Program-made: the position numbers and the translations under genes
In this document: piece after piece, positions 1-62,716 of the stretch
How the letters are laid out: every line of letters begins with the position of its first letter
Numbering within the stretch: position 1 is the stretch's first letter
From: a virus
Lineage: Duplodnaviria > Caudoviricetes
Length of the DNA: 62,716 bases
Direction: 5' to 3' (one strand)
Virus record (IMG/VR): IMGVR_UViG_3300044613_003165
Coordinates: 1 to 62,716 of that record
The notes under the pieces: generated by a model
Database searches by the model: none
What the model was told of the DNA's origin: nothing
Seen by the model: only the letters and a program-made list of their open reading frames with translations

Positions 1-885
1 GCGCATATTTCAGATACGCATTTTGGTGCTAATATCGAAAAAAGAGAAATGGGTCAAATTAACGAGTTTAACTGGAGCATTGCTTCAAGGCGAATGGGGC
101 TATTTGCTGAGCAAGTAGTCCAGTATAAACCACAACATCGAAAAGAAACTGACTTAGTTGTAGCCCTAAATGGCGACATTATTGCAGGAATGATTCATGA
201 CCAGGAATGGTTTGCTGATCTTTTAACTAAACAAGTAGCTGGATCTATTAAACTATTAACTCAATTCGTAAGTTACGTAGCCGGACACTTTAATAAAGTA
301 AAGGTAGTTTGTACTGTAGGTAATCACGGTAGGGCTATGCATAAATCTAACAAAAGTCGAGCTACTACGCATAAATGGGATTCCTACGAGAACATGATTT
401 ACATAGCTTTAAAGTACGCAATGGAAGCTAAACATAAAAATGTTACTGTAGAAATTCCTGTATCGCCATATGCTATTATTGATATTCAGGGTCATAAGTT
501 TTTGCAGACTCATGGAGATACTGTAATTAACGTGGGTAATCCTGGGTCTAGCATTAACATGAAAAGTATTAATACTCAAATTAAGAATTTAAATAGTTCG
601 GATATTGCGCCTACTAAGTTTTCGGGTGTTTTAGTTGGACACGTTCATGTGCCGACCGTTCAAGTAACCGATAACGGTACTGTTCTTTTAGTAAACGGAA
701 CCCTATCTGGTGCCGATCCCTACGTACAAAGCATTGGTATTTTTAGTAATGAACCTACCCAAATGATGTTTGAGGTTACGAAAGATCACGCTGTTGGAGA
801 TATCCGTTTTGTTCGTTTACAAGATGCTGATAAGAGAGTCGAATTAGAAAAGATTATTGAACCTTTAATTAACGAACTGGAGTAA
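1..885 (+). CDS. Calcineurin-like metallophosphoesterase (5' truncated by window edge)
   Basis: Frame is open from base 1 (AHISDTHFG = DxH motif), followed by GD, GNH, HGD and GHxH motifs. Confidence 0.8.
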   Translation, partial: AHISDTHFGANIEKREMGQINEFNWSIASRRMGLFAEQVVQYKPQHRKETDLVVALNGDIIAGMIHDQEWFADLLTKQVAGSIKLLTQFVSYVAGHFNKVKVVCTVGNHGRAMHKSNKSRATTHKWDSYENMIYIALKYAMEAKHKNVTVEIPVSPYAIIDIQGHKFLQTHGDTVINVGNPGSSINMKSINTQIKNLNSSDIAPTKFSGVLVGHVHVPTVQVTDNGTVLLVNGTLSGADPYVQSIGIFSNEPTQMMFEVTKDHAVGDIRFVRLQDADKRVELEKIIEPLINELE

Positions 886-887
886 GT

Positions 888-1184
888 ATGGCTAAGAAAA
901 AATACCCTCCGATTAAACCTGGCTATGTGGTCAATAAACGTCACTATACGGTTACGTTTACTGATGAAATAGCCGGTAGACCTGATGTATTAGGGGAGTG
1001 TCACCATGAACCTCCTATTATTCTTTTAAAAAGTAAGCAAAGTGAAAAAGAAGTGTTTTCTACGCTTATTCATGAACTAGTACACGTATTTGATTTTGAA
1101 TACGATATTAACCTAACTGAAACCCAAGTACAAAAGCTTGAAAAAGCTGTGATTAGGTTTTTAAATAAAAATCAATTAATTTAA
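888..1184 (+). CDS. Small zinc metallopeptidase-like protein (HExxH)
   Basis: TLIHELVH motif, upstream G-x-C, downstream E. Confidence 0.6.
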   Translation: MAKKKYPPIKPGYVVNKRHYTVTFTDEIAGRPDVLGECHHEPPIILLKSKQSEKEVFSTLIHELVHVFDFEYDINLTETQVQKLEKAVIRFLNKNQLI

Positions 1185-1194
1185 GGAGATTAAA

Positions 1195-1416
1195 ATGTCT
1201 GATTCAGTAAATCATCCTAAGCATTACAATTCAGGTAAGTTTGAGGTAATTGATGTTATTGAGGATTGGAATCTGGGGTTTAACCTAGGTAACGCTGTAA
1301 AATACGTGGGTAGAGCGGGTAAAAAAGACCCTAATAAAACTGTAGAAGACCTATCTAAAGCTGTTTGGTACATTGAAAGGGAAATTAAACGACTAAAGAC
1401 TGAAGTAAACAAATAG
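1195..1416 (+). CDS. DUF3310 family protein (T7 gp1.7-like nucleotide kinase family)
   Basis: DSVNHPKHY...GNAVKYVGRAGKK...EDLSKAVWY signature; SD AAGGAG. Confidence 0.85.
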   Translation: MSDSVNHPKHYNSGKFEVIDVIEDWNLGFNLGNAVKYVGRAGKKDPNKTVEDLSKAVWYIEREIKRLKTEVNK

Positions 1417-1431
1417 TTTATAGAGGTGTTT

Positions 1432-1575
1432 ATGGATAAAGTTATTGTAAGAGTTATTCCTGGTATTAATCCTTCTGTTAAGATTATACAGCTTATTAAT
1501 GTAGTTAACGATGTAGAAACCGTTGTACATACCCTTAAGGTTTCTATTAACGTGCCGGTGGAGGTACAAGAGTAG
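1432..1575 (+). CDS. Hypothetical 47-aa protein (not in ORF track)
   Basis: ATG after SD GAGGTG; fills the gap in a + strand operon. Confidence 0.55.
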   Translation: MDKVIVRVIPGINPSVKIIQLINVVNDVETVVHTLKVSINVPVEVQE

Positions 1576-1584
1576 GGGTAGTTT

Positions 1585-1878
1585 ATGCGGGATCGTAAAA
1601 AGCGTGAAAACGAAGACCTTAAAGGTGAAATTCGTCAGCTTAAAAAAGTTATTAAACACTTAAAAAAAGAAGCCGGTAAAGCAGAAAAGAAAGCCAGACG
1701 GCAAGAATACGATTTGCAAAACTTTAGCGTAGAAGAAGAATTACCAGAACCTTCTATTACTAAAGATGATAATGTTTGTGAAAATTGCGGTAAAACTGTT
1801 CAGATCATAAACCTTGAAAAACAAGGTAAGTTTTATAAGTGCTCTAACTGTAAAACTCAAAGAAGAAAAAAGACTTGA
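1585..1878 (+). CDS. Coiled-coil plus zinc-ribbon protein
   Basis: CENC...CSNC. Confidence 0.55.
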   Translation: MRDRKKRENEDLKGEIRQLKKVIKHLKKEAGKAEKKARRQEYDLQNFSVEEELPEPSITKDDNVCENCGKTVQIINLEKQGKFYKCSNCKTQRRKKT

Positions 1879-1908
1879 CGTAATTTATAGATATAGTACA
1901 TTGGTACT

Positions 1909-2565
1909 ATGAGTCTAGAACTAGCTCCTAGTGCTAACAAAAAACTACTAGTTATAGACCCAAGCGGTAGTCATTTAGCTTTTTCTATTGTAAGTATTGA
2001 CGATAAAGTTCTTACTTTTCATTATGTAGGAATGCTTTGGACTCAACCTAGCTGGGGTATTGGTAAACGCCTTTCTTATATGGAAAGAGCATTTAAATTT
2101 CTTTTAAACCTTAAAAATCACGTAGTTGACTCAATGTATACCGAGGCTTTCTTTGTAAACAAGTTTAAAATGTCCGGTATTTCAGTAATACCTACTGTTA
2201 ATAATTTAATGCAGAAAGTGATTTATGAAGAGGATTCTAGGATTGGTTATAAGGAGATTAGTCCTACGACTTGGCGTAAGGTCTTGGGTATTAAGGCTGT
2301 TACTTCTGACACTGGTGGGAAAGATTATAAATTCCCTACGGAAACTTACGTAAAGAATAATATTAAAGTTCCTTTACCTGATGAAATTATTTCTAACATT
2401 ACGTTTAATCTTAGGGCTAGACCTAATGATATTACTGACGTAATGGCTATTAGTATGGCTATAGGTAAAACATTAGGATGTACTGAATTTGATGTAACTT
2501 CTTATTGTTTTAATTATGGATTGTTTTATAACAGTTTAAAGGAGTTATATGAAAATTTTAAGTAG
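1909..2565 (+). CDS. RuvC-like Holliday junction resolvase
   Basis: N-terminal VIDPS, central E (TEAF), SPTTWRKVLG, C-terminal NDITDVMAI acidic residues. Confidence 0.7.
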   Translation: MSLELAPSANKKLLVIDPSGSHLAFSIVSIDDKVLTFHYVGMLWTQPSWGIGKRLSYMERAFKFLLNLKNHVVDSMYTEAFFVNKFKMSGISVIPTVNNLMQKVIYEEDSRIGYKEISPTTWRKVLGIKAVTSDTGGKDYKFPTETYVKNNIKVPLPDEIISNITFNLRARPNDITDVMAISMAIGKTLGCTEFDVTSYCFNYGLFYNSLKELYENFK

Positions 2566-3265
2566 TATTGTTCGAGTAATTGCTGCTGTTTTAATCTTTT
2601 TATCGTCGGCTTATTTAGTGCTTCAGGCCCCGCAAATGCACTCTGAGTATATGCGAAATAAGGTAGGGGCTACTGTTTCTCTGTTAAACAATGGTCAAAG
2701 AACAGGAGGTGGAACAGGGTTTCAGGTAACAACCTCAAAGGGTGTTCAGTATACGCTAACTAACCGTCACGTTTGTCGAATGGATAAACCTATTAACACT
2801 TTAGTTAACGGTAAACGAAGAACATTAAAGATTGTTAAGGTATCCTCTAAAACAGATCTTTGTGTACTTGAGGCTATTAAGGAATTAAGGGCTTTAGATC
2901 TTGCTAGTTCTGTTAAAATCGGTGAGGGTATTGCTGCACTTGGACACCCTCAGTTATTACCTCTGGCCTTAACTAGGGGCGAATTAATGGGTTACGCTAG
3001 TGTTGGTATTGGAGAAGCTATGGTATTTAATCCTGCTCAATGCCCTAAAGCTACTGAACCAGTAATGAGTTTATTTGGTGTTATTTGTGTTCGAGAATAC
3101 AAAGCCGGTGTTACTAATGTCACTATTTTACCTGGATCTTCCGGTAGTCCTATGGTAAACTTTTGGGGTAATCTAGTAGGCGTTGTATTTGCTGCCAACA
3201 ATTCTAGTAATTGGGGATTAGTTATTCCATTAAACGAAGTAAGGGAGTTTTTAGAAAGCCTATGA
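2549..3265 (+). CDS. Membrane-anchored trypsin-like (HtrA-type, no PDZ) serine protease
   Basis: N-terminal hydrophobic segment, GTGF, TNRHV (His), DL (Asp), PGSSGSP (Ser). Confidence 0.85.
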   Translation: MKILSSIVRVIAAVLIFLSSAYLVLQAPQMHSEYMRNKVGATVSLLNNGQRTGGGTGFQVTTSKGVQYTLTNRHVCRMDKPINTLVNGKRRTLKIVKVSSKTDLCVLEAIKELRALDLASSVKIGEGIAALGHPQLLPLALTRGELMGYASVGIGEAMVFNPAQCPKATEPVMSLFGVICVREYKAGVTNVTILPGSSGSPMVNFWGNLVGVVFAANNSSNWGLVIPLNEVREFLESL

Positions 3266-3537
3266 AAAAATTAACTGAGTTATTTAAAAAATGGGGTTTA
3301 GCTGTTCTAGGTGTAATTGCTGGGATTATTGTACTGTTTCGATTTAGAGATAAGTTAGACGGCATTCTTTCAAAAGAAAAACTACAAAAAACTAATGAGG
3401 AATCAACCCGATTAGAAACTGTAGTAAAAATTAATAAAGAAGGCATTAAACGTCATTACAATGAAATGACTGAAAAACAAGAAGAAGCCGATAAAGTCAA
3501 ACCTAGTGAAGTAGAAGATTTTTATAAGAGGCGTTAA
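3262..3537 (+). CDS. Single-TM coiled-coil membrane protein (possible i-spanin)
   Basis: ATG at 3262 overlapping previous stop (ATGA); TM segment followed by helical region. Confidence 0.45.
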   Translation: MKKLTELFKKWGLAVLGVIAGIIVLFRFRDKLDGILSKEKLQKTNEESTRLETVVKINKEGIKRHYNEMTEKQEEADKVKPSEVEDFYKRR

Positions 3538-3538
3538 A

Positions 3539-3961
3539 ATGAAAGCCAAAGTAACAAGTAGCGTTGTGTATAGTGGTAAATTTAAAGATGTTAAATCTGT
3601 ATTACCTAAACTAATGCTATCTAAAAAGGGTATTTTAGATTTACATAAAAAAATAGGTTATTTAACTAAGGTTAGAATTGGATACGCTACAGAATCTTCT
3701 TTAAACCCTGATGTATTGGTTGAAGGTACTGAGGGTAAGCAAATTATTACCCAACATTTTCAAATAAATACAACTAATAAAGAAGAGTTCTATCACGTAG
3801 GTTATCGTCGTAGTGACGATTGGTTAGGATTAGACGGTAAATTAATTCACAAGTCTAAAGGTGTTTTACTTAGAATTGAATATCTTAGTACAGGAACAAA
3901 CTTGTTTAAGTTTATGTTTTATAAGTTTATGAAGTTATTTACGGTTAAGCGCGAGTCTTAG
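3539..3961 (+). CDS. Hypothetical protein
   Basis: ORF continuing the operon. Confidence 0.5.
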   Translation: MKAKVTSSVVYSGKFKDVKSVLPKLMLSKKGILDLHKKIGYLTKVRIGYATESSLNPDVLVEGTEGKQIITQHFQINTTNKEEFYHVGYRRSDDWLGLDGKLIHKSKGVLLRIEYLSTGTNLFKFMFYKFMKLFTVKRES

Positions 3962-4195
3962 CTTACCGAATTGACGATTAGCCCTATTAGCTTTTTGTTT
4001 GTCTCTAATAGCGCTTTTTTTCTCTTTGCTGCTAAGTTCTGACCAGGTTTTAGGTGTGCCGCTTGTTATCCTAACACTAGGGCGACACTTTTCGGGATTT
4101 TGTTTGTCTTTGCTTGTACCGCAAGGCTTACCGTCAGGCTTGGTCCACTTTTCTTTGTGCCAACGAGCTAAACCCGTAGTAGTTGGCTTAGGCAT
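3935..4195 (-). CDS. Small basic protein (DUF5872-like viral family)
   Basis: LARWHKEKW...PCG...KCRPSVRITSGTPKT pattern recalled from phage/large-virus basic proteins. Confidence 0.55.
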   Translation of the reverse strand: MPKPTTTGLARWHKEKWTKPDGKPCGTSKDKQNPEKCRPSVRITSGTPKTWSELSSKEKKSAIRDKQKANRANRQFGKLRLALNRK

Positions 4196-4382
4196 AGCCT
4201 CCGCCTTTTTCCTTGTATCGCTTGACTAACCAAGAACTACCGTAAGCACTAGGCCACTTAGTAAATTTACGTTTAGCCTCAGCTTTTACTTGGGCGTATA
4301 ATTTAGGATTAGTGGGTTTATCTCCGGTAGAGGTTCTGCCCATTGATTCTTTAAGTTTTTTAAATTCTCGTTTTTTAGCCAT
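4188..4382 (-). CDS. Small basic viral protein
   Basis: PTNPKLY..VK.EAK.KF.KWPSAY.S.WLVK.YK..GG pattern; translationally coupled to neighbours. Confidence 0.6.
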   Translation of the reverse strand: MAKKREFKKLKESMGRTSTGDKPTNPKLYAQVKAEAKRKFTKWPSAYGSSWLVKRYKEKGGGYA

Positions 4383-4648
4383 TATGATTTATTCCTTGGC
4401 CATAGGGTTTTACATGCCCAGTGTTGAGCACCTAGTTTGGTTTTTGGTTCGTCGCACTTATGTCGTGCTCTAAATGATTTTTTAGCAGCTTTAGAATAAT
4501 TATGTCTATAGCCCTTTTGTCCAAATCTTATAATTTTTTCTTTACCATCTTCGCAAGCTTTAACCACTGCTTTTTTAACTGGATGACTAGGAGTCATTTT
4601 AGGTTGATTGCATTTTAGCATTTCACGAAGTTTACTAAACTTTGCCAT
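4382..4648 (-). CDS. Small basic viral protein
   Basis: KIIRFGQKGY...KKSFRARHKCD...HWAC pattern. Confidence 0.6.
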   Translation of the reverse strand: MAKFSKLREMLKCNQPKMTPSHPVKKAVVKACEDGKEKIIRFGQKGYRHNYSKAAKKSFRARHKCDEPKTKLGAQHWACKTLWPRNKS

Positions 4649-4649
4649 A

Positions 4650-5918
4650 TTAAAGTAACCTATTTATTCTCTTATTAGCAGGTACTCTAAACTTTTCTAG
4701 TTCTTTTTGTAGTTCTCTAGCGCGTTTAATGCGATCACTTTGTTCTAGTTTTTTAGGATCTATTTTACTATGAGTAAGATTACTACCTTTTTCCCAAGCG
4801 TAGGTAGCTCTTTCTAAATCGTTTTTATTCTTAAATAAGACTTCTTTAGCTAATAAACGAGCTATAGTTTTTTCAAAAGCTGGATCATTTTCTACCATTT
4901 TAGCTAATTCTTGTTTGTCTAGTTTAGCTAAATCTTTAAATTGTTGTCTATTTTCTGCTGGTACTAGTTTACCGAGCACGTTAATTTCGCTACCGGCTTT
5001 AGTTAAAACATCTTTAATGGTATTAGGTAATAATCCGTAGCTTCCTACGGCTTTATCGCCTTTATGTATTCCCGACTTAATAACCTTGTGATTTTTATTT
5101 TGACCAAATGAAGATTCTAAGCCTTGTTGTAATAATAAGAAATTATCTAGTTTATTATCATCTAATTCAGTTTTAGTAAGATCTTCGATAAAGTTACGTC
5201 CTGGTTTAGTAGGTCTTACTGACCCAGCCTCGGCTTCCATAGCCTTTGTGCCTAAAGTACCTGCTGCTAGTCCTGTTCCTAACTTTAGTTTATTAGGTAA
5301 ACCTTCGATAGCTTTTCTTTTTATATTAGCAAAATTATCGGCGGTGTCTTTTATGGCTTTTTCTTTAATAGGATCATAGTAGACTGTATTCTCTAACACA
5401 TCTTTTACATACGGATCGTCTAAACTATCGGTAATCTCTTTTATAGTTTCTTCTTCGGTTTTATAAGTTTTTTTTATTGTAGGCAGTTTAGTAGGCTTAC
5501 TAGTTTTTGGTTTTAGATCAAGAATTTCTCTTAGGGTCGGTGAAGCGTACTGCTCTGTACCCTTTACGACTGTAGGCGCTTTACTAGCGCTTTCTTCTGC
5601 TACCTGTCTAGCAAAGTTTAAGTCATCAACCGCTTCTTTAGCCAATCGACCTTTAGGAATAGGTAAACCCTTTACTCCAATGCTGCCTACGGTACTAGCT
5701 GCTGACTGCGCTAAATTAAGTTGTTGGGCTAATTTTCTATTAAGGTCTTCTTCTGTGCTGGTATCTCCGGCCTTGCGTAAAACGCCTTTATTAAGCTCTA
5801 CAAGACCCTTCTCAGTGTCGCTTAAGTCCTCGATGCCTTTATCTGATTCTACAGAACCAGCGCCTTCTTCTTCCTTTAAACGATTAATAGAATTAACTAT
5901 AGACCTACGGTAATCCAT
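4650..5918 (-). CDS. Internal virion protein with C-terminal lysozyme/SLT-like domain
   Basis: LESSFG (catalytic E-S), AVGSYGLLPNT, ATYAWEKG resemble SLT motifs; late-promoter motif upstream. Confidence 0.55.
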   Translation of the reverse strand: MDYRRSIVNSINRLKEEEGAGSVESDKGIEDLSDTEKGLVELNKGVLRKAGDTSTEEDLNRKLAQQLNLAQSAASTVGSIGVKGLPIPKGRLAKEAVDDLNFARQVAEESASKAPTVVKGTEQYASPTLREILDLKPKTSKPTKLPTIKKTYKTEEETIKEITDSLDDPYVKDVLENTVYYDPIKEKAIKDTADNFANIKRKAIEGLPNKLKLGTGLAAGTLGTKAMEAEAGSVRPTKPGRNFIEDLTKTELDDNKLDNFLLLQQGLESSFGQNKNHKVIKSGIHKGDKAVGSYGLLPNTIKDVLTKAGSEINVLGKLVPAENRQQFKDLAKLDKQELAKMVENDPAFEKTIARLLAKEVLFKNKNDLERATYAWEKGSNLTHSKIDPKKLEQSDRIKRARELQKELEKFRVPANKRINRLL

Positions 5919-5925
5919 TTAGAGC

Positions 5926-5954
5926 TTGACTCCTATTAAATTATTTGTTAAATT
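5926..5954 (+). promoter_or_regulatory. sigma70-like promoter TTGACT-N17-TAAATT, near-leaderless to ATG 5962
   Basis: Consensus-like hexamers with 17-nt spacer. Confidence 0.55.
5942..5950 (-). promoter_or_regulatory. Candidate late promoter TAACAAATA (leftmost of 13 copies; all listed in findings)
   Basis: Identical 9-mer oriented towards virion genes. Confidence 0.7.
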
Positions 5955-5961
5955 GTAATAT

Positions 5962-6324
5962 ATGAGAACTATTAGCTTTTTTCTATTAATGTCATTAAGT
6001 TTCAATACCTTAGCTCAAGTACAGTACATCGAAAAAGGAACTCAAGCTCCTTTTACTGGTTATCTATTTACTCCTGAAGCAGAGTTAAAAAACCGTAAGG
6101 ATTTGATTCAACTGGATATGTTTCGTCAAACTGTACCCCTTTTAGAGCAAAATAACACCCTTTTAACCAAGCAGGTAGACCTATGGCGAACTCAATCAGA
6201 TGAGTTATCTAAACAACTTATTAGACAAGAAAGAAGTACCTTTTGGCAAAATCTAGGATATTTTGCTTTAGGTGCTGTTTTAACCACTGGCCTAGCTTTT
6301 GCAGTAAACCAATCAACTAAGTAA
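5962..6324 (+). CDS. Secreted coiled-coil protein with C-terminal TM (spanin-like?)
   Basis: Signal peptide (TLA-Q), coiled coil, C-terminal hydrophobic helix. Confidence 0.5.
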   Translation: MRTISFFLLMSLSFNTLAQVQYIEKGTQAPFTGYLFTPEAELKNRKDLIQLDMFRQTVPLLEQNNTLLTKQVDLWRTQSDELSKQLIRQERSTFWQNLGYFALGAVLTTGLAFAVNQSTK

Positions 6325-6361
6325 TTGACTTATTGGTATGAAATGGTAAATTAGATATATC

Positions 6362-6982
6362 ATGGACGAGAAAGACCTCAAGGATGAGGTTTATACTGAT
6401 GATCTTGGTATAGACCCTGCCGTTGGTGAAGTATTAAAAGCGGCAGATCTAAGTAAATTAGATAAAAGATCTACCCATATTATAAAAGAAATACGTAGAT
6501 TTATTATTGGTAATAACATAAAGCCTGGTAAAACAGGTATATTTTCTGAAATGGTATATGATCTTTATGTTCAGTGGTCCGATGCTCCAGTTTCGCCTCA
6601 GTGGTTTACGCAACACTTTAGGCTTTTCTTTCGTCGTTCTACTTGGTCTGATAGATTTTACTACTACAAGTTAGACCCTAAACCTTTTGGGGTAGAAGAA
6701 GATTTTAGCGTATACACTGCTTATAAACAAAAAGCGGGTTTACTTAAAAAGAAAAAAACAAAGCTTAATAAATATTATGGTGTTTATAGACTACCTTTTG
6801 GTGGATTTGTAGCTAGAGCTAAGAATCAAAATGGTGAGACGGTTTCGTTGGGTTTTTTTAAAACACCAAAAGAAGCGGCTATAAACTACGATAAATATGT
6901 TTATTTATTATGGGGTAGATCAGCCCATTTAAACTTCCCAGGAAGGATAAAAGAATATGAAAAAGAGTACCGCGAAAAGTAA
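6362..6982 (+). CDS. AP2-domain DNA-binding protein
   Basis: YYGVY...FVARA...SLGFFKTPKEAAINYD...G..AHLNFP is a typical AP2 domain; no HNH motif. Confidence 0.8.
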   Translation: MDEKDLKDEVYTDDLGIDPAVGEVLKAADLSKLDKRSTHIIKEIRRFIIGNNIKPGKTGIFSEMVYDLYVQWSDAPVSPQWFTQHFRLFFRRSTWSDRFYYYKLDPKPFGVEEDFSVYTAYKQKAGLLKKKKTKLNKYYGVYRLPFGGFVARAKNQNGETVSLGFFKTPKEAAINYDKYVYLLWGRSAHLNFPGRIKEYEKEYREK

Positions 6983-7430
6983 AAAGAAAAAAAGCGTACA
7001 CCGCAACAAAGAAAAGAATGTAACCTTTAACCTAAAAAGAATGGTAGCTAATAGAAGAGAACAATTAGCCGTAGATTATTTAAATCAGTTATCTGAAAAA
7101 GAAAAGAACTGGCTAAATAGATTTAATGAGGAATATGTATTGGCTAATTTTAATCATCCTGGTAAGGTATTAGATGACTCACCTAAAGCTAAAAAAAGAT
7201 CTTACGATGCTAATAACGCAAGAAATAGATGTCTTTATACAATGAGTAAAGTAACTGGTAAGTTAAATAAAATTATGTCTAAAGAGCATTTAGAAATACT
7301 ATTAGATCATGATAGATCTAATCAAAATCCCGAAGATGCGCTAATTGAAGCGATAGATGCTAAATTAGATTATACTAAGCTCTTGGAGGAGCTTAACCAA
7401 AGCAAAAAGGGTAGTAAAGACTCCGACTAA
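6957..7430 (+). CDS. Hypothetical basic protein
   Basis: ORF; DYL..LS..EK.WL..F.EEY pattern. Confidence 0.55.
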   Translation: MKKSTAKSKKKKSVHRNKEKNVTFNLKRMVANRREQLAVDYLNQLSEKEKNWLNRFNEEYVLANFNHPGKVLDDSPKAKKRSYDANNARNRCLYTMSKVTGKLNKIMSKEHLEILLDHDRSNQNPEDALIEAIDAKLDYTKLLEELNQSKKGSKDSD

Positions 7431-7643
7431 CCAAAGACTTCCGGAAAACCATTTAATAGGAGCTTCTACTTTTTCTAGTCGTTTATTTAATTCATTGGCT
7501 TTTAATTGGGCAGCTTCGTCTTGATTAGCGTGAAAACTAAGAGCACCTTCAATTCTGCCCATTCGATCTCTTAGATCACTAAATCCCTCATCTACTTTTT
7601 CTTGAAGATGAATTATTTGCTTTTCTAAAAATGAGTTATCCAC
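7365..7643 (-). CDS. Coiled-coil plus C-terminal TM protein (XhlA/holin-like)
   Basis: GTG start after SD AGGA; coiled coil then hydrophobic helix. Confidence 0.5.
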   Translation of the reverse strand: MDNSFLEKQIIHLQEKVDEGFSDLRDRMGRIEGALSFHANQDEAAQLKANELNKRLEKVEAPIKWFSGSLWLVGVFTTLFALVKLLQELSII

Positions 7644-7670
7644 GATACAATCCTAATTAGTTACTAGCGT

Positions 7671-10082
7671 TTATTCTTTCTTATCTTTCATTAATTCTCT
7701 AAAACCAGGGTCTTGTTGTATTAAAAATAACGTAGCGTTACGTTTAATAGGATCTGTAGTTGTTGAAGCTACGTTAAATAAGTTAGTTAGCTTTTTAGCG
7801 CTTTCTGTATCTTTTACTTTAGAAATTACTTCTTTACTTAGATTTTGTAGTTCTTTAGGCGTAGACTTGCTTAAAAAATTACTAAGGTTTTGTGCCGATC
7901 TTTTAACGGCTCCTGTGGCCCTTCCTAGTTGATTTGGTACTACATCTAATATAGCAGGTGTTTGTTTTAAAATTTGAGCAGGAGCATCTTGCGTTGCGGC
8001 AATGTTACTTAAGTCTATGTTATATAGATCGGCTTTTTCTAAGGCTTTTGACGCACCACCAATAAGTTCTTCGCCTCTTTCTTCACCAAAAGCTTTTTTG
8101 GCTATGTTTTGAGCACTCTCAAAATCTTTACCAGATTTTACATTGGGTTTAAAGGGTACTTCTAGTGTGCTAATTGTTTTTTGTGGGGTAATTACCTGTA
8201 ATTCTTCTTCTAATAGATCTTGTCTTCCTAGTAATTTTTCTAAGCTTTGAAATCTTTTTTGTTGTTGTAATAAATCTTTAGGAGTGCTTATGTCTATTTC
8301 TTGTTTAAGTAATTTTTTAGCTTCGGAATCGTCAATTTTAGACTTATTTATTATTTCAAATAAATCTGGTCTTTGGGTTTTTAGTAATTCATTCGCTCTT
8401 TCATTTACTTGTTTTTCAGTTATATTTAATTGTTTAGCAATTCTAGCTTTTTCTGCCGAACTTAAAACGCCTTTTTCTAGGGAATCGGCTAATTCCTGGT
8501 CTAGCACTTTAGCTGCTTGGGTAATAGGAGCTTCTATAAAAGTTCTTCCTAATTCTCTTTGACCGGCGACTTTATCACCGAATTCTACAATATCAATAGG
8601 AAATAATTTATCACTTGCTTTTTGTGAATAGTTACCTAATGTATCTTCTAATAAAAATAAATTTTTAAAACTATTGTTAATCCCTTTTAGTTCAGGTATG
8701 TTTTCTCCGATTTTATTGTCAATAGAAGTGTAAACTTCTAAAAATAATCTTCTCTGTTCATTAGGTAGATTTTTTGCTGTTTGATATATAAATTGTTTTA
8801 ATCCTTTAAATTGTTCTGGATCTAGTTTTTTAGCAAACCAAGAATCAAGATTACCTGAAATAGCGTCTAATTGTGCCGCTTGGTCTGGTCTAAGATTTAC
8901 TTTATAGTTGCCTAGGCTTGTTCTAAGTTGGTCTATTTCGTCGCTAAAATCTAATTTTACATTACTATTTTTAGTAATACGTCCGTATTCTTTGGTTAAG
9001 CCGTCTCGTGTTTTATTTATTTTTTGTGCTAGATTAACCGCTTCTTTTTCAAGTTTTTCATTAGCTTGTTTAATTCCAGCTTCTTTACCTTGTTCTAAAA
9101 CTTGTCTAGTTTGTTGTCTAGATTTTTGAAGTAGGTCTTCAAGCTCTTTTCTAGCTAAGTCGATATTTTCATTATGCTTAGCTACTTGTTCTTGTACTCG
9201 TAATTCAGCTTGCTTCTTAGCTGCTTCAATACCTTCTTCTGTTACCTTTTTACCTTCAACAATGGCATTACCTAAATCATCTAATTTTTTATAAGCTTCT
9301 TTTTGAACTTGTACTTGTTGTTCAGGATCAAGAATATTTCCGCCTTGTTGTCCTAAATCAAATTGTTTACCAGCCCTAGTGCCTATGTTACTTCGTGAAA
9401 TAGCGTTACTTGCGCCTTGTAAACCGTATTTAGCTAAAATACCAGCAGTAGCTCCACCGCCTATTTTAGCAGCTTTTTCTAGTAAGCTATCATCTTCGTT
9501 AATTAATTGAGAACCGCCGTAAGCTCCTAATCCTCCGGCTACTACGTTACCTGTACCAACTTTACCTACTGCTCCAGGTAAAACTCCGCCTAATACGGCT
9601 CCTGTAGCGGTGTCTCTAACAATTTCTCCTGCTGTATCACCTTCAGAGTATCCAAATCCTGCCGCTGCACCTTCTGCTGCACCTAAAGCGGCTATGCCTT
9701 TAGCACCTAAAGCTCCACCTTTAGCTAAAGCTGTAGCTCCTCCGGTTGCAAGTGTAGAGGCTAAACCTCCGGCTACGTTACCTAAAAATGCTGTTTTAGG
9801 ATTAGCTTCTTCACTGGCTTTAAAAGCTTGTCTAGATTCATCACGTTCTTCTGTGTAAAGTTCAGGTAAATCAGCTAGAGTTTTATCAGTAAAAGCTACG
9901 TCTTTTAGTGCTCCTGCCGCACCTGCTATTTCATCGGCTAATCCAAAACTAGCACCTTGTGCTGCGCCTCTTAGAAAAGATTCGGTCTTAGAAATAGAAT
10001 TATCTACTTCTTCGAATGGTTGACTTTCGTCAAAAGTAATCTCTTCAAATGGTAGCGATTCATCGAATTTTGGATCTGCCAT
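7671..10082 (-). CDS. Large internal virion / ejection protein
   Basis: GAAQGASFGLADEIAGA and Gly/Ala-rich membrane-like helices, then long helical region; start MADPKF after SD GAGGA. Confidence 0.6.
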   Translation of the reverse strand: MADPKFDESLPFEEITFDESQPFEEVDNSISKTESFLRGAAQGASFGLADEIAGAAGALKDVAFTDKTLADLPELYTEERDESRQAFKASEEANPKTAFLGNVAGGLASTLATGGATALAKGGALGAKGIAALGAAEGAAAGFGYSEGDTAGEIVRDTATGAVLGGVLPGAVGKVGTGNVVAGGLGAYGGSQLINEDDSLLEKAAKIGGGATAGILAKYGLQGASNAISRSNIGTRAGKQFDLGQQGGNILDPEQQVQVQKEAYKKLDDLGNAIVEGKKVTEEGIEAAKKQAELRVQEQVAKHNENIDLARKELEDLLQKSRQQTRQVLEQGKEAGIKQANEKLEKEAVNLAQKINKTRDGLTKEYGRITKNSNVKLDFSDEIDQLRTSLGNYKVNLRPDQAAQLDAISGNLDSWFAKKLDPEQFKGLKQFIYQTAKNLPNEQRRLFLEVYTSIDNKIGENIPELKGINNSFKNLFLLEDTLGNYSQKASDKLFPIDIVEFGDKVAGQRELGRTFIEAPITQAAKVLDQELADSLEKGVLSSAEKARIAKQLNITEKQVNERANELLKTQRPDLFEIINKSKIDDSEAKKLLKQEIDISTPKDLLQQQKRFQSLEKLLGRQDLLEEELQVITPQKTISTLEVPFKPNVKSGKDFESAQNIAKKAFGEERGEELIGGASKALEKADLYNIDLSNIAATQDAPAQILKQTPAILDVVPNQLGRATGAVKRSAQNLSNFLSKSTPKELQNLSKEVISKVKDTESAKKLTNLFNVASTTTDPIKRNATLFLIQQDPGFRELMKDKKE

Positions 10083-10083
10083 T

Positions 10084-11514
10084 TTATTCCTCAAATCCTA
10101 TAAATTTTTTATTTTCGTCAAATAAAGCAATTTTACCGTCTTTTTGTTTTTGTCTGAACTTGACTGCACTTGTTGAAGTAGCTGCTTTTTGTGCAGAATC
10201 TTTTCTTTCTTTTGCTCTAGCTTGAGCTTCTTCTCTAGCTTGTGCTATTGTTTGAACGGATTCTAAAGTAGGATCTTCAAAATCAGCAAGATCGTCCTGA
10301 CCTAGTAATATAAGGGTGTCGTTTACTGAATATGGTCTTTCTAAAGTTTCGCTCATGTTTCTAGCAAATTGTCGTGCTCTGACTCTAGTAATAACGTTTC
10401 TTCGGTCTTTTGCCATTTCTGTTAGCGTTAGCATAGATGCTTTAATTAATTCAGCATTTTCTTCAGTTAAAGTACCTGTTGCTAATGTCTGTAAAAATTG
10501 AGTAATTCTTGGTACTAAGGCTTTATTTGCAACATATCGAGTAACGTCGGCTTCGGATAAAGCACCTACTTCACCCATAGCTTTAGCTACTTTTACACCA
10601 GCTTGCGCTGCGGCTTGTGGAATTGTTTTTGCTTTTTCTGCAATAACATCAATTTGTTCACCAGCTTTAATTTCTTCATTAACTTTTTCAAGAGCTTTAT
10701 TTACTCCATCCTGAAACTTAGCAGTTCTTTCTGTAGCGTATTGACGACCTTTACGATCTTCTTCTAATTTTCTTTGTGTTAATAGTTCTTGTTGACGTAA
10801 TGCTCTATCTGCTGCTGCACTTCTAGCGGTTTCTTTTCTTGCATCCAACTGTTCTTTTAGTTGTAATACTTTAAAATTATCATCTAATTGTTGAGCAGTC
10901 ATTCGCTCAAAACTAGGAGAACTAGCAAATTCAGGAAAGTTTTGTCTAATTAATTCGCGAGCACGTTTAGATTCTTCACTATTAGGATCTAATAGTTTTT
11001 GTTTATTAGTAAAGTCTAAGCGCTCAGCTTCGGATTTTCTTTGAGTTAGTAATTGTTCTACAGGAAGATTAGCTGATTCAAATAAACTTTTTGCAAATTG
11101 TGATTCATCTAATTTACCTTGATTAAATTGAGTAGCTCCTGATAAAATTTCATTAGCTGCTAAATTAATTCTAGCATCTCTTAAATTTTGATTAGCAAGT
11201 TCTTGAGCTTGTCTTAATTGAACATCACCTAACTCTTGTGGTTTAGTTAGGTCTTGTTCTAGCTCAGTTGGTTGCATTGAGCTTAGATCACGAGTAAGAT
11301 CTCTTACGCCTGGTTGTGTTTGTTTTTGAGGACCGAACTTTTGTAATAGCTTTTGATTTTGGTCATCTTTTTGCATTTGGGCGCGTTCAGCTTCACCAAA
11401 CTTACGAATCTCTTCAAAATACTCATCGCTTAATTGAGGAATGAGTTGTTCTTGAGATAATTCGTCTCTATTTTCAAAATCTAATTCAAAAGGCGATTGT
11501 CCTGGTAAGCGCAT
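10084..11514 (-). CDS. Internal virion / ejection protein
   Basis: Helical Q/E-rich protein in ejection-protein position; GALSEADV motif. Confidence 0.55.
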   Translation of the reverse strand: MRLPGQSPFELDFENRDELSQEQLIPQLSDEYFEEIRKFGEAERAQMQKDDQNQKLLQKFGPQKQTQPGVRDLTRDLSSMQPTELEQDLTKPQELGDVQLRQAQELANQNLRDARINLAANEILSGATQFNQGKLDESQFAKSLFESANLPVEQLLTQRKSEAERLDFTNKQKLLDPNSEESKRARELIRQNFPEFASSPSFERMTAQQLDDNFKVLQLKEQLDARKETARSAAADRALRQQELLTQRKLEEDRKGRQYATERTAKFQDGVNKALEKVNEEIKAGEQIDVIAEKAKTIPQAAAQAGVKVAKAMGEVGALSEADVTRYVANKALVPRITQFLQTLATGTLTEENAELIKASMLTLTEMAKDRRNVITRVRARQFARNMSETLERPYSVNDTLILLGQDDLADFEDPTLESVQTIAQAREEAQARAKERKDSAQKAATSTSAVKFRQKQKDGKIALFDENKKFIGFEE

Positions 11515-11517
11515 AAT

Positions 11518-12621
11518 TTAGCTCTCAAATCCTCGTGTTAATTTAGCGTTTTGATTAGCTTTTTCTTTTTCTTCATCAGTTAATTCACTAATTTCTAAAT
11601 TAGATCTAGGAGTTTTAGATGTCGAAAATGGGTTTAGCTTTTTTAAATCGGTATTAGCTAATAGATCGCCTGCTCCGCTTACTACTCTAGAAATACCACT
11701 TGTGCGGTTAGCTCGGCGAGTATCCGCTACTCGTCCTCCAGTAACACGAAGATCGCCAACTTCCCTAGCTTTAGCTAACCTGGCGTCATAATTTCTAGCA
11801 ATAGCATCGGCCATATTATCTCGTTCCCTGTTAGATAAATTTACGTTTTTATCTAATAAATCTTGACGTTGTTCTAAATTGAGTTGTAGTGCAGCATTTC
11901 TACGATTAACGTTAGAACCTGCTGTATCTTGTTGATTACTTACGTTAAATCTATTAATAGCGTCTTGTTGAGCGGCTACGTTTTCTTGTCGTCTGATGTC
12001 CTCTTGTGACATAGCGCCTGCTTGTTGACGTAGGTTAAGAATAGCAGATCGACGAGCTTGCTCTGATCTAGCTGCTGCATCTAGAGCGGCTTGGCGTTGA
12101 GCTTCCGCTGCTTGTTGTTGTGCCATTTGTCTTTGCACTAATTCATCCCCTGCACTTAATGTACCACGTGCAGCTAAATTTTGCAAGATAGCGCCTTGTT
12201 GACCGCGATTTCTTTGGTCTGCTTGACCTAGAGCTTGGTCTAGTGCTGCTCGGCTTTCTAGTGTAATTCCGGTGGATTCGGCTTCTCGACGAATGCCTTC
12301 AATAGCCCTTCGCTGTAAATCCCTTAATTCAGGATCTTCTTCTACCTTTTTAAGTTCAGTATCGGCTAAGGTAAAGGTTTGTTCTAGTTCGGGGGTTAGT
12401 TCGCCTGCTGATTGGTAACGTTGATAGGTAGCGGCTAAAGCTTCAGCCGGAGGTACACCTACCTTAATTAAATCATTTACAGCCTTTTCAATAGCTTCTT
12501 CTTGTTTGCTTTTCTTTTTATTACCAAACAAGTTAAAAGCTGCTCCGGCTAATTTAACTCCTACTCCTAAAGCTGGGTTAATTAAACTTGCCCCTGTTGC
12601 TACAGCATCTTCTATTGCCAT
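11518..12621 (-). CDS. Internal virion / DNA pilot-like protein
   Basis: Gly/Ala N-terminus, Q/A/N-rich coiled coil, LAARG motif. Confidence 0.55.
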   Translation of the reverse strand: MAIEDAVATGASLINPALGVGVKLAGAAFNLFGNKKKSKQEEAIEKAVNDLIKVGVPPAEALAATYQRYQSAGELTPELEQTFTLADTELKKVEEDPELRDLQRRAIEGIRREAESTGITLESRAALDQALGQADQRNRGQQGAILQNLAARGTLSAGDELVQRQMAQQQAAEAQRQAALDAAARSEQARRSAILNLRQQAGAMSQEDIRRQENVAAQQDAINRFNVSNQQDTAGSNVNRRNAALQLNLEQRQDLLDKNVNLSNRERDNMADAIARNYDARLAKAREVGDLRVTGGRVADTRRANRTSGISRVVSGAGDLLANTDLKKLNPFSTSKTPRSNLEISELTDEEKEKANQNAKLTRGFES

Positions 12622-12622
12622 T

Positions 12623-14287
12623 TTATTGTCTTCCTATTCGGCTAATAATGTCACGTCTTTGTTGATTTCTATTAATTTGATCTAAGTTACGTAAAGTAGA
12701 GTTTCGTGCGTCAGCGAATACTCTATTTTGTTCATCTATTAAATTAAAAAGTCTGTTTTGGTCGACATTTGTAAATTGTCCGCTATCCGAAAACCCATCA
12801 TCATTTTTTTGTTTTTTTCTAAGATCTGAAATTTCTTTTTCTCGTCTTGTAAATCGTTCTTTAGCTAAAGGATCTAAAATATTAATAACCGCTTCTCTCT
12901 GTTGTTGGTTAGCTACTCCGCTGGCTGGTATGCTCGCTATTAAATTAGCTGTTTCTGGGCTTTGGTTAAATAAGTTTACTATGGCGTCCCTTTGGAATGG
13001 CTCGCCTGTTCTAACATAGTCTTCAAAATTAGCTCCGCCTTGTAGTCCTGCTAGATTTTGTTCGGCTAATGCTAACTGTTGAGTAAAGCTGTCACTTAGT
13101 CCTCTTTGTACCCCTGGACCTTGATCTTGGAATTGAATCTGTTCGCCTTCGCCTGCTAAATTAGCTAAAGCGTTTAATTGTTCCGCTGCTGTTCTATCGA
13201 AGTTAGCTCTAGATGCTTTTTGTACGTTTTGAGCAAAACCTAACCTAATTTGATCGTCAGTTAAACCTAGACCTCTTAAACGATTAATAGCTGATACATC
13301 ACCGAATTGACCTGATAATAACTGGTTAAATTCATCCTGGCTAATTTCGGCGGCATCGGCCTCAAGCTCAGTATTTCTAGCTTCTATTTCTCGATCTAAC
13401 TGTGTACCTCTAGTACCTAAACCTTCAATAACTTGTCTACGTAAATCTGCTCTTTGAGTTTCTAATTCACCGCTTACTTGACCAGATTGACGACGAGATT
13501 CTTCTAATTCTCGATTAATTCTAGAATCAAGACCACGAGCTTCTGTGGCTGTCTTTTGTAAAGCTCTAGCGGCTTCAGGACCAGATTGACCAACTAATAG
13601 GTTATCTAGTCGTTGTTGGCCCCTAGAGTACCCTTGGCGTCCAAATAGCTGCTGTAATGCACCAAATCGACCTGTTTCAGTTTGAGCGGCGTTTGAAATA
13701 GCTTGCGCGTCTTGACGACTACGTTCAATTTCTGATAAGTTACCTAACTCTTCAGGAGCTTGAAACTCTTGTTGTGTAGCTTGTCGAACTTGTTCAGCGG
13801 CTTCCGCTACGTTAGTTGGTTGCTCTTGTTTTTGAGTAAGTTGAGCTAATCCAGCTTGAGCCTGTTGTCCTGCTTGTAGTTGGCGCTGCCTTTGATCTTC
13901 TAGTTGTTGACCAAACTGTTCTTTACTTTGATCGACTTGTTGACCGGCTTGTTGAGTTTTTACGCCTACTTTTTGAGCAAAGCGTTGACCAAATGCGCCT
14001 TCTGGGGTTTGATTAGCTCTAATAAAATTCTGTAAATTAGTAAATCTACCAGAACTTCTTTGTGATTGCGGTTTGGGTGCTCCGGCTTGTTGAGGTTGTG
14101 CTGCTGGTGTACCGGCTTGCACATTAGCTGATTCTGCTCTATTTGTAACAGGGGCTTGTTGCTGCTGTTGTGCCTGGTTTTGTTGGGGTTGTTGTGCAGA
14201 ATTAAGGGGGTTCTGTTGTGCAGAATTAAGGGGGTTCTGTTGTGAACCTCCTTGAGACTGATCTTCATTTCTTTCAACTACAGGCAT
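12623..14287 (-). CDS. Gln-rich internal virion protein
   Basis: Low-complexity Q-rich N-terminus, SGRFTNLQNFIRAN, GYSRGQQRLD; late motif upstream. Confidence 0.5.
   Translation of the reverse strand: MPVVERNEDQSQGGSQQNPLNSAQQNPLNSAQQPQQNQAQQQQQAPVTNRAESANVQAGTPAAQPQQAGAPKPQSQRSSGRFTNLQNFIRANQTPEGAFGQRFAQKVGVKTQQAGQQVDQSKEQFGQQLEDQRQRQLQAGQQAQAGLAQLTQKQEQPTNVAEAAEQVRQATQQEFQAPEELGNLSEIERSRQDAQAISNAAQTETGRFGALQQLFGRQGYSRGQQRLDNLLVGQSGPEAARALQKTATEARGLDSRINRELEESRRQSGQVSGELETQRADLRRQVIEGLGTRGTQLDREIEARNTELEADAAEISQDEFNQLLSGQFGDVSAINRLRGLGLTDDQIRLGFAQNVQKASRANFDRTAAEQLNALANLAGEGEQIQFQDQGPGVQRGLSDSFTQQLALAEQNLAGLQGGANFEDYVRTGEPFQRDAIVNLFNQSPETANLIASIPASGVANQQQREAVINILDPLAKERFTRREKEISDLRKKQKNDDGFSDSGQFTNVDQNRLFNLIDEQNRVFADARNSTLRNLDQINRNQQRRDIISRIGRQ
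14190..14244. repeat. 24-bp tandem repeat (about 2.3 copies) encoding QQNPLNSA
   Basis: TGTTGTGCAGAATTAAGGGGGTTC x2 plus a partial copy. Confidence 0.9.
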
Positions 14288-14326
14288 TTTTGTCTAACCC
14301 CTTGATATAATAATATTTGTTAATCG

Positions 14327-14725
14327 TTAAGCAAAAAAGACTATCCTTAAACGGTACTGATTACCTTCGGTTAACCCTGTGATATTATTAATGATAAGTT
14401 GTCCTTGACCGTTGGTAAATTGAACAAATGGACTAGTTTCTAAAATTTCATTAGGGTTAGTTAGACTATCTACCCTTAAAACCTGAGCGCCAGTAATAGG
14501 TGAAGGTAGGGTATTTCTTACAGTAGTACCTGCTCCATTTCCTATAACAGAAATAGTTACATCTAAGGCTTGGAAATTATCATTAAAGTTTAGGTTTTTA
14601 TTAAAAGCAAAACTTACTGATTCTATAAACTGGTTAATAATATAAAAAAACCCGCTAACTAGATCGTTATACTTGGGTGGATAATCCTCAACAATAAGGC
14701 GTCTAGGAGAGTTTAGTTTTGCCAT
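14327..14725 (-). CDS. Virion structural protein
   Basis: Coupled to nozzle gene; beta-rich C-terminus. Confidence 0.5.
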   Translation of the reverse strand: MAKLNSPRRLIVEDYPPKYNDLVSGFFYIINQFIESVSFAFNKNLNFNDNFQALDVTISVIGNGAGTTVRNTLPSPITGAQVLRVDSLTNPNEILETSPFVQFTNGQGQLIINNITGLTEGNQYRLRIVFFA

Positions 14726-17700
14726 TATCTATTAACTCTTTGAATAATAGGATCAAATGTTAAAGATAGTCCTACCATTCGATAGCCTTCAAAAGCTCTT
14801 TTGTGTTCAAATCTAGGTTCTAGGAATCGGCATTTTTGTTTTTCTCTTGGTACGTAGGTTCTAAACGCTCTTGGTTCTTCCACGCTACCCCAAGAATCAT
14901 TGCCCCATTCAATATTACCCCATCCACCAGCCGTATTCGATTGAAATTCTACTTTTTGGAATCCGTATAATAAATCTGATCTAAAACTTAAATCTACTCT
15001 ATTTGATTCAATGCTACTGAACATTAAATTAGCTTCGTAGTATTGTTTAAGTATTGAAGGATCGCCAGAATGTTGAGGTGCCCAAGTAACTCTAGTTAAT
15101 ATGTGATTATAAAATGTAGCAGAGGCTACGTCCCAATCTAATTCATTTTCTACTGTAATAGTGCTTGTTGTTGTATTAATTTCTATTACGTTTGTTTCTA
15201 GTTGTGTAGTCGAACTAGAGGTTTGGTAATTGTTAAAAGCAACGACGCTATCTATATTAAGTTTATTTACTATAATATTAAAGTCGCTTTGTATAGCAGT
15301 TGGTGTAGTGCCTAGGCTCATTGAAGAATAGTAGTTTGTAAACTGTAAGCCGTCAGTATCTAATTTTTGTGCTAGTTGGTTTAGTTTTGTTCTTAACTGA
15401 CTTTTTGTTGTTACAATAAGAGTGCTCACAAAGTCACTCGATGCTACTCCTGGATCTGTGTCTAGTTTAGCAAGTAGAGTATTAAACTTAAACGGTGTTA
15501 AATACACAGTTTGTGTAAACATATCGCCTACTTTTAAATTAGCTAAAATAGTAAGAGTTAATAGTTTACCGTTGGCGGCGGTTATATTCGTAGTATATTC
15601 CCTATCGGCAAAATCTCGGTAAGTATAGCTTTTTCTTTCTTGCTCAATAAAGTTAGTATCTCCAGCACCTAAGTATAGCTTATCGTCAGCAGAGTTAACT
15701 ATACCGCATGTTTTTTCAATGGGAAATCTTGTCCAGGCATTTGTTACTGTATTAAATACATAACACTGTGTAGCATTTACGTCAGAGTTTTGTTCTACCG
15801 TCCATAAATGATACTGTCTAGCTGTAGTGTAGTACAATCCAAAAGTAGCTTTTTTAAAATTAGTAAATAAAGGAGAAAACAATGGTGTTATTTTATCCTC
15901 AATGTTTGAAGATACAATACTTGATCCAGTATCGCTAACTCTAACTATACCTTGATCCGCCAGCATATAAATTTGATTGTTACCTACCGCTACACTTTCT
16001 GGTGCTACGAGTATTGTGGAATTATCAAATAAACTATCCGATAAAGAAAATACAGAATCGCCTATAATTCTATATATACCATCTTCTTTAAATACGAATA
16101 AACTATCTCTTAGTGGTACTATTCTTAAAATAGCGCTATCTTTACCGCCAATATCTCGATAATTAGGTGTGGGTACTGCCTCTGGTTGTTGAAATTTAGA
16201 GAAGTAGATCCTGTTGGGTTTTACTTCATTGTCAGATATGTTAGCGTTTCCAGTAACCGGAATGGCTGGGGAAAATTCGTCGCCTGTTGCTGTGCTATTG
16301 GCATTTAAATGAAAAGCCGCTGTATCTAGATTTCTTGCAAATATGCGAATAAGTCCAGGAACGTCATCTACTCCTGATTCGTAAGACGCGTATAAAAAGA
16401 TATTAGCTGTATATCTATTAATTACTTTAACTAGGCTTCTTGCGGTTTCGTCTACTTGTTGGGCAGGTGTAGCTAAAGGATCAGGTAGTTTTACTACGCC
16501 CGATGGTGCATTTTCGATTGCATTAAAAGTTATAGTAAAATTTAATAAACCACTCGTAAATGTAATAGTAGAACTTGATGTAAAAGTATCGGCACTAACC
16601 ATTGAAATATTTAAAAAGTGCGGTGTTTTTGTATTAGCGTAAAATAACGAATTTTTATAAATACCGATATCTTTAGCAAAAGGAGGAGGTTGGTTTGCCT
16701 GTTGTATACCTTCTTGGTTAGGATTAGTATACAAATCGGCTCCTCTAAAATCATCTGGGGTTATATCAGTAACCGTTACTAGTTTATTAGTAATTTGTGT
16801 AGATGTAGGATTGTCCTCAAGAACTAGTTGTAACTCGTCTCCTGGATCAATGTCTAATCCGCCTGATTGGGCTGATCTATAAATTTGATAGAAGTGATCG
16901 GTAGTTATACCTTCTGGTATAGTAAAATTAACATCAACATTTCTTGATTTTTCAGATATTAGAAAGTTACCTGCTGTTTGAGCGGCAGTTGCAATTTTAA
17001 CCGTGGGTTCGTCATTTAGCGTTGCTACTATTTCATCAAAGAATTCTTGTTGTTGTAAATAGTCTGGTTGATTGTTTTCTGTTGGGACTGGGTACTTTCT
17101 TTGAATCCCGCTTGCCCAAGTACCTGCTGCTGTACCCGCTACTGTTGTAGTAACAGGAATGGTAAATGTTGTAGGGGATGCTACTGTGACAGTATATTCA
17201 CCTACTAATTGAGGTATGCTATTGGTGCCCGCTAAAACTACTTTGTCCCCTGATTGCATACCATGCGCGGCGCTGGTTGTAACTAACGCATTAGAAGCTG
17301 CGCTAATTGAACTAACGCTACCATTTCTACCGTAACGCGCTTGTGTTATATAATTTAAATCGTTTTCTATTTTAGTAGCTAATTGTTTTAATCTAGCATT
17401 AAATGTAGCTGCTGTATCGTTAGTATTAAGTGCTGTAATTGTACTTGCGTAATTTGTATCCGATAATTCATCTACTAAAGAAACTGGTGCCGCTGTATCT
17501 AATTTAGTTCTTAGTGTGTTAAAATTGTTAGCTAGTAACTCATTAATTCCTAAGCCCACTACTACTCGATTAGAAGGTGCTCCTAGTATTAGGTTATTGT
17601 TCCTATCTTTAAATCCCCAAACTACTCTATAGGCTACTTGATTATTATTTTGTAAAAATCCACTAATCCCAGTAGAAATAGATGCTTCTGTGTCTAGGGC

Positions 17701-18117
17701 TATTTTACCGCCAGGATTTTGAATAGCAGTATCAATTTGATCTAGTTTTTTAATACCGCTAGAAGTGGTCATGTAGAAATTACCGTTAATCTCTACGCCT
17801 CTAATTTTGAGATTGGTATCTGGTTCACTATAAGTACCTGAATAGCTAGTAAATGTACCGCCTGGGTTACTATCATACTGAAGCACGTTAGCGTAATGTC
17901 TAATTAAACGTTTTTGGTAAACTAATAATTGTTTAGCTCTGCTAGTAGCATTACCCATAGAGTTTGCGTAGGTTTTAAACCCTCGCCTCGGTTCAGCTAC
18001 ATCATCCGCATTAATAACGATATTATCTGCTTCAATTAGCGCACCATCGGGAACCGAGCCTAAATTGTTGGGCTCAGTTACTAAGCCTTTAACCTTTAGG
18101 TTTACTGACTGAGGCAT
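14725..18117 (-). CDS. Tail nozzle / tubular protein B (T7 gp12 / P22 gp10-like) with inserted domains
   Basis: N-terminal GL...P...PDGAL.EADN; NRIYFSK, SLFVFKEDGIYRI beta-propeller motifs; C-terminal GWG..WG...WG; follows adaptor. Confidence 0.7.
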   Translation of the reverse strand: MPQSVNLKVKGLVTEPNNLGSVPDGALIEADNIVINADDVAEPRRGFKTYANSMGNATSRAKQLLVYQKRLIRHYANVLQYDSNPGGTFTSYSGTYSEPDTNLKIRGVEINGNFYMTTSSGIKKLDQIDTAIQNPGGKIALDTEASISTGISGFLQNNNQVAYRVVWGFKDRNNNLILGAPSNRVVVGLGINELLANNFNTLRTKLDTAAPVSLVDELSDTNYASTITALNTNDTAATFNARLKQLATKIENDLNYITQARYGRNGSVSSISAASNALVTTSAAHGMQSGDKVVLAGTNSIPQLVGEYTVTVASPTTFTIPVTTTVAGTAAGTWASGIQRKYPVPTENNQPDYLQQQEFFDEIVATLNDEPTVKIATAAQTAGNFLISEKSRNVDVNFTIPEGITTDHFYQIYRSAQSGGLDIDPGDELQLVLEDNPTSTQITNKLVTVTDITPDDFRGADLYTNPNQEGIQQANQPPPFAKDIGIYKNSLFYANTKTPHFLNISMVSADTFTSSSTITFTSGLLNFTITFNAIENAPSGVVKLPDPLATPAQQVDETARSLVKVINRYTANIFLYASYESGVDDVPGLIRIFARNLDTAAFHLNANSTATGDEFSPAIPVTGNANISDNEVKPNRIYFSKFQQPEAVPTPNYRDIGGKDSAILRIVPLRDSLFVFKEDGIYRIIGDSVFSLSDSLFDNSTILVAPESVAVGNNQIYMLADQGIVRVSDTGSSIVSSNIEDKITPLFSPLFTNFKKATFGLYYTTARQYHLWTVEQNSDVNATQCYVFNTVTNAWTRFPIEKTCGIVNSADDKLYLGAGDTNFIEQERKSYTYRDFADREYTTNITAANGKLLTLTILANLKVGDMFTQTVYLTPFKFNTLLAKLDTDPGVASSDFVSTLIVTTKSQLRTKLNQLAQKLDTDGLQFTNYYSSMSLGTTPTAIQSDFNIIVNKLNIDSVVAFNNYQTSSSTTQLETNVIEINTTTSTITVENELDWDVASATFYNHILTRVTWAPQHSGDPSILKQYYEANLMFSSIESNRVDLSFRSDLLYGFQKVEFQSNTAGGWGNIEWGNDSWGSVEEPRAFRTYVPREKQKCRFLEPRFEHKRAFEGYRMVGLSLTFDPIIQRVNR

Positions 18118-18119
18118 TG

Positions 18120-19082
18120 TTAGGGCCTCCCTCTATTGCTCCAAATAACCTTAGATCGACGCATTAGACCGTTTACGTTATTAATCTTTTGAGGATTACC
18201 TTCGGTTCGAGTGTCAATCATTGAGAATAACATAGACTGCATTTCGTCTAGTTTTTTTAATGCTGCTGATAAGTTGTTTAAATCGCCCATAGCTTCTAAA
18301 ATACGACATGCTACCGCTTGTGCTAAAAAGGGCCTTAGCTCAACTGGGATTTGAGGAACAATACATTCACCAGCAGAAGCAATATGATCTCCGATTTGAA
18401 GTTCACTAGGAATGTCTGCTGGATCTAAAGTAATCTGTTTAGTTGTAGGGTTTACACTAACAACGTTAACATCAAACTTGTAATTCTTAAAATTAGATTT
18501 ATTTTGTAAAAAATCTACCTTTGAACTAGCGGTAATGTTAGACGGAAAGGTTACATTATTAATGGTAATTACGCCTGTAGTTGTGTTAATTCCGCTAATA
18601 ATACCTACTCGTTTTGGTTCTACTAGTCTATTAGGTCTTAGGTAATAGCTTAAGCCTAGTTTGCCCCCGCCTACTTCGCCTACTAATACTACGTCGTTAT
18701 TTTTTAAATAAAACGCAGCAAATCCTAAGCTGTTCGAATAATTAGAATATTGGAAATTATCAATTTGTTCGGGTTGTAATCGAGTAAGGGATAGCTTATT
18801 ATTTTGATCGTCAGATAAACGATAAGCTTCTCTAAGCTTAGCACCTACTGCTCGATAAGGAATTTCGTAGTTTTGTTTACCTTGTTCAATGCTGTATTCA
18901 GCTTCGGTAACGTAAAATTCTTCTTTAACTTTTAAAATATTAGGAACTACTTTTAGATCCATTTCTTCGTTAGCGAACATAAGAATTTCGCTATCTTTGA
19001 ACGTAATTTGAGAAGCAGGGACCATTGCCCTTACTTTAATAGATTCTAAAAGGTCGGTTACTGTAAAATCAAATCCGGCCAT
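18120..19082 (-). CDS. Head-tail adaptor / tubular protein A
   Basis: TVTDLLESIKVR...EILMFANEE; C-terminal IPVELRPFLAQAVACRIL helix. Confidence 0.65.
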   Translation of the reverse strand: MAGFDFTVTDLLESIKVRAMVPASQITFKDSEILMFANEEMDLKVVPNILKVKEEFYVTEAEYSIEQGKQNYEIPYRAVGAKLREAYRLSDDQNNKLSLTRLQPEQIDNFQYSNYSNSLGFAAFYLKNNDVVLVGEVGGGKLGLSYYLRPNRLVEPKRVGIISGINTTTGVITINNVTFPSNITASSKVDFLQNKSNFKNYKFDVNVVSVNPTTKQITLDPADIPSELQIGDHIASAGECIVPQIPVELRPFLAQAVACRILEAMGDLNNLSAALKKLDEMQSMLFSMIDTRTEGNPQKINNVNGLMRRSKVIWSNRGRP

Positions 19083-19107
19083 TATTTTCTCCTACTGTTA
19101 TAGGAGC

Positions 19108-19452
19108 TTAGGCCATCTTTTTTTTAGCCTTAAGAAGCTCCCGCATTTTTTCCATATCATCGCCGGATTCTTCATCTTCGGCCATCATTTCTTCAGGCAT
19201 TTCTTCTTCCATGCCTTCTTTTTCTTCAGCTTCTTCCATTTCTTCTACTGGCTCGGCTTTTACTTCAATTTCAATAATGCCTTTTTTGCCAAGATCTTCC
19301 ATCATCATTTCTTGTGCAAATTTCTTAAGATCCATAAGCACGTCTTTCATGGCTTGTTTTTTGCCATCAGACATAGCTGGCATTTCTTTAGCTCCGGCTT
19401 TTAAAAGTTTTTTCATATCCATACACATATCTTCCTTATAATTAAGCGCCAA
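19108..19452 (-). CDS. Acidic Met/Glu-rich small protein
   Basis: ORF in late operon; strong compositional bias. Confidence 0.5.
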   Translation of the reverse strand: MALNYKEDMCMDMKKLLKAGAKEMPAMSDGKKQAMKDVLMDLKKFAQEMMMEDLGKKGIIEIEVKAEPVEEMEEAEEKEGMEEEMPEEMMAEDEESGDDMEKMRELLKAKKKMA

Positions 19453-19969
19453 AACGTAGAAGTTGTTGTACTGAAGAACCTCCAGCTAAACGAGCAGCAC
19501 TTACTGAGATGTCAGCGCCAGTTTCAGTAAGAGTTACTGCGTTTCCTGCCGGACCTGGAATTTTAGCGGTTAAGGTAACTACCGGACCCGCTACACTAGC
19601 AGAAACGTGATCTGCAACTAAAGGACTAGTTGACGCTTGAATAGCTGCCGCTAGGTTAGCCGCCGAAGCTGCTTGGTTAGCTCCTGGTACGAATTGGTTA
19701 GCTGCTGGAGAAGAAGCGACACAAAGGAAAGATACTCCGTTAATAACGACTGTATCACCTGCTGTAGCTGCTGCTGCAAAGGTAACTGTAGCACTTGCTG
19801 CCACTGGAGCTACTTCTAAAAGAACGGTTCCTTCATAAGAACCGGCTAACATACCTTTTAGGTTATTAATTGCTCCTTGAACTGCAAATGTAGGGCCTTT
19901 ACCATTAAGCATTTCTTCAAGAATCTGAGTTTGAAGTTCGTTGTCGATAAATAAACGAAAAGATGACAT
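19442..19969 (-). CDS. Virion structural protein (Ala-rich beta domain)
   Basis: AGDTVVING...AANLAAAI...VVTLTAK.PG.AGN pattern; own late motif and SD AAGGAG. Confidence 0.55.
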   Translation of the reverse strand: MSSFRLFIDNELQTQILEEMLNGKGPTFAVQGAINNLKGMLAGSYEGTVLLEVAPVAASATVTFAAAATAGDTVVINGVSFLCVASSPAANQFVPGANQAASAANLAAAIQASTSPLVADHVSASVAGPVVTLTAKIPGPAGNAVTLTETGADISVSAARLAGGSSVQQLLRFGA

Positions 19970-20006
19970 TTTAGTATTCTCCTTAAATTATACAATTATT
20001 TGTTAA

Positions 20007-20219
20007 CTATTCTAATGACTTAGTATCTTTACCTAAACTTAACCTACGACCAAAATAAAGGCCGGAAGTAGTCATAAATAGGGTTTCAAAAACACTAGTA
20101 GTTTTAACCATTTGGAAGATTTCTAGGGCTCCTACTATAACTAATCCTAAAAAAGACACTACTAGTAGGGTTAAACTAACGGACGGCTCTTTGGTTTTAG
20201 GATCAGAAATCCACTTCAT
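20007..20219 (-). CDS. Two-TM holin-like protein
   Basis: Two hydrophobic helices, YFGRR, charged C-terminus. Confidence 0.55.
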   Translation of the reverse strand: MKWISDPKTKEPSVSLTLLVVSFLGLVIVGALEIFQMVKTTSVFETLFMTTSGLYFGRRLSLGKDTKSLE

Positions 20220-20227
20220 ATTGCTCC

Positions 20228-20755
20228 TTAGATGTCAATTTGGCTAAAGATTTTAGCGTCTTTTAGTGTTCTTGCTGTTGTTGTTCCGGTAGCGTGATCG
20301 TTAACATTTTCTGTCCAAACTTGATCTACCATATCAGGAATATCTGCTGGAGTAAGAACTCTTGTAGGGTTTACTCCTTGGCTAATAGCCGATAATGACG
20401 CCAGAGTTGTGCTTTGATTGCCTAATGGATCTCTTGCTCTAATTCCTATAAAATAGGTTTGTCCGTTAAGTAACAGGGTATTGTCTGCTAAAGTAAAAAT
20501 ATAAATAGATAGTTTATTTGTACTTAGAGCTAGATTAGTTGAAGAAAATAACCCTGTTGCTGTTGTTGGTTGTATGTAAACGTCATAATAAATAGGGTTA
20601 GACGCATCGGTAGCTGCTAACCATGTTGCTAATATAGAGCCGTTTAATTGTGCGGAAATTGTTGCTATTCCGGCAAAAGTAGGTGACGTAGTGTCTACTA
20701 CACAAGCCTGGGAAGTTGGTGCGTAAACATTTCCGCTTACTAAAATATTAGCCAT
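20228..20755 (-). CDS. Fibronectin type III-like virion protein
   Basis: DTTSPTF...W.AATD...Y.VY...TYFIGIRARD..GNQS. Confidence 0.65.
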   Translation of the reverse strand: MANILVSGNVYAPTSQACVVDTTSPTFAGIATISAQLNGSILATWLAATDASNPIYYDVYIQPTTATGLFSSTNLALSTNKLSIYIFTLADNTLLLNGQTYFIGIRARDPLGNQSTTLASLSAISQGVNPTRVLTPADIPDMVDQVWTENVNDHATGTTTARTLKDAKIFSQIDI

Positions 20756-20758
20756 TTA

Positions 20759-22810
20759 TTATAACTCCGTTAGTCCTGGTCTAATATCTACTCCTGGTGG
20801 AGAAGTAAATGTATACCTTACTAATGTTCCTACTGTGTTCGGAATAGTGCCTAATGGTAGCCAAGTTAATCCGTTATCTGTAGAATATTGAAATTGACTT
20901 GTGTGACTTGTTGTATTTTGATCTACTAACAATACGTTAGATAAATCGTATGCTCTAAATCGTAAAGCCGGTACGGTTGAAGAATAAGCGGTTTTTAATC
21001 TAAACGCAATTCTAGATGGGGTGTTGTTATCTGAAAATTCGTCTGAAAATTCCCAATTATCTGAAATTGTTGTATTTTCTTCTAGTCCTAAAATAAGTTC
21101 TGATATTTGAGCGTGAATTGATGGTCCAGTCATTAGAGTTTTAAATCTAATTTTAAATTGTATTTGATTTGCTGACGCTAATGAAGAAATATCTCTTGAA
21201 AAATCTACAGGAAGCCATCCTCCAGTAATAGAACCGAATCCGCTTGTTCTATAAAATAAGTCTAAAGTACCTGTCATGTCAATAGATTCTCTTAATGCTG
21301 TTAAAGATTTATATGTTGAAATAGGCGTGTTTAATACTTTAGTAACAATATAGCTAAAATCAAATGCCGACTCTGATCTTAAATCTATAAGATAAATTCC
21401 TCTTTGACCTACTTGGTTACAAAGAACGCCCATCCAACCTTGTTCAACATCAAGACCAATAGTAGCGACTAATGGTTGATATTCAATTAGATTAATAGAA
21501 GGGAATCCTTCTAGATATCTATTGGTTGTTCCGCCAAAAGAATAGTCTATTTGGTTGTTTACTACAGGTTTTATAACGTTTAGTGTTGTAGTTGTGTAAA
21601 CTGTTTTGTCTAAAACGTTTGAATAGGTTGCATACCCTGCGGCTGGTGCTGTTATTTGGTTAACTGTTCCAAGTAAGTTAGATGTGGTTAAGCTTGGCCA
21701 AGTTACAGCGCCAGCGGTTAATTCGCTTAGTCTTCCTAAATATAGGTTAGTGCTGGTAGAAAAAAACGCGCAGTTTTGTCCAGAATTAGGTCCGTATTGA
21801 GGTGTAGCAAAATCTTCTGAGTCGGTTAAAAGAAGTGTTCCGGTTAAAGCTGGTAAATTTCCTGTTCTAAATACAAAGTTATTTGAACTAGTACCAAATG
21901 CTCTCCCTAATTGCGCACCAACTGATGCCGATCCTGTTGTGTTAATTGATGCTCCACCTGATGTTGCTGATAATTCAAAGGTGTTTGCCGTTGGGTTTCT
22001 TACGAAATAAACAGTGCCCACAACAAGTCCGGTTGGTAGTGTTCCTGCTGTAAAAACTACAGGATCGTTTGCTAAATATCCATGTCCAGTTAGTGTAACT
22101 ACGCCTGGAGATGCTACTGTTACCGTAGCTGATCTAACTAAATAGGTTGGATTTGTTGCTGTGTTATAAACGTAATACTGATGCGTGGTGGCGTTTCCGT
22201 TGTGAACATAGAGTCTATTTCCTGAAAAATCAAGTACGCTTCCTGCTGTAGCTGTTTGTAGTTGGTTTACTCCAATATTAGTTGGATCTTGTATAAAATA
22301 TACTGCTTTTTGGTTGTCGCCTGTAGCAAATGGAATGGTAGGAAATCCAATAGGGGCAAAATCGGCTAAATCTACGTTGTTAACTAGATAAGTTCCTCCG
22401 TTAATTAAAATGCTACCAGTTGTTGAAATAAAAATACGCCATCCTGTAGTTCCTGTATCAATTACTTTAATTGAACGTATAGCATGAGTAGTAGCTGCTA
22501 CGTTAGCTAAGTTAATATTTAATCTTCCAATGTAAGAAGTTGCTCCTGTTGTAAAATTTATTGTGTATAAGGCTAATTGGTTAGTCGCAGTCATTGTAAA
22601 AATTCGACCATTTTGTGTAATATAAAGACTATTACTAATAGGAGCTAATCCTGCATCAGTAAACATATCTAAAAATCTATTAAGAGGAGGACCAAGCACT
22701 TGTCTAGAATTTAGAGTTTTTTGTGAAACTCTTCCTTGAATTGTTGTTTTAGTTTGATCGTAACTAGAAACAACATCGGATAATAGATCTGCTGGTAAAT
22801 ACTTTAACAT
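20759..22810 (-). CDS. Beta-rich virion appendage / receptor-binding protein
   Basis: Thr/Gly-rich; HG...D.VVF..GTLPTGL..GTVYFV....NTFELS module. Confidence 0.55.
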   Translation of the reverse strand: MLKYLPADLLSDVVSSYDQTKTTIQGRVSQKTLNSRQVLGPPLNRFLDMFTDAGLAPISNSLYITQNGRIFTMTATNQLALYTINFTTGATSYIGRLNINLANVAATTHAIRSIKVIDTGTTGWRIFISTTGSILINGGTYLVNNVDLADFAPIGFPTIPFATGDNQKAVYFIQDPTNIGVNQLQTATAGSVLDFSGNRLYVHNGNATTHQYYVYNTATNPTYLVRSATVTVASPGVVTLTGHGYLANDPVVFTAGTLPTGLVVGTVYFVRNPTANTFELSATSGGASINTTGSASVGAQLGRAFGTSSNNFVFRTGNLPALTGTLLLTDSEDFATPQYGPNSGQNCAFFSTSTNLYLGRLSELTAGAVTWPSLTTSNLLGTVNQITAPAAGYATYSNVLDKTVYTTTTLNVIKPVVNNQIDYSFGGTTNRYLEGFPSINLIEYQPLVATIGLDVEQGWMGVLCNQVGQRGIYLIDLRSESAFDFSYIVTKVLNTPISTYKSLTALRESIDMTGTLDLFYRTSGFGSITGGWLPVDFSRDISSLASANQIQFKIRFKTLMTGPSIHAQISELILGLEENTTISDNWEFSDEFSDNNTPSRIAFRLKTAYSSTVPALRFRAYDLSNVLLVDQNTTSHTSQFQYSTDNGLTWLPLGTIPNTVGTLVRYTFTSPPGVDIRPGLTEL

Positions 22811-22811
22811 A

Positions 22812-23117
22812 TTAAATTTCTCCTACTAGCCGATAAACATTACTGATATACTCGGGCGATAGTGCTGTTTGACAGTAAATGTCATCTTTTAAATTATAAG
22901 CTTTTACAAAAATAGTGCTTCCTTCTATCTTTGAAACTTGAAAAGAATAACCCCAATATGGATCTGCGGGTAAGGCTAATTCACTTACATCTAACCAATC
23001 ATTTTTCCAAATATTTATTAATCTACCATCTTCTATTCTTACTTCAGTTGAATTATTAGAATCTGATAATAAACTAGAATTAGGTGCAAATTCGTCTGTT
23101 CTTCCAAAATCTGCCAT
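22812..23117 (-). CDS. Hypothetical virion-associated protein
   Basis: Likely start MADFG right after the previous stop. Confidence 0.45.
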   Translation of the reverse strand: MADFGRTDEFAPNSSLLSDSNNSTEVRIEDGRLINIWKNDWLDVSELALPADPYWGYSFQVSKIEGSTIFVKAYNLKDDIYCQTALSPEYISNVYRLVGEI

Positions 23118-23118
23118 A

Positions 23119-23694
23119 TTAACTTTCTGTAGTGCTTTCCATTTCACCGTTAATGTTATAGGTTATGTCTTTTGTTTTAACTTGACTTGTTAGTAAATTA
23201 GTCGTAACTACTTGAATTAAATTTCCTGCTAAATTGTAATTAAAATGTTTATTAAAAACTTGAATTGCTTTGGTATTATCGACGTAAACATTAAAATCTA
23301 CAATATCTCCAGTTAAGTTATAAATAAATTCTTTAAAAGGAAAGGGTGCAGAAGTAGACCAAGCTACGTCTAATTCAAATTCTGGCGGTAGTCCTACTGA
23401 AGTAGCTAATGAACTTAGCGTTGTTTTTCTATTGCTAGAGGTTGCTATATCCCAAAATATTAGTTCGTCTATGCTATTGGCTGTTCCGTTTGGTAATGCG
23501 TTGATATTAACGCTAAAATCAATGGTGTCAGTACCGTCGTTACCGTTAATAAGAATACTGCTATCGGGCGAAGTTAAGGTAAGGGTATCGACTCCGCTTG
23601 TTGCGGTTGGACTGGTTCCTGTATCAGTTTGTATAGTATTAAAACTGTTTGTTGTGCCAGTTTCAATAGGCAATTTTCTATACGTTCTAGACAT
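23119..23694 (-). CDS. Virion structural protein
   Basis: SFNTIQTDTGTSPTA..DTLTL motif; C-terminal YD/RHS-like hairpins (YN..GNL). Confidence 0.5.
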   Translation of the reverse strand: MSRTYRKLPIETGTTNSFNTIQTDTGTSPTATSGVDTLTLTSPDSSILINGNDGTDTIDFSVNINALPNGTANSIDELIFWDIATSSNRKTTLSSLATSVGLPPEFELDVAWSTSAPFPFKEFIYNLTGDIVDFNVYVDNTKAIQVFNKHFNYNLAGNLIQVVTTNLLTSQVKTKDITYNINGEMESTTES

Positions 23695-24044
23695 TACTCT
23701 CTAGACCTCACTACTACCTTAATTTCCATATTAGAAACGCTACCTGCTGTAACATCTAAACTAACCCGACCAAAACGATAATGAAAATCTCCTACATCAT
23801 AAATATGATTTCCGGTAACTCCGTTTACAAAAACTCCGCTACCAGGGATAGGAGCAAAGTTAACGTTATCATTACTAGCTTCTAAGGTAAAGATTCCTGT
23901 AAATCCGGAACCTCCAGACCAAACCGCTTGTATTGAATAACCTTCTCTAATGTCTAATCTTACGCCATCTGTATTAATATCAGAACTTACTGCTTGTGCA
24001 GGAAATAAAACAAATTCTGATTGTACTTTTATAGTAGAACTCAT
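23694..24044 (-). CDS. Small jelly-roll virion protein (paralog of 27033-27374)
   Basis: GYSIQ..W...FTLEASNDNVNF...HIY...FHY shared with 27033-27374. Confidence 0.6.
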   Translation of the reverse strand: MSSTIKVQSEFVLFPAQAVSSDINTDGVRLDIREGYSIQAVWSGGSGFTGIFTLEASNDNVNFAPIPGSGVFVNGVTGNHIYDVGDFHYRFGRVSLDVTAGSVSNMEIKVVVRSRE

Positions 24045-24364
24045 TAAATTAACCCTAACTTAAATAATACGTCTAAAACTATATATAAACTTGTAACAAC
24101 TAAACTTAATTTTGCTATTTTTGGTGTTTTATAAAGAACTAGTTTTGGTTCTTTTTTATTAGAGCGTTTTTTATCGTCTAAATATGCTATTTTGTTATTT
24201 TTTAAAATCCACTTTTCAGGAGGAATTCCTGATGTTGTGGTTAAATCGGGATTAACCAAAAAGGGAATTTTATCTTGTCTTAGTGCTTGTATAAAGTCCT
24301 CACCAGGATTAACATAAATCCTAGCTCCTACTTCTTTTTTAAACACTATTACTTTATCTTTCAT
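24044..24364 (-). CDS. Hypothetical protein with C-terminal TM
   Basis: Late motif upstream; hydrophobic C-terminus. Confidence 0.5.
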   Translation of the reverse strand: MKDKVIVFKKEVGARIYVNPGEDFIQALRQDKIPFLVNPDLTTTSGIPPEKWILKNNKIAYLDDKKRSNKKEPKLVLYKTPKIAKLSLVVTSLYIVLDVLFKLGLI

Positions 24365-24402
24365 GGTTAAACCCTTATATTTATTTGTTAATAGGGTAAA
24401 AG

Positions 24403-24440
24403 ATATAAAGAGACTAGGTAAATAAACCTAATCCCTTTAT
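24403..24440 (-). terminator. Hairpin / probable intrinsic terminator after fibre gene
   Basis: ATAAAGGGATTAGG-loop-CCTAGTCTCTTTAT on minus strand with G-U pairs, T-rich tail. Confidence 0.55.
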
Positions 24441-24453
24441 TTTCAAGTATTTA

Positions 24454-26502
24454 TTAAACTGTGGTTACTTGGGCTCTAAACTTAATTGTTAGACTTACGA
24501 AACCTGCTGCGTTAGGTGAGGTATATTGAACCTGACCGGCTGAGGTAATTGTAAAGTCTACTCCAGAAACATCACCTGTTGCTGTAGCGCTCATAGACCA
24601 GTCCGCACCTCGTTGAACGCCCATAAGCTCAAATACTTCAAAAGCGTCAGAGGTAGCGTCTAAGTGTACGCTTACTAAAGCTTTAAATGCCCTAACTGTT
24701 CCGTTAGCAAAAGCTAAGCCTGTAACGTTAGCTGGTGTTGCTACGTTATTAGCTCCAGCAAAACTTGTAAGATTAATATCGCCTGTAGCCGCTGATGGTA
24801 CTGCTGCCCAAGATAGTCCTGTAGCGGCGGCGCTATTGGCCACTAATACCTGACCGTCAGTTCCTACGCCTAAACGAACGTTATCTGTTCCATTGTGAGC
24901 AATTAAATCGCCTTTGGTTGTACTTGGGGCTAGTGCGTCAAAAGCTGCTGTTTGGGAAGTTTGACCAGTACCGCCACGAGCAATATCTAATGTAGCCGTT
25001 GAACTAAGTACACCTGAACCGTCATTTACTACAATGTGGTTAGCTGTTCCTGCTGCTAACTTAGTTCTAGCAATAGCTGCGCTTGTCGCAATATCGCCAT
25101 TAACAATAGAGTTAGATAGAGATAGTTTACTGTATGCAATACCTGCTGCGCTATTAATATCAGCATTTACGATAGAATCGGTTAAACTTAACTTGCTATA
25201 AGCAATAGCTGCTGTATTACTTACTTGAGTATTAGAAATGCCGCCATCTGCTACTTTTAAACCCGCTCCTGATTTGCTTAATGTCGATCCATCAAGCTCT
25301 AATTGAAACTGTAATGCGACTAATTCAATACCTTGACCGTCTGCTGTATAAGCTGCTCCGGCTGGAAAACTTACGAATGTGATTGGTGTGGTGCCTAAAG
25401 TTCCGCCATCGTCTGAGGTGCATATCCAAGCGGTATCTCCGTTTACGCTACCTTCTTGAACAAGCATAGCGGCGGCAGGTACTTCTACCCATGAATCCAT
25501 ATCGGATGCTCTAGACCAAGCTCCTGATGCTGCTACATAAATACCGTTATTTTCTTGTGCAGTTTGATTTTTTACAAGAACTCGATCATTTGCTACTAGA
25601 GTAATTCCATCTACTGTTAATAGTCCTGATAAGGAAGAAATATTTGCCGTTGTTGCTACACGCACTGCATTTTTCCATTTAGCGCCTGCTGCTAAGTTAT
25701 CAACATATAGTTTGTTAGCTGCATCATTGGCTGCTGTAGGAGTAGCAACGTTAATAATTTTACGACTATTTACGTCGATATCTGTTCCACTCCAATCAAG
25801 TTTTACTGTAGATCCAGTACGTAATTGACGAGATTGCCAATCTACCGATACACTAGCTACGTTATCTTGTAATGTACGGTCGCTTGTTCCTGTACCGCCT
25901 CGTGATACGGCTAGTTGCGCTTCTGATGATAATACACCAGAACCGTTATTAATTACAACATGATCTGCTGTACCAGCAGCTAGTTTAGTACGAGCGATAT
26001 TAGCAGAAGCGTTTACTTCTGTGTCGCTAATAGCACCGGCTACAATTTGAATATCTCCGGTATTGGATACCGTTACGTCTCCACTGGGAGTAACCGCTGT
26101 TGCAACGTTAGAAACGTTACCTACAAAGATTTGACCGTTGTTTAATGTTGTTCCTAGTTTGCCGTCTAGTTGAGTTTGAATAGGAGAAGTAACTCCGTCT
26201 AGTCGTTGAAACTCGGCGTTTGATACGCTACCATCTGCAATCTTAGCCGCGTCAATAGCTGCACCAGCTTTAATATCCGCGTTTTCGATGTTAGTAATGG
26301 TGTTTTGATCTGCGTCAATGGTTTTGTTGGTTAAAGTAGCTGAGCTATTTTCTTCAACAAGAACTCGAGTAGCGGAACTACCTCTAACCTGTACTTTATC
26401 AATCGTACTATTATAACCAACATCACCCTGTTCAGTAAGTGTTGGCGAGCTTAACGGTTCAATATTAAGCGACTTTTTAATTTTTGTTGAATTTGATGCC
26501 AT
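24454..26502 (-). CDS. Fibre protein 2 (head/tail fibre)
   Basis: TLTNKTID repeats, GGTG repeats, DAANKLYVD and VRVATTANI...DRVLVKNQT..ENNGIY fibre module. Confidence 0.7.
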   Translation of the reverse strand: MASNSTKIKKSLNIEPLSSPTLTEQGDVGYNSTIDKVQVRGSSATRVLVEENSSATLTNKTIDADQNTITNIENADIKAGAAIDAAKIADGSVSNAEFQRLDGVTSPIQTQLDGKLGTTLNNGQIFVGNVSNVATAVTPSGDVTVSNTGDIQIVAGAISDTEVNASANIARTKLAAGTADHVVINNGSGVLSSEAQLAVSRGGTGTSDRTLQDNVASVSVDWQSRQLRTGSTVKLDWSGTDIDVNSRKIINVATPTAANDAANKLYVDNLAAGAKWKNAVRVATTANISSLSGLLTVDGITLVANDRVLVKNQTAQENNGIYVAASGAWSRASDMDSWVEVPAAAMLVQEGSVNGDTAWICTSDDGGTLGTTPITFVSFPAGAAYTADGQGIELVALQFQLELDGSTLSKSGAGLKVADGGISNTQVSNTAAIAYSKLSLTDSIVNADINSAAGIAYSKLSLSNSIVNGDIATSAAIARTKLAAGTANHIVVNDGSGVLSSTATLDIARGGTGQTSQTAAFDALAPSTTKGDLIAHNGTDNVRLGVGTDGQVLVANSAAATGLSWAAVPSAATGDINLTSFAGANNVATPANVTGLAFANGTVRAFKALVSVHLDATSDAFEVFELMGVQRGADWSMSATATGDVSGVDFTITSAGQVQYTSPNAAGFVSLTIKFRAQVTTV

Positions 26503-26511
26503 GATTTCTCC

Positions 26512-27033
26512 TTAATCAATGTCCCAATTATCTACTTTATATTTAAATGTAGCGTCTAAACCTAAATTATTTGTTGTGTACAAGAGTCTTAAACTACCAG
26601 CATTTACGTCAGCGGTAAATACTACTCCATTGTTACCATTTGATGAAATTCCGCTTTGGCTAAAAAAAGCATCAGTTCCATCGGTGCTTAACCTAATTTC
26701 ACCATTTTCTACGAAAGTAGCTCTTGAAATACTGTAACTAATAATAACATTACTTTGGGTTGCGGTGCTAAAGCTTAAAGCTACTGTCGGGGTTAGTGTG
26801 TTATTTATTAAAGTAACAGAACCTAAAGGTAATGCTGCTGACTGATTTATCCAAGAAGTTCCGTTCCATGTGTATACATTCCCTGTATCTTGTGTGATTC
26901 TAGCGTCACCTAGTGAATTGCCTGTAGGAGGTAAAGCTCCGGAATTAGCTACTGGATCTTTCCAACTAGCGCTACCTCCGCCACCTCCACCGCCTGAGCC
27001 AAATAAATCGGGTATTACGTTAATAAAAGACAT
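26512..27033 (-). CDS. Virion structural / fibre-associated protein
   Basis: Poly-Gly linker, LP.TGN..GD......VYTWNGTSW module, C-terminal beta domain. Confidence 0.55.
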   Translation of the reverse strand: MSFINVIPDLFGSGGGGGGGSASWKDPVANSGALPPTGNSLGDARITQDTGNVYTWNGTSWINQSAALPLGSVTLINNTLTPTVALSFSTATQSNVIISYSISRATFVENGEIRLSTDGTDAFFSQSGISSNGNNGVVFTADVNAGSLRLLYTTNNLGLDATFKYKVDNWDID

Positions 27034-27374
27034 TATTCTTCTTCTCTAGCTGTAAATTTCATTTCCATAGTACCGCTTCCGCTTACTCGTTCAAAACGAC
27101 ACCTTACGTACTCGTAATGGAATAAAACTGCATTATAAATATGAGTTCCTGATGATCCTGAAATAGCCTGGTTTGTATTAGCTATTGCGGTAAAGTTTAC
27201 ATTATCATTACTAGCTTCTAATGTAAAAGTACCTACTAAACTGCTAGATGACCAGTTAATTTGAATAGAATAACCTACTAATGTTTCTAAATCTTTAGTT
27301 AAACTTACTACCGTAGCGTTTACTAATTGACTAGGTAATATATCTACACGTTCTGTAATGGCTAATTTAGACAT
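27033..27374 (-). CDS. Small jelly-roll virion protein (paralog of 23694-24044)
   Basis: Shared GYSIQ / FTLEASNDNVNF / HIY / FHY motifs. Confidence 0.6.
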   Translation of the reverse strand: MSKLAITERVDILPSQLVNATVVSLTKDLETLVGYSIQINWSSSSLVGTFTLEASNDNVNFTAIANTNQAISGSSGTHIYNAVLFHYEYVRCRFERVSGSGTMEMKFTAREEE

Positions 27375-27388
27375 TGCTACTCCCTAAT

Positions 27389-28459
27389 TTATTTGTTATT
27401 ATGTTTTAGGTGTAGGGCGGCGCTGGCCATAACCATATAGTTGTTATTTTGTTGAGAATACAAGAACTTATCGTCTTTGGGATAGTTTTGTGGCCACATT
27501 ACTGGATTATCAAAACTTTCCAGTGTTTTAATTGCTTTTTGTCTAAAGTCTTCGTCTATCGCGCCTGCTGACCAAGCAAAGCCTGTAATCCAGGGTTGAG
27601 CATTACCTGCTGGTGCTAAATCTTGAGCTATCCATTTAAGTCCGTGTTTATAGCCGCCTTTAAGTTTATTTAATACCCATAGATTCATTGCTGTAATGTG
27701 TTCAGCGTAGTACCATCTTTGCGTTTTAAAAAACATTACCGGAACCGCGCTATAAAACCAACCGCCACAAATTAACCAGTGTAGGTAGTACGCTAAGTGC
27801 CATAATCCGCCTAGCTCTTTAGAGGCTAAGGCTAATAAAGCTTGACTAGTAAAAAATGCTGGTCCTGTAATTGGTTGCATAATACCCCAATCACGTTTCC
27901 ACCATTTTTCACCTATTGGCCAACCATCAACTACGGTAGCTAATCCTCCGTTAGAACTTCTAGCTGAGACTCCTTGGCGTCTCTCCCAAGTTACTCCAAA
28001 ACAATTAGCTAAATAACTAGTCGCAACTTTTTTAACTAAATCTTTTCTATCAATACCCCAATAAGTATAACAATATACCCAACTAGTTAAACAATCTCCA
28101 CTTACGCCAATAGGATCATTTTTAGGATATTTGCGGTATAAGGAACCGGAAGGTCTGACTACTTGTTCGATTAGCTTTTTAGCACGTTCAGGAAATAATT
28201 TACCGTTAGCGTCCTGTATTAAAAGCGTATGATCGTCGTTACCTATAAATTTATATTTATCTGTAGGAGCGTATACCGCTTTTTTAATAATTTCTTCTAA
28301 AGTATCTTTTCTTTTTAGATTTAACGGTAAAGCTTGTACTTTAGGTTTTACTTTTAATAAAAAGTAGGGTAAGTAAAAAAGTTGTGCTAAAATAACTAGG
28401 TAGTCTAGTATCTTTCCTGGGAAAAATAAAGCCCACCTAGTTATTCTGTGTAATAACAT
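27389..28459 (-). CDS. Hypothetical Trp-rich, partly hydrophobic protein
   Basis: 356-aa ORF between fibre genes; no recognised motif. Confidence 0.5.
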   Translation of the reverse strand: MLLHRITRWALFFPGKILDYLVILAQLFYLPYFLLKVKPKVQALPLNLKRKDTLEEIIKKAVYAPTDKYKFIGNDDHTLLIQDANGKLFPERAKKLIEQVVRPSGSLYRKYPKNDPIGVSGDCLTSWVYCYTYWGIDRKDLVKKVATSYLANCFGVTWERRQGVSARSSNGGLATVVDGWPIGEKWWKRDWGIMQPITGPAFFTSQALLALASKELGGLWHLAYYLHWLICGGWFYSAVPVMFFKTQRWYYAEHITAMNLWVLNKLKGGYKHGLKWIAQDLAPAGNAQPWITGFAWSAGAIDEDFRQKAIKTLESFDNPVMWPQNYPKDDKFLYSQQNNNYMVMASAALHLKHNNK

Positions 28460-28460
28460 T

Positions 28461-31400
28461 TTAACCTACTTTAACAATTGATAGTGTTGTGTAGCCAGAG
28501 TTAATCGAATGGTTTAAATTTCCTCCAGTGTTTTGAAAGCCTCGTATGTCAAGATTATCACCAGCATTACAACGAATTGATTTACAAAACGGAGTTGCTG
28601 CATCAAAAATACCTAATGGGTTAGCTGCAATAATAGCTTCGTATTCAATAATACTTCCGCTATTTTTACGAATTTCTGCTCCTCTTGTCCCTGTGTTGTT
28701 TGTAACATATCCCACCGTTCCTGAAACCATGTAAACGCCAGATACTGGGACAGTAAACACCCCAGAAGAAGCATCAAATGCGTTGTGCGTGTCTGATTGT
28801 TTGGTCCAACTCGTTACAATTTGCCAGTTGCCCGTCGCGGTATGGGCTCCACTTGTTTTAACGGCATTTACTGAAACAACTTCACCGGCCCCAATCGCTT
28901 CGGGTCCTGCTATTCTTTTAACTGTACAATAATTGTAAAGCGCGCTGGTAGATGTCGGCGTGACTGCGCCCCTGCTATGAAAAGCTCTCACGGAGATTGT
29001 ATCGCCTGCATTTAATCTATAAGTGCTTTGTCCTGATACAGAGAGATCTAAAACACCTGTCGCTGAAACTTGAACACGACCAATTCGCTCGGTATCCGCT
29101 CCGTTTATGAACACTAGTAATTCAGCGGCTGTTCCCGCGCCCCAGTTTGCTGCTCCATATAATAGTTGAGCAAAAACTTCATACAATCCGCTTACAGGGG
29201 CAGTAAATATCCAACCGGCTCCGGTCGTGACAGCAGAGTGTGTGTCATAAACTCGTGTTTCGAAATCTATAGCAGTAATGGTTGAGCTGTTTATGTTTTG
29301 CACTCCAGCTTTGCTATATTTTGCTCCAACAACTCTCGCTTGCTCAGCTACCGCGAACCCGCTTGCGGTAATCATGGAAACGTCCCAGTTGGAACCTCCG
29401 AAAACGGTAGCATCACTGAACAGAGTTACCGTTGTGTTTGCGGCGCTCCACAATTCGTAAAAGTCACCAGCCACTGCATTGTCTTCAAACACAAACGCAT
29501 TTGCGCTTCCTGCCGTAGCTGATGCCAAAGCGTTTGATGTCCTAATGTCAGCCACACCATTTTTACGAAGCCTGACTTCAGTGTTAGTAAGTCCAGCCGC
29601 GTTGGCAAAATTCAAAACTCCGCCAAAACGGTATCGACCAGCCACAGGCACAACAAAACGAAAATTAGTCAGATCGTAGTTTCCGTTGTTGTCGGAAACA
29701 ATGGCGTTCATCTGTACTTTAGATAAAGTGCTAGTAATTGTTTGACCTGTAGTGGCTCTTTTTACAGTAGCTCCGACAGTCAGTTGCGGAGTAGGGTTTT
29801 GCGATTGCCGTCGTACCTTCAAATTTCTAACCTTGATCGTGTAGGAAGACGCGCTTGTCGTAGCGACATGGAAGATCAAACGATACAAAGTCCCAGTGGC
29901 GTTAGCTTGGAACTGCCCACGAAAAAACGAGCTTTGTTGTGTTGCGGAAGCCGAACGGCTTAGTTGAAACGTACTTGGCTGAATCAGTTGGTTGTTTGTG
30001 AGGTCGTAAATCCAAACAGTGACGTCGTTGTTTGCGTAGTTTGCGCTGGTCAGAAAATCAAAAGACAAATCAATGACACGAGTCCGCTCGTCGGCACCTA
30101 TGCGAAAAACTCCAGACCAGCCTTGTCCTTGTACGTTTGAAGCTGGCTTGTTCAAAACAAAAGCTGGACTCGTCGCGAATTCTGAAACTTTTGTAATAGT
30201 CATTCCGACTGCCGGAGATCCTCCAGTACCATCGGTCGGGGTTGCTCCGCTGTCAGCATAGGCCGCCCAGTAGTTCGCCGCACCAAAAAAACCAGGCGTG
30301 TATTCTTGACTCAAGAGCGCGCCATAGTTTTGTTCAACGTTAGTCAAAACCGTGTTTTTGTATAATGAACTTGCTTGAAAGATTTGAATGTCAGTTGCTG
30401 AAATAGCAAGACCCACTGGAATCAATTGATACAAATCTAAAAACAAGCTTACGTTTGCGGGTGGCTGAACGTATGCCCCTTGAATGTTTGGATCTGCGTA
30501 AACTAAAGCGCCAGGAGTCAACCCAGAAAACCCAGTAATGACCCCACTTGTTTGTACGTTAACAGGATTGCCACTCGTGGCGGCAGCTTTCGCGAATCCA
30601 ATAATGGTTTTGGCGGCGTTTATATTGATAAGCGATCTAATTGCTCCACCGCTATCGTCTACGGCGACAAGGTCCCGAATGGCGATATTTTCAGCGGCGG
30701 TTAAAGTGACAACGCTGCTCGAGCCCCCTTCTGAACCGCTTCCGCCTACTACGCACCATCGTTGAGATGTGCTATCATACTTTAACCAAATAGAAGCGTT
30801 ATTTGTTAGGGTTAATGTGCCGTTAGTTCCTGTTAAAATTCTATTAGCTGCTGTAGGTGTAGCGTTGTCGTTTAATACTGAAATATCAGCTCCGCTTACG
30901 TTCCTAACTAATAGTAATTGTCCGTTAACTCCTGCCGCAATACCGCGTAGGTTAGTTACTGCTCCGGTTAACCGAATAGCTGCTCGATCTGTAATTGTAA
31001 GAGCATCTACGTTACCAGTTGAAGCGTCGTTAGTATCAGGTAAAGCAATGCTATCGTTTAATGTTTTAATACCATCGACTGTTTGTGCTGTTGTTAGGTC
31101 TACGAAGTTTTGTGTAGAAGATCCTGTACCGCCATTGGCTACTGGTAAAATTCCTGTTACTTCTGTAGCAAGATCTATGTTAGAAGAACTAAGAACTGTT
31201 CCGTTTGATTTTACTACGCCTGCTCCTGGTACTACGGCTACTGTACCGGAAGCTGGAAAGGTAGCGCTAGAGCTTACTCCGGTCCCACCTCTTGTTGTAG
31301 CTAATTGTGCTTCTGAACTAAGAACACCTGAACCGTTATTAATAATAACATGATCTGCTGTACCAGAAGCTAGTTTAGTACGAGCAATAGCCGCTGAAGC

Positions 31401-31892
31401 ATTTACTTCTGTGTCGCTAATAGCTCCTGCTACGATTTGAACATCGCCAGTATTTGATACGGTAACATCTCCAGAAGCAGTTACGGCAGTAGCTACGTTA
31501 GAAACGTTACCTACTAAAATTTGACCGCTATTTAAAGTAGTACCAATTTTAGCATCTAATTGAGTTTGAATGTTTGATGTAACGCCGTCTAATCTTTGAA
31601 ATTCTGCATTACTTACTGTACCATCTGCAATCTTAGCTGCATCAATAGCCGCTCCAGCTTTAATGTCAGCGTTTTCAATATTAGTGATTGTATTAGAATC
31701 AGCGTCGATTGTTTTATTAGTTAGAGTAGCGGCTCGATCTTCTGTAACTACTGATCGAGTAGCTGAATCATCTCGTACTTTTAACTTGTTATCTGCGCTA
31801 TCATAAGCTACCTCGCCAGCCTCATCTAATGTAGGCGCATTAAGCGGAGTAACAACTAATTTACCTTTTTTAATTCGGAATTCATTTGACAT
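28461..31892 (-). CDS. Long fibre protein 1 with C-terminal tandem C1q/TNF-like domains
   Basis: N-terminus shared with 24454-26502; three F..PV.G.Y...AGD repeats at the C-terminus. Confidence 0.75.
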   Translation of the reverse strand: MSNEFRIKKGKLVVTPLNAPTLDEAGEVAYDSADNKLKVRDDSATRSVVTEDRAATLTNKTIDADSNTITNIENADIKAGAAIDAAKIADGTVSNAEFQRLDGVTSNIQTQLDAKIGTTLNSGQILVGNVSNVATAVTASGDVTVSNTGDVQIVAGAISDTEVNASAAIARTKLASGTADHVIINNGSGVLSSEAQLATTRGGTGVSSSATFPASGTVAVVPGAGVVKSNGTVLSSSNIDLATEVTGILPVANGGTGSSTQNFVDLTTAQTVDGIKTLNDSIALPDTNDASTGNVDALTITDRAAIRLTGAVTNLRGIAAGVNGQLLLVRNVSGADISVLNDNATPTAANRILTGTNGTLTLTNNASIWLKYDSTSQRWCVVGGSGSEGGSSSVVTLTAAENIAIRDLVAVDDSGGAIRSLININAAKTIIGFAKAAATSGNPVNVQTSGVITGFSGLTPGALVYADPNIQGAYVQPPANVSLFLDLYQLIPVGLAISATDIQIFQASSLYKNTVLTNVEQNYGALLSQEYTPGFFGAANYWAAYADSGATPTDGTGGSPAVGMTITKVSEFATSPAFVLNKPASNVQGQGWSGVFRIGADERTRVIDLSFDFLTSANYANNDVTVWIYDLTNNQLIQPSTFQLSRSASATQQSSFFRGQFQANATGTLYRLIFHVATTSASSYTIKVRNLKVRRQSQNPTPQLTVGATVKRATTGQTITSTLSKVQMNAIVSDNNGNYDLTNFRFVVPVAGRYRFGGVLNFANAAGLTNTEVRLRKNGVADIRTSNALASATAGSANAFVFEDNAVAGDFYELWSAANTTVTLFSDATVFGGSNWDVSMITASGFAVAEQARVVGAKYSKAGVQNINSSTITAIDFETRVYDTHSAVTTGAGWIFTAPVSGLYEVFAQLLYGAANWGAGTAAELLVFINGADTERIGRVQVSATGVLDLSVSGQSTYRLNAGDTISVRAFHSRGAVTPTSTSALYNYCTVKRIAGPEAIGAGEVVSVNAVKTSGAHTATGNWQIVTSWTKQSDTHNAFDASSGVFTVPVSGVYMVSGTVGYVTNNTGTRGAEIRKNSGSIIEYEAIIAANPLGIFDAATPFCKSIRCNAGDNLDIRGFQNTGGNLNHSINSGYTTLSIVKVG

Positions 31893-31934
31893 TAAAGCAC
31901 TTCCCTTTCCATGCTTAAGTGGTTGATTTAATAA

Positions 31935-31961
31935 TATTTGTTAATAATAGGATAACAAATA
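31935..31961. promoter_or_regulatory. Back-to-back divergent late-promoter motifs
   Basis: TATTTGTTA at 31935-31943 and TAACAAATA at 31953-31961 between divergent genes. Confidence 0.7.
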
Positions 31962-31968
31962 AAGGTAT

Positions 31969-32370
31969 ATGGAACATACATGGAAAAAAGGTGAATTAAA
32001 ACAACTAACTAAAAATTTTACTACCAAGGAATTTGAGTGTAAGTGTAAATTAGCAAGTTGTGTAAATCAAAAAATTAGTAAGGAATTGGTTGATAAGATT
32101 CAAAAGGCTAGAGAAGAGTTTGGTAGTTCTTTAATAATTACAAGTGGTTATCGTTGTTTAGAGCATAATACTGCTATCGGTAGCCGTCCTACTAGTCAAC
32201 ACGTTTTAGGTCGAGGTGCTGATTTAACCTGTAAAGACAATGATAAGTTATTTGAAATATTAGAAAAATACTTTTTAGCTATTGGCGATGCTAGGATTAG
32301 TATAGGTAACAGGTCTAACTTTATCCACGTAGATACTCGTTCTGATAAAAAAAGACGTTGGTTATACTAA
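31969..32370 (+). CDS. Peptidase M15 family endolysin (Zn D-Ala-D-Ala peptidase fold)
   Basis: NF...EFECKC, SGYRC..HN, SQH..GRGAD, FIHVDTR. Confidence 0.9.
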   Translation: MEHTWKKGELKQLTKNFTTKEFECKCKLASCVNQKISKELVDKIQKAREEFGSSLIITSGYRCLEHNTAIGSRPTSQHVLGRGADLTCKDNDKLFEILEKYFLAIGDARISIGNRSNFIHVDTRSDKKRRWLY

Positions 32371-32401
32371 ATAACAAATATTTTTAAGGAGTCGCTGTAA
32401 A

Positions 32402-32563
32402 ATGCCTGCTAAAAGTAAAGCTCAGTTTAGGTTTATGAAGGCCGTAGAGTCTGGCTCTTTAAAAGTTCCTGGTTTATCAAAAAAAGAAGCTAAAGAATTT
32501 ACTGAAGAAAATACCGGAAAACGTAAATTTAGTAAATTAAAAGAATACGTAAGGAAAAAATAA
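32402..32563 (+). CDS. 53-aa basic protein (MPAKSKAQ-type; not in ORF track)
   Basis: Late motif at 32372, SD AAGGAG, TAATG overlap with next gene. Confidence 0.7.
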   Translation: MPAKSKAQFRFMKAVESGSLKVPGLSKKEAKEFTEENTGKRKFSKLKEYVRKK

Positions 32564-33030
32564 TGGCTATTCCAGTAGTAGTAAAAGGTTTAACTTTTTT
32601 AATTCCCGAAACTAGTGAACGTCGTTGGGGTGATGAAACAACCAACTATTTAGTTACTTTAGGTACTGCGGTTAACGATATTACCTCAGTGGGTGATATT
32701 CCTTTGCTTTCTATTCCTATTAACAATAACCAAACTACCCTTATTAACGTAGATAACCTAAGCTTTGAAACTACTCAGGTTCGTCATGCTATTATTGAAT
32801 ATAGCGTCTATAGGGTCACTAGTAGCGAAGAAGTCAGTCAATGTGGTAATTTACTCATTACTTACAAAAACAACGCAGCTACGTGGGAATTAATTGATAA
32901 TACGGTGGGTGATGCTGGGGTATCCTTTACCATTACTACCGCTGGTCAAGTTCAGTATACTAGCACCAACATGGCCGGTACTGGCTACCAAAGCAAGATG
33001 TCCTTTAGGGCTCGAGCTTTTCCTATTTAA
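32563..33030 (+). CDS. Virion structural protein (C-terminal domain paralogous to end of 24454-26502)
   Basis: P.....WG...T..L N-terminus; GVSFTITTAGQVQYTS shared with fibre 2. Confidence 0.6.
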   Translation: MAIPVVVKGLTFLIPETSERRWGDETTNYLVTLGTAVNDITSVGDIPLLSIPINNNQTTLINVDNLSFETTQVRHAIIEYSVYRVTSSEEVSQCGNLLITYKNNAATWELIDNTVGDAGVSFTITTAGQVQYTSTNMAGTGYQSKMSFRARAFPI

Positions 33031-33039
33031 TAATATTTA

Positions 33040-33132
33040 AAATTGCCCCCGGCATAATGTTTCAGCCATTATACCGAGGGACTTTGTTATCCTGTTTTGT
33101 AAAACGCTTTGGATAACTGTGAGAAAAACTAC
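33040..33132 (-). ncRNA. Candidate small RNA (two hairpins)
   Basis: Promoters at 33139-33167 and 33178-33186 point into an ORF-free gap; 7-bp stem 33086-33117 and 14-bp stem 33046-33080 with G-U pairs on minus strand. Confidence 0.4.
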
Positions 33133-33231
33133 TATATTAATTTATACTTAAAATATAATTAAGTCAAGCTATTTTATTATTTGTTAGGCAAAACAAGGGC
33201 ACTGTGTAGAAAAAATTTGAAAAATGATAAT

Positions 33232-33267
33232 AAAAAACCCCCCTGATTTCCGAAGAAACCAGAGGGG
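33232..33267 (-). terminator. Rho-independent terminator of the capsid gene
   Basis: CCCCTCTGGTTTC-TTCG-GAAATCAGGGGGG-TTTTTT with a C(UUCG)G loop. Confidence 0.9.
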
Positions 33268-33294
33268 TAGTTCGAGCTGTAAAAGCTAATTAAA

Positions 33295-36200
33295 TTAGCT
33301 GTTTACGATGTTCTCGATGAGGACAAGGCGGGCAGGAGCATGACAGAAAAGTGCCATGTCTGCGTACGCTCGTAATTCGACTCCGGCGTTGTTCTCAAGA
33401 TCACGGAAGAACTCTTCGCTCTCGCCAGGACGCTTGAATGTAACTTCGCTTGAACCAACACGCATTAGAACGTCTTCAGGCATGATAAATGCAAGAGACT
33501 CTTTAACGTATGGGTTTGGAACTACTTTGATAAGACCATTCTGTCCGTAGAACTCGATAGCCTTAGCACCTGACTTAGCAAGGTCGGGCTTGTAGCTTGA
33601 GTCATACATACGTAGAGCGTCTTGAGCCTGTAATAGGTTTTCCCAGGTTACAGGGTTAACATGACACTCAACGTCTTCTTCAAGACCTTTAGCAACAGCA
33701 AGAGCTAATGCCTTGTTGATCTTGGATTGTGTAAGAGCAGCAGAACCTGCTGAAAATACAGTTGACTTCCAAAGATCATAGGTAGCAGCGTTGATGTTGA
33801 AAAGTGTACCAGCGTTACGCATGATAGCTTCTAGACCGTGGAATTCAAGAGCGCCTTGTTGGGTGAGTTCACCTGAATAAGCGTGCTTGAGTTGGTCAGT
33901 AGCTACAATAGCAGCTAGTGTTGGTGCAGCAGCGCTGACTGTAATTTGTCGAGCAACTAGATCAACAGCGGTAACTTTTAGTAAAGTAGCAGGACGAGTA
34001 GCGCCACGGATGGCTGTGCCTGCTGCGTCATATGCTTCAAGTTCCATTCCTACTCCACCGGCCCATACTGCGGGTGCCCATGAAGCGGCTGTTACTGTAA
34101 TAACAGATCCAGCTACGCCTGAAACAACACCGATGTTACGCTTGCCGTAAAGCATGATGGTTTCAAGACGCTTAGAGAAAGACTGAACCATGTTAGCAAC
34201 AACTAACTTGGTAGCTCGCTCGAAAGCACCTTTGTCGTTCATAGAACGCATGATTGTACCAGCGCCGATAGCTGTACGAAGTACGAACTCGTAGCTGATT
34301 ACTTTAGCGTCTTTTACTTGACCTGGATTTGGATCTTGAAGATCGAAAGCAGATCCATCAGTACCACCGTATGAGACATTTGTTACCGTAAGGGCTTTTT
34401 ATCCCCTACTTCTTATAGTTTCCTATAAGGTCAGCATATCTTTTCACCCTTTTTTTTTAAAGGGGATGAGGACTCTTGGACCCATTATATTCCATTAATT
34501 TCTTAATGGTTTCAGGATCTATGCGTTGCTCGTGTATTGCTTCTTTAGTTGCAATACTTCCGATCTGATTAGCGTAGTCATTTGCGTATAAAAAAGTGTA
34601 ACCTTTACAAATTTTTCTATTGTGTCGTCTTCTACAAATACTAACAACGTTAGATTTATGAAAACCTTTATCTACTAACTGAAACGCTCTTTCAAAAAAT
34701 GAAACGTCTCCTGTTTTTAGATTTATAGCAACAATAGAGTCTTTACTAAAATGTTTTGATATAGATTCTCTAGTTTCTAAAGAATGATTATTTCCTTTAT
34801 TACCTTTAAATCTACCTTCTTTAATAGCTTTCCTAACTGCTAAGGATATTCTTTTTTTAGCTCTTTCGGTATGGGAAACATTTCCTTTACCGCCGTCTTT
34901 TAAATTATATCCATTAGGATAAAGAGTATTATGCGTTTTTACTAATTCAGCTTCCGCTTTATTTAAACTATCTTCGTCAAAAGCGATAAATAGTTCTTCT
35001 AGTAAAAAAGCATCTCTACCTTTTTTTCTTAGGGCTAGGTCTATATACATTTTAGAGCTTGTTTTCCAGTAATGGTCATTAAAACGTTCGGTAGATGTTC
35101 TAGTTGTTTTACCAACATAAGAAAATCCTGTTTTCTTTTCTATAATTTTATATATAACACCGAATCGTTTCATACTTTTAATATATCACAAAAACTCTTA
35201 GCTTTCCAGTTTTTTTCCTCATTATTTTCCTAGTCAATTACTCGACTAGTGGGCTCTCAATTTAACCCGTGTTCTGATGCTACGATGACTGGTTGATGAT
35301 ACTCTGCTCCAAGCTGCTTATCGCGTGGAACGAAAGGAATCATCTTTAAAAGTTTGACGTGATCTGGGATTAAATTCTCAACAGAATCTCCATAAATTTC
35401 TTTGCTAGTAAATAGTTGATTTTACAACTATCTCTTGACTATATCATCAGCTTTAATAGCTGCCTGGGGCTGTAAACAACGTGATTGATAAATTTGCTCA
35501 ATATATCTAAACTTATGTTGCATACTTTTAAAATTTAAAATAAATTCTCTAAGTATTTTCCATAGTTTTAAAGAGTCTTTTTGATTAAATTTAAGAAAAG
35601 GATAGCTTTTACCCTGTTTCTTATTTTTTGCGTAAAGTATTCTAGGCTCTACATCAAAAATATCCTTAAACCATTTAATTAGAATATTTTGAGTCTCTAC
35701 TGTTTGATCGCAAGTAAATATTCTAAGTATTGCTCCGTATAACGCATTTGGGTATCTTTTATCTTGACTTGGTTCTACGTAACCGTCATCCATTAACCAT
35801 ATTGCTAGGGCTAATTCTGGCTGACGTATAAACTTAATTACCTTAGCTAGATCTTTTTTTCTATTAGGGTAAGTAAACTTATACCAAGCTCTAAAACGTT
35901 TCATAGATACTGATATTTGAACTGACTTACCTTTATGGCCTGTTCTCAGTTTAATATCTTTACCTAAACACGTAGATAATAGACTTGCTTTCCAGCTTAA
36001 GTAATCTGATTGGGTTATTCCGTGGTCTAGGTTAAGACTGGCATAACCTCTTTTATCTACATGCAAATTACCATCACCTAAAAGCATCATTAACGCTATA
36101 CTGCGTTTATCTTTATTAAGCATTTTATCTCCTACAGGCTAAAGCCTTCTGGATAATCTGTTATTTTAGTCGATACACCTTTAAGTATTTCTACTTACTC

Positions 36201-36351
36201 GGCTAGGTATTGGGTTTTATCCGTCCACCTAATTCTCCAGGTTACGCGGGGTTTACCGCGTCGGGGGTTTCACCCGACCTCTCCAAAGTGGTTACTCCAA
36301 GAGACCGTTGAGTGTGCTAATTTTATTAGCATTTGCGGCTGAAATTGCCAT
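33295..36351 (-). CDS. Major capsid protein, spliced: exons 36351-36299, 35404-35265, 34376-33295 (1275 nt, 424 aa)
   Basis: Position after portal and scaffold; joined exons read MAISAANANKISTLNGLF|KEIYGD...EHGF|SYGG... in frame; SD AAGGAG, late motif and strong terminator. Confidence 0.85.
34377..35264 (-). mobile_element. Group I intron 2 (888 nt) in the capsid gene
   Basis: Exon ends in U, intron ends in G; P1 GGGU/GCCC with U-G; P10 UGAGA/UCUCA; P3 UGAGGA/UCCUCA; P7 GCAUA/UAUGC. Confidence 0.85.
34457..35173 (-). CDS. GIY-YIG homing endonuclease (intron-encoded, NUMOD-type C-terminus)
   Basis: GVIYKI...SYVGKT...RFNDH, E, PNGYN; HS.ETR repeats. Confidence 0.9.
   Translation of the reverse strand: MKRFGVIYKIIEKKTGFSYVGKTTRTSTERFNDHYWKTSSKMYIDLALRKKGRDAFLLEELFIAFDEDSLNKAEAELVKTHNTLYPNGYNLKDGGKGNVSHTERAKKRISLAVRKAIKEGRFKGNKGNNHSLETRESISKHFSKDSIVAINLKTGDVSFFERAFQLVDKGFHKSNVVSICRRRHNRKICKGYTFLYANDYANQIGSIATKEAIHEQRIDPETIKKLMEYNGSKSPHPL
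35405..36298 (-). mobile_element. Group I intron 1 (894 nt) in the capsid gene
   Basis: Exon ends in U, intron ends in G; IGS CUUUG-GAGAGG pairs with both exons; P3 CCUGG/CCAGG; R UAUCGACUA and S GAUAUAGUC; P9 hairpin. Confidence 0.88.
35428..36123 (-). CDS. Two-motif LAGLIDADG homing endonuclease (I-SceI-like, intron-encoded)
   Basis: MMLLGDGNL and LAIWLMDDG motifs. Confidence 0.9.
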   Translation of the reverse strand: MLNKDKRSIALMMLLGDGNLHVDKRGYASLNLDHGITQSDYLSWKASLLSTCLGKDIKLRTGHKGKSVQISVSMKRFRAWYKFTYPNRKKDLAKVIKFIRQPELALAIWLMDDGYVEPSQDKRYPNALYGAILRIFTCDQTVETQNILIKWFKDIFDVEPRILYAKNKKQGKSYPFLKFNQKDSLKLWKILREFILNFKSMQHKFRYIEQIYQSRCLQPQAAIKADDIVKR

Positions 36352-36494
36352 TTTATTCACTCCTTGGTTATTGTTTTTTTTTGTTGTTTTTTGAATAAAT
36401 CTAAGCTTTATGTTCTAGATTAGGATGTTTTAGTCCGAATGGTACTAAAAGTCTGTCTAGTTAAAACTCAACTATTCAAATTTATTTGTTAATT

Positions 36495-37526
36495 TTACCT
36501 TTTATAAAAATCCTTAATAAAGCTATTAACGTTAACTTTTGATTTTTGTTGGGTTTTTGGTTGTTCTTTTGCTACTTCTTGTGTTTTTGTATTAGGTACA
36601 GCGCTCTTAATCTTTTTAAGGCTGTGCTTCCTAATACGAGTAATAATCTCATCTCCAAGAATTTCTTCTAGTTGTTCATCAGATAGCTGTTTAATAAAGC
36701 TAGTCGTATCGCCTTTTAGTTCTTCTTTGACTAGTTCAGCGGCTCCCATTGGAGTTATTTTTAAATTGTTATCGTGTGCCATAAGAAGAATGTCAGTCAT
36801 TCGATTTAATACTACAGGATCACGACGAAGACCTGTTTTTTCTAAAGCCTCTGTTACTTTAGTTTGTAACTCTTCTTCAAACTTAGATGCTTCAGCGTCG
36901 TATTCTTGTTGTTTACGTTCTTCTTCTTCACGTTTCTTTTCTTCGCGTAAACGCTCTAGTTCTGACTTAGCTTCCATAAGCTCCTTTTGTTCAGGAGACA
37001 TAGCCTCTTCTTCTAGCTTTTTAGATAGAACTTCTTGTGAAAGCTTAATTAAATCAATACCTAAATCAGGATCGCGTAATACTGAAACAGGATCATTTTT
37101 TAATGCGTTAAGAAACCCATCTACTTGTTTTTTATATTGGGAATATTCTTGCATTCGTTTTTGACCAACTTTACCTAATTGAGCAAATCGAACTACGTCT
37201 TCCTTAGTCATTTGAACTTCTTCGCCGTCGATCTTAAGCGTAAATAGTTCTCCCTTAGAACCTTCTACTTCTTCGGCACCGATTTTGTCGGCAGCTTTTT
37301 TACTATCTTTTTTACTAACTTCTTTTTCTTGAGGTTTAGCTGCTTTTTGTTCTTGTTCTGATACTAGCTTTTCTTCTAAAGCAATATCTTCAGCGCTTAA
37401 ACTTTCAATAGCAGGAGCTTCTTGTTTAGCAGAAGTTTCTGTTGGTTTAGCTGCGCTTTCTTGAGTTGGAGCAGAAGAAGCTGCTGGTTGTGCTGCTGGT
37501 GCAGCGGATTGTGTTGACTCTGACAT
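36495..37526 (-). CDS. Capsid scaffolding protein
   Basis: Between portal and capsid; acidic coiled coil, LKIDGEE motif; start MSESTQ after SD AAGGAG. Confidence 0.75.
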   Translation of the reverse strand: MSESTQSAAPAAQPAASSAPTQESAAKPTETSAKQEAPAIESLSAEDIALEEKLVSEQEQKAAKPQEKEVSKKDSKKAADKIGAEEVEGSKGELFTLKIDGEEVQMTKEDVVRFAQLGKVGQKRMQEYSQYKKQVDGFLNALKNDPVSVLRDPDLGIDLIKLSQEVLSKKLEEEAMSPEQKELMEAKSELERLREEKKREEEERKQQEYDAEASKFEEELQTKVTEALEKTGLRRDPVVLNRMTDILLMAHDNNLKITPMGAAELVKEELKGDTTSFIKQLSDEQLEEILGDEIITRIRKHSLKKIKSAVPNTKTQEVAKEQPKTQQKSKVNVNSFIKDFYKR

Positions 37527-37596
37527 TTTGTCTCCTTTACCTTCCTTTAGGATACGCACCATGCGGTCCTTTTAGGTTAGGTTAAAATTAACTTAG

Positions 37597-39657
37597 TTAT
37601 ACCTGAGTGGGCGGTAAGCCTCCTGGGGGAACGTCTGCTGGGTTAGTGGGTAGATCTTGGAACGGAGGAGGCGGAGTAGGCATATTTGGTTGCCTTACTT
37701 GATTTGCTTGTTCTACCCCTACTGGTAAGGGTTGTTGTACGTTTTCTGCTAGGTTTTGTGCAAAATTAGCTTCATCCCTGTTTAAAGTGGGGTTTTCTTC
37801 GGGAGCACCTGGAGGCGGTCCTTGTTGTTGATCTGGACTTAGTGGTTGTTGTTTTAAGATCATTAGTAATTCAGGATTAATTGTTTTTAATAAATCAATG
37901 TGTTCTTGAATGTGATTTAATACAATTCCAGCTAATTCATCGTTCATTCGTAGATCAGGATCGTTAAGAATAGAAGCATGGGCTTCAATGTGCTTAACGT
38001 GTTGGTCTGTTGGCAAGGCTTTTACTTCTTGCATATCAGCTAACCGTTCGTTTTCTGCTCGAATTAGGAATAGTTGATTTTGAGCAGCATCGGTCATTGT
38101 TTCAATAGAACCAGTATTTAAAACCGTAAAGTAATCGTCTACGTTTTGAATAAGCCCCATTTGAATTAGGTTATTAGCGATTTCTAATCGACCTGCTGTG
38201 GTTTTACTAAGAGGATTTGCTACAGTAACTTTTACACGATTAATGCTTAAAAGATCTTCGCCTTTAAATTGTTTAACATAAGACTTATTTGACTTACCTA
38301 CAATAGACGCTACTCGTGGTGTAGTAGCAAAATCTTGTAGTAGTTTAATAATAGCGGTTCCTACGTCTTCCATTAGTCGAACATAGGATTGTTGTAATCC
38401 ACTAGCAAATTGTACAGCTTGTGCTTGAACTAGAGCAAGTGCCGCTCCTGACTTAAGACTTGCTTCTGGATTACCTCGAACTACCGAGTTAATACCAGAA
38501 AGAGTTTCCATTTGACTTTCAATAGTTCTAATAAAATTAAAGATTTCAGGAGGAGTTTGGGTTAAATTTAGAGCCTGGGGTTTGTCCATACCCTGTTCGT
38601 ATTCAATAACATTTAATCCGCCAGAAAGCTCATTGGTGTTTAAATTAGCTCCTTTGGGAATTAGAATATTTTGAACACCAAATGCGTTTTGGTTAGTGGC
38701 TACAGTGCTATAAAGAGCGTTTACTGTCTCTTGTAGAGGAATAACATCAAACATCGGAGTATAACCAAGCGGTGTTCCTAGAATGTCAGAAGGGGCCATT
38801 CTAAAAATAGGAATAAACCTATAAGGAAGTGGTCCATCGTAAGCGACTGCTTTAGGTGTAATAATAATCATATATCGACCGTCTGGTAGGGCATCTGAAC
38901 GACGGTGATAGAATTCATAAATCGGAATAAGATCGGTTTTGTCTTGCTTAAGACCGCCAAATAGGTTATTAACTTCTTGGTCGTCTTTAGACTCTACACC
39001 CATGATTTCTTCTTCAAAATCAGGATATTTAGCAATTAGTTCATAACGATTTCTAAATACACGAACAATTACCCAATCGTGGTCTTGGTCTTCGCGTGAA
39101 GTATCTCGTACAACATCAAGAGGCGATAGGTTACTAAACTTAATATCGCCTTCAAAGATTGTAGTTTGAGTTTCTTCATTAAATCCGTAGGGTTCTCCTC
39201 CGGTTGAATCCCATTCTACTTTTACATATCCTTCGCCTAATACGATGGCGTATTCTGCGGCACGCTTTAAATATTCTTCTAGACGTTTTTCTACAACGTA
39301 ATAATCTAAAAGACCATTAGCTAGTTTAGTTTGAACTAGAGATTTAAAATCGGTATTTGTGCTACGAGCTTCCATTGAAGGACGGTTAGCTGTAGTCATG
39401 TTAAGCAAGTGAACTGCAATATTTCTAAAGTGGTTAACGGCTAATTGGGCTAATTCGCCTTGTTCTCCGCCGAACGACAACTGATGACCACTTGATAAAT
39501 CTTGAAAATAAACGCCGTGATAACATCTCCAGCTATTCTTACATTTTTCAATATAATTAGATGTAGAAAGTGAAGTGTTCCACCCAATTGTTTTACCTAA
39601 AATAGCTCTTGCTGCTTCTTCGGTAGTTAGTTTAGCAAAGTATTCGTTTTTGTTCAT
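37597..39657 (-). CDS. Portal protein (P22-like)
   Basis: Follows terminase; VNHFRNI...NRP, LSGINSVVRG....KSGAALA, Pro/Gln-rich tail. Confidence 0.85.
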   Translation of the reverse strand: MNKNEYFAKLTTEEAARAILGKTIGWNTSLSTSNYIEKCKNSWRCYHGVYFQDLSSGHQLSFGGEQGELAQLAVNHFRNIAVHLLNMTTANRPSMEARSTNTDFKSLVQTKLANGLLDYYVVEKRLEEYLKRAAEYAIVLGEGYVKVEWDSTGGEPYGFNEETQTTIFEGDIKFSNLSPLDVVRDTSREDQDHDWVIVRVFRNRYELIAKYPDFEEEIMGVESKDDQEVNNLFGGLKQDKTDLIPIYEFYHRRSDALPDGRYMIIITPKAVAYDGPLPYRFIPIFRMAPSDILGTPLGYTPMFDVIPLQETVNALYSTVATNQNAFGVQNILIPKGANLNTNELSGGLNVIEYEQGMDKPQALNLTQTPPEIFNFIRTIESQMETLSGINSVVRGNPEASLKSGAALALVQAQAVQFASGLQQSYVRLMEDVGTAIIKLLQDFATTPRVASIVGKSNKSYVKQFKGEDLLSINRVKVTVANPLSKTTAGRLEIANNLIQMGLIQNVDDYFTVLNTGSIETMTDAAQNQLFLIRAENERLADMQEVKALPTDQHVKHIEAHASILNDPDLRMNDELAGIVLNHIQEHIDLLKTINPELLMILKQQPLSPDQQQGPPPGAPEENPTLNRDEANFAQNLAENVQQPLPVGVEQANQVRQPNMPTPPPPFQDLPTNPADVPPGGLPPTQV

Positions 39658-39683
39658 AAATTACCTACTTATTTATTTGTTAT

Positions 39684-41171
39684 TTATTTCTTTTTAATAA
39701 AAATGTCTTTTATAACTTGGGCAGTTTCAGTCAAGTCATTGATATTACGGTAAAATGTGTCTTTTGATAATCCGTAGTTTCTAGGATAGGGATTTTTACG
39801 CCAATCTATATTACGCACTAAATAAATGGCCGCGTCTATTAGGTCGTAGTGGCCGCCTTCTGGCGATCTATCATAGCTTTTCTTGTTTTTAGCCCAAGTA
39901 GCGTTTTTTAATTGAAATATAAAATTTTTACATTTAGGATTAATTATAATTTGTTTATTAGCTATTCGATCTCTAAAATCGTTTAATGCTGCTGATTTTT
40001 CATCTTTTCTAGTTAGAGCAAAGGATAGCTCATAAGTAGAAATCATTTCGTTTAATGCAATCTGTTCGTTATTATCAGCTATTCTTTTAGTAACAGGTAA
40101 TACCTTATTAGTTTTGGGATCTGTCCAAAGCTCTTTCTCTTTTTCTATAATAGCATTGGCTATAGTTGAAACTCTGGCTTGCTGACCATTAAATAAAAGT
40201 TCATCTTCTACAACTAGTTTAGCGTTTCTAAAATCATAATACGCGAATAATATAGCAGTAAAGTCCTTTACACCTAAGTCCATAGAAACATAAGTATCAA
40301 AACGAGGAGGTTTTATCCAACTATGTACTATTTCCGATTCTAGCTCATTAGTAAATTCAGGAATCACGCTATATTCTTCATTAGTAACAATTTCACACAA
40401 ATATTCGCGTTTCCAGTCGTTTGGTTTAGTTACTTTTCTAAGTCTTTCTACTTCTTCTGGAGCTAGTCTGTCTCTGAGGTAGGCTGGATCGCTTTTTACT
40501 TGTTCAAGGTACTCATAAATGCTCATTTTAATATAAGCGTTATCAAACTGAGCGTTTTTAATAAAATCTACTAGATCATGGCTTGCTGATTTAGGCGGAG
40601 AAGAAACTATTAGGATTCTTCCCTTGGTTGTCGATGTCATAGGCAATAGAACGGCGTTTACTGCGTATTCTAGATCATCTACGAATCCTGCTTCATCAAC
40701 AATAATTAAATTAGCTGGAGTTCCTCGTAAATCGTCAGCTTTTCCACCATCCAAACCTTCAATGTATAAAATAGAACCGTTATTAAAATTATAACAACCT
40801 TCTATTCGATTAAATGACGGTCTGATGTCTTTTGGGCACTCTTGTAGTATCTTTCTTAGAGTTGGTCTTAGGATTTTACCTACCGCTTTAGCTTGACCGG
40901 CACAATATTTCACTTGACAATTAGGTGTAGATAGACAAGTTTCTAGTGCTAGAGTAATAAGTGTGAATGATTTACCAATTTGCCTAGAGCAGTTCCAAAC
41001 TGTTACCTTATGGTCATTTCTTTTGTATTTATTGTATAGTTTCTTTTGAGCGGAGTCTAGTTTCCAGTGTAATACGCCACGACGCCACAATATTTCCGTA
41101 GCTTCTAGCTCGGTCATTTCTTTTAACGCCGGAAATGCGTCAAAATTATACTTTTTCTCCGTTGTCGTCAT
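39684..41171 (-). CDS. Terminase large subunit
   Basis: Walker A CSRQIGKS, LRG...IIVDEAG, motif III SSP, nuclease MDLG..D and HYDLIDA. Confidence 0.92.
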   Translation of the reverse strand: MTTTEKKYNFDAFPALKEMTELEATEILWRRGVLHWKLDSAQKKLYNKYKRNDHKVTVWNCSRQIGKSFTLITLALETCLSTPNCQVKYCAGQAKAVGKILRPTLRKILQECPKDIRPSFNRIEGCYNFNNGSILYIEGLDGGKADDLRGTPANLIIVDEAGFVDDLEYAVNAVLLPMTSTTKGRILIVSSPPKSASHDLVDFIKNAQFDNAYIKMSIYEYLEQVKSDPAYLRDRLAPEEVERLRKVTKPNDWKREYLCEIVTNEEYSVIPEFTNELESEIVHSWIKPPRFDTYVSMDLGVKDFTAILFAYYDFRNAKLVVEDELLFNGQQARVSTIANAIIEKEKELWTDPKTNKVLPVTKRIADNNEQIALNEMISTYELSFALTRKDEKSAALNDFRDRIANKQIIINPKCKNFIFQLKNATWAKNKKSYDRSPEGGHYDLIDAAIYLVRNIDWRKNPYPRNYGLSKDTFYRNINDLTETAQVIKDIFIKKK

Positions 41172-41442
41172 TATTACCTGATTTATCCTCAATTACTTTA
41201 GAAATAATTACATCGGTCGGGATGCTTTCGCGCTCTTCTTCTAGCTTTTTGAACTTAGCTTCGATAATGCCAGTAGCTTCACCCTTAGAAATCTGTAAAT
41301 TCTTAACTAACATATCGTAAATCTTAACTTCTTCTAGAGTTAGCGATCTTTCTTTAGCTTTTTCTAGTAAAATATTAAGTTGCATCTCAGCAATAGCTTG
41401 TGCTGGTGTAGGCTCTATAATAATTTCCTTTTTCTTAGACAT
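41146..41442 (-). CDS. Hypothetical protein, candidate terminase small subunit
   Basis: Helical ORF overlapping the start of the large subunit (positional inference). Confidence 0.4.
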   Translation of the reverse strand: MSKKKEIIIEPTPAQAIAEMQLNILLEKAKERSLTLEEVKIYDMLVKNLQISKGEATGIIEAKFKKLEEERESIPTDVIISKVIEDKSGNNDDNGEKV

Positions 41443-41445
41443 TTT

Positions 41446-41691
41446 TTACACTTTTCTAATCATACCTAACGCTGAAATTCGAGACTCTAGCGATTTAATA
41501 CGTTCTTCGTAACTAGAAACGTCTTTTAATCGTTTTTCTTGTTGCTCTAGCTTATTTTTTTCAAATTCTTTGTAAGCTTTAAACGCTAAAAGAAAACCTA
41601 CGCTAAAAGATGACGCTAAAGTAAACCCTACTACAAAAGAATGCACTAGTACCGACGTAACTAGTACGTCAGCTAATTCAATTTTTTTCAT
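41446..41691 (-). CDS. Membrane protein with coiled coil
   Basis: Hydrophobic N-half, coiled-coil C-half. Confidence 0.5.
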   Translation of the reverse strand: MKKIELADVLVTSVLVHSFVVGFTLASSFSVGFLLAFKAYKEFEKNKLEQQEKRLKDVSSYEERIKSLESRISALGMIRKV

Positions 41692-41696
41692 TTTTA

Positions 41697-41960
41697 TTAA
41701 CCCTCTTGAGCTTTTTTAGCTTGTTGTTCTAAAATCCAAGGATGTTTTAGTAATTGATCGTATGATTGCTTGTACATATCACGTAAATGATCTACGAGTT
41801 TATCAACTACTTTACTAGCCTTACCTGGAAATTGACCTTCCATTACAGCGCGATGCATTTCTGCAAATTCACCGGCAATTTTTGCTAGTTGTTTTACGTC
41901 CTCTGGACGAGGATCTACGATTTGTTCTTCTTGAGGGACAGGAAGTTCTTGTTCTGACAT
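41697..41960 (-). CDS. Hypothetical protein, first gene of the packaging operon
   Basis: SD AAGGA; late motif at 42108. Confidence 0.55.
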   Translation of the reverse strand: MSEQELPVPQEEQIVDPRPEDVKQLAKIAGEFAEMHRAVMEGQFPGKASKVVDKLVDHLRDMYKQSYDQLLKHPWILEQQAKKAQEG

Positions 41961-42183
41961 GTTAATTTTCCTTTCTTGTAGGGTAGGATTATACCGCCCT
42001 AAAACAAGTTAAGTTAAAATCTCGTAGTTTACTGTCGTAGCTTATATTCTAGCTTAATTTAAAGCTAATTCCGGCTCACCGGCTTACCTACCGTTACTAC
42101 TTACATATATTTGTTATGCTTTTAGATAACCAGCTTAAAATAAAATATTTGACTTTTACGCCTATACATGTTAAATAATATAT

Positions 42184-42575
42184 AAGCCCATAAAAGGGCC
42201 TACTAGTTTTTGGTTCCCTAGTATGAGCTAGTCCGCTAGTATAAAAAGGACTCTGGGGTGACGCTCTAAAGGATACTTGACCTAGAGAAAAGGGCTTGGT
42301 GTAACCGATACAAAGACCCAACCAAGTAATGCTCTATAAAAGTACGCCTTTAATATAGCCCAGTAAATAGTTAGTTTATAACACTAAGCGGGTATAAACC
42401 TCCCGACCGTCGCTTTTCGGTAGCTCCGGTTAACGTCCCGACTTTTATTAGATCTAGTCAAAACAGGTACTAGATAATCTTAGTGTTAGACTTGCTAGTC
42501 TGGGTGCCTAGGTTCTAAAAAGCCGCTTCCCTGGGTAAGGGACGGTAGTGGGTCTTATTGTCTAAATTAGGACTA
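42184..42575 (+). ncRNA. Candidate large structured ncRNA
   Basis: ORF-poor, GC-richer; nested long-range helices; TTGACT-N17-TAAATA promoter at 42149-42177. Confidence 0.55.
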
Positions 42576-42623
42576 AGTAAATTAGTGCTTTACAGGATAA
42601 ACTCAGGGTGATAGATTGGGTAT

Positions 42624-42905
42624 ATGAGTGCAAAAGAACTAGAGTTATCGCTTATTAATTCGTTTATTGAAAGTGCTGAAAAGATTAGGGACGAAGAAAA
42701 TCCAGATAAGGTTAGCGGGTATTTAATGATTTTAGCATTACATAATCTAGCTATGGCATCTTTTCTAGAACTTAGTGCTAAAGAAATTGATAAAGACAAA
42801 TTAAATCAACAAATTGAGATTGTATTAGAAGAATTAACTAAACGTAAGATGCAAATTGAAAACGTTAATGGTATTATTTACAAAGGTCCAAAAGGAGAGG
42901 CTTAA
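42624..42905 (+). CDS. Hypothetical protein
   Basis: Coupled (TAATG) to the AAA gene. Confidence 0.55.
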   Translation: MSAKELELSLINSFIESAEKIRDEENPDKVSGYLMILALHNLAMASFLELSAKEIDKDKLNQQIEIVLEELTKRKMQIENVNGIIYKGPKGEA

Positions 42906-43897
42906 TGGCTGGTAAGTACGTTTTAGAAAAGGCTCACAAAGTAGAAAACTTTAAAGTAGGAGATGAGTTATTAGAATCGGATTTTTCTCATTTTAATAAT
43001 GATACTTTTTATCAATGGAAATATATTCCAGACAAAGAAGAACAAGACTTTTTAGAGATTACTCCTGGTTGTTGGCGTTTTGAACATAAAGAGTCTGATA
43101 TCGTTTTAAGGAAAGCACACTTTACTAAAAATAATAAACTATTAGAAGAATACATTCATACTAAAAACTTAACCGATAAAATTGATAGTTTTTTTAATAA
43201 ACTAGACGTATATAAAAAATACGAGGTGTTTCCTAAAAGGGGTATTCTTTTACACGGCCCTCAAGGAACAGGTAAAAGCCAAATTATCTCTAAGATTTCG
43301 GAAACATATTTAAACGATCCTAACACCGCTGTACTTATTTGGCCTACCGACAAGTTTAAAGCTAGAGACATTAACTATTCTCTACAGGTAATGAAATATA
43401 CTAATGTAGATAAATTAATTTTAGTTATTGAGGATATTGGTGGAGTATCGGTAAAAACAGAAGGCCAGCAATTAGCGGTAGAACCCAGTCTGCTTAACTT
43501 GCTTGATAATACTCAAGATACATTTAAAATAGCTACGCTTATTATAGCAACAACTAACTTCCCAGAAAACCTTTTACAAAATCTATCTAATAGACCACAA
43601 AGATTTGATTACTTATATAAAGTAGATAATCCTAGCTCTGAATTCAGATCTAAATTTTTAGAATTTTTTAGTCTAAATAAAGCTTCAGAAGAAGAACTTA
43701 AGCTTATTGCTCATAAAAAATATGATAAGTTTAGCGTAGCACATATTAAAGAAGTAGTTATTCGTTCTGAATTACACGATATTAGTATTAAAGAAAGTAT
43801 GAATGAACTACTAAAACAATCTGAATTAAGCGCTAATCAATTTCAAGCAGAAAAAAATAAAGTAGGCATTGGAAGTAGTTTTGACGATTATGAATAA
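42905..43897 (+). CDS. Classic-clade AAA ATPase (FtsH/Cdc48-like module, no protease domain)
   Basis: RGILLHGPQGTGKS, VIEDI, ATTN, RPQRFD arginine finger. Confidence 0.85.
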   Translation: MAGKYVLEKAHKVENFKVGDELLESDFSHFNNDTFYQWKYIPDKEEQDFLEITPGCWRFEHKESDIVLRKAHFTKNNKLLEEYIHTKNLTDKIDSFFNKLDVYKKYEVFPKRGILLHGPQGTGKSQIISKISETYLNDPNTAVLIWPTDKFKARDINYSLQVMKYTNVDKLILVIEDIGGVSVKTEGQQLAVEPSLLNLLDNTQDTFKIATLIIATTNFPENLLQNLSNRPQRFDYLYKVDNPSSEFRSKFLEFFSLNKASEEELKLIAHKKYDKFSVAHIKEVVIRSELHDISIKESMNELLKQSELSANQFQAEKNKVGIGSSFDDYE

Positions 43898-44114
43898 AAA
43901 TAAGTATTTATCACCATATGGATTATTTACAAGAGTAAATGGATTTAATAAAAAACACTATGAATTAAATAAACAACCCTTTAAATTAGAAGTTAATTCT
44001 ATAAATAAAACAAAGATAAGATTTAATGAAGATCCTTATTTAAACAGTAAAACAAATTCAAGTTTTGAAGGTTTTATTAGTAAAGATATTCTTAAAAAAT
44101 TATTAGACGATTAA
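43890..44114 (+). CDS. Hypothetical protein
   Basis: ATG at 43890 overlapping the previous stop. Confidence 0.45.
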   Translation: MNKNKYLSPYGLFTRVNGFNKKHYELNKQPFKLEVNSINKTKIRFNEDPYLNSKTNSSFEGFISKDILKKLLDD

Positions 44115-44115
44115 A

Positions 44116-44319
44116 ATGGGCTACGAAGATCTTTTTCCTAAAGTTAAGGATTTTTTGAAATACATAGGTGGATACGAGCATTGTGATTTAATTCCTGGTC
44201 AATTCTATGAAGTCATTAATGTAAACTATACCGTAGTGGGGTTTTATAAAGTTTTAGTAATAGGAGATACTGGTTACAGTTCTTGGGTTCCTTTAAACTA
44301 TTTTTATTTTGAGGATTAG
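44116..44319 (+). CDS. Small SH3-like hypothetical protein
   Basis: LIPGQFYEV...VIGDTG...VP..YF pattern. Confidence 0.5.
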   Translation: MGYEDLFPKVKDFLKYIGGYEHCDLIPGQFYEVINVNYTVVGFYKVLVIGDTGYSSWVPLNYFYFED

Positions 44320-44322
44320 AAT

Positions 44323-44520
44323 ATGGCGGGATTTTTAATTGGTTTTGGAATAGCAATGTTAATACTTAGGATTTGGTTAGCTAAAACTATGCAAGCCAAG
44401 CCACAATGCACTAAAGGACATAAGTGGAAAACGCACGAACAACCAGGAACAAACCTAGAGTATTTAAAGTGCGAAGAATGCGGATGGGTATTTGGAACCG
44501 ATCCAGAAAGTAGAACATGA
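44323..44520 (+). CDS. TM plus Zn-finger protein
   Basis: N-terminal TM, C..GH.W...C..CG. Confidence 0.55.
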   Translation: MAGFLIGFGIAMLILRIWLAKTMQAKPQCTKGHKWKTHEQPGTNLEYLKCEECGWVFGTDPESRT

Positions 44521-44708
44521 AATTAGTAGAATTAGATCTTCAGGATCAAGGCGAAAACGCCGTTTATATTAACGTAGACTGTATTAGTCAAATTACGGTA
44601 ACAGATCGTGGTTATTGTAGAATTATTCTAAATAACGGCGCTTCTTATGTTGTAAAAAAGAAAGTAGCAGATTTTATTACAGAACTTAAAAAAGTAGGAG
44701 AGTTTTAA
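44517..44708 (+). CDS. Small FlbD-like beta protein
   Basis: VYINVDCISQI...RIIL.NG..YVVK pattern. Confidence 0.45.
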   Translation: MKLVELDLQDQGENAVYINVDCISQITVTDRGYCRIILNNGASYVVKKKVADFITELKKVGEF

Positions 44709-45128
44709 ATGTTAGTTAAAATCAAAAAACTTCATCCAGAAGCAGTTATTCCTTCTTATGCTAAACCAGGAGACGCCGGTTTAGATCTAACCGCTGTAGG
44801 CGTTTTAGAACGTTCAGATACACTAGAATGTTATACTGGATTAGCTTTTGAAATACCAGAAGGACACGTAGGCTTAATTTTCCCTAGATCATCTATTAGT
44901 AAGACTAATTTATCGTTAAGTAACGCGGTAGGGGTAATTGACTCGCAATATCGCGGAGAAGTCGTATTTAAGTTTAATAAGGTAAAATCTAACGGTAAAA
45001 GTTACGAACCAGGAGATAGGGTCGGTCAGCTTATTATTATGCCATTTCCTAAAGTTAGCTTTTTAGAGGTTAATTCTTTAGAGGAAACCGAAAGAGGATC
45101 TGGAGGATTTGGAAGTACAGGAACCTAA
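44709..45128 (+). CDS. dut: Trimeric dUTPase
   Basis: AGLDL, PRSS, GVIDSQYRGE, GDRVGQL, RGSGGFGSTG. Confidence 0.97.
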   Translation: MLVKIKKLHPEAVIPSYAKPGDAGLDLTAVGVLERSDTLECYTGLAFEIPEGHVGLIFPRSSISKTNLSLSNAVGVIDSQYRGEVVFKFNKVKSNGKSYEPGDRVGQLIIMPFPKVSFLEVNSLEETERGSGGFGSTGT

Positions 45129-45442
45129 AACCCGTACTTTTTAGTCATTTGATCTTTATGTTCTTTAGCGTGTTCAGGAGTGCAAAATAAACGGTATGGG
45201 TTATCTGATTGGTACTCGACCTTACATAACATACACTTTAAAGTATAAACTTCTAGTTTAGCCTCTTTAGGTTTGCCGCTTCCTGTAATTCTACAGACTC
45301 GTTCCGCGTTACACTCTGGACAAAGCTTACCCATCCAAATAATACCCTTATCGTCTTTGTATAAAGATCGACCTTGTTTATTTAAATGACTAAATATCCT
45401 AGGCTTTTCAATACCACAAGCTTTACATTTACATGTTGACAT
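45125..45442 (-). CDS. Zn-binding protein (multiple CxxC)
   Basis: CKAC, CPEC, CMLC, C...H; preceded by late motif at 45451. Confidence 0.6.
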   Translation of the reverse strand: MSTCKCKACGIEKPRIFSHLNKQGRSLYKDDKGIIWMGKLCPECNAERVCRITGSGKPKEAKLEVYTLKCMLCKVEYQSDNPYRLFCTPEHAKEHKDQMTKKYGF

Positions 45443-45471
45443 TACCTATATATTTGTTATATTTAAGTGAG

Positions 45472-45732
45472 ATGTTTGTTGTTGGCGCTTTTTACGAGGT
45501 TGGTAATCCTCTTACACATGTTGGTTATAACGCTAATTACCCTTATGTTAAAATAACAGAAAACGATGGAAGAATCTATACTTTTAAGGTTTACGACGCA
45601 AATCTTAACGAAATACTTAACGAAGTAGATACTTTTTATGAAGACTCAAACTTCGCTAAAAATTTAAGATACGCATCATATTTAAATAAATCGTTAGAAA
45701 CGGATAAGGAAATTAAAGAATGGCTAAAGTAA
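45472..45732 (+). CDS. EWLK-tail family protein
   Basis: Ends ETDKEIKEWLK; probable start MFVVG after TTGACA promoter. Confidence 0.6.
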   Translation: MFVVGAFYEVGNPLTHVGYNANYPYVKITENDGRIYTFKVYDANLNEILNEVDTFYEDSNFAKNLRYASYLNKSLETDKEIKEWLK

Positions 45733-45914
45733 AAATTAAATTCGGTAGGGATGAGCTTTATCCAGTTTATGTTGAGGATAATGTTTACGGTAACTTTGAA
45801 ATTGAAATGACTGAAAGTCAAATTACTGAATATCGTAGGGTTTATAGAGAGTTTAGTCAATGGTTGGCGTTTTTACAAAAATTAGAGCAAGATGAAGAAA
45901 AGAGCGCCATTTAA
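45720..45914 (+). CDS. Hypothetical protein starting inside the previous EWLK tail
   Basis: GAATGGCTAAAGTAA overlap; SD AAGGA. Confidence 0.6.
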   Translation: MAKVKIKFGRDELYPVYVEDNVYGNFEIEMTESQITEYRRVYREFSQWLAFLQKLEQDEEKSAI

Positions 45915-46396
45915 TGCTAGATATAAAACTACTATTGAATATTACAATAGCCGTATACTTACCCTTACTATTAATAGCAATTGGTTATTATATTTATAAT
46001 AAAGTTAATCGTTTTAAAGAATTTTTAGACGATTATAATATGGACTTTAAAAAATATATTATTCGGGGTTTAAAACGGTTTAAAGTCGGAGATATACTAA
46101 TCCAAGAAGAACCCTACTTAGGACAACCCATTGAAGAACTAAAAGAAAATAGAGATATTATAAAAATATTAACCATAGGCAAACACACTATGGTAGAGGT
46201 ACTAGAACAAACTAGTAGTCCTTCTACTTCTATTTCTCCTACAGTAGCACCAGTAAGACGCTTACCTTATTTATCTAAAAGAGCGGGGTTTCAAGATAAA
46301 ATAGTTTACGAAATGCCATTAACAGTTATTAAGTATCGTTTTAATAAACATAAAAAAACTATTATACAAGACGAAGTAAACGAATGGCTAAAATAA
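45914..46396 (+). CDS. EWLK-tail family protein with N-terminal TM
   Basis: FKVGD motif; ends IQDEVNEWLK. Confidence 0.6.
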   Translation: MLDIKLLLNITIAVYLPLLLIAIGYYIYNKVNRFKEFLDDYNMDFKKYIIRGLKRFKVGDILIQEEPYLGQPIEELKENRDIIKILTIGKHTMVEVLEQTSSPSTSISPTVAPVRRLPYLSKRAGFQDKIVYEMPLTVIKYRFNKHKKTIIQDEVNEWLK

Positions 46397-46704
46397 ATTT
46401 TACTTTTAGACAAGACATAATACTGTACTTTACACCAATTAAAGATAAACTATATTATCCTATCCCATATCAAAAAATAGCCATAGGCCCCCTTGAGTTT
46501 AACATAATCATAGACAAAAGAGAATTAGTTAAATTAGTAAATAATAGAATAGTATACGCCTACACAACAAAACTACAAACTCCTAAACGATACACTACAT
46601 TTAAAACGTATGGTATAATGGATGATATCTATTATATAGAAATAGACGAATCTTTATTTAAAGTAGAACAAACTAATAAAGAAATACTAGAATGGCTAAA
46701 GTAA
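46384..46704 (+). CDS. EWLK-tail family protein
   Basis: Ends QTNKEILEWLK. Confidence 0.6.
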   Translation: MAKINFTFRQDIILYFTPIKDKLYYPIPYQKIAIGPLEFNIIIDKRELVKLVNNRIVYAYTTKLQTPKRYTTFKTYGIMDDIYYIEIDESLFKVEQTNKEILEWLK

Positions 46705-46916
46705 TCTTTTACTATAAAGATACCCTAACTGGCCATATCCTATCAGCCGTACCTATTGAAGGCTCTAGTCAAATAACCATTAGACATTGGAGTAACGATC
46801 AATGGGATGATAAAGAATGGACTGTACACATTGAGTTCTTAAACGAGTGTGTTGAAATACCTAACCCTGAGAAAGCTCTACAAACCGAATTCGACATCAA
46901 AAACTGGCTAAAGTAA
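46692..46916 (+). CDS. EWLK-tail family protein
   Basis: Ends QTEFDIKNWLK. Confidence 0.6.
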   Translation: MAKVIFYYKDTLTGHILSAVPIEGSSQITIRHWSNDQWDDKEWTVHIEFLNECVEIPNPEKALQTEFDIKNWLK

Positions 46917-46918
46917 CC

Positions 46919-47161
46919 TTATTTTAACCACTCTTCTATTTCTTCATCAGTTAACTGCCCTTTATAAAAATCAAAATTATTATCGACGTAATTTAAATCA
47001 AAAAATGCACCAGAGTAGTATTTGTCAAGTACAAGACAATACATACCATCGTGGACATATTTAACAGTAAAAATAAATTTAGAGTTTACGTAATTATATT
47101 CATTAGTTTTATCTGTACAAATTATTTTATCGCCCGCTTTAAATTTATAACTATATTCCAT
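46919..47161 (-). CDS. EWLK-tail family protein
   Basis: KFKAGD start; ends LTDEEIEEWLK. Confidence 0.65.
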   Translation of the reverse strand: MEYSYKFKAGDKIICTDKTNEYNYVNSKFIFTVKYVHDGMYCLVLDKYYSGAFFDLNYVDNNFDFYKGQLTDEEIEEWLK

Positions 47162-47162
47162 G

Positions 47163-47438
47163 TTATTTAAACAATTCCTGTACCTCTGATTCAGTAAATT
47201 TAGTTTTTACAAACTCAGGTGATACCTCAGTAAAAAAACCAGTATTACGGATATAGATCCTACTTTTATATGGACTGCCATTTTTTTTAAAAACCCTATA
47301 AACCCCTTTATCATCTTTTGTATATATTGGCAATTTTGTAATAATACCATTTATAAAATCGTTATGTTCGTAGATCTTAACATAATATTTATCCTTTTCT
47401 AAGTCGCACATACTCAACACTAAACCGTTTACTAACAT
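47163..47438 (-). CDS. ELFK-tail variant protein (tandem paralog)
   Basis: Ends FTESEVQELFK; paralog of 47449-47724. Confidence 0.65.
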   Translation of the reverse strand: MLVNGLVLSMCDLEKDKYYVKIYEHNDFINGIITKLPIYTKDDKGVYRVFKKNGSPYKSRIYIRNTGFFTEVSPEFVKTKFTESEVQELFK

Positions 47439-47448
47439 TCTATCATCC

Positions 47449-47724
47449 TTATTTAAACAATTCGTTTATTTCTAGTTCTGCCAACTTAGCTTTTACAAAC
47501 CCAGGCTCTAACTCATAAAAATAAGTAGATTTAAAACTAAAATAAACTTTACGCTTATACAAACTACCGTCTTTTTTAAAAACTTTATAAATCCCTTTAT
47601 TATCTTTTGAATATACGGGCAATTTTGCAATAATACCCTTTTCAAAATTACGAAATTCGTAACCATGAGCGTAATACTTACCTTCTTCTAACTTATCAGT
47701 AGAAATTAAAAGACTTACAATCAC
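47449..47724 (-). CDS. ELFK-tail variant protein (tandem paralog)
   Basis: Ends LAELEINELFK; shares GII.KLP.Y.KD.KG.Y.VFKK.GS.YK. Confidence 0.65.
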   Translation of the reverse strand: MIVSLLISTDKLEEGKYYAHGYEFRNFEKGIIAKLPVYSKDNKGIYKVFKKDGSLYKRKVYFSFKSTYFYELEPGFVKAKLAELEINELFK

Positions 47725-47784
47725 CTTACCAATCTACCACATAATCCTACAAACCGCAACACTAAACCTGGTTTACCAACGACT

Positions 47785-47818
47785 CAAACCCTACCCAAAC
47801 CCTACCCAAACCCTAACC
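47785..47818. repeat. Telomere-like 11-bp tandem repeat (CAAACCCTACC); five G3 tracts on minus strand
   Basis: caaaccctacccaaaccctacccaaaccctaacc. Confidence 0.8.
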
Positions 47819-48234
47819 TCGTATAACCGCCTATACGCCTCTATAAACGCTAAATGTTTAAACCCTAGCCTACCCCGCACGTACCCCTAACTTATATAAG
47901 CCTATAGCCCTATAATCCATTTATTACGCCTAGGTTAGTATAGCCGCTTAACGCTTACAAGCCCCTTACCTATTCACAACTTGATTTACAACTAACTTAA
48001 CCCAAATGGTTGTAAAAGTGGTTGTATAAGTACATCGGTTACGTAGATATTACCATAAAAACGGTAATACGTACACTTATAGTATACCAAAGGTTTATTA
48101 TAGCCCTTAGGATACAAACGCTTATAAACTATAGGGTTTTTATAGCCCTGGGCTTACAAGCGCGAAAAAAGGGAGATAAGCGTGAGTGACAGTATAAATA
48201 TAAATTTGGTTGTAGGTTACTCCTACCCCCCACT

Positions 48235-48326
48235 TGGCACGGTTTTTGCTATATGCAAAAACTATGCCTGCCTATTTACAAGAACTTTACGCAAGAATTG
48301 TACCAAGACCTGGCACGGTTTTTGCT
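48235..48326. promoter_or_regulatory. Cluster of four sigma54 (-24/-12) elements, orientation + - - +
   Basis: TGGCACGGTTTTTGCT (48235-50 and 48311-26), AGGCATAGTTTTTGCA (48269-54), TGGTACAATTCTTGCG (48305-290); all GG-N10-GC. Confidence 0.75.
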
Positions 48327-48518
48327 ACGCGTATACCTCCTATATAATGGGCTCAGAACTCGAGTGACCTTAACAAGATCTTAACAGAATTTTTGTAAAC
48401 ACTTTGGGCAGGGGTGTCAAAAAATAAACGCTTGAAATCATTGACGATTCACGCAACCTTAACAAAAATGTACAAAAGTTCGACACCACAGTTTCGTGCA
48501 ACCCATTGAATTTACAGG

Positions 48519-48534
48519 TGGCACAGCGCGTGCA
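48519..48534 (+). promoter_or_regulatory. sigma54-type promoter for a leaderless mRNA starting near ATG 48546
   Basis: TGGCACAGCGCGTGCA; IHF-like CAACCCATTGAAT at 48499. Confidence 0.6.
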
Positions 48535-48545
48535 ATTACCTAAGT

Positions 48546-48737
48546 ATGAACAACGAACAAGTGACCGAACACAAGTCAAAGGCCGAGGCAATCAAGTACC
48601 TCAAGGCTAAGGGCTACGAGTACACCGAACGCAATGACTTTGGCGATTGCGCGTGGCTCTACAGCAACGAAAATTATGCAATGCTTAGCTACAACAACAA
48701 AAATACAGTGACTATAGTAGAGGCAAAAAAACACTAG
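48546..48737 (+). CDS. Early hypothetical protein
   Basis: ORF directly after sigma54 element; no SD. Confidence 0.55.
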   Translation: MNNEQVTEHKSKAEAIKYLKAKGYEYTERNDFGDCAWLYSNENYAMLSYNNKNTVTIVEAKKH

Positions 48738-48764
48738 TTCCGCTTAACAACAAAGGGGGAAATC

Positions 48765-48995
48765 ATGGGAACAAAAACACAAGTCATTGAATTCATTGAA
48801 CACAACGAAATTGATGTGCGGACATTGAGTCTAGTTGACGACGATCCCGAGTTCGGGACAAGTGACATTAGTGACATTGAGGGCGACCTCTGTACTGTTG
48901 AGGCCTTGACTTTGGATGGGCTTGAGTTCAATTTTCAAATACTGAATGGCGGAAAAGAATTTGATATCATCGGCAAGTTGGCCGGATGGTTTTGA
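48765..48995 (+). CDS. Early acidic hypothetical protein
   Basis: SD AAGGGGG; very acidic. Confidence 0.6.
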   Translation: MGTKTQVIEFIEHNEIDVRTLSLVDDDPEFGTSDISDIEGDLCTVEALTLDGLEFNFQILNGGKEFDIIGKLAGWF

Positions 48996-49021
48996 ACACA
49001 AAAATTGTAGGGAGTCAAGCA

Positions 49022-49129
49022 ATGAACACAAAAAAATTCAAAGGTAAAATTATCCGAATCAAAGGCCCCATCAAATTGTGCAGCATCGCTAAACTCAAGG
49101 CATTGGGCTTTGTAGTTATAATGGCATAG
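49022..49129 (+). CDS. 35-aa basic peptide (not in ORF track)
   Basis: SD GGAG; fills gap in operon. Confidence 0.5.
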   Translation: MNTKKFKGKIIRIKGPIKLCSIAKLKALGFVVIMA

Positions 49130-49138
49130 GGAGGATTT

Positions 49139-49321
49139 ATGAACAAAAATAGAGCTATTGAATTAGTGACATCACTTCTAAACGACATGGACTTATGGCA
49201 AGGCGAGCATGCGGAGTTCGATCACTTGTTAAGTCAAGGCGTGGCAATGCTCGAATTAGGGTATACATTAGGGCAAGTAGATGAGTGCCTTAATAATAAA
49301 ATTCAAGACTTGGCCGCCTAG
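49139..49321 (+). CDS. Early hypothetical protein
   Basis: SD GGAGG. Confidence 0.6.
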   Translation: MNKNRAIELVTSLLNDMDLWQGEHAEFDHLLSQGVAMLELGYTLGQVDECLNNKIQDLAA

Positions 49322-49408
49322 CAAGAAGTCAAGACTTTTGCTGGACATTGGGCGATTCTCGGGCGTAAGGCTCGAGGATCGCTCTATTTTGTTTAGGCGC
49401 GCTCTAAT

Positions 49409-49578
49409 GGCCTTGCCCTGCCCTGTCCTGCCCTGTCCTGTCTTGGCCTGTCCTGTCCTGTCTTGGCCTGTCCTGTCTTGGCCTTGCCCTGCCTTGCCCT
49501 GCCCTGCCTTGCCTTGGGTGCTTTGCTCGAGCCTTGGTGCCTTGCTGGAGCCTTGCTTTGGTGCTTTGCTCGAGCCTT
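49409..49578. repeat. Degenerate pentamer array (C/T/G)C(C/T)TG, about 21 units, then GGTGCTTTGCTCGAGCCTT repeats
   Basis: No A on the + strand from 49409 to 49529. Confidence 0.9.
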
Positions 49579-49863
49579 AGCGAATTTTATCACTTCAAGC
49601 TCTTATGCGCCTAAGTCATTGAATTCACGCGCGACACTAAAAATGCCCATAGCGATTTCTAGAATTGTAGGTCTAGTTTTGCTAAGTTATTGAATTTATA
49701 CGAAGGTCTAGAAAGGCCCAGGTAAATTTTCATTTTTATATTTACAGATAAGCTAAACTATTGAATATACTATAATGGTAAATAATTCTCTATATAGATG
49801 AGTGAAAGGTCTAGATAAACGTTTATAAATTGACTTAGCTTGTTTTTGGGCATAGGCTAAGCA

Positions 49864-50004
49864 CCATTATACCATATTAGACACCTATGGAAATCGAGTC
49901 AAGTTAAGATTTAGTTAAGGGATTCATTTTTTATGGGCACAGCTATCCCATTATATCAATTTAGCATCCGGAGGTCTATTTGTCAAGTTAAGTTTATGTT
50001 AAGG
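49864..50004 (-). promoter_or_regulatory. Duplicated leftward sigma70-like promoter units (49864-49920 and 49948-50004)
   Basis: TTGACT-N17-TAATAT and TTGACA-N17-TAAATT, both preceded by CCTTAAC-N5-CTTAAC and followed by TATAATGG. Confidence 0.6.
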
Positions 50005-50444
50005 CGCTTATTGAATAGATTAAAGTTGGATTATTGTTAATAAAATAAGGGATTGTGAATAGAATAGTGGGTGCATTGGGTGCGGAGTATTGATTCAATA
50101 AATAATTTTCAGTATTACGTCCCTCCATTCTCGCCTACCTTGCATCTATACCCTATCTTATTGGATCTATTAATCTTTTAAAGCTTTATTAGACGCTCTT
50201 TACGCCGCTATAAGCGCACTTAATAGCCTAAACCGTTGATTATATACTAAGTACCTCTAAAGCGTCCCTAATCACCTTTTAAACTGTACAATAGACCACT
50301 AAGCGCCTATAAGTTCGACACTAAGCCTAAGTGCTCAAATTAATTAATACCCTTGAGGGATTATTAAGCTTAAGTTAAGCCTTTGTATATAAGTTATACA
50401 GGATCTATATTTAACTATTCTTTAAAGTCTAGTTAGTTAACCTT

Positions 50445-50460
50445 TGGCATAGCTTTAGCA
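50445..50460 (+). promoter_or_regulatory. sigma54-like element upstream of 50474
   Basis: TGGCATAGCTTTAGCA, GG-N10-GC; ATG 14 nt downstream. Confidence 0.45.
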
Positions 50461-50473
50461 TTATACTAATTAT

Positions 50474-50851
50474 ATGGGAACACAAGTTATAAACCAAATC
50501 ACTGAAGCTCTAGTTAAGGGTATACTTTCTTCTAATGGATCTAGTGTTAATTCTTTAGGTCAAACTATTGAGTCTAATATAGGCTATATGGTTAGCACTA
50601 AGCCTAACCTTGAATATATAGTAAATACCGCCGAGCCCCTATACTTTGAAGTCTTGGCCTACGTTGAACGAGTAGTCGGCTTATTAGGCGCTAATAGCGC
50701 TATAGGCGCTTGGGTAGACGCTAAGTCGGGCAAAGTGTACCTAGACGTGTCCGAATGCATTCTAGACCTTAATACGGCCATTAAACTAGCTAAACAAGCC
50801 AACCAAAAGGCTATTTTTGATCTTAACAGAAAGGAAACCATATATGTCTAA
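50474..50851 (+). CDS. Early phage protein (possible SAM-lyase-like fold)
   Basis: IGAWVD...YLDVS...AIKLAKQANQKAIFDL. Confidence 0.5.
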   Translation: MGTQVINQITEALVKGILSSNGSSVNSLGQTIESNIGYMVSTKPNLEYIVNTAEPLYFEVLAYVERVVGLLGANSAIGAWVDAKSGKVYLDVSECILDLNTAIKLAKQANQKAIFDLNRKETIYV

Positions 50852-51047
50852 TCTAATCACTAAGTTAAGTCTATTGGAAATTATTAGCCTTGAGGGACCT
50901 AAAAGCTTAGGCGAAGTCCTAAGGTACTATCCGCAAAATGCGTACCGTGAGGACATAAAGGCTTTATTGGATGAACTAGTAAAAGAGGGCAAGTTGACCT
51001 TTCAAATGACCAAAGGCATTTATAGGTCAAATATAAGTTTAAAATAA
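50844..51047 (+). CDS. Winged-helix DNA-binding protein
   Basis: LLEII...GPKSLGEV...IKALLDELVKEGKL..KGIY. Confidence 0.55.
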   Translation: MSNLITKLSLLEIISLEGPKSLGEVLRYYPQNAYREDIKALLDELVKEGKLTFQMTKGIYRSNISLK

Positions 51048-51113
51048 TACTTGACTGGATGATTAAAATAAGGCTTAATGTATAAAGTTAATAAACAATA
51101 AGGAGTTAATAAA

Positions 51114-51848
51114 ATGGAACAAAGTAAACTAATCACCTTGCCCGCGATTGTAAGCCCTGAGGTAAGCCCTAAGGTAAGCGGCAAATACGGCTTTGTTAAT
51201 ACCGCTGAAGTGGTGGCAAAGCTTGAAACAATGGGCTTTGTAGTGCGCACCGCGACACAACAAGGCAGAGGATCATCGGCGCGGCATGTCGTGAAAATGG
51301 TTGAATCGGGCTCTAGTCCACAATTTGATGGAACTAGACCGGAACTAATCATTATGAATGCCCACAATGGTACGTCTAGTCTTAGATTTTTAATGGGACT
51401 TTATAGAATGGTGTGCTCTAATGGACTTATCGTTTCGGATGGGGTAGATGAAAGGATTGTACTTCGACACTCGCAGGGCTTGCCGCAAAACCTTGAATCG
51501 GTTATTGAATTAGTTAAGAACAAAGCCACTGGGGTTTTTGAACACGTCAAGTCAATGAACGAAGCACAAGTTAACTCGGACGCTTTGGCCGCGTACACTG
51601 GAGCAGTCTTGAGTCAAGTTAAGATCGAACCGAGTGCAACTAATATTCAATTAGCCTTGTCACCGCGACGCACCGAAGATCAAAGCAATGATGCTTGGCA
51701 CGTATTAAACCGAGTGCAAGAAAATCTAATCAAAGGTGGACTTAAGTTTGAGGGTAGGAAGCGAGCCACTAAGGAAGTAAAAGGGATTCTAGGTGACTTT
51801 ATGGTGAATAAGGCTGTATGGGATAATAAGGCTTTGTTAGTTGGCTGA
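51114..51848 (+). CDS. DUF932 (DUF945-like) protein
   Basis: SGKYGFVNT, PELIIMNAHNGTSS, GLYRMVCSNGL, RHS, PRRTED...W.VLNRVQENLIKGG. Confidence 0.85.
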   Translation: MEQSKLITLPAIVSPEVSPKVSGKYGFVNTAEVVAKLETMGFVVRTATQQGRGSSARHVVKMVESGSSPQFDGTRPELIIMNAHNGTSSLRFLMGLYRMVCSNGLIVSDGVDERIVLRHSQGLPQNLESVIELVKNKATGVFEHVKSMNEAQVNSDALAAYTGAVLSQVKIEPSATNIQLALSPRRTEDQSNDAWHVLNRVQENLIKGGLKFEGRKRATKEVKGILGDFMVNKAVWDNKALLVG

Positions 51849-51865
51849 ATTATCCTAAAAACAAA

Positions 51866-51881
51866 GCGCCAAGGATGGCGC
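51866..51881 (+). promoter_or_regulatory. GCGCCA-AGGA-TGGCGC hairpin, CsrA/RsmA-type site next to an SD
   Basis: Perfect stem presenting ANGGA in the loop. Confidence 0.5.
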
Positions 51882-51893
51882 AGAAAGGTTTAT

Positions 51894-51998
51894 ATGATAA
51901 GTCTTTTAATTCTAATCGGTTTAGTATATTTTGCTGTAACAATGCCTATTATCGGAGTGCCCTTGTTGATTTTGGCTATACTTTCAGGAAAGGTCTAA
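51894..51998 (+). CDS. 34-aa hydrophobic peptide (not in ORF track)
   Basis: SD GAAAGG; MISLLILIGLVYFAVTMPIIGVPLLILAILSGKV. Confidence 0.55.
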   Translation: MISLLILIGLVYFAVTMPIIGVPLLILAILSGKV

Positions 51999-52002
51999 AA
52001 AA

Positions 52003-52188
52003 ATGAACGTAATTAACTTTAAAAATGAATTGACTAAACTAGTCTTTAATAATAAGATCGAAACAAGTCTAAGGATAAAGGCAGGCAATACAGTAAATAA
52101 AATTAATGAGGACGAAACTAAGGAACTAGAAAAGCTTTACTTTGAGCAAGAAGATAAGAAAACAGGGAATTTTAATCCTTTTAGATAA
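52003..52188 (+). CDS. Hypothetical protein
   Basis: SD GAAAGG. Confidence 0.5.
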   Translation: MNVINFKNELTKLVFNNKIETSLRIKAGNTVNKINEDETKELEKLYFEQEDKKTGNFNPFR

Positions 52189-52202
52189 GAAAGGTTTATA
52201 AA

Positions 52203-52748
52203 ATGGAATATAATATTAAAAAAATGTATGCCATTGAGGTAGGGAAGAAAGAAAGCGAAAGGTTTTTTAGGTTAATCGAAAAGAAAGGCTACCATGATCT
52301 AAGTTATAGAATGGTAACAAATGATAGGTTAAACCATAAAGTGGAATTTTTTGAAACTATAGAAAGCGCTAATAATAAAATCAAAGAATTAAAAACCATT
52401 AAAAAAACCTGGCAATTAAGGCCCATTGAGGTAAATTGTTTAGAATTTTATCATTTTGAAGCCGAGGGATTTGCTGATACTTATGGTTGGTATAGGGATT
52501 GTAGTATTAATAAAGTAAAATCAACGGTTTTTAAACGAGAACCTTTTAGCGAAGCCGATATTGAAGACTATTTTAGATCAAGATTTTCTAACCCAAAACA
52601 ATTGGCTTTGAAGTTAAAAAAACAGGAAGTAGAACACAAAAAAAATACTATTAAAAAATTTATTGAAGAAACTAAAAAAATCAAGCAAAGATTTGAATAT
52701 TTGAAAGAATACGACTCGGACAACGAAGTACAAGAATGGTTGAAATAA
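52203..52748 (+). CDS. EWLK-tail family protein
   Basis: Ends DSDNEVQEWLK. Confidence 0.65.
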   Translation: MEYNIKKMYAIEVGKKESERFFRLIEKKGYHDLSYRMVTNDRLNHKVEFFETIESANNKIKELKTIKKTWQLRPIEVNCLEFYHFEAEGFADTYGWYRDCSINKVKSTVFKREPFSEADIEDYFRSRFSNPKQLALKLKKQEVEHKKNTIKKFIEETKKIKQRFEYLKEYDSDNEVQEWLK

Positions 52749-52752
52749 ACTT

Positions 52753-53088
52753 ATGAAAGTAACAGAAAAAAACGGACTTGTCAAGGGAAATAGTTTTACT
52801 TTTAATAAAATTACACTTGAAGGATTTAGCTATAAATGGTGGCAAGTAAGTTTAAAATTAGACGAAAATACTGTTTTATTTAATAATTACAAATATTCCC
52901 AAACTACTGCTAGGCATCAGCATGAAATTTTACGCCTATTAAAAGAACAACAAGAAAGATTTGGTTTTAGAATTTTTACAGTTTCAATATCCGAAGGTTT
53001 ACAAGATAAAAATGCGGTGGTCAATTTTGTTAAAAACAATTTAAAAACGATTAGCACTGATAATGAAATTAGGGAGTGGCTAAAATAA
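52753..53088 (+). CDS. EWLK-tail family protein
   Basis: SY.WW...FNNYKYSQTTARHQ domain; ends STDNEIREWLK. Confidence 0.65.
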   Translation: MKVTEKNGLVKGNSFTFNKITLEGFSYKWWQVSLKLDENTVLFNNYKYSQTTARHQHEILRLLKEQQERFGFRIFTVSISEGLQDKNAVVNFVKNNLKTISTDNEIREWLK

Positions 53089-53092
53089 TCTT

Positions 53093-53290
53093 ATGAAATT
53101 CAAATCAATTACTAGAGGAAACTATCCTGTAAAAATCTATCGAACTAATTTCACTAAAGAATATCCAATTTTAGGCGCTTATTACATGCTCGGGATTTGG
53201 AAACCCGAAAAGTGGACAAAGGAAGGCTTTTCTTCGTTTAGCGTAAAGGGAACAGTCCCAACTTCCACTGATTTAATTCTTAAAAAATAA
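53093..53290 (+). CDS. Hypothetical protein
   Basis: TRGNYPVKIY...YPILG...WTKEG...DL pattern. Confidence 0.55.
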   Translation: MKFKSITRGNYPVKIYRTNFTKEYPILGAYYMLGIWKPEKWTKEGFSSFSVKGTVPTSTDLILKK

Positions 53291-53298
53291 GGAAAACA

Positions 53299-53580
53299 AT
53301 GAAAAAAACAAAATATTTTACCTACTATACCAAGGAAGATTTTTTAACTAGTGTTGATTTGGGATATAAAGCGCGTCTTTCATTATTTTTAGGCGCATCA
53401 ATAGGTGGAATTGACGAAAAAGGGTTTTATTTGTTTGAAGACTCAATTGACCATAAAGTTGATTCTTGTTTTTGTGTGACAAAAGGAAAGGATTTGATTA
53501 TTTTTCCTTTTACAAATAATGAAATTATAAAACAATTCGAGTTAATTAGATCAATTAAAAATAAAATTGACAACAAATAA
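53299..53580 (+). CDS. Hypothetical protein
   Basis: SD AAGGA. Confidence 0.5.
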   Translation: MKKTKYFTYYTKEDFLTSVDLGYKARLSLFLGASIGGIDEKGFYLFEDSIDHKVDSCFCVTKGKDLIIFPFTNNEIIKQFELIRSIKNKIDNK

Positions 53581-53595
53581 AAGTTTTGATATACT
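53567..53595 (+). promoter_or_regulatory. Strong sigma70 promoter for the AAA/VWA operon
   Basis: TTGACA-N17-TATACT. Confidence 0.75.
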
Positions 53596-53621
53596 GTTAA
53601 CACAATGGAGGATAAAGCAAA

Positions 53622-54698
53622 ATGAAGCCAAACGATATTAACAAAATCCTAGACCTTGCCAAAAGTGCTCGAAGCAAAGGATTCACGTTTAACCCGCTTT
53701 TCGTAGGTGACGCGGGCATTGGGAAGTCTAAAATTTGTCAACAATGGGCTGAAAAACAAAAACAATCGGACCCCGATTTTGGGTTTATTGACTTGCGCAT
53801 GGCTTATCTTGAAGCTCAAGACCTTGTAGGAATGCCGCGTAGCGAAGGTGGCCGGACTGTTTATTCTTTGCCTGAATTTTGGCCTACTTCTGGCAGCGGG
53901 CTTTTGTTGCTAGAGGAACCTAATAGAGCGCATCCGCAAACGATGCAAGCTCTAATGCAGTTGACTACTGACCGAAAGGTGCATGATTATAAACTTCCTG
54001 CGGGATGGATTATCGCTGGAGCTATTAACCCTGAAAGTTCTAGTTATTCGGTTGAAACAATGGACGCAGCGCTTAAAAACCGATTCCAATTGTTTGAAAT
54101 TAATTATGACCATTCTAGTTTTGTTGACTTTATGAAAGAAAGAAAATTTAGCGATAATGTTATTTCATTTGTTAATAGCGGAGTTTGGACCTTTAAAAGC
54201 GCATCTGAAAATGTGGAACACTATATTTCACCTAGAACCTGGCACGCAATGAGTGACGCTGAATTGTCGGGACTCACGAGCGAGTTTAAGGAAATGCACC
54301 ACGAAGCCGCTATTGCAATTTTAGGCAAAAGTGTAGGGAAGGAATTCCACGCCTATTGCTTCCTTGAAACTCCTGTATTGCTAAAAGACCTTTTGAACAG
54401 CCCAAAGGAAGCCAAGAAGAAACTTAAGAAGCACGCAAGCGAAGAATCCTATCGTGGGGATTTGCTCAATGTTACAATTAACAGCATCTTGAGCGAATAC
54501 AATGGCGAGCAAGACAAGCTAGAAAAATTTGAAGACCTTGTTTTGATGGTTGCAGATCTTTTGCCCGCCGATCTTTCTTTGAACCTGATTAAAGAATTCA
54601 CTAATAAAGTTCCTGACAAAAACTATAAGATAGCGACTCTACTGGATAAAAACCCTGAAATCAAGAAGTCACTAGAAAAACGCTTTAAGGGGATTTAA
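53622..54698 (+). CDS. MoxR/dynein-related AAA+ ATPase
   Basis: GDAGIGKS, DLVGMP, LLLEEPNRA, AGAIN, MDAALKNRF, SPRTW. Confidence 0.9.
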   Translation: MKPNDINKILDLAKSARSKGFTFNPLFVGDAGIGKSKICQQWAEKQKQSDPDFGFIDLRMAYLEAQDLVGMPRSEGGRTVYSLPEFWPTSGSGLLLLEEPNRAHPQTMQALMQLTTDRKVHDYKLPAGWIIAGAINPESSSYSVETMDAALKNRFQLFEINYDHSSFVDFMKERKFSDNVISFVNSGVWTFKSASENVEHYISPRTWHAMSDAELSGLTSEFKEMHHEAAIAILGKSVGKEFHAYCFLETPVLLKDLLNSPKEAKKKLKKHASEESYRGDLLNVTINSILSEYNGEQDKLEKFEDLVLMVADLLPADLSLNLIKEFTNKVPDKNYKIATLLDKNPEIKKSLEKRFKGI

Positions 54699-54700
54699 TT

Positions 54701-55945
54701 ATGTCAAATAAACTAGAACTAGCAAAGCAGCAACTAGAAAAGTGTTCTTATTATCTTAACTATAAAAGCAAGCTTATTTTTGTTAGTTCGGTGGCGCAGT
54801 CAATGCATGTTAACTTTAGCGAAAGTTTGCCTACAGCGGGAGTTATGTTTGATGAAAAGATTAAGCAGTTTAAGCTATTTATTAACCCTGATTTTCTTTT
54901 GAAGCTTAGCATCGCAGAGGGAGCCGCAGTATTAACCCACGAGATTTATCATATTTTCCACAAGCACGTCTATTATAATCACACTCAATATAATAAAATG
55001 ATCCTTAATATCGCAATGGACCTAGTTATTAATCAGTTAATTGAAGATTTACCCAAGGAGGCAATGTTTTTAAAGAATTTTAAACAGAAAGACGGAAGCC
55101 CATTCCCTAAGAATAAACCGACTGAAGTATACTATGATTTGCTAATGAATAGTGACTTTAACCCTAATCCTGACGGCGATCAAAGCAACCCGATGCCTAA
55201 TGAGTGGAAGGACACTAAGGAAGCTTTTACTAAGAAACAACACGCTTTTGATTCGCATGAATGGGGAGAAACACAAGATGAGGCTCAATTAAAAGAAAAA
55301 CTAGAAGCAGTTCAACAATTAGCTAAGCGCGCTAAAGAACAAACAGAGAAGGCACACTCAAAGACCCCTGAATTCGTAGAAGACTTACTAGAACAAATAA
55401 ACAAGGAACTCGCTAAACTTGATTATAAGTCTATTTTGATGCATACACTTAAGCGATCTATGCCCGCCAAAACGCTAATTAAGACACGCAAAAGACCCTC
55501 TAGACGCTTTGGTGAAATAGCACCAGGGAATAAACTAGGTGAAATGCCTAGAGTTTACTTCTTGGCCGACACTTCCGGTTCTATTTCCTACAATGAGTTA
55601 AGCGAGTTTCTTAATGTTACTAATGGATTTATGGTTAATGGTGTTTCTAAGGCTGAAATCGGCTTGTTTCATACTTCCCTTTATCACGAAGAAAGGATTA
55701 AGAAAAATTTTACTATCAACGAGTCTAAACTACAGTCCGGCGGAACCGAGTTAACCGATGCTTTGACCAAGGTTATCAAGAAAAACCCAGATCTTTTGAT
55801 TATTTTAACTGATGGGGAGTTTAGTATGCCTGAAATTGACACAAGAAAGCTTCCTAATACTGTGGTTGTTTTATCAAATACGCATCGCGACGATTGCCCT
55901 TTATCTACCCTTAAAAATGTAAAGACGGTTAAGTATGGATTCTGA
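54701..55945 (+). CDS. DUF2201-type metallopeptidase plus VWA domain protein
   Basis: PTAGV, HEIYH...NIAMDLVIN; MIDAS DTSGS, GGT, LTDG. Confidence 0.88.
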   Translation: MSNKLELAKQQLEKCSYYLNYKSKLIFVSSVAQSMHVNFSESLPTAGVMFDEKIKQFKLFINPDFLLKLSIAEGAAVLTHEIYHIFHKHVYYNHTQYNKMILNIAMDLVINQLIEDLPKEAMFLKNFKQKDGSPFPKNKPTEVYYDLLMNSDFNPNPDGDQSNPMPNEWKDTKEAFTKKQHAFDSHEWGETQDEAQLKEKLEAVQQLAKRAKEQTEKAHSKTPEFVEDLLEQINKELAKLDYKSILMHTLKRSMPAKTLIKTRKRPSRRFGEIAPGNKLGEMPRVYFLADTSGSISYNELSEFLNVTNGFMVNGVSKAEIGLFHTSLYHEERIKKNFTINESKLQSGGTELTDALTKVIKKNPDLLIILTDGEFSMPEIDTRKLPNTVVVLSNTHRDDCPLSTLKNVKTVKYGF

Positions 55946-56123
55946 AATAAAAGCAGGGGATAAGGTTATTGTAAAGCGAGAACCTAATCAAGTTTATACA
56001 GTACAAGCAAGGCACAAAGATTTAATCTTAGTTAAAGAATCAAATAAACTTTTTTTTGTTAAGGAATTAAAGCTGACCAAAATAGAAACCTTAAATAAGG
56101 AAATAGCAGAATGGCTCAAGTAA
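55935..56123 (+). CDS. EWLK-tail family protein (SH3/KOW-like)
   Basis: IKAGDKV; ends TLNKEIAEWLK. Confidence 0.65.
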   Translation: MDSEIKAGDKVIVKREPNQVYTVQARHKDLILVKESNKLFFVKELKLTKIETLNKEIAEWLK

Positions 56124-56353
56124 AGGCTAAATTTAAAGCTGGCGATGTTATAAAGTTTAAGAACGGTTCCGTATGGTATACGCATATTATAACGGGTTTT
56201 AGCGACAATGGCCTATGCTATTACGCCAAGGGCTCGTTTTCAACCGATAATTATTCTAATGAATATCTTATGGGTATTACCAGGACTGACGGCATGTATA
56301 CTTTATCTAAAAGAACAGAAACCGAAAAGGACATACAACAATGGCTCAAGTAA
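56111..56353 (+). CDS. EWLK-tail family protein
   Basis: KFKAGDVI; ends ETEKDIQQWLK. Confidence 0.65.
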   Translation: MAQVKAKFKAGDVIKFKNGSVWYTHIITGFSDNGLCYYAKGSFSTDNYSNEYLMGITRTDGMYTLSKRTETEKDIQQWLK

Positions 56354-56514
56354 AAAAACTAAGTAAAAACATGAGTCTTATTTTAGATGATAAGGGTAAC
56401 TTTGACCTTATTTTTAATCAAAAATCTTTTAGCCTTAGTGTAGACGGCAGCAAGGTTTGGGTTAAGATTAGTCCCAAAACAGCCAAGAAACTAGTTAAGG
56501 AATTAAGCAAATGA
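56341..56514 (+). CDS. 57-aa protein starting inside the previous tail (not in ORF track)
   Basis: MAQVKK..., SD AAGGA, ATGA overlap with 56511. Confidence 0.55.
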   Translation: MAQVKKLSKNMSLILDDKGNFDLIFNQKSFSLSVDGSKVWVKISPKTAKKLVKELSK

Positions 56515-56801
56515 AAAGAATAGGGAATAGATATTTTATAGAGTCTAGTCCGCTTAGCGTAGGCACCTTGACAGTTAACTATTCGGATAACTTTATCGTA
56601 AAGGACTTAAGTTTATCCGTAACAGTAAAGGGAATAAGTGTAGAAGTTATAAAGGAAATTGAAGAAGTGTTAAACGATTTTAGAAAGTATAGCGAGCCAA
56701 AAAAAGGCGTAAATGCAATTAAGCTCCGAGAAGAATGGAGCAAAGAGGAAGAAGATCAAAACAATCTAAACTATATTATCAACAAAGCGAGGAAGCAATG
56801 A
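56511..56801 (+). CDS. Hypothetical protein
   Basis: Coupled ORF. Confidence 0.5.
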   Translation: MKRIGNRYFIESSPLSVGTLTVNYSDNFIVKDLSLSVTVKGISVEVIKEIEEVLNDFRKYSEPKKGVNAIKLREEWSKEEEDQNNLNYIINKARKQ

Positions 56802-57109
56802 TTAATAAAGAAACCAAAACTAAGTTTACTTTTCGAGTTGTAGAACCCTTTTACGATATGGGCGAAGAAATAAACAAAAGCGAAGTAGTGACGGATAGTC
56901 TTGACAAGGCTAAGGAAATTCTGGTAAATTCTTATGAGGGAGTAGATATTAATAACTTTCAGTTGGTAAAGACTGAAGATATTGAACTCTATGATCCTCA
57001 AAAGAAAACTTCCTTGGAATACATGGAAGACTTTGAAAGCTTTAAGTATTTTGAAATTGGAAACTATTTTGACAAAGACTTCAACAACAAGAAAAGAGTG
57101 GTAAAATGA
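56798..57109 (+). CDS. Hypothetical protein
   Basis: ATGA overlap at 56798; SD GAGG. Confidence 0.5.
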   Translation: MINKETKTKFTFRVVEPFYDMGEEINKSEVVTDSLDKAKEILVNSYEGVDINNFQLVKTEDIELYDPQKKTSLEYMEDFESFKYFEIGNYFDKDFNNKKRVVK

Positions 57110-57417
57110 GTAAATTAAAATGGTTATTGTTAAGCGTAACACTGGTATTAGGCTTTAGTTTGATTTGGTTGACTTTACCAGGACACAAGGTAGGACAATG
57201 CTTAGAAGATCCTGAAACCGGAAGTGTTTTTAGAATTGAGGACGTAGGCACTAAGTTTGTTATTCTAGGTTTGGTTAGTTCGGATAATTTAGCAGTTATT
57301 TTAGGTATGATTCAACGCGGTGGGTTTATTTTAGCGGATAAGGATAACCCAGACCTCGACGCTATGAAAGTTCCATGTCCTGAAATGCCTGAAACACAAC
57401 AAGAAGGAAGCAAGTAA
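57106..57417 (+). CDS. Membrane-anchored small protein
   Basis: N-terminal TM; KVGQC...PC. Confidence 0.55.
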   Translation: MSKLKWLLLSVTLVLGFSLIWLTLPGHKVGQCLEDPETGSVFRIEDVGTKFVILGLVSSDNLAVILGMIQRGGFILADKDNPDLDAMKVPCPEMPETQQEGSK

Positions 57418-58308
57418 ATGAAACTATTATTACTTTTAACCTTAACAGTAGCACTGAGTGCGTGTAGCGGTAGCGATACTGTTATTGTAAACACTCACGG
57501 AGATCGAATTAGCGAACTAGAAAGGCGTGCTGATCTTAATGATAAACTTAACGAAGTTCAGAATATGCGTCTTGATGCCCTAGAAGGACGTATGGGCTCA
57601 GTAGAAGACCGAGCTACAGACCTAGAAGTCCGAGTTGATGAACTAGAAGGCGAAGTTGAAGCTTTGGAACTAGCTGACGCTGATCTACAACAACAAATTG
57701 ACGATTTGACTACTCAAATGCTAGACGGTGACGCTAGTTTGCAGTCACAAATTGATAGTTTAGTTTGGGAACAATCGGTTACACGAGGAAGGCTTAACAG
57801 TCTACAAGCCCAGTTATTTGTACAATCTTTTGTAGTTTCTGTTATGCAAAACCAAATTAGCATTATTAATTCTCGTTTTCCAGTTATTAACTCACGTTTA
57901 AATAGCCTACAAAGTCAAATTAACGACCATAGTTCGCGTTTAGATACGATTGAAAGTGAACTAAATGATGTGGTTAGCGATCTTTCGAGCCTAGATACAC
58001 GAGTTTTGGCGCTTGAGTCTGATTTTCTTGTGTTAGAAGGTCAGGTTTCTGCTTTACAGGCACGATTGGACCGAGAAGGGGTTACGGTGTTCAAGTGTAA
58101 CAGCGCTTCTTCAAAAGAAAAGATCTTTAAAATTAACGGTTTGTTCTATGCTGCAATGAACTATGTTACTAAGTCAGGAAACAATGTAACAAGCGTGCAA
58201 ATTGCCTTAGAGTCCCTTAATTCTAGTACGACTTATGTAACAACGGACGGTGGCCCCGCTTGTACCTTTAAAGGCGACGGAACTAATCTTATCCCTTTTA
58301 ATCTTTGA
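57418..58308 (+). CDS. Lipoprotein with long coiled coil
   Basis: Signal peptide with lipobox LSAC; about 200 aa of heptad repeats; Cys pair in C-terminal domain. Confidence 0.75.
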   Translation: MKLLLLLTLTVALSACSGSDTVIVNTHGDRISELERRADLNDKLNEVQNMRLDALEGRMGSVEDRATDLEVRVDELEGEVEALELADADLQQQIDDLTTQMLDGDASLQSQIDSLVWEQSVTRGRLNSLQAQLFVQSFVVSVMQNQISIINSRFPVINSRLNSLQSQINDHSSRLDTIESELNDVVSDLSSLDTRVLALESDFLVLEGQVSALQARLDREGVTVFKCNSASSKEKIFKINGLFYAAMNYVTKSGNNVTSVQIALESLNSSTTYVTTDGGPACTFKGDGTNLIPFNL

Positions 58309-58319
58309 AAGGAAATTAT

Positions 58320-58775
58320 ATGAATAAGAAAAGCGTATTAAAGACCTTTTCGATTATGTTAGTAGGCGGCGTTATTGGTTATATTCTGGCACCAAGAGAA
58401 GGTAAAGTAGTAACAGAAGTAGTAGAAAAGACTGTAGAAGTGCCTGTAGAAATTATCAAGGAAGTAATTAAGGAAGTTGTAGTAGAAAAGAAAGTATATG
58501 TTAAGCGGGCTTGTGCTAAAAAGTCTTGGCAAAGGGAAATGATTAGCGCAGAAAGGCGTAAGGATTCTCGTAAGAAAAACCGTTTAAGTGTTGGCTTAGG
58601 TTCGTCCTATGTAGGACTTGATGTTAAAGAAAGTGCCGCTCAAACTGTAGTGAAGGAAAAGCGAGAAGCTGATTACATGATTCAATACCAAAGATCCCTA
58701 ACAGATACGCTTAGTTTAGGTGTAGCAGTAACAGGCAGTGAGTCTATTTTCGGTGTAGTAGGATTAGATTTTTGA
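58320..58775 (+). CDS. Protein with N-terminal TM and C-terminal outer-membrane-type beta strands
   Basis: TM, VEK/IKEV repeats, alternating beta strands ending GLDF. Confidence 0.55.
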   Translation: MNKKSVLKTFSIMLVGGVIGYILAPREGKVVTEVVEKTVEVPVEIIKEVIKEVVVEKKVYVKRACAKKSWQREMISAERRKDSRKKNRLSVGLGSSYVGLDVKESAAQTVVKEKREADYMIQYQRSLTDTLSLGVAVTGSESIFGVVGLDF

Positions 58776-58776
58776 T

Positions 58777-58944
58777 ATGAAAAGAAAGCGTGCTTGGATC
58801 ATTCAAGGCGTTTGGGGAAGAAAACCTTTAGCCCTTCCCCTTCATTTAGTCAAAAGAAAACCTTTTAAACTAAACGATTGGTTGTTTGTTTCAGTTGTAG
58901 GAATAGCAATAGGTTACTTTTTTAGTGGTTTGTTCTTAAATTAA
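58777..58944 (+). CDS. 55-aa basic protein with C-terminal TM (not in ORF track)
   Basis: Fills gap in operon. Confidence 0.45.
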   Translation: MKRKRAWIIQGVWGRKPLALPLHLVKRKPFKLNDWLFVSVVGIAIGYFFSGLFLN

Positions 58945-58958
58945 CTAGATGGTGTTTT

Positions 58959-59246
58959 ATGGATATGTGGGATGGCGACGATCCAGGCGATTCTGATTCT
59001 TGGCTAAAGCAATTAAAAAATGAACACAATAATTTTTATAGTAGCTATAACCGTCCCGCTATAGAAGAAATTGAAGCAAATTGTTATATTTGTGGTAAAA
59101 AGAAGATCAAAATAGACTATTATCACGACACTTTAAACGAAGTCCATCACCTAACCTTTAGGTGTTGTCGAACAGAAACCAAGACTTTTAGCAAGAAAGA
59201 CTTAGACAAAATTATCCAAGGTAAAATTTGGCTGGCTTTTATTTAG
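58959..59246 (+). CDS. Zn-ribbon hypothetical protein
   Basis: CYICG...RCC. Confidence 0.5.
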   Translation: MDMWDGDDPGDSDSWLKQLKNEHNNFYSSYNRPAIEEIEANCYICGKKKIKIDYYHDTLNEVHHLTFRCCRTETKTFSKKDLDKIIQGKIWLAFI

Positions 59247-59258
59247 AAAGGAAAAGAA

Positions 59259-59786
59259 ATGGGTATTTTAACTTCAAGCGAAATCAGTAAACAAGTTGTG
59301 TTGGGCGGAATTGACATTAAACCCTTTACAAAAGAAAACGTACAGATCAATAGTTACGATGTTACTTTAAACAATACACTTATTACCTATTTAGGTACTG
59401 TTTTAGATATGAAAATGCCTAATCAAACTCAAGAACTAATTATTCCAGAAGAAGGACTTGTTTTAGAACCAGGCAAGCTTTATTTAGGGTCAACAAATGA
59501 AGCTATTGGTAGTTCTTTATATGTGCCTATGCTAGAAGGTCGATCTAGCTTGGGTCGATTAGGTATTAGTATTCACGCTACAGCCGGTGTGGGTGACTTG
59601 GGCTTTAAAAATAGGTGGACACTAGAGATTAGCGTAGTGCAACCTGTTAAAATCTATCCTAATGTTAGGGTTGGTCAGGTAATATTCTTTAAACCAGAAG
59701 GTGATACAAGAAACCAATATACAGGCAAATACGCTAATAGTGTTTCAGTAGAAGCAAGCAGGTCACATGAAGACTTTAATAGTTAA
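59259..59786 (+). CDS. dcd: dCTP deaminase
   Basis: NSYDVTL, EGRSSLGRLG, HATAGVGDLGF..RWTLEI, IYP.VRVGQ, Y.GKY. Confidence 0.93.
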   Translation: MGILTSSEISKQVVLGGIDIKPFTKENVQINSYDVTLNNTLITYLGTVLDMKMPNQTQELIIPEEGLVLEPGKLYLGSTNEAIGSSLYVPMLEGRSSLGRLGISIHATAGVGDLGFKNRWTLEISVVQPVKIYPNVRVGQVIFFKPEGDTRNQYTGKYANSVSVEASRSHEDFNS

Positions 59787-59853
59787 GTATGGTTTGATAG
59801 TTGCTATTAACTTATTGTTATTATTGCTATTAGATTCATTTTACCAAAGAGAA

Positions 59854-59882
59854 TTGACAAACGTCTACGAGTACAGTAAATT
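59854..59882 (+). promoter_or_regulatory. sigma70-like promoter
   Basis: TTGACA-N17-TAAATT. Confidence 0.65.
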
Positions 59883-59899
59883 CGTAATAGAGGTGTACT

Positions 59900-60124
59900 G
59901 TGGCGCAAAACGGTTCTAAAGAATTATACAGAATTTATACGGATGTTAATGGTAAAAGGCGTAAGTTAAAAAGCTTACGCCAAACTTACTATTTTGTAGA
60001 ATGGAGTAAAGAACATCCTGAATCTATTTGTACAATTTGGCAAGACGAATCCGGTCAAGAGTTAAGAATACCAGATAACGCATGGACTTTAATTAATTTT
60101 CAATATGTGGATATTTTGGAATAA
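59900..60124 (+). CDS. Hypothetical protein
   Basis: GTG start after SD GAGGT. Confidence 0.55.
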   Translation: MAQNGSKELYRIYTDVNGKRRKLKSLRQTYYFVEWSKEHPESICTIWQDESGQELRIPDNAWTLINFQYVDILE

Positions 60125-60127
60125 TTT

Positions 60128-60511
60128 ATGCAAGTTACAGTAAAACAAAACACAGTTCTTATTTCAAATGCTAATAAAGAAAAATTAAAAAGATATTTTA
60201 AAACTAGTAATAAAACTAGGAATTTTACGGAAAATAAATTTTACGTTTTTTCTCCACATCCTAGTAATTTTCTTTATTATGGAGGATTTCCTAGAGCGTT
60301 TAGTTATAAAGATTTTTACTATTTAGAAAACGGAGAATTGTTTAGGCTTTATAACCGTGGGTTTAGCCCCCTTAAACGAAAAAAAAGATTTGACTGGAAA
60401 GAACACCCTATGTGTACTAGTTGTGATTATATTCCTTATTTTATTGAACTAGATTCAGATCCTTTTAAGCATTTAGCAGTTGAACAAGAAATTAGCGAGT
60501 GGTTAAAATGA
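60128..60511 (+). CDS. EWLK-tail family protein
   Basis: Ends [11 protein letters not shown]. Confidence 0.6.
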   Translation: MQVTVKQNTVLISNANKEKLKRYFKTSNKTRNFTENKFYVFSPHPSNFLYYGGFPRAFSYKDFYYLENGELFRLYNRGFSPLKRKKRFDWKEHPMCTSCDYIPYFIELDSDPFKHLAVEQEISEWLK

Positions 60512-60735
60512 GTAATAAGTTTAAGGTAGGGGATCTTATAAAACATAAAGAGGCTTCTGCTTGTTATTTAATTTGTGGATCAAATAACAACTTTTATCGT
60601 TTAAAAGTAAAAAATGATAATTTGTATGGTAATTTGTCTTATGAATTAAAATCCCCAAAATCTTATATAAACGAAAATTATAAATTAGTCAAAGAATCCG
60701 AAACCGAAAAGGATATAGAAGAATGGCTCAAGTAA
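60508..60735 (+). CDS. EWLK-tail family protein
   Basis: KFKVGDLI; ends [11 protein letters not shown]; start 60508 (ATGA overlap) or GTG 60499. Confidence 0.65.
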
Positions 60736-61361
60736 AATTAGTACATACTACACCCGATGCTGAATCTTTAATAGCTATGATGGCTCGGGTTAGTAATCCT
60801 AAAAACAAAAATAATCCCGAATATTCTAAGCTTATCGGTTATTTAATCAAACAAAAGCATTGGTCGCCTTTTGAAATGGCTACTATGTGCTTAGAAATAG
60901 AAACTACTAGAGCAATTAGTCCTCAAATTTTAAGACATAAAAGTTTTTTCTTTCAAGAATATTCACAAAGATATCAGGTAGTTGATTTTATTGGTTTTAG
61001 TGCAGAAGAAGCTAGGCAACAAGATTTAAAGAACCGACAAAATAGCACAGATACCTTAGATGAGTCAACTAAACAATGGTTTATTGACAAACAGAACGAG
61101 GTTTGGAATACTTCTAAAGCTCTTTATGATGAAGCTATTTCTAAAGGGATAGCTAAGGAATGTGCTAGAGGTTTATTACCATTAAATACTAAAACTAACC
61201 TTTACATGCATGGTACTGTTAGAAGCTGGATTCATTACATTGAACTAAGATCTGCTAACGGTACTCAAAAGGAACACCAAGATATTGCTTTAATGGCTAA
61301 AGATATATTTGTAGAACAATTTCCTAAAATAGCGGAGGCATTAGAATGGAAAAAGCGTTAA
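60723..61361 (+). CDS. thyX: Flavin-dependent thymidylate synthase
   Basis: [20 protein letters not shown] (RHxxxxxxxS motif), [14 protein letters not shown]. Confidence 0.95.
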
Positions 61362-62350
61362 GTTTTGACGACGTATTAATCGAACCAGGCTTTTCTGATA
61401 TTGACAGCAGAAAGGATGTAGATTTATCAGTAGACCTAAATGGACTATCTCTAAAGTTACCCGTTATCAGTTCACCAATGGATACCGTTACTACGTTTAA
61501 AATGGCACAAACTTTGAATAAACATGGCGGTATTGCCAGTCTTCACCGTTTTCAAACTATCGAAGAACAAGTACAAGAGTTTAAAGAATCTGATTGTTCA
61601 CCTATTGTTTCAGTGGGTTTAAATGATTGGGAGCGTATAGATGCGTTATCTAATGTTGGCGGGACTTATTTTCTCCTTGATGTCGCTCATGGCGCACAAG
61701 AATCTGTTGTTCGATTTGTATATGATTTTAGAAAAAAGTATAACAAAGATAACTACTGGTTAATGGTAGGTAATTTTTCTTCATCCAGGCAAGTATTAAC
61801 CTTTATTGATAGGGTAGCAGATAGACACTACGTCAATGCTTGGCGATTAGGAATTGGAGGAGGCAGCGCTTGTTCTACTCGAATTAAAACTGGATGCGGC
61901 GTACCTACTATGCAGACCTTGCTTAGTTTAAGGAATTGTGGATTGGCTACCGTAGCTGACGGCGGTATTAAAACTTCAGGTGACGCTGCTAAAGCCTTAA
62001 CCGCTTCTAACGCTATTATGGTAGGTAGGATGTTAGCTGGTACAGAAGAAACCCCTACGTTTTTATCAAACGATAATAGAAAGGTAAAGCTCTACAGAGG
62101 TTCTGCTAGTGCCGAGAGTTATGCTATTCAAAATAAGGTACAGAGCTACATTACCCCCGAAGGCGAAACCTACGAGATCCCTTTTAATGGTACAGCAAGT
62201 AAAGTATTGCGGGACTTAGAAGGCGGCATTAGATCGGCCATGACCTATGTGGGTGCTAGAAACCTTTATGATTTTAGAAAGAAAGCTCATTTAGTTGAAG
62301 TGACCTTATCGGGGCATATTGAATCAGGTGCTCATGGGAAAAAATTATGA
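61346..62350 (+). CDS. IMP dehydrogenase / GMP reductase family, no CBS domains (GMP reductase-like)
   Basis: [45 protein letters not shown]. Confidence 0.88.
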
Positions 62351-62571
62351 TTTTGTTATTTACATTTTTAATATTAGGTACTTCTTTTAAATTGGGCTAT
62401 GAACAGGGCGCTGAAAGTGGTAGAGAAGAAGGAATGAGTTGGGCTTGTAATCAACTAATGCTTCCTGATGAGGGTTTAGATGGCTATTTGTCCGAATTAA
62501 ATATAGAAACTAAATGCAAAGATTATTTAAAGGAGCATGAAAAATGGATAAATGGCGCAACGTATCGTTAA
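62347..62571 (+). CDS. Small membrane/secreted protein
   Basis: Hydrophobic N-terminus, GYEQG...G. Confidence 0.5.
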   Translation: MILLFTFLILGTSFKLGYEQGAESGREEGMSWACNQLMLPDEGLDGYLSELNIETKCKDYLKEHEKWINGATYR

Positions 62572-62716
62572 TTAGTTTTTTAGTTATACTATCTTTAGGT
62601 GTAGGGTTTAGCTTGGGTATTTCCGGTAAAAGACAAGCTTTACAAGATGTTAAAGATTTACAAAACGAATTAGAATACACTAAAGACGTGTGTAAAAAAT
62701 TGTTAAGGTTTGGTAG
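62544..62716 (+). CDS. Membrane protein, 3' truncated
   Basis: SD AGGAG; open to window end; TM then coiled coil. Confidence 0.45.
   Translation, partial: MDKWRNVSLISFLVILSLGVGFSLGISGKRQALQDVKDLQNELEYTKDVCKKLLRFG

Follow-up and report, generated by a model that had tools for sequence, protein, structure and literature searches.

The early region of phage T7 combines the host-type promoters A1-A3 with a leader of several hundred nucleotides and an RNase III site before gene 0.3. The nut and put leader RNAs of phages lambda and HK022 make RNA polymerase terminator-resistant, put being a pair of stem-loops of ~70 nt and nut consisting of boxA and boxB. At the DNA level, the trp operator of Escherichia coli is a palindromic operator of the ACTAGT type, and variable slots in phage genomes are where host-takeover cargo is kept. 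GOLLD and ROOL are described (PMC2864571, PMC12286853) as large ornate structured RNAs that are often phage-borne, GOLLD having first been seen in lake metagenomes.

The locus analysed here is compared with these systems below. It lies in a linear virus record of 62.7 kb from IMG/VR (CheckV completeness 76%), all 62,716 nt of which were analysed and are referred to as the window; close variants of this phage are present in 18 runs, lake and freshwater metagenomes among them, and no RNA run is listed as carrying it. Between its packaging and early operons lies a non-coding insert that we read, with a probability of roughly 0.4, as a lineage-specific, selected and structured 5' leader of the early operon. 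A first-pass annotation of this DNA had proposed either a novel large RNA or an elaborate leader of the AAA operon. The leader half of that proposal gains from the insert being non-coding, constrained and followed by no terminator; against the proposal stand the lack of a matching RNA family and of any compensatory change.

Layout of the divergent gap

The intergenic gap (41961-42623, 663 nt) separates packaging genes on the minus strand from early genes on the plus strand. To its left, the minus-strand operon comprises ORFs of 87, 81 and 98 aa (the 87-aa ORF starting at 41960), the large terminase gene (TerL, 39684-41192) and a P22-type portal gene; to its right, the plus-strand early operon begins with a 93-aa ORF at 42624, followed by an AAA ATPase (42905-43897), a dUTPase (44709) and other genes. 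Divergent promoters alone do not require the extra length of the gap, since the other divergent gaps of the window measure 43 and 76 nt (by subtraction from the ORF list). The earlier claim that the gap holds no credible ORF was borne out: each of its six frames contains 15-22 stops, with TAA, TAG and TGA all present in every frame, so that a hidden ORF, whether standard or recoded, was rejected. Also rejected were a retron and CRISPR-like or ToxI-like repeats, there being no reverse transcriptase gene beside the gap and no tandem repeats within it. The GC content of 42184-42560 is 43.8%, versus 36.5% for the window. The features of the gap, and the first gene beyond it, are as follows.

41988-42017, minus strand: sigma-70-like promoter TTAACT-18-TATAAT facing the packaging operon (10/12, consensus match only)
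42071-42095, minus strand: hairpin CCGG-CTCA-CCGG (42071-42082) with the adjoining CTTACCTACCGTT (42083-95), from alignment with relatives
42106-42117, minus strand: recurring motif ATAACAAATATA pointing at the packaging operon, from a motif scan; candidate late-type promoter or leader element
42149-42177, plus strand: candidate promoter P1, TTGACT-17-TAAATA, with TG two bases before the -10 (read by eye)
42184-42309, plus strand: 5' part of the candidate RNA (segment fold -32.8 kcal/mol), with predicted hairpins GCCC/GGGC (42186-99), TACTAG/CTAGTA, AGTCC/GGACT and CTCTA/TAGAG
42202-42241: CTAGT cluster 1, four sites
42310-42560, plus strand: predicted multibranched domain of 251 nt (-73.1 kcal/mol, z -2.61)
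42452-42475, strand unassigned: inverted repeat ATCTAGT-N10-ACTAGAT, RNA hairpin or candidate operator; CTAGT cluster 2 consists of this repeat and GCTAGTC at 42494
42589-42617, plus strand: candidate promoter P2, TTTACA-17-TAGATT, with TG (promoter scan)
42624-42905, plus strand: first ORF of the early operon, 93 aa (three-helix model, mean pLDDT 68)

The left ~160 nt would serve the packaging operon, to which we assign them because of the promoter at 42017-41988, the ATAACAAATATA motif and the small conserved hairpin; the idea of the gap as a candidate-RNA locus has to be narrowed to that extent, this part being the packaging operon's own control region. The block at 42071-42095 is the only one in the gap that can be aligned with relatives. 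Its stem (42071-42082) is CCCA/TGGG in the two syntenic relatives described below (L082 and G001), two pairs being altered on both sides, and the GGAAT beside the hairpin (minus-strand reading) is invariant in all four aligned phages. Scanning the window for the ATAACAAATATA motif gave 26 matches with at most one mismatch, 12 of which read WTAACAAATA (e.g. at 5942, 14314, 19997, 24382, 27390, 31935, 31952, 36483, 39674 and 42108). All but one of these 12 are found in spacers between ORFs or at ORF ends, and they run in the same orientation as the next ORF, the portal and several structural genes included, at a distance of 5-33 nt from the downstream gene and sometimes further. L082 and another relative, L068, carry the motif in their gaps as well. 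We regard WTAACAAATA as a candidate for a phage-specific late promoter or a leader element.

On the early side, the promoter that had been proposed at 42149-42177 is present as a sequence, but its -10 is poor (it fits at three of six positions and lacks the final T) and it does not appear in the list produced by the promoter scan. P2 is the sole plus-strand promoter listed by that scan inside the gap. The end of P2 lies 6 nt ahead of the ATG at 42624 with no Shine-Dalgarno sequence in between, for which reason the mRNA of the first ORF may be leaderless; a Shine-Dalgarno sequence is present at most other genes of the window. No terminator-like site was found by a scan of the plus strand from 42177 to 42624, and no U run comes after the hairpin at 42522-42546. 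The only terminator-like site in the gap is on the minus strand (42203-42182, GGCCC/GGGCT and then a T/A-rich tail), just inside the 5' end of the candidate RNA; read on the plus strand, this hairpin would be the 5' stem-loop of a P1 transcript. As to the 93-aa protein, a domain search revealed no DNA-binding domain, and its three-helix model lacks the distinctiveness and certainty that a fold search would need.

The best sigma-70-like match in the right half of the window is at 45436-45463 (TTGACA-16-TATATT with TG, 11/12). It overlaps the starts of two mutually overlapping ORFs, at 45433 (plus strand) and 45442 (minus strand), as well as a ATAACAAATATA motif on the opposite strand, and the gene calls there need care.

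Folding, homologue searches and natural variation

All of the helices quoted in the first-pass annotation were found in place, and most of them recur in minimum-free-energy folds. The outer helix of the multibranched domain is 42313-20/42549-56. Within it, the core (42358-42505) is closed in the predicted fold by an irregular stem of ~24 pairs with internal loops, which includes a perfect 10-bp helix, TAACACTAAG/CTTAGTGTTA, detected also as inverted repeat I5; as read in the plus-strand fold, the closing stem has three G-U pairs and no A-C mismatches. For 42180-42600, the plus strand gave z = -1.91 (a fold as good in 4 of 100 shuffles) and the minus strand z = -0.34 (34 of 100). For the 251-nt domain (42310-42560) only 2 of 200 shuffles were as good as the plus strand, versus 14 of 200 for the minus strand (z = -1.62). 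A natural background was provided by 2500 windows of 251 nt from the contig (1250 positions, both strands), with energy regressed on composition; the best window of the gap, 42351-42601 on the plus strand, ranks 53rd, which places it in the top 2% and makes it no outlier. Thus, the plus strand does fold better than its shuffles, as had been required of it, but by a small margin, and the fold is strand-biased towards plus and moderately non-random.

The strongest local fold of the contig among the same 2500 windows is at 24201-24451 on the minus strand (residual z = -4.84), taking in both the 24044-24364 gene and the spacer that lies below a 682-aa gene. The second-strongest signal is also on the minus strand, at 47951-48351 (residual z ~-4).

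The stretch belongs to no known RNA family. Rfam covariance models gave no match at the gathering score in the whole window, and at E ≤ 10 only three chance-level matches in 41900-42700, the best two scoring 20.9 and 20.7 bits versus cut-offs of 47 and 50; the weak matches (rimP-leader, tsr24) sit on one minus-strand hairpin, 42182-42203. ARAGORN predicted no tRNA or tmRNA gene in the window. The families covered by the Rfam models include riboswitches, ribozymes, 6S, GOLLD, ROOL, HEARO, introns and sRNAs, which agrees with the view that the candidate is neither a tRNA or tmRNA nor an intron. One relative, L006, carries a group I intron (RF00028, 94.3 bits, E = 1e-22) at 8178-8390 on its plus strand, downstream of the terminase region.

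Homologues were sought at several distances. The window showed no similarity to GenBank phages by blastn; tblastn with TerL and the AAA protein gave only distant matches in phages (at most 31% identity), and no relatives of the AAA protein were found in IMG/VR. TerL has many metagenomic relatives, the nearest 60% identical (P0001-P0008, encoded on Logan contigs, at 52-60%), and 111 loci were compared on this basis: 80 from IMG/VR (the best 80 of 188, at most 50% TerL identity) and 31 from metagenomes. Searches of the gap by nhmmer and blastn against the 80 IMG/VR loci returned chance-level short matches only. Among the 31 metagenome loci there was one weak match (E = 0.08), in L082 (TerL 57% identical), which maps to 42033-42120 of the window, left of P1. 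The candidate RNA stretch itself has no sequence similarity in the 111 related loci, and an exact pattern of its 31-nt core had no match in viral contigs and none in genome contigs. A covariance model of the core (R1, 42355-42508), in which the window stretch was entered twice so that its basis is a single sequence, recovered only itself from 100 sources (890,330 bases), with nothing in the 99 related loci. With filters off, the nine nearest loci gave 39 matches at E ≤ 10, none of them credible (best 15.5 bits, E = 0.03, outside the gap). The homologues in related phages for which the annotation had hoped were thus found neither by R1 nor by Rfam.

Natural variation was read from a variant of the locus, a single contig of 3671 nt from run X4, which over 41200-43588 shows 75 differences and no gaps (3% divergence); the constraint is estimated from this contig, those from runs X3, X7 and X9 being short, near-identical or partial. 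The 40 differences listed run in order from 41233 to 42605, and the other 35 fit the density expected for 42606-43588. On this density argument the list of changes in the intergenic gap was taken to be complete, though an unlisted one is possible. In the left coding flank, 22 changes are synonymous and 3 non-synonymous (pS 0.138, pN 0.005). Among the changes listed, 15 fall in the 663-nt gap versus 91 expected at pS; the corresponding figures are 13 versus 57 for 42184-42600, 4 versus 29 for the 210 nt between the CTAGT clusters (42242-42451) and 0 versus 15 for 42379-42487, and none of those listed falls in 41961-42167. The constraint is significant (P < 1e-7) and still so with the neutral rate halved (P ≤ 1e-3). 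Judged from these substitution rates, the gap stretch is functional and under strong purifying selection, since it evolves ~4x slower than synonymous sites, and because it is about as constrained as the neighbouring genes a functionless spacer or decaying pseudogene is ruled out.

The same changes bear on strand and structure. Applied to the 251-nt domain, they leave the predicted fold nearly unchanged (base-pair distance 3). In the plus-strand segment folds, 6 of the 13 changes keep a pair, 2 break terminal pairs and 5 are unpaired (P = 0.07 for at least six kept, by permutation of positions); for the minus-strand fold the same 13 changes give 2 kept and 5 broken (P = 0.83). Other choices of structure gave P values of 0.03-0.28, and we do not count these pairing tests as significant. 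All six pair-keeping changes are wobble replacements (A-U/G-U or C-G/U-G), and the changes at 42488-42490 resemble one shift event, so that the number of independent events is smaller. No double-sided compensatory change is seen in the candidate fold; the covariation that had been suggested as a check was therefore not seen, the changes in this single close variant being one-sided only. Overall, the variation in X4 leans weakly towards an RNA of the plus strand and does not amount to a demonstration.

The slot in related phages and the readings of the insert

The first early ORF of L082 is a 90-aa weak homologue of the 93-aa ORF (25% identity, E = 7e-4), and its order is this ORF, a 504-nt gap, small ORFs and TerL. 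In G001 (the record behind locus L002) a 325-aa ORF, an AAA homologue as judged by eye from the DNA, comes after a 93-aa homologue. Both have a candidate promoter in the place of P1 (TTGACA-18-TATAAT in L082, TTGACA-16-TAAAGT in G001) and another in the place of P2 (TTGACA-17-TATACT-7-ATG and TTGTCA-17-TAGGAT-6-ATG, respectively), all read by eye. The P2 elements lie at 42589-42626 of the window, 3013-2956 (minus strand) of L082 and 3918-3881 (minus strand) of L114 of G001; in all three phages the -10 ends 6-7 nt before the ATG without a Shine-Dalgarno sequence, which suggests a conserved leaderless early mRNA. P1 lies 446 nt from the ATG in the window; in L082 the distance is ~257 nt and in G001 ~59 nt (the last figure presumes that nothing is missing between the ends of the record). 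With a slot of these sizes in its relatives, the fold is not a family feature, and from these alignments the candidate RNA is lineage-specific and occupies a slot that varies in content. Folding of the L082 gap does not exceed chance expectation (z = -1.35 and -0.56). In ten more distant relatives the divergent gap measures ~330-512 nt where it is long and down to 27 nt elsewhere. In rough tests with 20 shuffles the relatives' gaps averaged z ~-2.1 for the early direction and ~-1.6 for the opposite one; refolding two of the more strongly folded gaps in the early direction with 100 shuffles gave -4.13 for L068 and -2.98 for L004.

In the leader reading, the gap would be a control region between the late packaging operon (minus strand) and the early operon (plus strand), whose right 470 nt would hold P1 upstream and P2 abutting the first ORF, with a GC-enriched, lineage-specific insert of ~380 nt (42184-42560) between the two. 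Polymerase starting at P1 would transcribe the insert and continue into the 93-aa ORF without terminating, giving two forms of early mRNA, one from P1 with a long 5' leader and one from P2 without any. The leader would fold into the 5' hairpins and the branched 251-nt domain with its long irregular closing stem, and the fold might tune the output of the early operon, the most plausible routes being an effect on the stability or processing of the mRNA (a double-strand RNase site) or the binding of a factor from phage or host; the CTAGT palindromes that it contains may double as DNA operators. The insert is indeed placed as a 5' leader would be, between promoter and first ORF, on the coding strand and with no terminator, provided that P1 is active.

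The main rival, in our view possible but less likely, is control at the DNA level: a phage regulator would bind CTAGT-type operators between P1 and P2, in two clusters ~250 bp apart, possibly looping the DNA, and thereby shut the early promoters or time the early-to-late switch, the RNA helices being a by-product of inverted operator half-sites. CTAGT does occur eight times in the gap versus 2.35 expected (P = 0.003) and five times in the gap of L082 versus 1.06 (P = 0.003), and the densest 450-nt window of the contig, with nine sites, is in the gap. TACTAGT-like palindromes adjoin P1 in the window, L082 and G001 (read by eye); the inverted pairs TACTAG-N11-CTAGTA and ATCTAGT-N10-ACTAGAT, both among the hairpins quoted in the annotation, are similarly spaced; and no CTAGT core is altered in X4 among the changes listed. 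GCTAGTC, however, is not over-represented in the window (5 versus 5.8 expected), and the adjacent 93-aa protein offers no recognizable DNA-binding domain. An operator array would accommodate a lineage-specific sequence, because operators co-evolve with their regulator, and also the relatives' gaps that fold well on both strands (z with 20 shuffles of -4.25/-2.98 for L004, -5.11/-3.91 for L068 and -2.75/-2.85 for L008), as inverted DNA repeats would; inverted repeats are indeed present in relatives' gaps. Pure DNA symmetry would not give the plus-strand bias of fold and variation seen here. The closing stem with its G-U pairs and no A-C mismatches on that strand also speaks against this reading, as does the constraint, which extends beyond the sites into the 210 nt between the clusters. 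Constraint, GC content and fold would equally suit a stand-alone or processed stable RNA of ~250-400 nt made from P1, and an upstream RNA need not be a leader, because P2 gives the first ORF its own promoter. The insert would then be a new lineage-restricted non-coding RNA gene in a variable cargo slot, made at the start of infection, released by processing or through a non-canonical 3' end and acting in trans against the host, a decoy for a defence or RNA-binding protein being one example, and it would fall into no described RNA class. The content of the slot between P1 and P2 varies between relatives as that of a cargo or moron-like gene would. We nevertheless regard this as improbable: the plus strand has no terminator before the first ORF, which is why a leader is favoured over a separate RNA gene, the one late hairpin (42522-42546) lacks a U run, and there are neither homologues (in GenBank phages, Rfam, the 99 loci or contig pattern searches) nor covariation.

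The gap also lies directly upstream of the packaging operon, where a packaging recognition site or genome end (pac or cos-like) might be found; its repeated short motifs and tight constraint would suit terminase binding sites, and G001, an 88-kb linear record that is 100% complete by CheckV, has both of its ends in the corresponding gap, one of them 185 nt before the packaging ORFs (L113 1-185) and the other 117 nt before the 93-aa homologue (L114 3884-4000). These ends mark either the physical terminus of the genome or a point where assembly broke at a hairpin, since the break falls at a palindrome (CAGTAC...GTACTG) that can also stop an assembler. Only one of the five complete relatives checked ends there, three having direct terminal repeats elsewhere and the linear G002 carrying the gap internally, and the candidate sites of the window are on the early-operon side, away from the packaging genes; we hold this explanation to be very unlikely. 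Least weight of all goes to a replication origin or a chance-structured spacer. The gap is a point of divergent transcription, the cumulative GC skew dips locally near 42 kb and two short direct repeats (D3 and D4) are found in the gap. Clear iterons, however, lie elsewhere (an 11-nt unit, AAACCCTACCC, in three to four tandem copies at 47775-47828), those repeats of the gap come in two copies and not as at least three phased direct repeats, and a chance spacer is excluded by the constraint.

The AAACCCTACCC units belong to a second, larger divergent gap of 1.5 kb (47725-49280), which has no ORF of at least 80 aa, a GC content of 41%, further repeats and no Rfam match, and is located at the global minimum of cumulative GC skew. 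This is probably the replication origin, and there may also be an RNA there.

Comparison with described systems

The DNA-level features of the locus are similar to trp-type operators in that (T)ACTAGT(A) palindromes are repeated beside a promoter in three related phages. They differ in that the candidate sites reach far beyond a normal operator region. With the nut and put RNAs, which act in cis on polymerase, the leader that we propose would share the position of a structured RNA just downstream of an early promoter; nothing comparable to the put stem-loops or to boxA and boxB was identified in it.

In comparison to GOLLD and ROOL, the candidate is much smaller, no homologue family was found for it, no tRNA genes are present in the window and Rfam, whose models include both, gave no match. 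The resemblance is that of a large structured RNA candidate carried by a phage, variants of which occur in lake and freshwater runs. If the fold is functional, this would be one more uncultured freshwater phage in which a sizeable structured RNA heads the early genes, and that RNA would occupy a slot whose content differs between relatives.

The early region of T7 differs from the present one, in which there is one weak upstream promoter match and the first ORF, with a promoter of its own directly before it, looks leaderless. The two have in common sigma-70-type early promoter(s), a long untranslated stretch before the first early gene and, within that stretch, an irregular double-stranded stem some two helical turns long, predicted in our case. 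By analogy with T7, the ~24-pair stem closing 42358-42505 may be a candidate processing site of the RNase III type.

Follow-up and report, generated by a model that had tools for sequence, protein, structure and literature searches.

The locus raises the question of why many small phage proteins with different bodies should end in the same peptide. The window, which is the whole 62,716-nucleotide stretch analyzed, comes from an uncultured phage with a genome of about 80-85 kb (G000, 76% complete). Among the 359 window ORFs of at least 30 aa, 11 end in WLK-stop and 2 in ELFK-stop, and all of these tagged ORFs lie within 45433-60735. The 13 ORFs and tails listed in the first-pass annotation all exist exactly as given; in 13/13 the stop codon directly follows the tag, and the genes occupy four loci on both strands. 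A third LFK-ending ORF at 45273-45389 (38 aa, tail ...DRPCLFK) was picked up by the regular expression as well but judged to be a chance hit.

The plus-strand ORF 45433-45732 (99 aa, tail KSLETDKEIKEWLK) has an uncertain start, and ORF 45720 begins at the ATG within its tag. It is followed on the same strand by 45914-46396 (160 aa, hydrophobic N-terminus, tail KKTIIQDEVNEWLK), 46384-46704 (106 aa, tail KVEQTNKEILEWLK), and 46692-46916 (74 aa, tail KALQTEFDIKNWLK), and ORFs 46384 and 46692 each begin inside the preceding tag. The 46692-46916 ORF is without a downstream gene and converges with the minus-strand ORF 46919-47161 (80 aa, KFKxGD body family, tail KGQLTDEEIEEWLK). The minus-strand ORFs 47163-47438 (91 aa) and 47449-47724 (91 aa) are paralogs with the variant tails KTKFTESEVQELFK and KAKLAELEINELFK, respectively. 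The remaining tagged ORFs are on the plus strand. They are 52203-52748 (181 aa, tail KEYDSDNEVQEWLK), for which an 88% identical ortholog is known; 52753-53088 (111 aa, tail KTISTDNEIREWLK); 55935-56123 (62 aa, KFKxGD-like, tail KIETLNKEIAEWLK), which overlaps the end of the VWA gene; 56111-56353 (80 aa, KFKxGD family, tail KRTETEKDIQQWLK), which begins inside the preceding tag and has ORF 56341 beginning inside its own; 60128-60511 (127 aa, stop codon TGA); and 60499-60735 (KFKxGD family), which has 78 aa, or 75 aa if translation starts at ATG 60508. The in-tag ATG of this last ORF is the start of ThyX (60723), and ThyX starts inside the tag of the preceding ORF in the same layout in the related phage G003.

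Alignment of the 13 tails gave an extended consensus of K-x3-T-[DE]-x-[DE]-[IV]-x-E-W-L-K, which is longer than the motif first described. The Lys at position -14 is found in 13/13 tails, being invariant in the 11 WLK tails and present in both ELFK tails. The tag is a conserved C-terminal module of at least 14 residues. The DNA pattern for E-W-L-K-stop has 8 forward matches and 1 reverse match in the record, compared to 0/0 matches when the record is read backwards as a chance control. A search of IMG/VR viral contigs for [ED]-[IV]-x-E-W-L-K-stop matched 94 stretches with a single match each, and the only contig besides this phage with many such tails was G003. The module is almost certainly real and under selection as a peptide.

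Identical codons were found in 179 of the 353 same-residue pairs in the 13 tags versus 194 expected from window codon usage, and the 45-nt DNA copies of the tag are only 64-76% identical. The lack of an excess of identical codons combined with this low DNA identity indicates that the peptide, not the DNA, is conserved, as originally proposed. The synonymous variety quoted in support was also correct: Leu is CTA in five tags, CTC in three, TTA in two and TTG in one; Lys is AAA in seven and AAG in six; Glu is GAA or GAG; and the stop is TAA in 12 and TGA in one. The first-pass annotation had tied its proposal to persistence of the tag in homologs, and both close orthologs found retain it, with 14/14 and 13/14 tag residues kept alongside 145/167 and 48/62 body residues. 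The last 37 residues are unchanged in the ortholog of 52203-52748. A very improbable alternative is that the repeat is a gene-junction cassette, functioning in translational coupling or as a recombination site that shuffles small genes, with the peptide as a by-product. Consistent with this idea, the E-W codons (GA-ATG-G) supply the start of the next ORF in 6/13 tags, creating a fixed 13-nt overlap and N-termini of MAKV, MAKI, or MAQV. A seventh overlapping gene, 60499, starts at an in-tag GTG, or at ATG 60508 with a 4-nt overlap, and G003 junctions read from ORF coordinates overlap by 13 nt in five cases and 16 nt in one. CTC is over-used for tag Leu (3/11 versus 2% genome-wide), and all three instances occur where the next frame reads Ala-Gln. 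A related strain is missing a 497-nt stretch holding two small genes, and the break begins 4 nt past a tag stop. In T4-type phages, small early genes are flanked and shuffled by PeSLs, which are mobile, non-coding regulatory DNA cassettes; the tag likewise repeats at small early gene borders with strain-level indels, but it is a coding repeat conserved as peptide rather than DNA. The codon counts argue against a cassette not only overall but also in the seven tags lacking a next-gene ATG (48 identical versus 52 expected of 91 pairs), and the six tags with one have only a slight excess (47 versus 40 expected of 75 pairs). No downstream ORF overlaps six of the tags, among them both at the convergent ends 46916/46919, and in other lineages the register of the helix is kept with other residues and with 4-nt overlaps of the ordinary kind.

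The bodies of the 13 proteins were compared after trimming the last 12 aa, which resolved them into about nine unrelated groups. The 47163 and 47449 bodies are clear paralogs (47% identity, E 4e-25). The 56111 and 60499 bodies are also paralogs (E 2e-5) with weak links to 46919 (minus) and 55935 and a shared N-terminal KFKxGD motif. The remaining seven had no match below E 0.01 in the comparison among the 13. The description of these proteins as dissimilar thus needs amending for the two paralog pairs and the KFKxGD links and stands for the rest; the single end-to-end paralog family that was named as the contrary outcome is not what the trimmed bodies form. Residues 1 to ~100 of 52753-53088 comprise a widespread phage domain (a DUF8033-like lead) with 398 representative homologs at E ≤ 1e-3. 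Their best matched stretches extend no further than query residue 108, and most stop before 100, ahead of the W-L-K end, and a WLK ending occurs in 0/149 of the non-self homologs listed. The tag therefore rides on unrelated bodies, as had been suggested. The AF2 model of this protein (pLDDT 93.5) predicts the tag as a separate short helix at residues 103-110 following a break, with a pLDDT of 71-78 compared to 93-98 for the body, in line with the helix that had been proposed.

Five related uncultured phages with portal proteins 49-52% identical to that of this phage carry arrays of 7-29 small proteins with a C-terminal amphipathic helix. The lineage signatures, which include EWLx, KMEE[LF]LK, [IV][DE]K[LV]LK, and others, occur in one common register. 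In G003 (portal 51% identical), 13 small ORFs end in E-V-x-E-W-L-x. The tag of this phage is the local version of a phage-group feature, and the initial view of a unique signature does not hold. A uniform C-terminal helix regular expression was compared with the same expression placed 20 aa upstream. The C-terminal/upstream counts were 14/3 in G000, 12/2 in G003, 23/3 in G002, 29/1 in G025, 7/1 in G040, and 13/1 in G042 versus 2/2, 2/1, 2/0, and 3/2 in four tag-free genomes. Many members in the relatives have 1-8 extra residues after the homologous helix, so the free C-terminus inferred at the outset is not required in general. The four best non-self hits of a window KFKxGD body-only profile among 484 proteins were tagged G002 and G003 proteins (E 0.003-0.08), indicating that one body bears different lineage tags. 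The G002 family profile had no significant match among the window proteins (best E 0.1); cross-lineage homology of the tags therefore rests on the register and the shared KFKxGD body, not on tag alignment. On the portal tree the trait has a patchy distribution, with at least three changes on well-supported branches.

The arrays enclose a MoxR-type AAA+ ATPase gene (AAA_5; 53622-54698, plus strand) and an adjacent gene (54701-55945, plus strand) encoding a DUF2201_N putative metallopeptidase (HEIYH) plus a VWA-like domain with an intact MIDAS (DTSGS). The HExxH and MIDAS residues are invariant across 19 homologs. The passages of Iyer et al. 2021 (PMC7824862) on MoxR AAA+/vWA cochaperone pairs describe a phage form in which the vWA protein carries a metallopeptidase at its N-terminus, an arrangement that the window pair matches. 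Tag families are present in 5/5 group genomes with the pair and in 0/10 records without it (4 records at least 92% complete, 6 partial). Homologs in 4/4 other tag-bearing and 0/4 tag-free genomes are found for just two of 101 window genes, 53622 and 54701, a result that singles out this pair from the partners first proposed. The AAA gene at 42905, another of those partners, does not track the tag and has homologs in 2/4 tag-free genomes. The pair is flanked by tagged genes in the window and in G002, G025, G040, and G042, the four related neighborhoods read. G003 has tags, and MoxR/VWA was not seen in its 53%-complete fragment. No tagged client set is described for MoxR/vWA pairs, and the tag family is absent at 16/16 MoxR/VWA-peptidase loci of other phage groups, indicating that the pair does not need tagged proteins. 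The portal tree offers only three independent contrasts, with 3/3 in agreement (sign test p 0.25). The MoxR/VWA genes and arrays are physically linked, and a single accessory block gained or lost as a unit would produce the same co-occurrence without a functional tie. A gene better correlated with the tag could lie in the missing part of G000, given its 76% completeness.

We infer from these data that the helix may be a common docking handle that allows one partner to recognize many different small proteins. The module runs from the conserved Lys through a Thr/acidic helix start and a short amphipathic helix, with Ile/Val, Trp, and Leu predicted to share one face, to the terminal Lys. It rides on a changing panel of small proteins in a non-structural, presumably early, part of the genome. 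Each of the six related phages has its own signature in one helix register, common to 7-29 small proteins, and these lineage-specific signatures may reflect co-evolution with the docking partner. The co-occurrence of tag and MoxR/VWA in related phages suggests that one common partner may read all of the tags, and the best candidate would be the phage's own MoxR ATPase and VWA (MIDAS)-metallopeptidase encoded inside the arrays. VWA MIDAS sites bind acidic residues in short ligand motifs. The tagged proteins could be clients, substrates, or adaptors that deliver other proteins. That the tag is an interaction helix for some partner, itself included, is quite likely. The identification of MoxR/VWA-peptidase as the docking partner is a possibility held with clear reserve, and the full statement of a shared docking helix with one external reader and MoxR/VWA-peptidase as leading candidate is offered tentatively, at somewhat less than an even chance.

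An external reader would be unnecessary if the helix were the slowly evolving tail of a fast-diverging small-protein superfamily that packs on its own body or pairs with other tails in homo- or hetero-oligomers. Body and tag are both common to four window proteins, 12 members of the G002 family align end to end and 22 match the profile of their family at E 1e-25 to 9e-11, all tags sit in tandem arrays typical of duplication, and mutual tail pairing would yield a lineage-wide change of signature. This explanation is nonetheless unlikely considering the roughly nine body groups, the absence of the tag from the 149 listed homologs of the DUF8033-like body, which is common in phages, and from its orthologs in the array-bearing G002 (234 aa) and G025 (132 aa), and the separate, less confident helix of the one confident model. 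A helix of 8-10 residues would also be short for a stable coiled coil. Less probable still is a host-directed role, in which the helix would attach these proteins to a hub or protease of the host, as adaptor or degron, and the signature of each lineage would track its host. Host-takeover genes are usually small proteins among nucleotide-metabolism genes, and the tagged genes lie among dUTPase, dCTP deaminase, and ThyX. The signatures do vary by lineage, and the tag helix, acidic and with an aromatic face, looks like a short docking motif. A cultured relative is lacking, however, portal identity reaching at most 32% in the phage collection, and the phyletic profile favors phage genes instead. 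The ssrA-type degrons of AAA+ proteases and the T4 capsid-targeting sequences are likewise short peptides at a protein terminus that route many proteins to a single machine. Unlike nonpolar C-terminal degrons, the tag ends in a Lys, which is non-terminal in many relatives. Alternatively, the tail could be a procapsid address through which the small proteins are packaged or processed, perhaps by way of MoxR/VWA-peptidase acting in assembly. The same passages of Iyer et al. 2021 (PMC7824862) propose, as a proposal only, a role for jumbo-phage MoxR/vWA-metallopeptidase pairs in virion assembly and peptidolytic processing of structural proteins. Such a virion address is scarcely probable for genes located among metabolic genes and not in the structural block, which occupies 1-42 kb on the minus strand. 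Known capsid-targeting sequences, including the cleaved ones of T4, are N-terminal.

A literature search found no printed description of such a tag system, in agreement with the first-pass annotation, and the docking-handle reading has parallels elsewhere. Poxvirus ankyrin/PRANC (F-box-like) proteins, for example, come in viral multigene families whose bodies vary while a docking element at the C-terminus is conserved. Like the tagged proteins, they are fast-turnover tandem families whose variable part is followed by a conserved helix-type handle presumed to connect to a single machine. The phage proteins belong to different viruses without sequence relation, their handle is 10-17 residues rather than a domain, and their reader is only a candidate. 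PIP-box/clamp-binding motifs and the SSB C-terminal tip are short docking motifs that connect many unrelated proteins to one hub. With its Lys -14 and Thr -10, the tag module is longer than these motifs; it also differs in being lineage-specific and restricted to small orphan proteins, and only 1/13 tags have the PIP-box Gln. It resembles them as a short terminal motif on unrelated bodies with a hydrophobic face following acidic residues, and its I-x-x-W-L spacing equals that of the PIP-box.

All 13 small ORFs whose tails were quoted in the first-pass annotation are present in the window as listed, and the tag, K-x3-T-[DE]-x-[DE]-[IV]-x-E-W-L-K, is flush with the C-terminus in 13/13 of the proteins. 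Among the 359 window ORFs of ≥30 aa, 11 carry WLK tails and 2 carry ELFK tails, every one of them within 45433-60735; an additional regex match, a 38-aa ORF ending LFK, was judged to be chance. The record contains 9 matches to the E-W-L-K-stop DNA pattern, and the backwards reading that served as the chance control contains 0. When the last 20 residues of the 11 WLK proteins were aligned, four positions did not vary (Lys -14, Trp -3, Leu -2, and Lys -1), and four others had a predominant residue type: Thr at -10, acidic at -7, Ile/Val at -6, and Glu at -4. Lys -14 is also found in both ELFK tails. The proposed tail was confirmed and its proposed length was not, as the conserved unit extends further upstream to Lys -14. 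Helices are classically N-capped by a Thr with acidic residues after it, and the Ile, Trp, and Leu of the tag, spaced i, i+3, and i+4, would lie on the same helix face. The record is linear (62,716 bases, estimated completeness 76%). Minus-strand genes, among them a P22-like portal and a T4-type large terminase, run from ~4.6 to 41.4 kb, and from 42 kb the genes are mainly small and plus-strand, interspersed with dUTPase, dCTP deaminase, ThyX, an AAA protein, and a MoxR/VWA pair.

The bodies (the tagged proteins minus their tails) were compared with one another. Those of the minus-strand genes 47163 and 47449 are related (E 4e-25), as are those of 56111 and 60499 (E 2e-5). The bodies of 46919 (minus strand) and 55935 match weakly (E 0.009) and are weakly joined to 56111/60499 through a KFKxGD motif, and the remaining seven have no match below E 0.01. 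The 13 proteins thus do not align end to end as one paralog family, which is the ordinary explanation that the first-pass annotation had set against its own proposal. Pfam and PHROGs scans of the 13 proteins and several neighbors assigned no family, and the matches were confined to weak PHROGs hits (phrog_4317, E 4.5e-4; phrog_4264 and phrog_7247, ~E 4e-3). A word-indexed search with 52203-52748 returned itself and one 88% ortholog and nothing else, and the same search with the KFKxGD alignment returned only members from the window and two related uncultured phages, G002 and G003, plus one 79% ortholog. The two close orthologs found keep the tag at 14/14 and 13/14 residues, and their bodies differ at 22 and 14 positions.

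The body encoded at 52753-53088 has 398 representative homologs at E ≤ 1e-3 by exhaustive phmmer. Their best matched stretches stop at or before query residue 108, mostly before residue 100, and do not reach the W-L-K end. A WLK ending occurs in 0/149 listed non-self homologs, and the homologs in G002 (234 aa) and in G025 (132 aa), another related phage, have no tag. Folds were compared for 2 of the 13 tagged proteins, and a helix occupies the tag position in each AF2 model. The 52753 model (110-row alignment, pLDDT 93.5) is an alpha/beta fold; the tag follows a break at residues 100-102 and is a helix of its own (103-110), modelled less confidently. The 60499 model (12-row alignment) is beta-rich with a helix at 68-77, and its pLDDT of 51.6 is too low for packing to be judged. 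The untagged homologs and the separate tag helix of 52753 indicate that in at least one case the window lineage has appended a tail to a common phage domain. A relationship of this domain to DUF8033 (PF26096) is a lead only: an Atlas comparison gave a feature score of 0.85 with TM 0.51-0.64 over residues 1-90/108, BFVD matches to DUF8033-named proteins had E 0.04-0.5, and the Pfam model did not match the body at E ≤ 0.01, nor at E ≤ 5. In searches of solved structures, the DUF8033-like profile found nothing below E 0.2, the VWA-peptidase profile found nothing, and the 52753 model had no Foldseek match in the PDB at E ≤ 1e-3. Among the 149 listed homologs, P0022 and P0035 end in H-x3-F-x2-[KE]-V-x2-[VL]-I-[ND], a G002/G025-type tail on a DUF8033-like body, presumably in other phages of the group; P0066 and P0126 fit this tail loosely.

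The tag is not confined to the window. No close cultured relative was found in the phage collection, in which portal identity reaches 32% at best. Matches to [ED]-[IV]-x-E-W-L-K-stop were found in 94 IMG/VR stretches, one in each, mostly in a few unrelated families ending so by chance. The G003 contig differs. This 42.5-kb record (53% complete) has a portal 51% and a terminase 46% identical to those of the window, and 13 of its small ORFs end in E-V-x-E-W-L followed by K, E, G, A, P, KD, or SDD. It shares with the window the 13-nt overlaps and a KFxxGD protein followed by a ThyX that starts within the tag, and the tagged bodies of the two phages do not cross-match at 1e-4. A portal alignment gathered 77 related loci, and the EWL pattern occurs in 0/22 of the longer records among the portal relatives. 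Four related phages have C-terminal signatures of their own: H-x3-F-x2-K-M-E-E-[LF]-L-K on ~22 proteins of G002 (87.6 kb, complete), [IV]-[ND]-x2-[IV]-[DE]-K-[LV]-L-K on ~26-29 proteins of G025, F-x2-K-L-[ED]-x-[LI]-I-[NK]-E on 7 proteins of G040, and L-K-x-K-[LM]-K-[DK]-[IV]-F-[NK]-[DE] on 13 proteins of G042. Within each genome the signature is common to unrelated bodies. All lineage signatures, as read by eye and numbered by the terminal Lys of the window, are hydrophobic at -10, -6, -3, and -2. A regex for this register was applied to the C-termini of small genes, with the identical regex 20 residues upstream as the control. It gave C-terminus/control counts of 14/3 for the window, 12/2 for G003, 23/3 for G002, 29/1 for G025, 7/1 for G040, and 13/1 for G042, and of 2/2, 2/1, 2/0, and 3/2 for the tag-free relatives G021, G022, G026, and G028, respectively. 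Six other partial records gave 0-6 matches with no motif in common. The reported tag is therefore real and its scope wider than first described, because it is present through the whole phage group, and the motif as first written is too narrow because it is the version of one lineage.

Profiles were used to examine relationships across lineages. When a body-only profile of the four window KFKxGD proteins was run on 484 proteins, the four top non-self matches were tagged proteins from G003 and G002, at E 0.003-0.08. This gives modest support to the view that tails differ from lineage to lineage on one and the same body family. Window proteins had no significant match to the profile of the G002 family (best E 0.1), and 2/12 scanned members of this family had a single weak PHROGs match. 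An iterated profile that included the tag was discarded as circular, since the tag alone drew in every tagged protein. A narrow codon pattern had one match, in a 174-aa protein of an unrelated large phage (L009) that looks by eye like a DnaE-like fragment, and it was rejected as chance. A 20-aa tag alignment retrieved 590 stretches from metagenome contigs, and none came through a tblastn check that is hardly passable at 20 aa, so this search is uninformative on absence.

The distribution of the tag was associated with a MoxR/VWA-peptidase pair inside the phage group. The product of 53622-54698 is a MoxR-type AAA+ protein (PF07728 AAA_5, E 4.9e-6, 27 bits against a cut-off of 22), and its tblastn matches are annotated as MoxR-like ATPases. 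The product of 54701-55945, which begins after a gap of 2 nt, matches PF13203 (50.8 bits) and PF09967 (39.7 bits) over both cut-offs and consists of an N-terminal putative metallopeptidase (HEIYH) and a VWA-like domain. Its zinc-site and MIDAS residues H80, E81, H84, H89, D290, S292, S294, T349, and D371 are invariant in 19 homologs. An AAA+ gene adjacent to a gene for a vWA domain with a MIDAS and a fused HExxH identifies a MoxR/vWA-metallopeptidase pair. Megablast of 53622-58308 against the phage collection gave no match, and the MoxR protein as a lone query found nothing in viral contigs or metagenome contigs. Within the group the pair is present in the window, G002, G025, G040, and G042; all five have tag families, and in 5/5 the pair is flanked by tagged genes. 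Tag families were found in 0/10 records without the pair that were examined de novo (4 of them ≥92% complete, 6 partial). G003 has tags and shows no pair in its available sequence, which is about half of the genome. In a phyletic profile of 101 window genes, only 53622 and 54701 were present in 4/4 other tag-bearing and 0/4 tag-free genomes; the runner-up, 61346-62350, scored 3/4 and 0/4. The AAA gene at 42905, another partner suggested in the first-pass annotation, does not follow the tag in this way: its homologs also occur in 2 tag-free genomes. The trait is scattered over the portal tree and requires 4 changes, of which well-supported branches carry at least 3; tag-free G028 is among the nearest relatives of the window. 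The tree provides only 3 independent contrasts, which are concordant in 3/3 (sign test, p 0.25). Because the pair and the tagged genes are neighbors, they may have been gained or lost jointly as a single block. In other phage groups the pair lacked a surrounding tag family in 16/16 loci. Iyer et al. 2021 (PMC7824862) reported such pairs from jumbo phages and suggested that they act in virion assembly and processing. Co-folding of the VWA-peptidase (19-row alignment, Mg and Zn) with 60499 (12-row alignment) scored 0.00 twice, an uncontrolled result that carries no weight either way.

Codon usage distinguishes selection on the peptide from selection on the DNA. Identical codons occur in 179 of 353 same-residue tag pairs against 194 expected from window codon usage, as the first-pass annotation had anticipated in holding that the peptide rather than the DNA is conserved. 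The rival reading is that the tag is a junction element, and in six tags the GA-ATG-G codons do double as the ATG of the next ORF with an overlap of 13 nt. These six have 47 identical codons of 75 pairs against 40 expected, and the seven tags without a next-gene ATG have 48 of 91 against 52 expected. The seventh junction (60499) has either a GTG inside the tag or an ATGA overlap, the latter option arising because the gene caller begins the protein at MSNKF. The 45-nt DNA copies of the tag are 64-76% identical, and this level of identity, together with the absence of an overall codon-identity excess, indicates that selection acts on the peptide and argues against the junction element. A PeSL-type junction cassette conserves DNA beyond the needs of a peptide and is located in non-coding sequence, whereas the tag is coding and its DNA is not conserved in excess of the peptide. 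The sole DNA-level trace is the choice of Leu codon, which is CTA or CTC in 8/11 tags, all three CTC codons lying where the overlapping frame reads Ala-Gln. The start codons in the tags look like secondary use of a handy ATG.

The tag is thus a C-terminal helix that is under selection and portable, carried by small proteins of diverse kinds. The signatures shift together over different bodies with no DNA homogenization, from which we infer one common binding surface, either that of a reader or that of the tails themselves. We favor a shared reader, with the MoxR/VWA-peptidase in that role. The near-invariant Glu residues of the tag would suit a VWA MIDAS site, which typically binds an acidic residue of a short motif. 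In this reading the machine would have the tagged proteins as its clients, its substrates, or its adaptors. One tentative and rather doubtful elaboration is a phage-encoded client-addressing system, in which a lineage-specific helix would mark fast-changing small early proteins for the MoxR AAA+/VWA(MIDAS)-metallopeptidase. These proteins would be processed or removed by the machine at set times, or might be adaptors that bring host proteins to it, and tag and reader would co-evolve inside each phage lineage. Tails that pair mutually would also supply a common surface, and a helix intrinsic to the family is a related rival, to be set beside the heterogeneity of the bodies and the apparent addition of the 52753 tail. 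A host factor as the partner is another rival, to be weighed against the phyletic association with the phage pair. As to a degron, ssrA-type signals have a free nonpolar C-terminal end, whereas the window tags end in Lys and many members in G003, G002, G040, and G042 have 1-8 residues past the helix. A PIP-box reads Q-x-x-[ILM]-x-x-[FY]-[FY], whereas Gln lies three before Ile/Val in 1/13 tags (E in six, D in four, N in two) and the final pair is W-L or L-F. If the tag is a virion address, it differs from the T4-type capsid targeting sequence, which is N-terminal and removed by the prohead protease, in being C-terminal in all cases. No description of such a tag system was found among the papers listed in the literature searched (MoxR/DUF2201 in phages, C-terminal motifs of small phage proteins), and the EWLK peptides among the matches listed are unrelated.

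Small orphan early genes are the least understood portion of phage genomes, and the helix unites 13 orphans here and 7-29 in each of five relatives into one testable system. If the client-addressing model holds, these proteins are the first candidate substrates for the widespread, unexplained phage MoxR/vWA-peptidase pairs. A short, portable, readily mutated helix is a cheap functional probe of a machine that is common in phages and whose substrate is not known, and it offers a natural case of tag and reader changing jointly between lineages. Should the tie to MoxR/VWA fail, the tag would still be a handle with which to fish the real partner, whether phage, host, or self.

Some gene boundaries in the region are ambiguous. 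The 60499 gene has two possible starts, GTG 60499 or ATG 60508, and the public gene call (P0004) uses ATG 60508. The start of the 45433 ORF is also uncertain (45433-45475): its N-terminus is hydrophobic and it shares 10 nt with the gene 45125-45442 on the minus strand, so translation may really begin at an internal Met. Two convergent tagged genes have stops 2 nt apart at 46905-46933, and their tag codons thereby form an imperfect inverted repeat over the junction, TGGCTAAAGTAA CC TTATTTTAACCA, which could be a weak bidirectional hairpin. The window ThyX (60723-61361) is an uninterrupted 212 aa. The G003 ThyX homolog (L092 873-2753), which starts within a tag, is a 626-aa open frame in which an inserted intein-like segment with an HNH-type motif was recognized by eye. 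G002 has a second C-terminal family (L191-L192; ~42.3-43.3 and 67.3-71.8 kb) of ~15 proteins of 45-80 aa ending in [IV]-P-[IV]-L-E-L-[ILV], some with extra residues, whose sequence is unrelated to the KMEELLK tails.

Contigs of the window phage or near strains were found in 16 lake-water/freshwater metagenome runs from 10 studies, one of which may be where the record came from. A 73.9-kb contig of a diverged strain in run X5 has hundreds of differences across the region; among the rows of differences listed (40 of 845 for the whole table), 30 differences of X5 fall at 45478-45682 and none at 45683-45763. This strain lacks 53093-53589, two untagged small genes between a tagged gene and MoxR, and has 21 other letters instead; the break begins 4 nt past a tag stop. 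Several contigs from other runs end or diverge at 53542/53577. The tag/start junction at 60686-60738 recurs in X5 as a second near-copy ~2.8 kb beyond 60800. A 56122-to-60678 joint in run X2, with a shorter side of 44 letters, was attributed to paralogous ends matching one another. A stretch of ~2.7 kb (47725-50473) that separates the minus-strand tagged block from the plus-strand genes after it has no convincing ORF and a GC of 0.415, against ~0.31-0.33 on both sides. It contains tandem repeats at 47785-47815 (11-nt unit) and 49410-49555 (6.6 copies of the 15-nt unit TGCCTTGCCCTGTCC, plus a 19-nt unit), and it is heavily rearranged in X5, with several skips. Rfam gave no match on 47.5-50.6 kb and no tRNA genes were found; the stretch may be an origin or regulatory region. 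Elsewhere the window encodes a small protein with weak metallopeptidase-like matches under the Pfam cut-offs (888-1184), a trypsin-like peptidase (2549-3265, PF13365), a DUF932 protein (51114-51848), and a 296-aa coiled-coil protein with a lipoprotein-like N-terminus (57418-58308).

Follow-up and report, generated by a model that had tools for sequence, protein, structure and literature searches.

Sigma-54-type sites clustered in the divergent control region of an uncultured phage, with a head-to-head module that recurs in unrelated viral contigs

Sigma-54 stands alone among bacterial sigma factors in parking RNA polymerase on DNA until an ATP-driven activator intervenes, and we know of almost no role for it in phage biology. 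What, then, are several closely packed sigma-54-type sites, facing both ways, doing in the genome of an uncultured phage? The window, by which we mean the whole stretch of DNA analyzed (62,716 nucleotides), is an entire linear IMG/VR virus record of 62.7 kb, with an estimated completeness of 76%. Its structural genes occupy the minus strand, from 41192 down to ~4650. Plus-strand genes run from 48546 to the end of the record and include those for a DUF932 protein, a MoxR-like AAA_5 ATPase with a VWA/metallopeptidase partner, dCTP deaminase, ThyX, and a GMP-reductase-like enzyme. Because the minus-strand ORFs stop at 47724 and the plus-strand ORFs begin at 48546, we regard 47725-48545, where the ORF list of the window holds no convincing ORF, as a divergent control region. 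The main landmarks and the sites are as follows.

39684-41192, minus strand: large terminase (gene and profile search of the window)
37597-39657, minus strand: portal (gene and profile search of the window)
46919-47724, minus strand: three small ORFs of 80, 91, and 91 aa, diverging from the array (ORF list)
48235-48250, plus strand: S1, TGGCACGGTTTTTGCT, 12/12, predicted start near 48261
48254-48269, minus strand: S2, AGGCATAGTTTTTGCA, inverted and sigma-54-like, 9/12, predicted leftward start near 48243
48290-48305, minus strand: S3, TGGTACAATTCTTGCG, weaker, 9/12
48311-48326, plus strand: S4, identical to S1 (TGGCACGGTTTTTGCT), 12/12, predicted start near 48337
48519-48534, plus strand: S5, TGGCACAGCGCGTGCA, 10/12
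50445-50460, plus strand: weak sigma-54-like site, TGGCATAGCTTTAGCA, 9/12, 14 nt before the gene at 50474-50851

Scores count matches to the sigma-54 consensus TGGCACG-N4-TTGCW, our scoring standard, up to a maximum of 12, with GG and GC obligatory; predicted starts were placed by adding 12 nt to the -12 C. The sites listed for Salmonella in the available part of one study agree with this consensus (PMC3844500). The initial annotation had described four sites within 92 bp, two identical perfect-consensus sites on the plus strand flanking two on the minus strand, with the first pair head-to-head and 3 bp apart. All four are present in the sequence at those coordinates and in those orientations, S1 and S4 scoring 12/12 and S2 and S3 scoring 9/12. 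S3 and S4 stand back-to-back with a gap of 5 bp. In each of S1 to S4, and in S5 too, the GG and GC dinucleotides are exactly 10 bp apart, the spacing of sigma-54 elements, in a TGGCAC ... TTGCW context.

The whole-genome scan for significance that had been proposed bears out the array. In 200 first-order Markov simulations of the window, mean counts for scores of 9, 10, 11, and 12 were 7.5, 1.4, 0.16, and 0.005, versus 19, 1, 0, and 2 sites observed; two perfect sites thus stand against 0.005 expected. From the densities in these simulations, we estimate that the 60 bp separating S1 from S4 should contain ~0.003 minus-strand sites scoring at least 9/12; two are present. The exact pattern TGGCAC-N6-TGCW has three matches in the 62.7-kb record (S1, S4, and S5), all on the plus strand and all within 48235-48534, and the reversed control pattern has none in the record.

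Other repeated sequences lie around the sites. Upstream of them are a 42-bp tandem duplication (48083-48166), several copies of a TATAGCC-containing motif (47933-48147), and three copies of TGGTTGTA, at about 48008-48026 and 48207-48214; all of these are possible binding sites for a regulator, enhancers, or elements of packaging. The motif CATTGAATT(T/C)A recurs at 48504-48524, 48781-48795, 49613-49627, and 49684-49698, one copy being directly upstream of S5 and others in the noncoding DNA at 49.6-50.1 kb.

The sites are directed toward genes. S2 and S3 face the leftward ORFs (46919-47724), which are possible targets of these two sites and of which the nearest is ~520 bp away. S1, S4, and S5 face a compact group of ORFs on the right.

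48546-49321, plus strand: mini-operon of four small ORFs of 63, 76, 47, and 60 aa (48546-48737, 48765-48995, 48986-49129, and 49139-49321; ORF list)
49350-49394, plus strand: terminator-like hairpin (15 pairs, 9 of them G-C) followed by a T-run, which closes the mini-operon (terminator scan)

S5 and this mini-operon are additions to the earlier account, which had held that no convincing gene follows the array directly. That view has to be given up: S5 abuts an ATG, and the terminated four-gene operon begins 219 bp downstream of S4. The ATG at 48546 comes 13 nt after the -12 C of S5, a leaderless geometry. None of the four ORFs has a Pfam or PHROG match. The 209-nt leader that separates S4 from the ATG is no more stably folded than shuffled versions of itself (z 0.49), and no Rfam family was found in 47000-51000. 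A sigma-70 scan of the gap returned a single plus-strand candidate, a weak pair (9/12) at 48441-48469, which could drive the operon instead; a TATAAT box is located at 48343-48348, downstream of S4. Just past the terminator, 49398-49578 is a low-complexity tract of CCTGY-type pentamers (nine overlapping copies of a 39-nt unit) followed by three repeats of 19-24 bp, and the 99-aa ORF that spans the tract (49281-49580) is probably spurious.

Contigs from four independent lake or freshwater runs were aligned to positions 46000-51000, with 49405-49522 left out as repeat. They are >99% identical to the window across 48029-49404 and thus offer no sequence variation for a conservation test. No RNA run was listed among those that carry this DNA. 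Unitig depth, on the other hand, points to a distinct block around the array.

47940-50112, no strand: block of raised depth, about 1.5- to 2.5-fold, in three runs, holding S1 to S5 and the mini-operon (unitig depth)

Depth in runs X2, X3, and X4 is 8.2, 9.5, and 7.2 inside the block, 5.6, 3.9, and 3.6 to its left, and 3.3, 3.8, and 3.4 to its right; the contigs of X3, X4, and X5 all terminate at exactly 50112. The array lies ~0.3 kb inside this double-depth block of ~2.2 kb. Contig depth by itself gives a hint that the block may be a collapsed direct terminal repeat of ~2.2 kb, and a segment common to two co-occurring strains would look identical. Just left of the block, a strongly G-poor stretch (~47725-47990) contains three 11-bp direct repeats of the ACCCAAACCCTACCC type (47782-47818), and its minus strand has GGG runs with telomere- or G-quadruplex-like spacing.

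S1 and S2 together belong to a class of modules that we defined as a half-site matching the consensus, followed after 1-8 bp by a second, inverted half-site that is specified loosely, with only GGCA and TTGCW fixed.

48235-48269, both strands: head-to-head module S1+S2 (35 bp), fitting the class pattern with a gap of 3 bp; predicted divergent starts 18 bp apart

The pattern occurs in at least 120 stretches of viral contigs, which, among the matches listed, group into 71 nucleotide-level clusters with GC contents of 0.33-0.66. The same pattern is found in only 26 stretches across 596 Gb of prokaryote genomes, where ~9 chance hits are estimated and most stretches are in MAG contigs. Gaps of 1 to 8 bp were counted 7, 45, 31, 22, 45, 8, 1, and 3 times among the matches listed and are thus mostly 2-5 bp. 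The positions of the loose half-site that the search left free behave like those of sigma-54 sites: among the matches listed, 96% have T at position 1, 99% have a pyrimidine (C or T) at position 6, and 98% have a purine (G or A) at position 7, and the 5' flank is pyrimidine biased. ChIP-defined sigma-54 sites of Salmonella show the same degeneracy in the available part of the source (PMC3844500). This recurrence in unrelated phages, with sigma-54-specific degeneracy at positions that the search did not fix, upholds the original identification of the motifs as sigma-54-type sites and indicates that they are under selection.

Two features of the class bear on what might be selected. Between the 4-nt spacers of the two halves, a fraction of 0.24 of positions is complementary, versus 0.31 with shuffled partners, among the matches listed; since class spacers do not pair, selection acts on the protein-contact blocks and not on a hairpin. 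S1/S2 is an exception, with fully complementary spacers and a 49-nt single-stranded DNA hairpin of -10.7 kcal/mol (z -4.9). It is not an intrinsic terminator: the hairpin lacks a following T-run and is absent from the terminator scan. Packing is the other feature. Among the matches listed, sites are mostly 2-5 bp apart when head-to-head, 8-10 or 20 bp when back-to-back, and 10-12 bp in tandem, which is too tight for one holoenzyme per site.

The genomic context of the class is dominated by terminase. A large terminase gene is found downstream of the module in 69 of the 71 loci that hold one, among the matches listed, at a median distance of ~1.4 kb (range, 272-7546 bp); the window module, which is intergenic, is likewise upstream, 7043 bp from the terminase start (41192) and near the upper limit of this range. 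An all-against-all blastp comparison of flanking ORFs identified large terminase as the only widely common flanking protein family. The array is directly followed by a small terminase gene in two loci (L089 and L121), and the small-terminase candidates beside arrays belong to different families. Modules are also enriched 3- to 6-fold at contig ends among the matches listed, with 12 of 120 within 200 bp of an end versus 3.4 expected and, on contigs of at least 20 kb, 8 of 62 within 500 bp versus 1.4 expected; by true contig coordinates, 90 of the 120 arrays listed are >1 kb from a contig end. Two loci, L085 and L098, are the two ends of one 36.6-kb viral contig and share a ~440-bp direct repeat (94% identity) with sigma-54 arrays, in which a TTGACA-type box comes after the array.

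Flanking gene orientation, called crudely, was confidently divergent in 19 cases, tandem in 19, and convergent in 3 among the matches listed. A distance of 10-15 nt from site to ORF start was observed for 4.4-4.7% of sites versus 1.4% of random positions, an enrichment that is partly an artifact of ATGs inside TGGCATG sites and of ORFs running through arrays; the class weakly supports the S5-to-ATG geometry.

Which phages carry such sites? The exact pair of 15-mers (S1 minus its last T), 30-60 bp apart, is present in 29 viral contigs, most of them ~11 kb long, and in 19 of the 29 the pair is found at both contig ends, inverted. One phi29-like contig of 11.2 kb (L009) encodes a protein-primed polymerase, a gp16-type ATPase, a connector, and a phi29-type capsid and has 342-bp inverted terminal repeats (1-342 and 10849-11190), each with two perfect sigma-54 sites and one degenerate site, all pointing inward. 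Each of these repeats also has two copies of TGTTTCACGTGGAACA, which we take to resemble a chromosomal parS site, and a TTTAACAT motif precedes each sigma-54 site. In cultured relatives of the 11-kb phages (Astrithrvirus; 56-58% capsid identity), the terminal repeats are devoid of sigma-54 sites. A different contig, L044, contains two copies of the S1 16-mer, each with an inverted sigma-54-like site 3 bp on, as in S1/S2, and has neither tblastx nor blastn similarity to the window. Just downstream of its sigma-54 units are three copies of the iteron CCGTATCAAGAATGATACACC (740-815, minus strand), and it also has several CGCTGTACGTCTC repeats and a further site, TGGCACGGGGTATGCA, at 279-294.

The window phage has no close relative among the sequences searched. 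A blastn search with 47000-50000 against cultured phages found nothing, and its terminase shares 23-24% identity with those of T5-like phages. The DUF932 protein has no relative in viral contigs and matched two short distant fragments in metagenome contigs. A terminase search identified one 43%-identical phage (G001), the last 20 kb of which has no tblastx similarity to the window; in an otherwise unrelated region of that phage (L165, 15328-15361), there is a degenerate head-to-head pair, TGGAACAATTTTTGCA on the plus strand and TGGCTCCTATATTGCT on the minus strand, 2 bp apart. A sigma-54 site was found in none of five cultured records (Astrithrvirus, two T5-like phages, a Vibrio phage, and YuA). 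The initial annotation had considered sigma-54 use unusual for a lytic phage; this is correct for the cultured phages tested and incorrect for uncultured viral contigs, among which the module is common.

If such sites are bound, the binder could be made by the phage or by its host. The window record (76% complete) has no match to Sigma54_activat (PF00158); among carriers, this family is present in 1 of 48 records and in none of the 12 that are ≥90% complete. Sigma54_DBD does not exceed the cutoff in any of 49 carrier records, and AAA_5 occurs in 8 of 49. On these counts (1/48, 0/49, and 8/49), the three families were rejected as a shared phage-encoded partner. The window does contain two AAA ATPase loci: at 53622-55945, the MoxR-like AAA_5 ATPase (358 aa) is followed by a protein with DUF2201 metallopeptidase-like and VWA-like domains, and a second AAA ATPase is encoded at 42905-43897. 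Neither ATPase matches the sigma-54 activator family, and no upstream activator or enhancer site was identified at the array. Among module-bearing prokaryote genomes, 17 of 25 have an rpoN match, 16 of them strong, a count that is uninformative because chance would account for ~9 of the 26 prokaryote stretches, most of which are in MAG contigs. With no recognizable phage-encoded partner and no shared family other than terminase, the conserved host factor sigma-54 is, on sequence grounds, the simplest candidate for a binder of the module sites. Activators that lack a DNA-binding domain can act on any closed complex, as described in the available part of one study (PMC3844500).

We favor, with slightly less than even confidence, the reading that host sigma-54 polymerase uses these sites as enhancer-dependent promoters and that S1/S2 is a compact bidirectional promoter. 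S1, S4, and S5 would be binding sites for the host sigma-54 holoenzyme, and S2 and S3 probably too, which would make the array an enhancer-dependent promoter cluster in the main divergent control region of the phage. The three plus-strand sites would fire rightward into the terminated operon of four tiny orphan genes, whose layout would be a typical early or host-takeover arrangement; judging by depth, this mini-operon probably lies inside a terminal repeat of ~2.2 kb. The S1/S2 palindrome would direct transcription both ways, with predicted RNAs starting ~18 bp apart in opposite directions, the predicted S1 start (~48261) falling inside S2 and the predicted S2 start (~48243) inside S1. Because the region from -12 to +1 of each site overlies its partner, a single polymerase would occupy S1/S2 at a time. 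The alternating orientation, at first thought to mark a special device, would be explained without one by divergent-promoter geometry in a divergent control region: the array is situated between divergent gene clusters, and the pair has the geometry of interdigitated divergent promoters. With no activator gene recognized in the phage, a host enhancer-binding protein would be needed to open the closed complex, and the genes of the mini-operon would in that case be gated on host physiology.

The perfect duplicated sites, their tight packing, the failure to find an activator, and the association with terminase and with genome ends keep other readings alive; in particular, identical perfect-consensus sites suggest selection for maximal affinity over tuned promoter strength, which argues against promoters. 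The model for an architectural alternative is IHF at lambda cosB. Sigma-54, or the holoenzyme in a closed complex, could similarly be a host architectural factor, with the sites acting in cis as docking sites that make no RNA at the genome end or packaging region, for example in end handling, packaging initiation, or DNA entry. The location of the module upstream of large terminase (69 of 71 loci among the matches listed and 7.0 kb in the window), the small terminase genes directly after the arrays of L089 and L121, the sites in the terminal repeats of the 11-kb phages, the 3- to 6-fold enrichment near contig ends among the matches listed, the position of the window array ~0.3 kb inside the double-depth block, and packing incompatible with simultaneous holoenzymes are all consistent with docking. 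Contig depth gives a weak hint for the earlier suggestion that the array may help to draw in the leading end of the genome. We nevertheless judge it unlikely. Most arrays (90 of 120 among the matches listed) are >1 kb from a contig end, and repeats themselves break assemblies and could mimic an association with ends; a promoter would also be expected at the start of a terminase operon, the best sites in the window are all gene directed, and no such role of sigma-54 appears in the literature searched.

It seems quite improbable that the array is a decoy, that is, that high-affinity sites on replicating phage DNA titrate scarce host sigma-54 and shut down sigma-54-dependent responses. Five sites per genome make a small sponge, and titration needs neither a constant position ahead of operons and terminase nor gene-directed orientation nor fixed head-to-head geometry, even if the sites are perfect, identical, and multiplied, no activator is encoded (none in the window record and 1 in 48 carriers), and silent sigma-54 sites have been suggested to act as decoys in the available part of an E. 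coli study (PMC4591121). Binding by another phage or host protein with sigma-54-like specificity, such as a dimeric regulator or a small terminase subunit, we consider very unlikely. A palindrome with a center of 1-6 bp is typical of dimeric regulators, sites are tightly packed, arrays occur near small-terminase genes, and only 16 of 25 module-bearing prokaryote genomes have a strong rpoN hit (~9 chance hits expected). However, at least 12 positions, the degeneracy, and the 10-bp block spacing all equal those of sigma-54; terminase is the only family common to carriers, whose small-terminase types differ; the sigma-54 DNA-binding domain is above the cutoff in 0 of 49 records; and the GC range of 0.33-0.66 (among the matches listed) points to a universally conserved host factor. 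Finally, chance motifs or a structural hairpin (terminator or cruciform) unrelated to sigma-54 are hardly credible: the Markov simulations of the window exclude chance, and although the S1/S2 spacers pair along their whole length and the 49-nt fold is stable (-10.7 kcal/mol; z -4.9), no T-run follows S1/S2, class spacers pair less than shuffled controls, and S4 and S5 have no inverted partner.

The module is present in dozens of unrelated uncultured phages and nearly absent from bacterial chromosomes. We consider it possible, if rather doubtful, that unrelated phages with hosts of 33-66% GC independently gained palindromic sigma-54 modules and use them unlike bacteria, either as bidirectional promoters with an unrecognized, nonclassical activator that is phage made or triggered by infection or as nontranscribing polymerase clamps that label the genome end used for packaging or entry. 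Either use, if true, would be a new mode of host-polymerase capture, of which the window would be a small and clean example. More generally, a phage-specific module of fixed geometry, if real, would mean a widespread tie of phage expression to host physiology or a parked polymerase with a nontranscriptional role. The module is short (35 bp) and makes concrete predictions, namely, the start sites, the mutual exclusion of two polymerases, and a requirement for both rpoN and an activator, and it is therefore directly testable with sigma-54 reagents from E. coli or Salmonella.

How does the promoter reading that we prefer compare with known systems? Phages T7, T5, and SPO1 carry tandem early promoters for host polymerase on the first-entering end or terminal repeat, and these promoters are of the self-starting sigma-70 type. 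The window is like them in having several same-direction predicted promoters before tiny genes, probably in a terminal repeat as judged from depth alone, and unlike them in that its sites are of the sigma-54 type and would not be self-starting. Hairpin early promoters of the N4 type are read by a giant virion RNA polymerase of the phage; the 11-kb phages with the same sites have no gene for an N4-type virion RNA polymerase, and the largest ORFs in the window record (76% complete) are 1143 and 1130 aa. The cultured, virulent Pseudomonas phage YuA has sigma-54-type promoters, as reported in the available part of the source (PMC10914365), and its annotation includes "-24/-12" promoter fragments (NC_010116). 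In the 50 kb scored, no YuA sequence matches TGGCAYR-N4-TTGCW or reaches 11/12, and, unlike the window phage, YuA has no arrays or palindromic modules. Sigma-54 promoter elements themselves are textbook; neither arrays of sigma-54 sites nor palindromic sigma-54 modules have been described for phages in the literature searched, supplements aside.

Bacterial systems offer closer parallels for individual features. On E. coli DNA, sigma-54 holoenzyme is for the most part transcriptionally silent and showed no roadblock effect, and decoy and architectural roles have been proposed for the silent sites in the available part of that study (PMC4591121). The phage sites would be similar insofar as high-affinity sites would hold polymerase without transcription; however, the silent sites described there are mostly single and inside genes, whereas the phage sites are intergenic, clustered, palindromic, and phage specific. 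For sigma-70 bidirectional promoters, Warman and colleagues found, in the available part of their preprint, that divergent starts are most often 18 bp apart (bioRxiv 10.1101/2020.01.31.928960); the DNA is pseudo-symmetric, it can be engaged in either orientation, and one binding event excludes the other (bioRxiv 10.1101/2020.01.31.928960; PMC12825309, available part). The S1/S2 geometry also predicts 18 bp, and gaps of 5 to 2 bp predict 16-19 bp. The symmetric elements here are -12/-24 boxes and not -10 hexamers, so only the logic is shared and the activity is predicted. The term "sigma54" is absent from the available part of the preprint, and this bidirectional logic has not been described for sigma-54 in the literature searched.

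The remaining comparison is with the enhancer-dependent sigma-54 promoters of bacteria themselves, of which the glnA, pspA, glnK, and prpB types are listed for Salmonella in the available part of the source (PMC3844500). The array differs from these in that no activator gene or enhancer site was found, in that its sites are perfect and duplicated, and in that one site is fused head-to-head with an inverted copy. Yet it shares with the bacterial promoters listed there the bipartite -24/-12 element, its degeneracy (TGGCAY-R ... TTGCW), and the orientation toward genes, and its predicted closed complex would, like theirs, need an ATPase activator.
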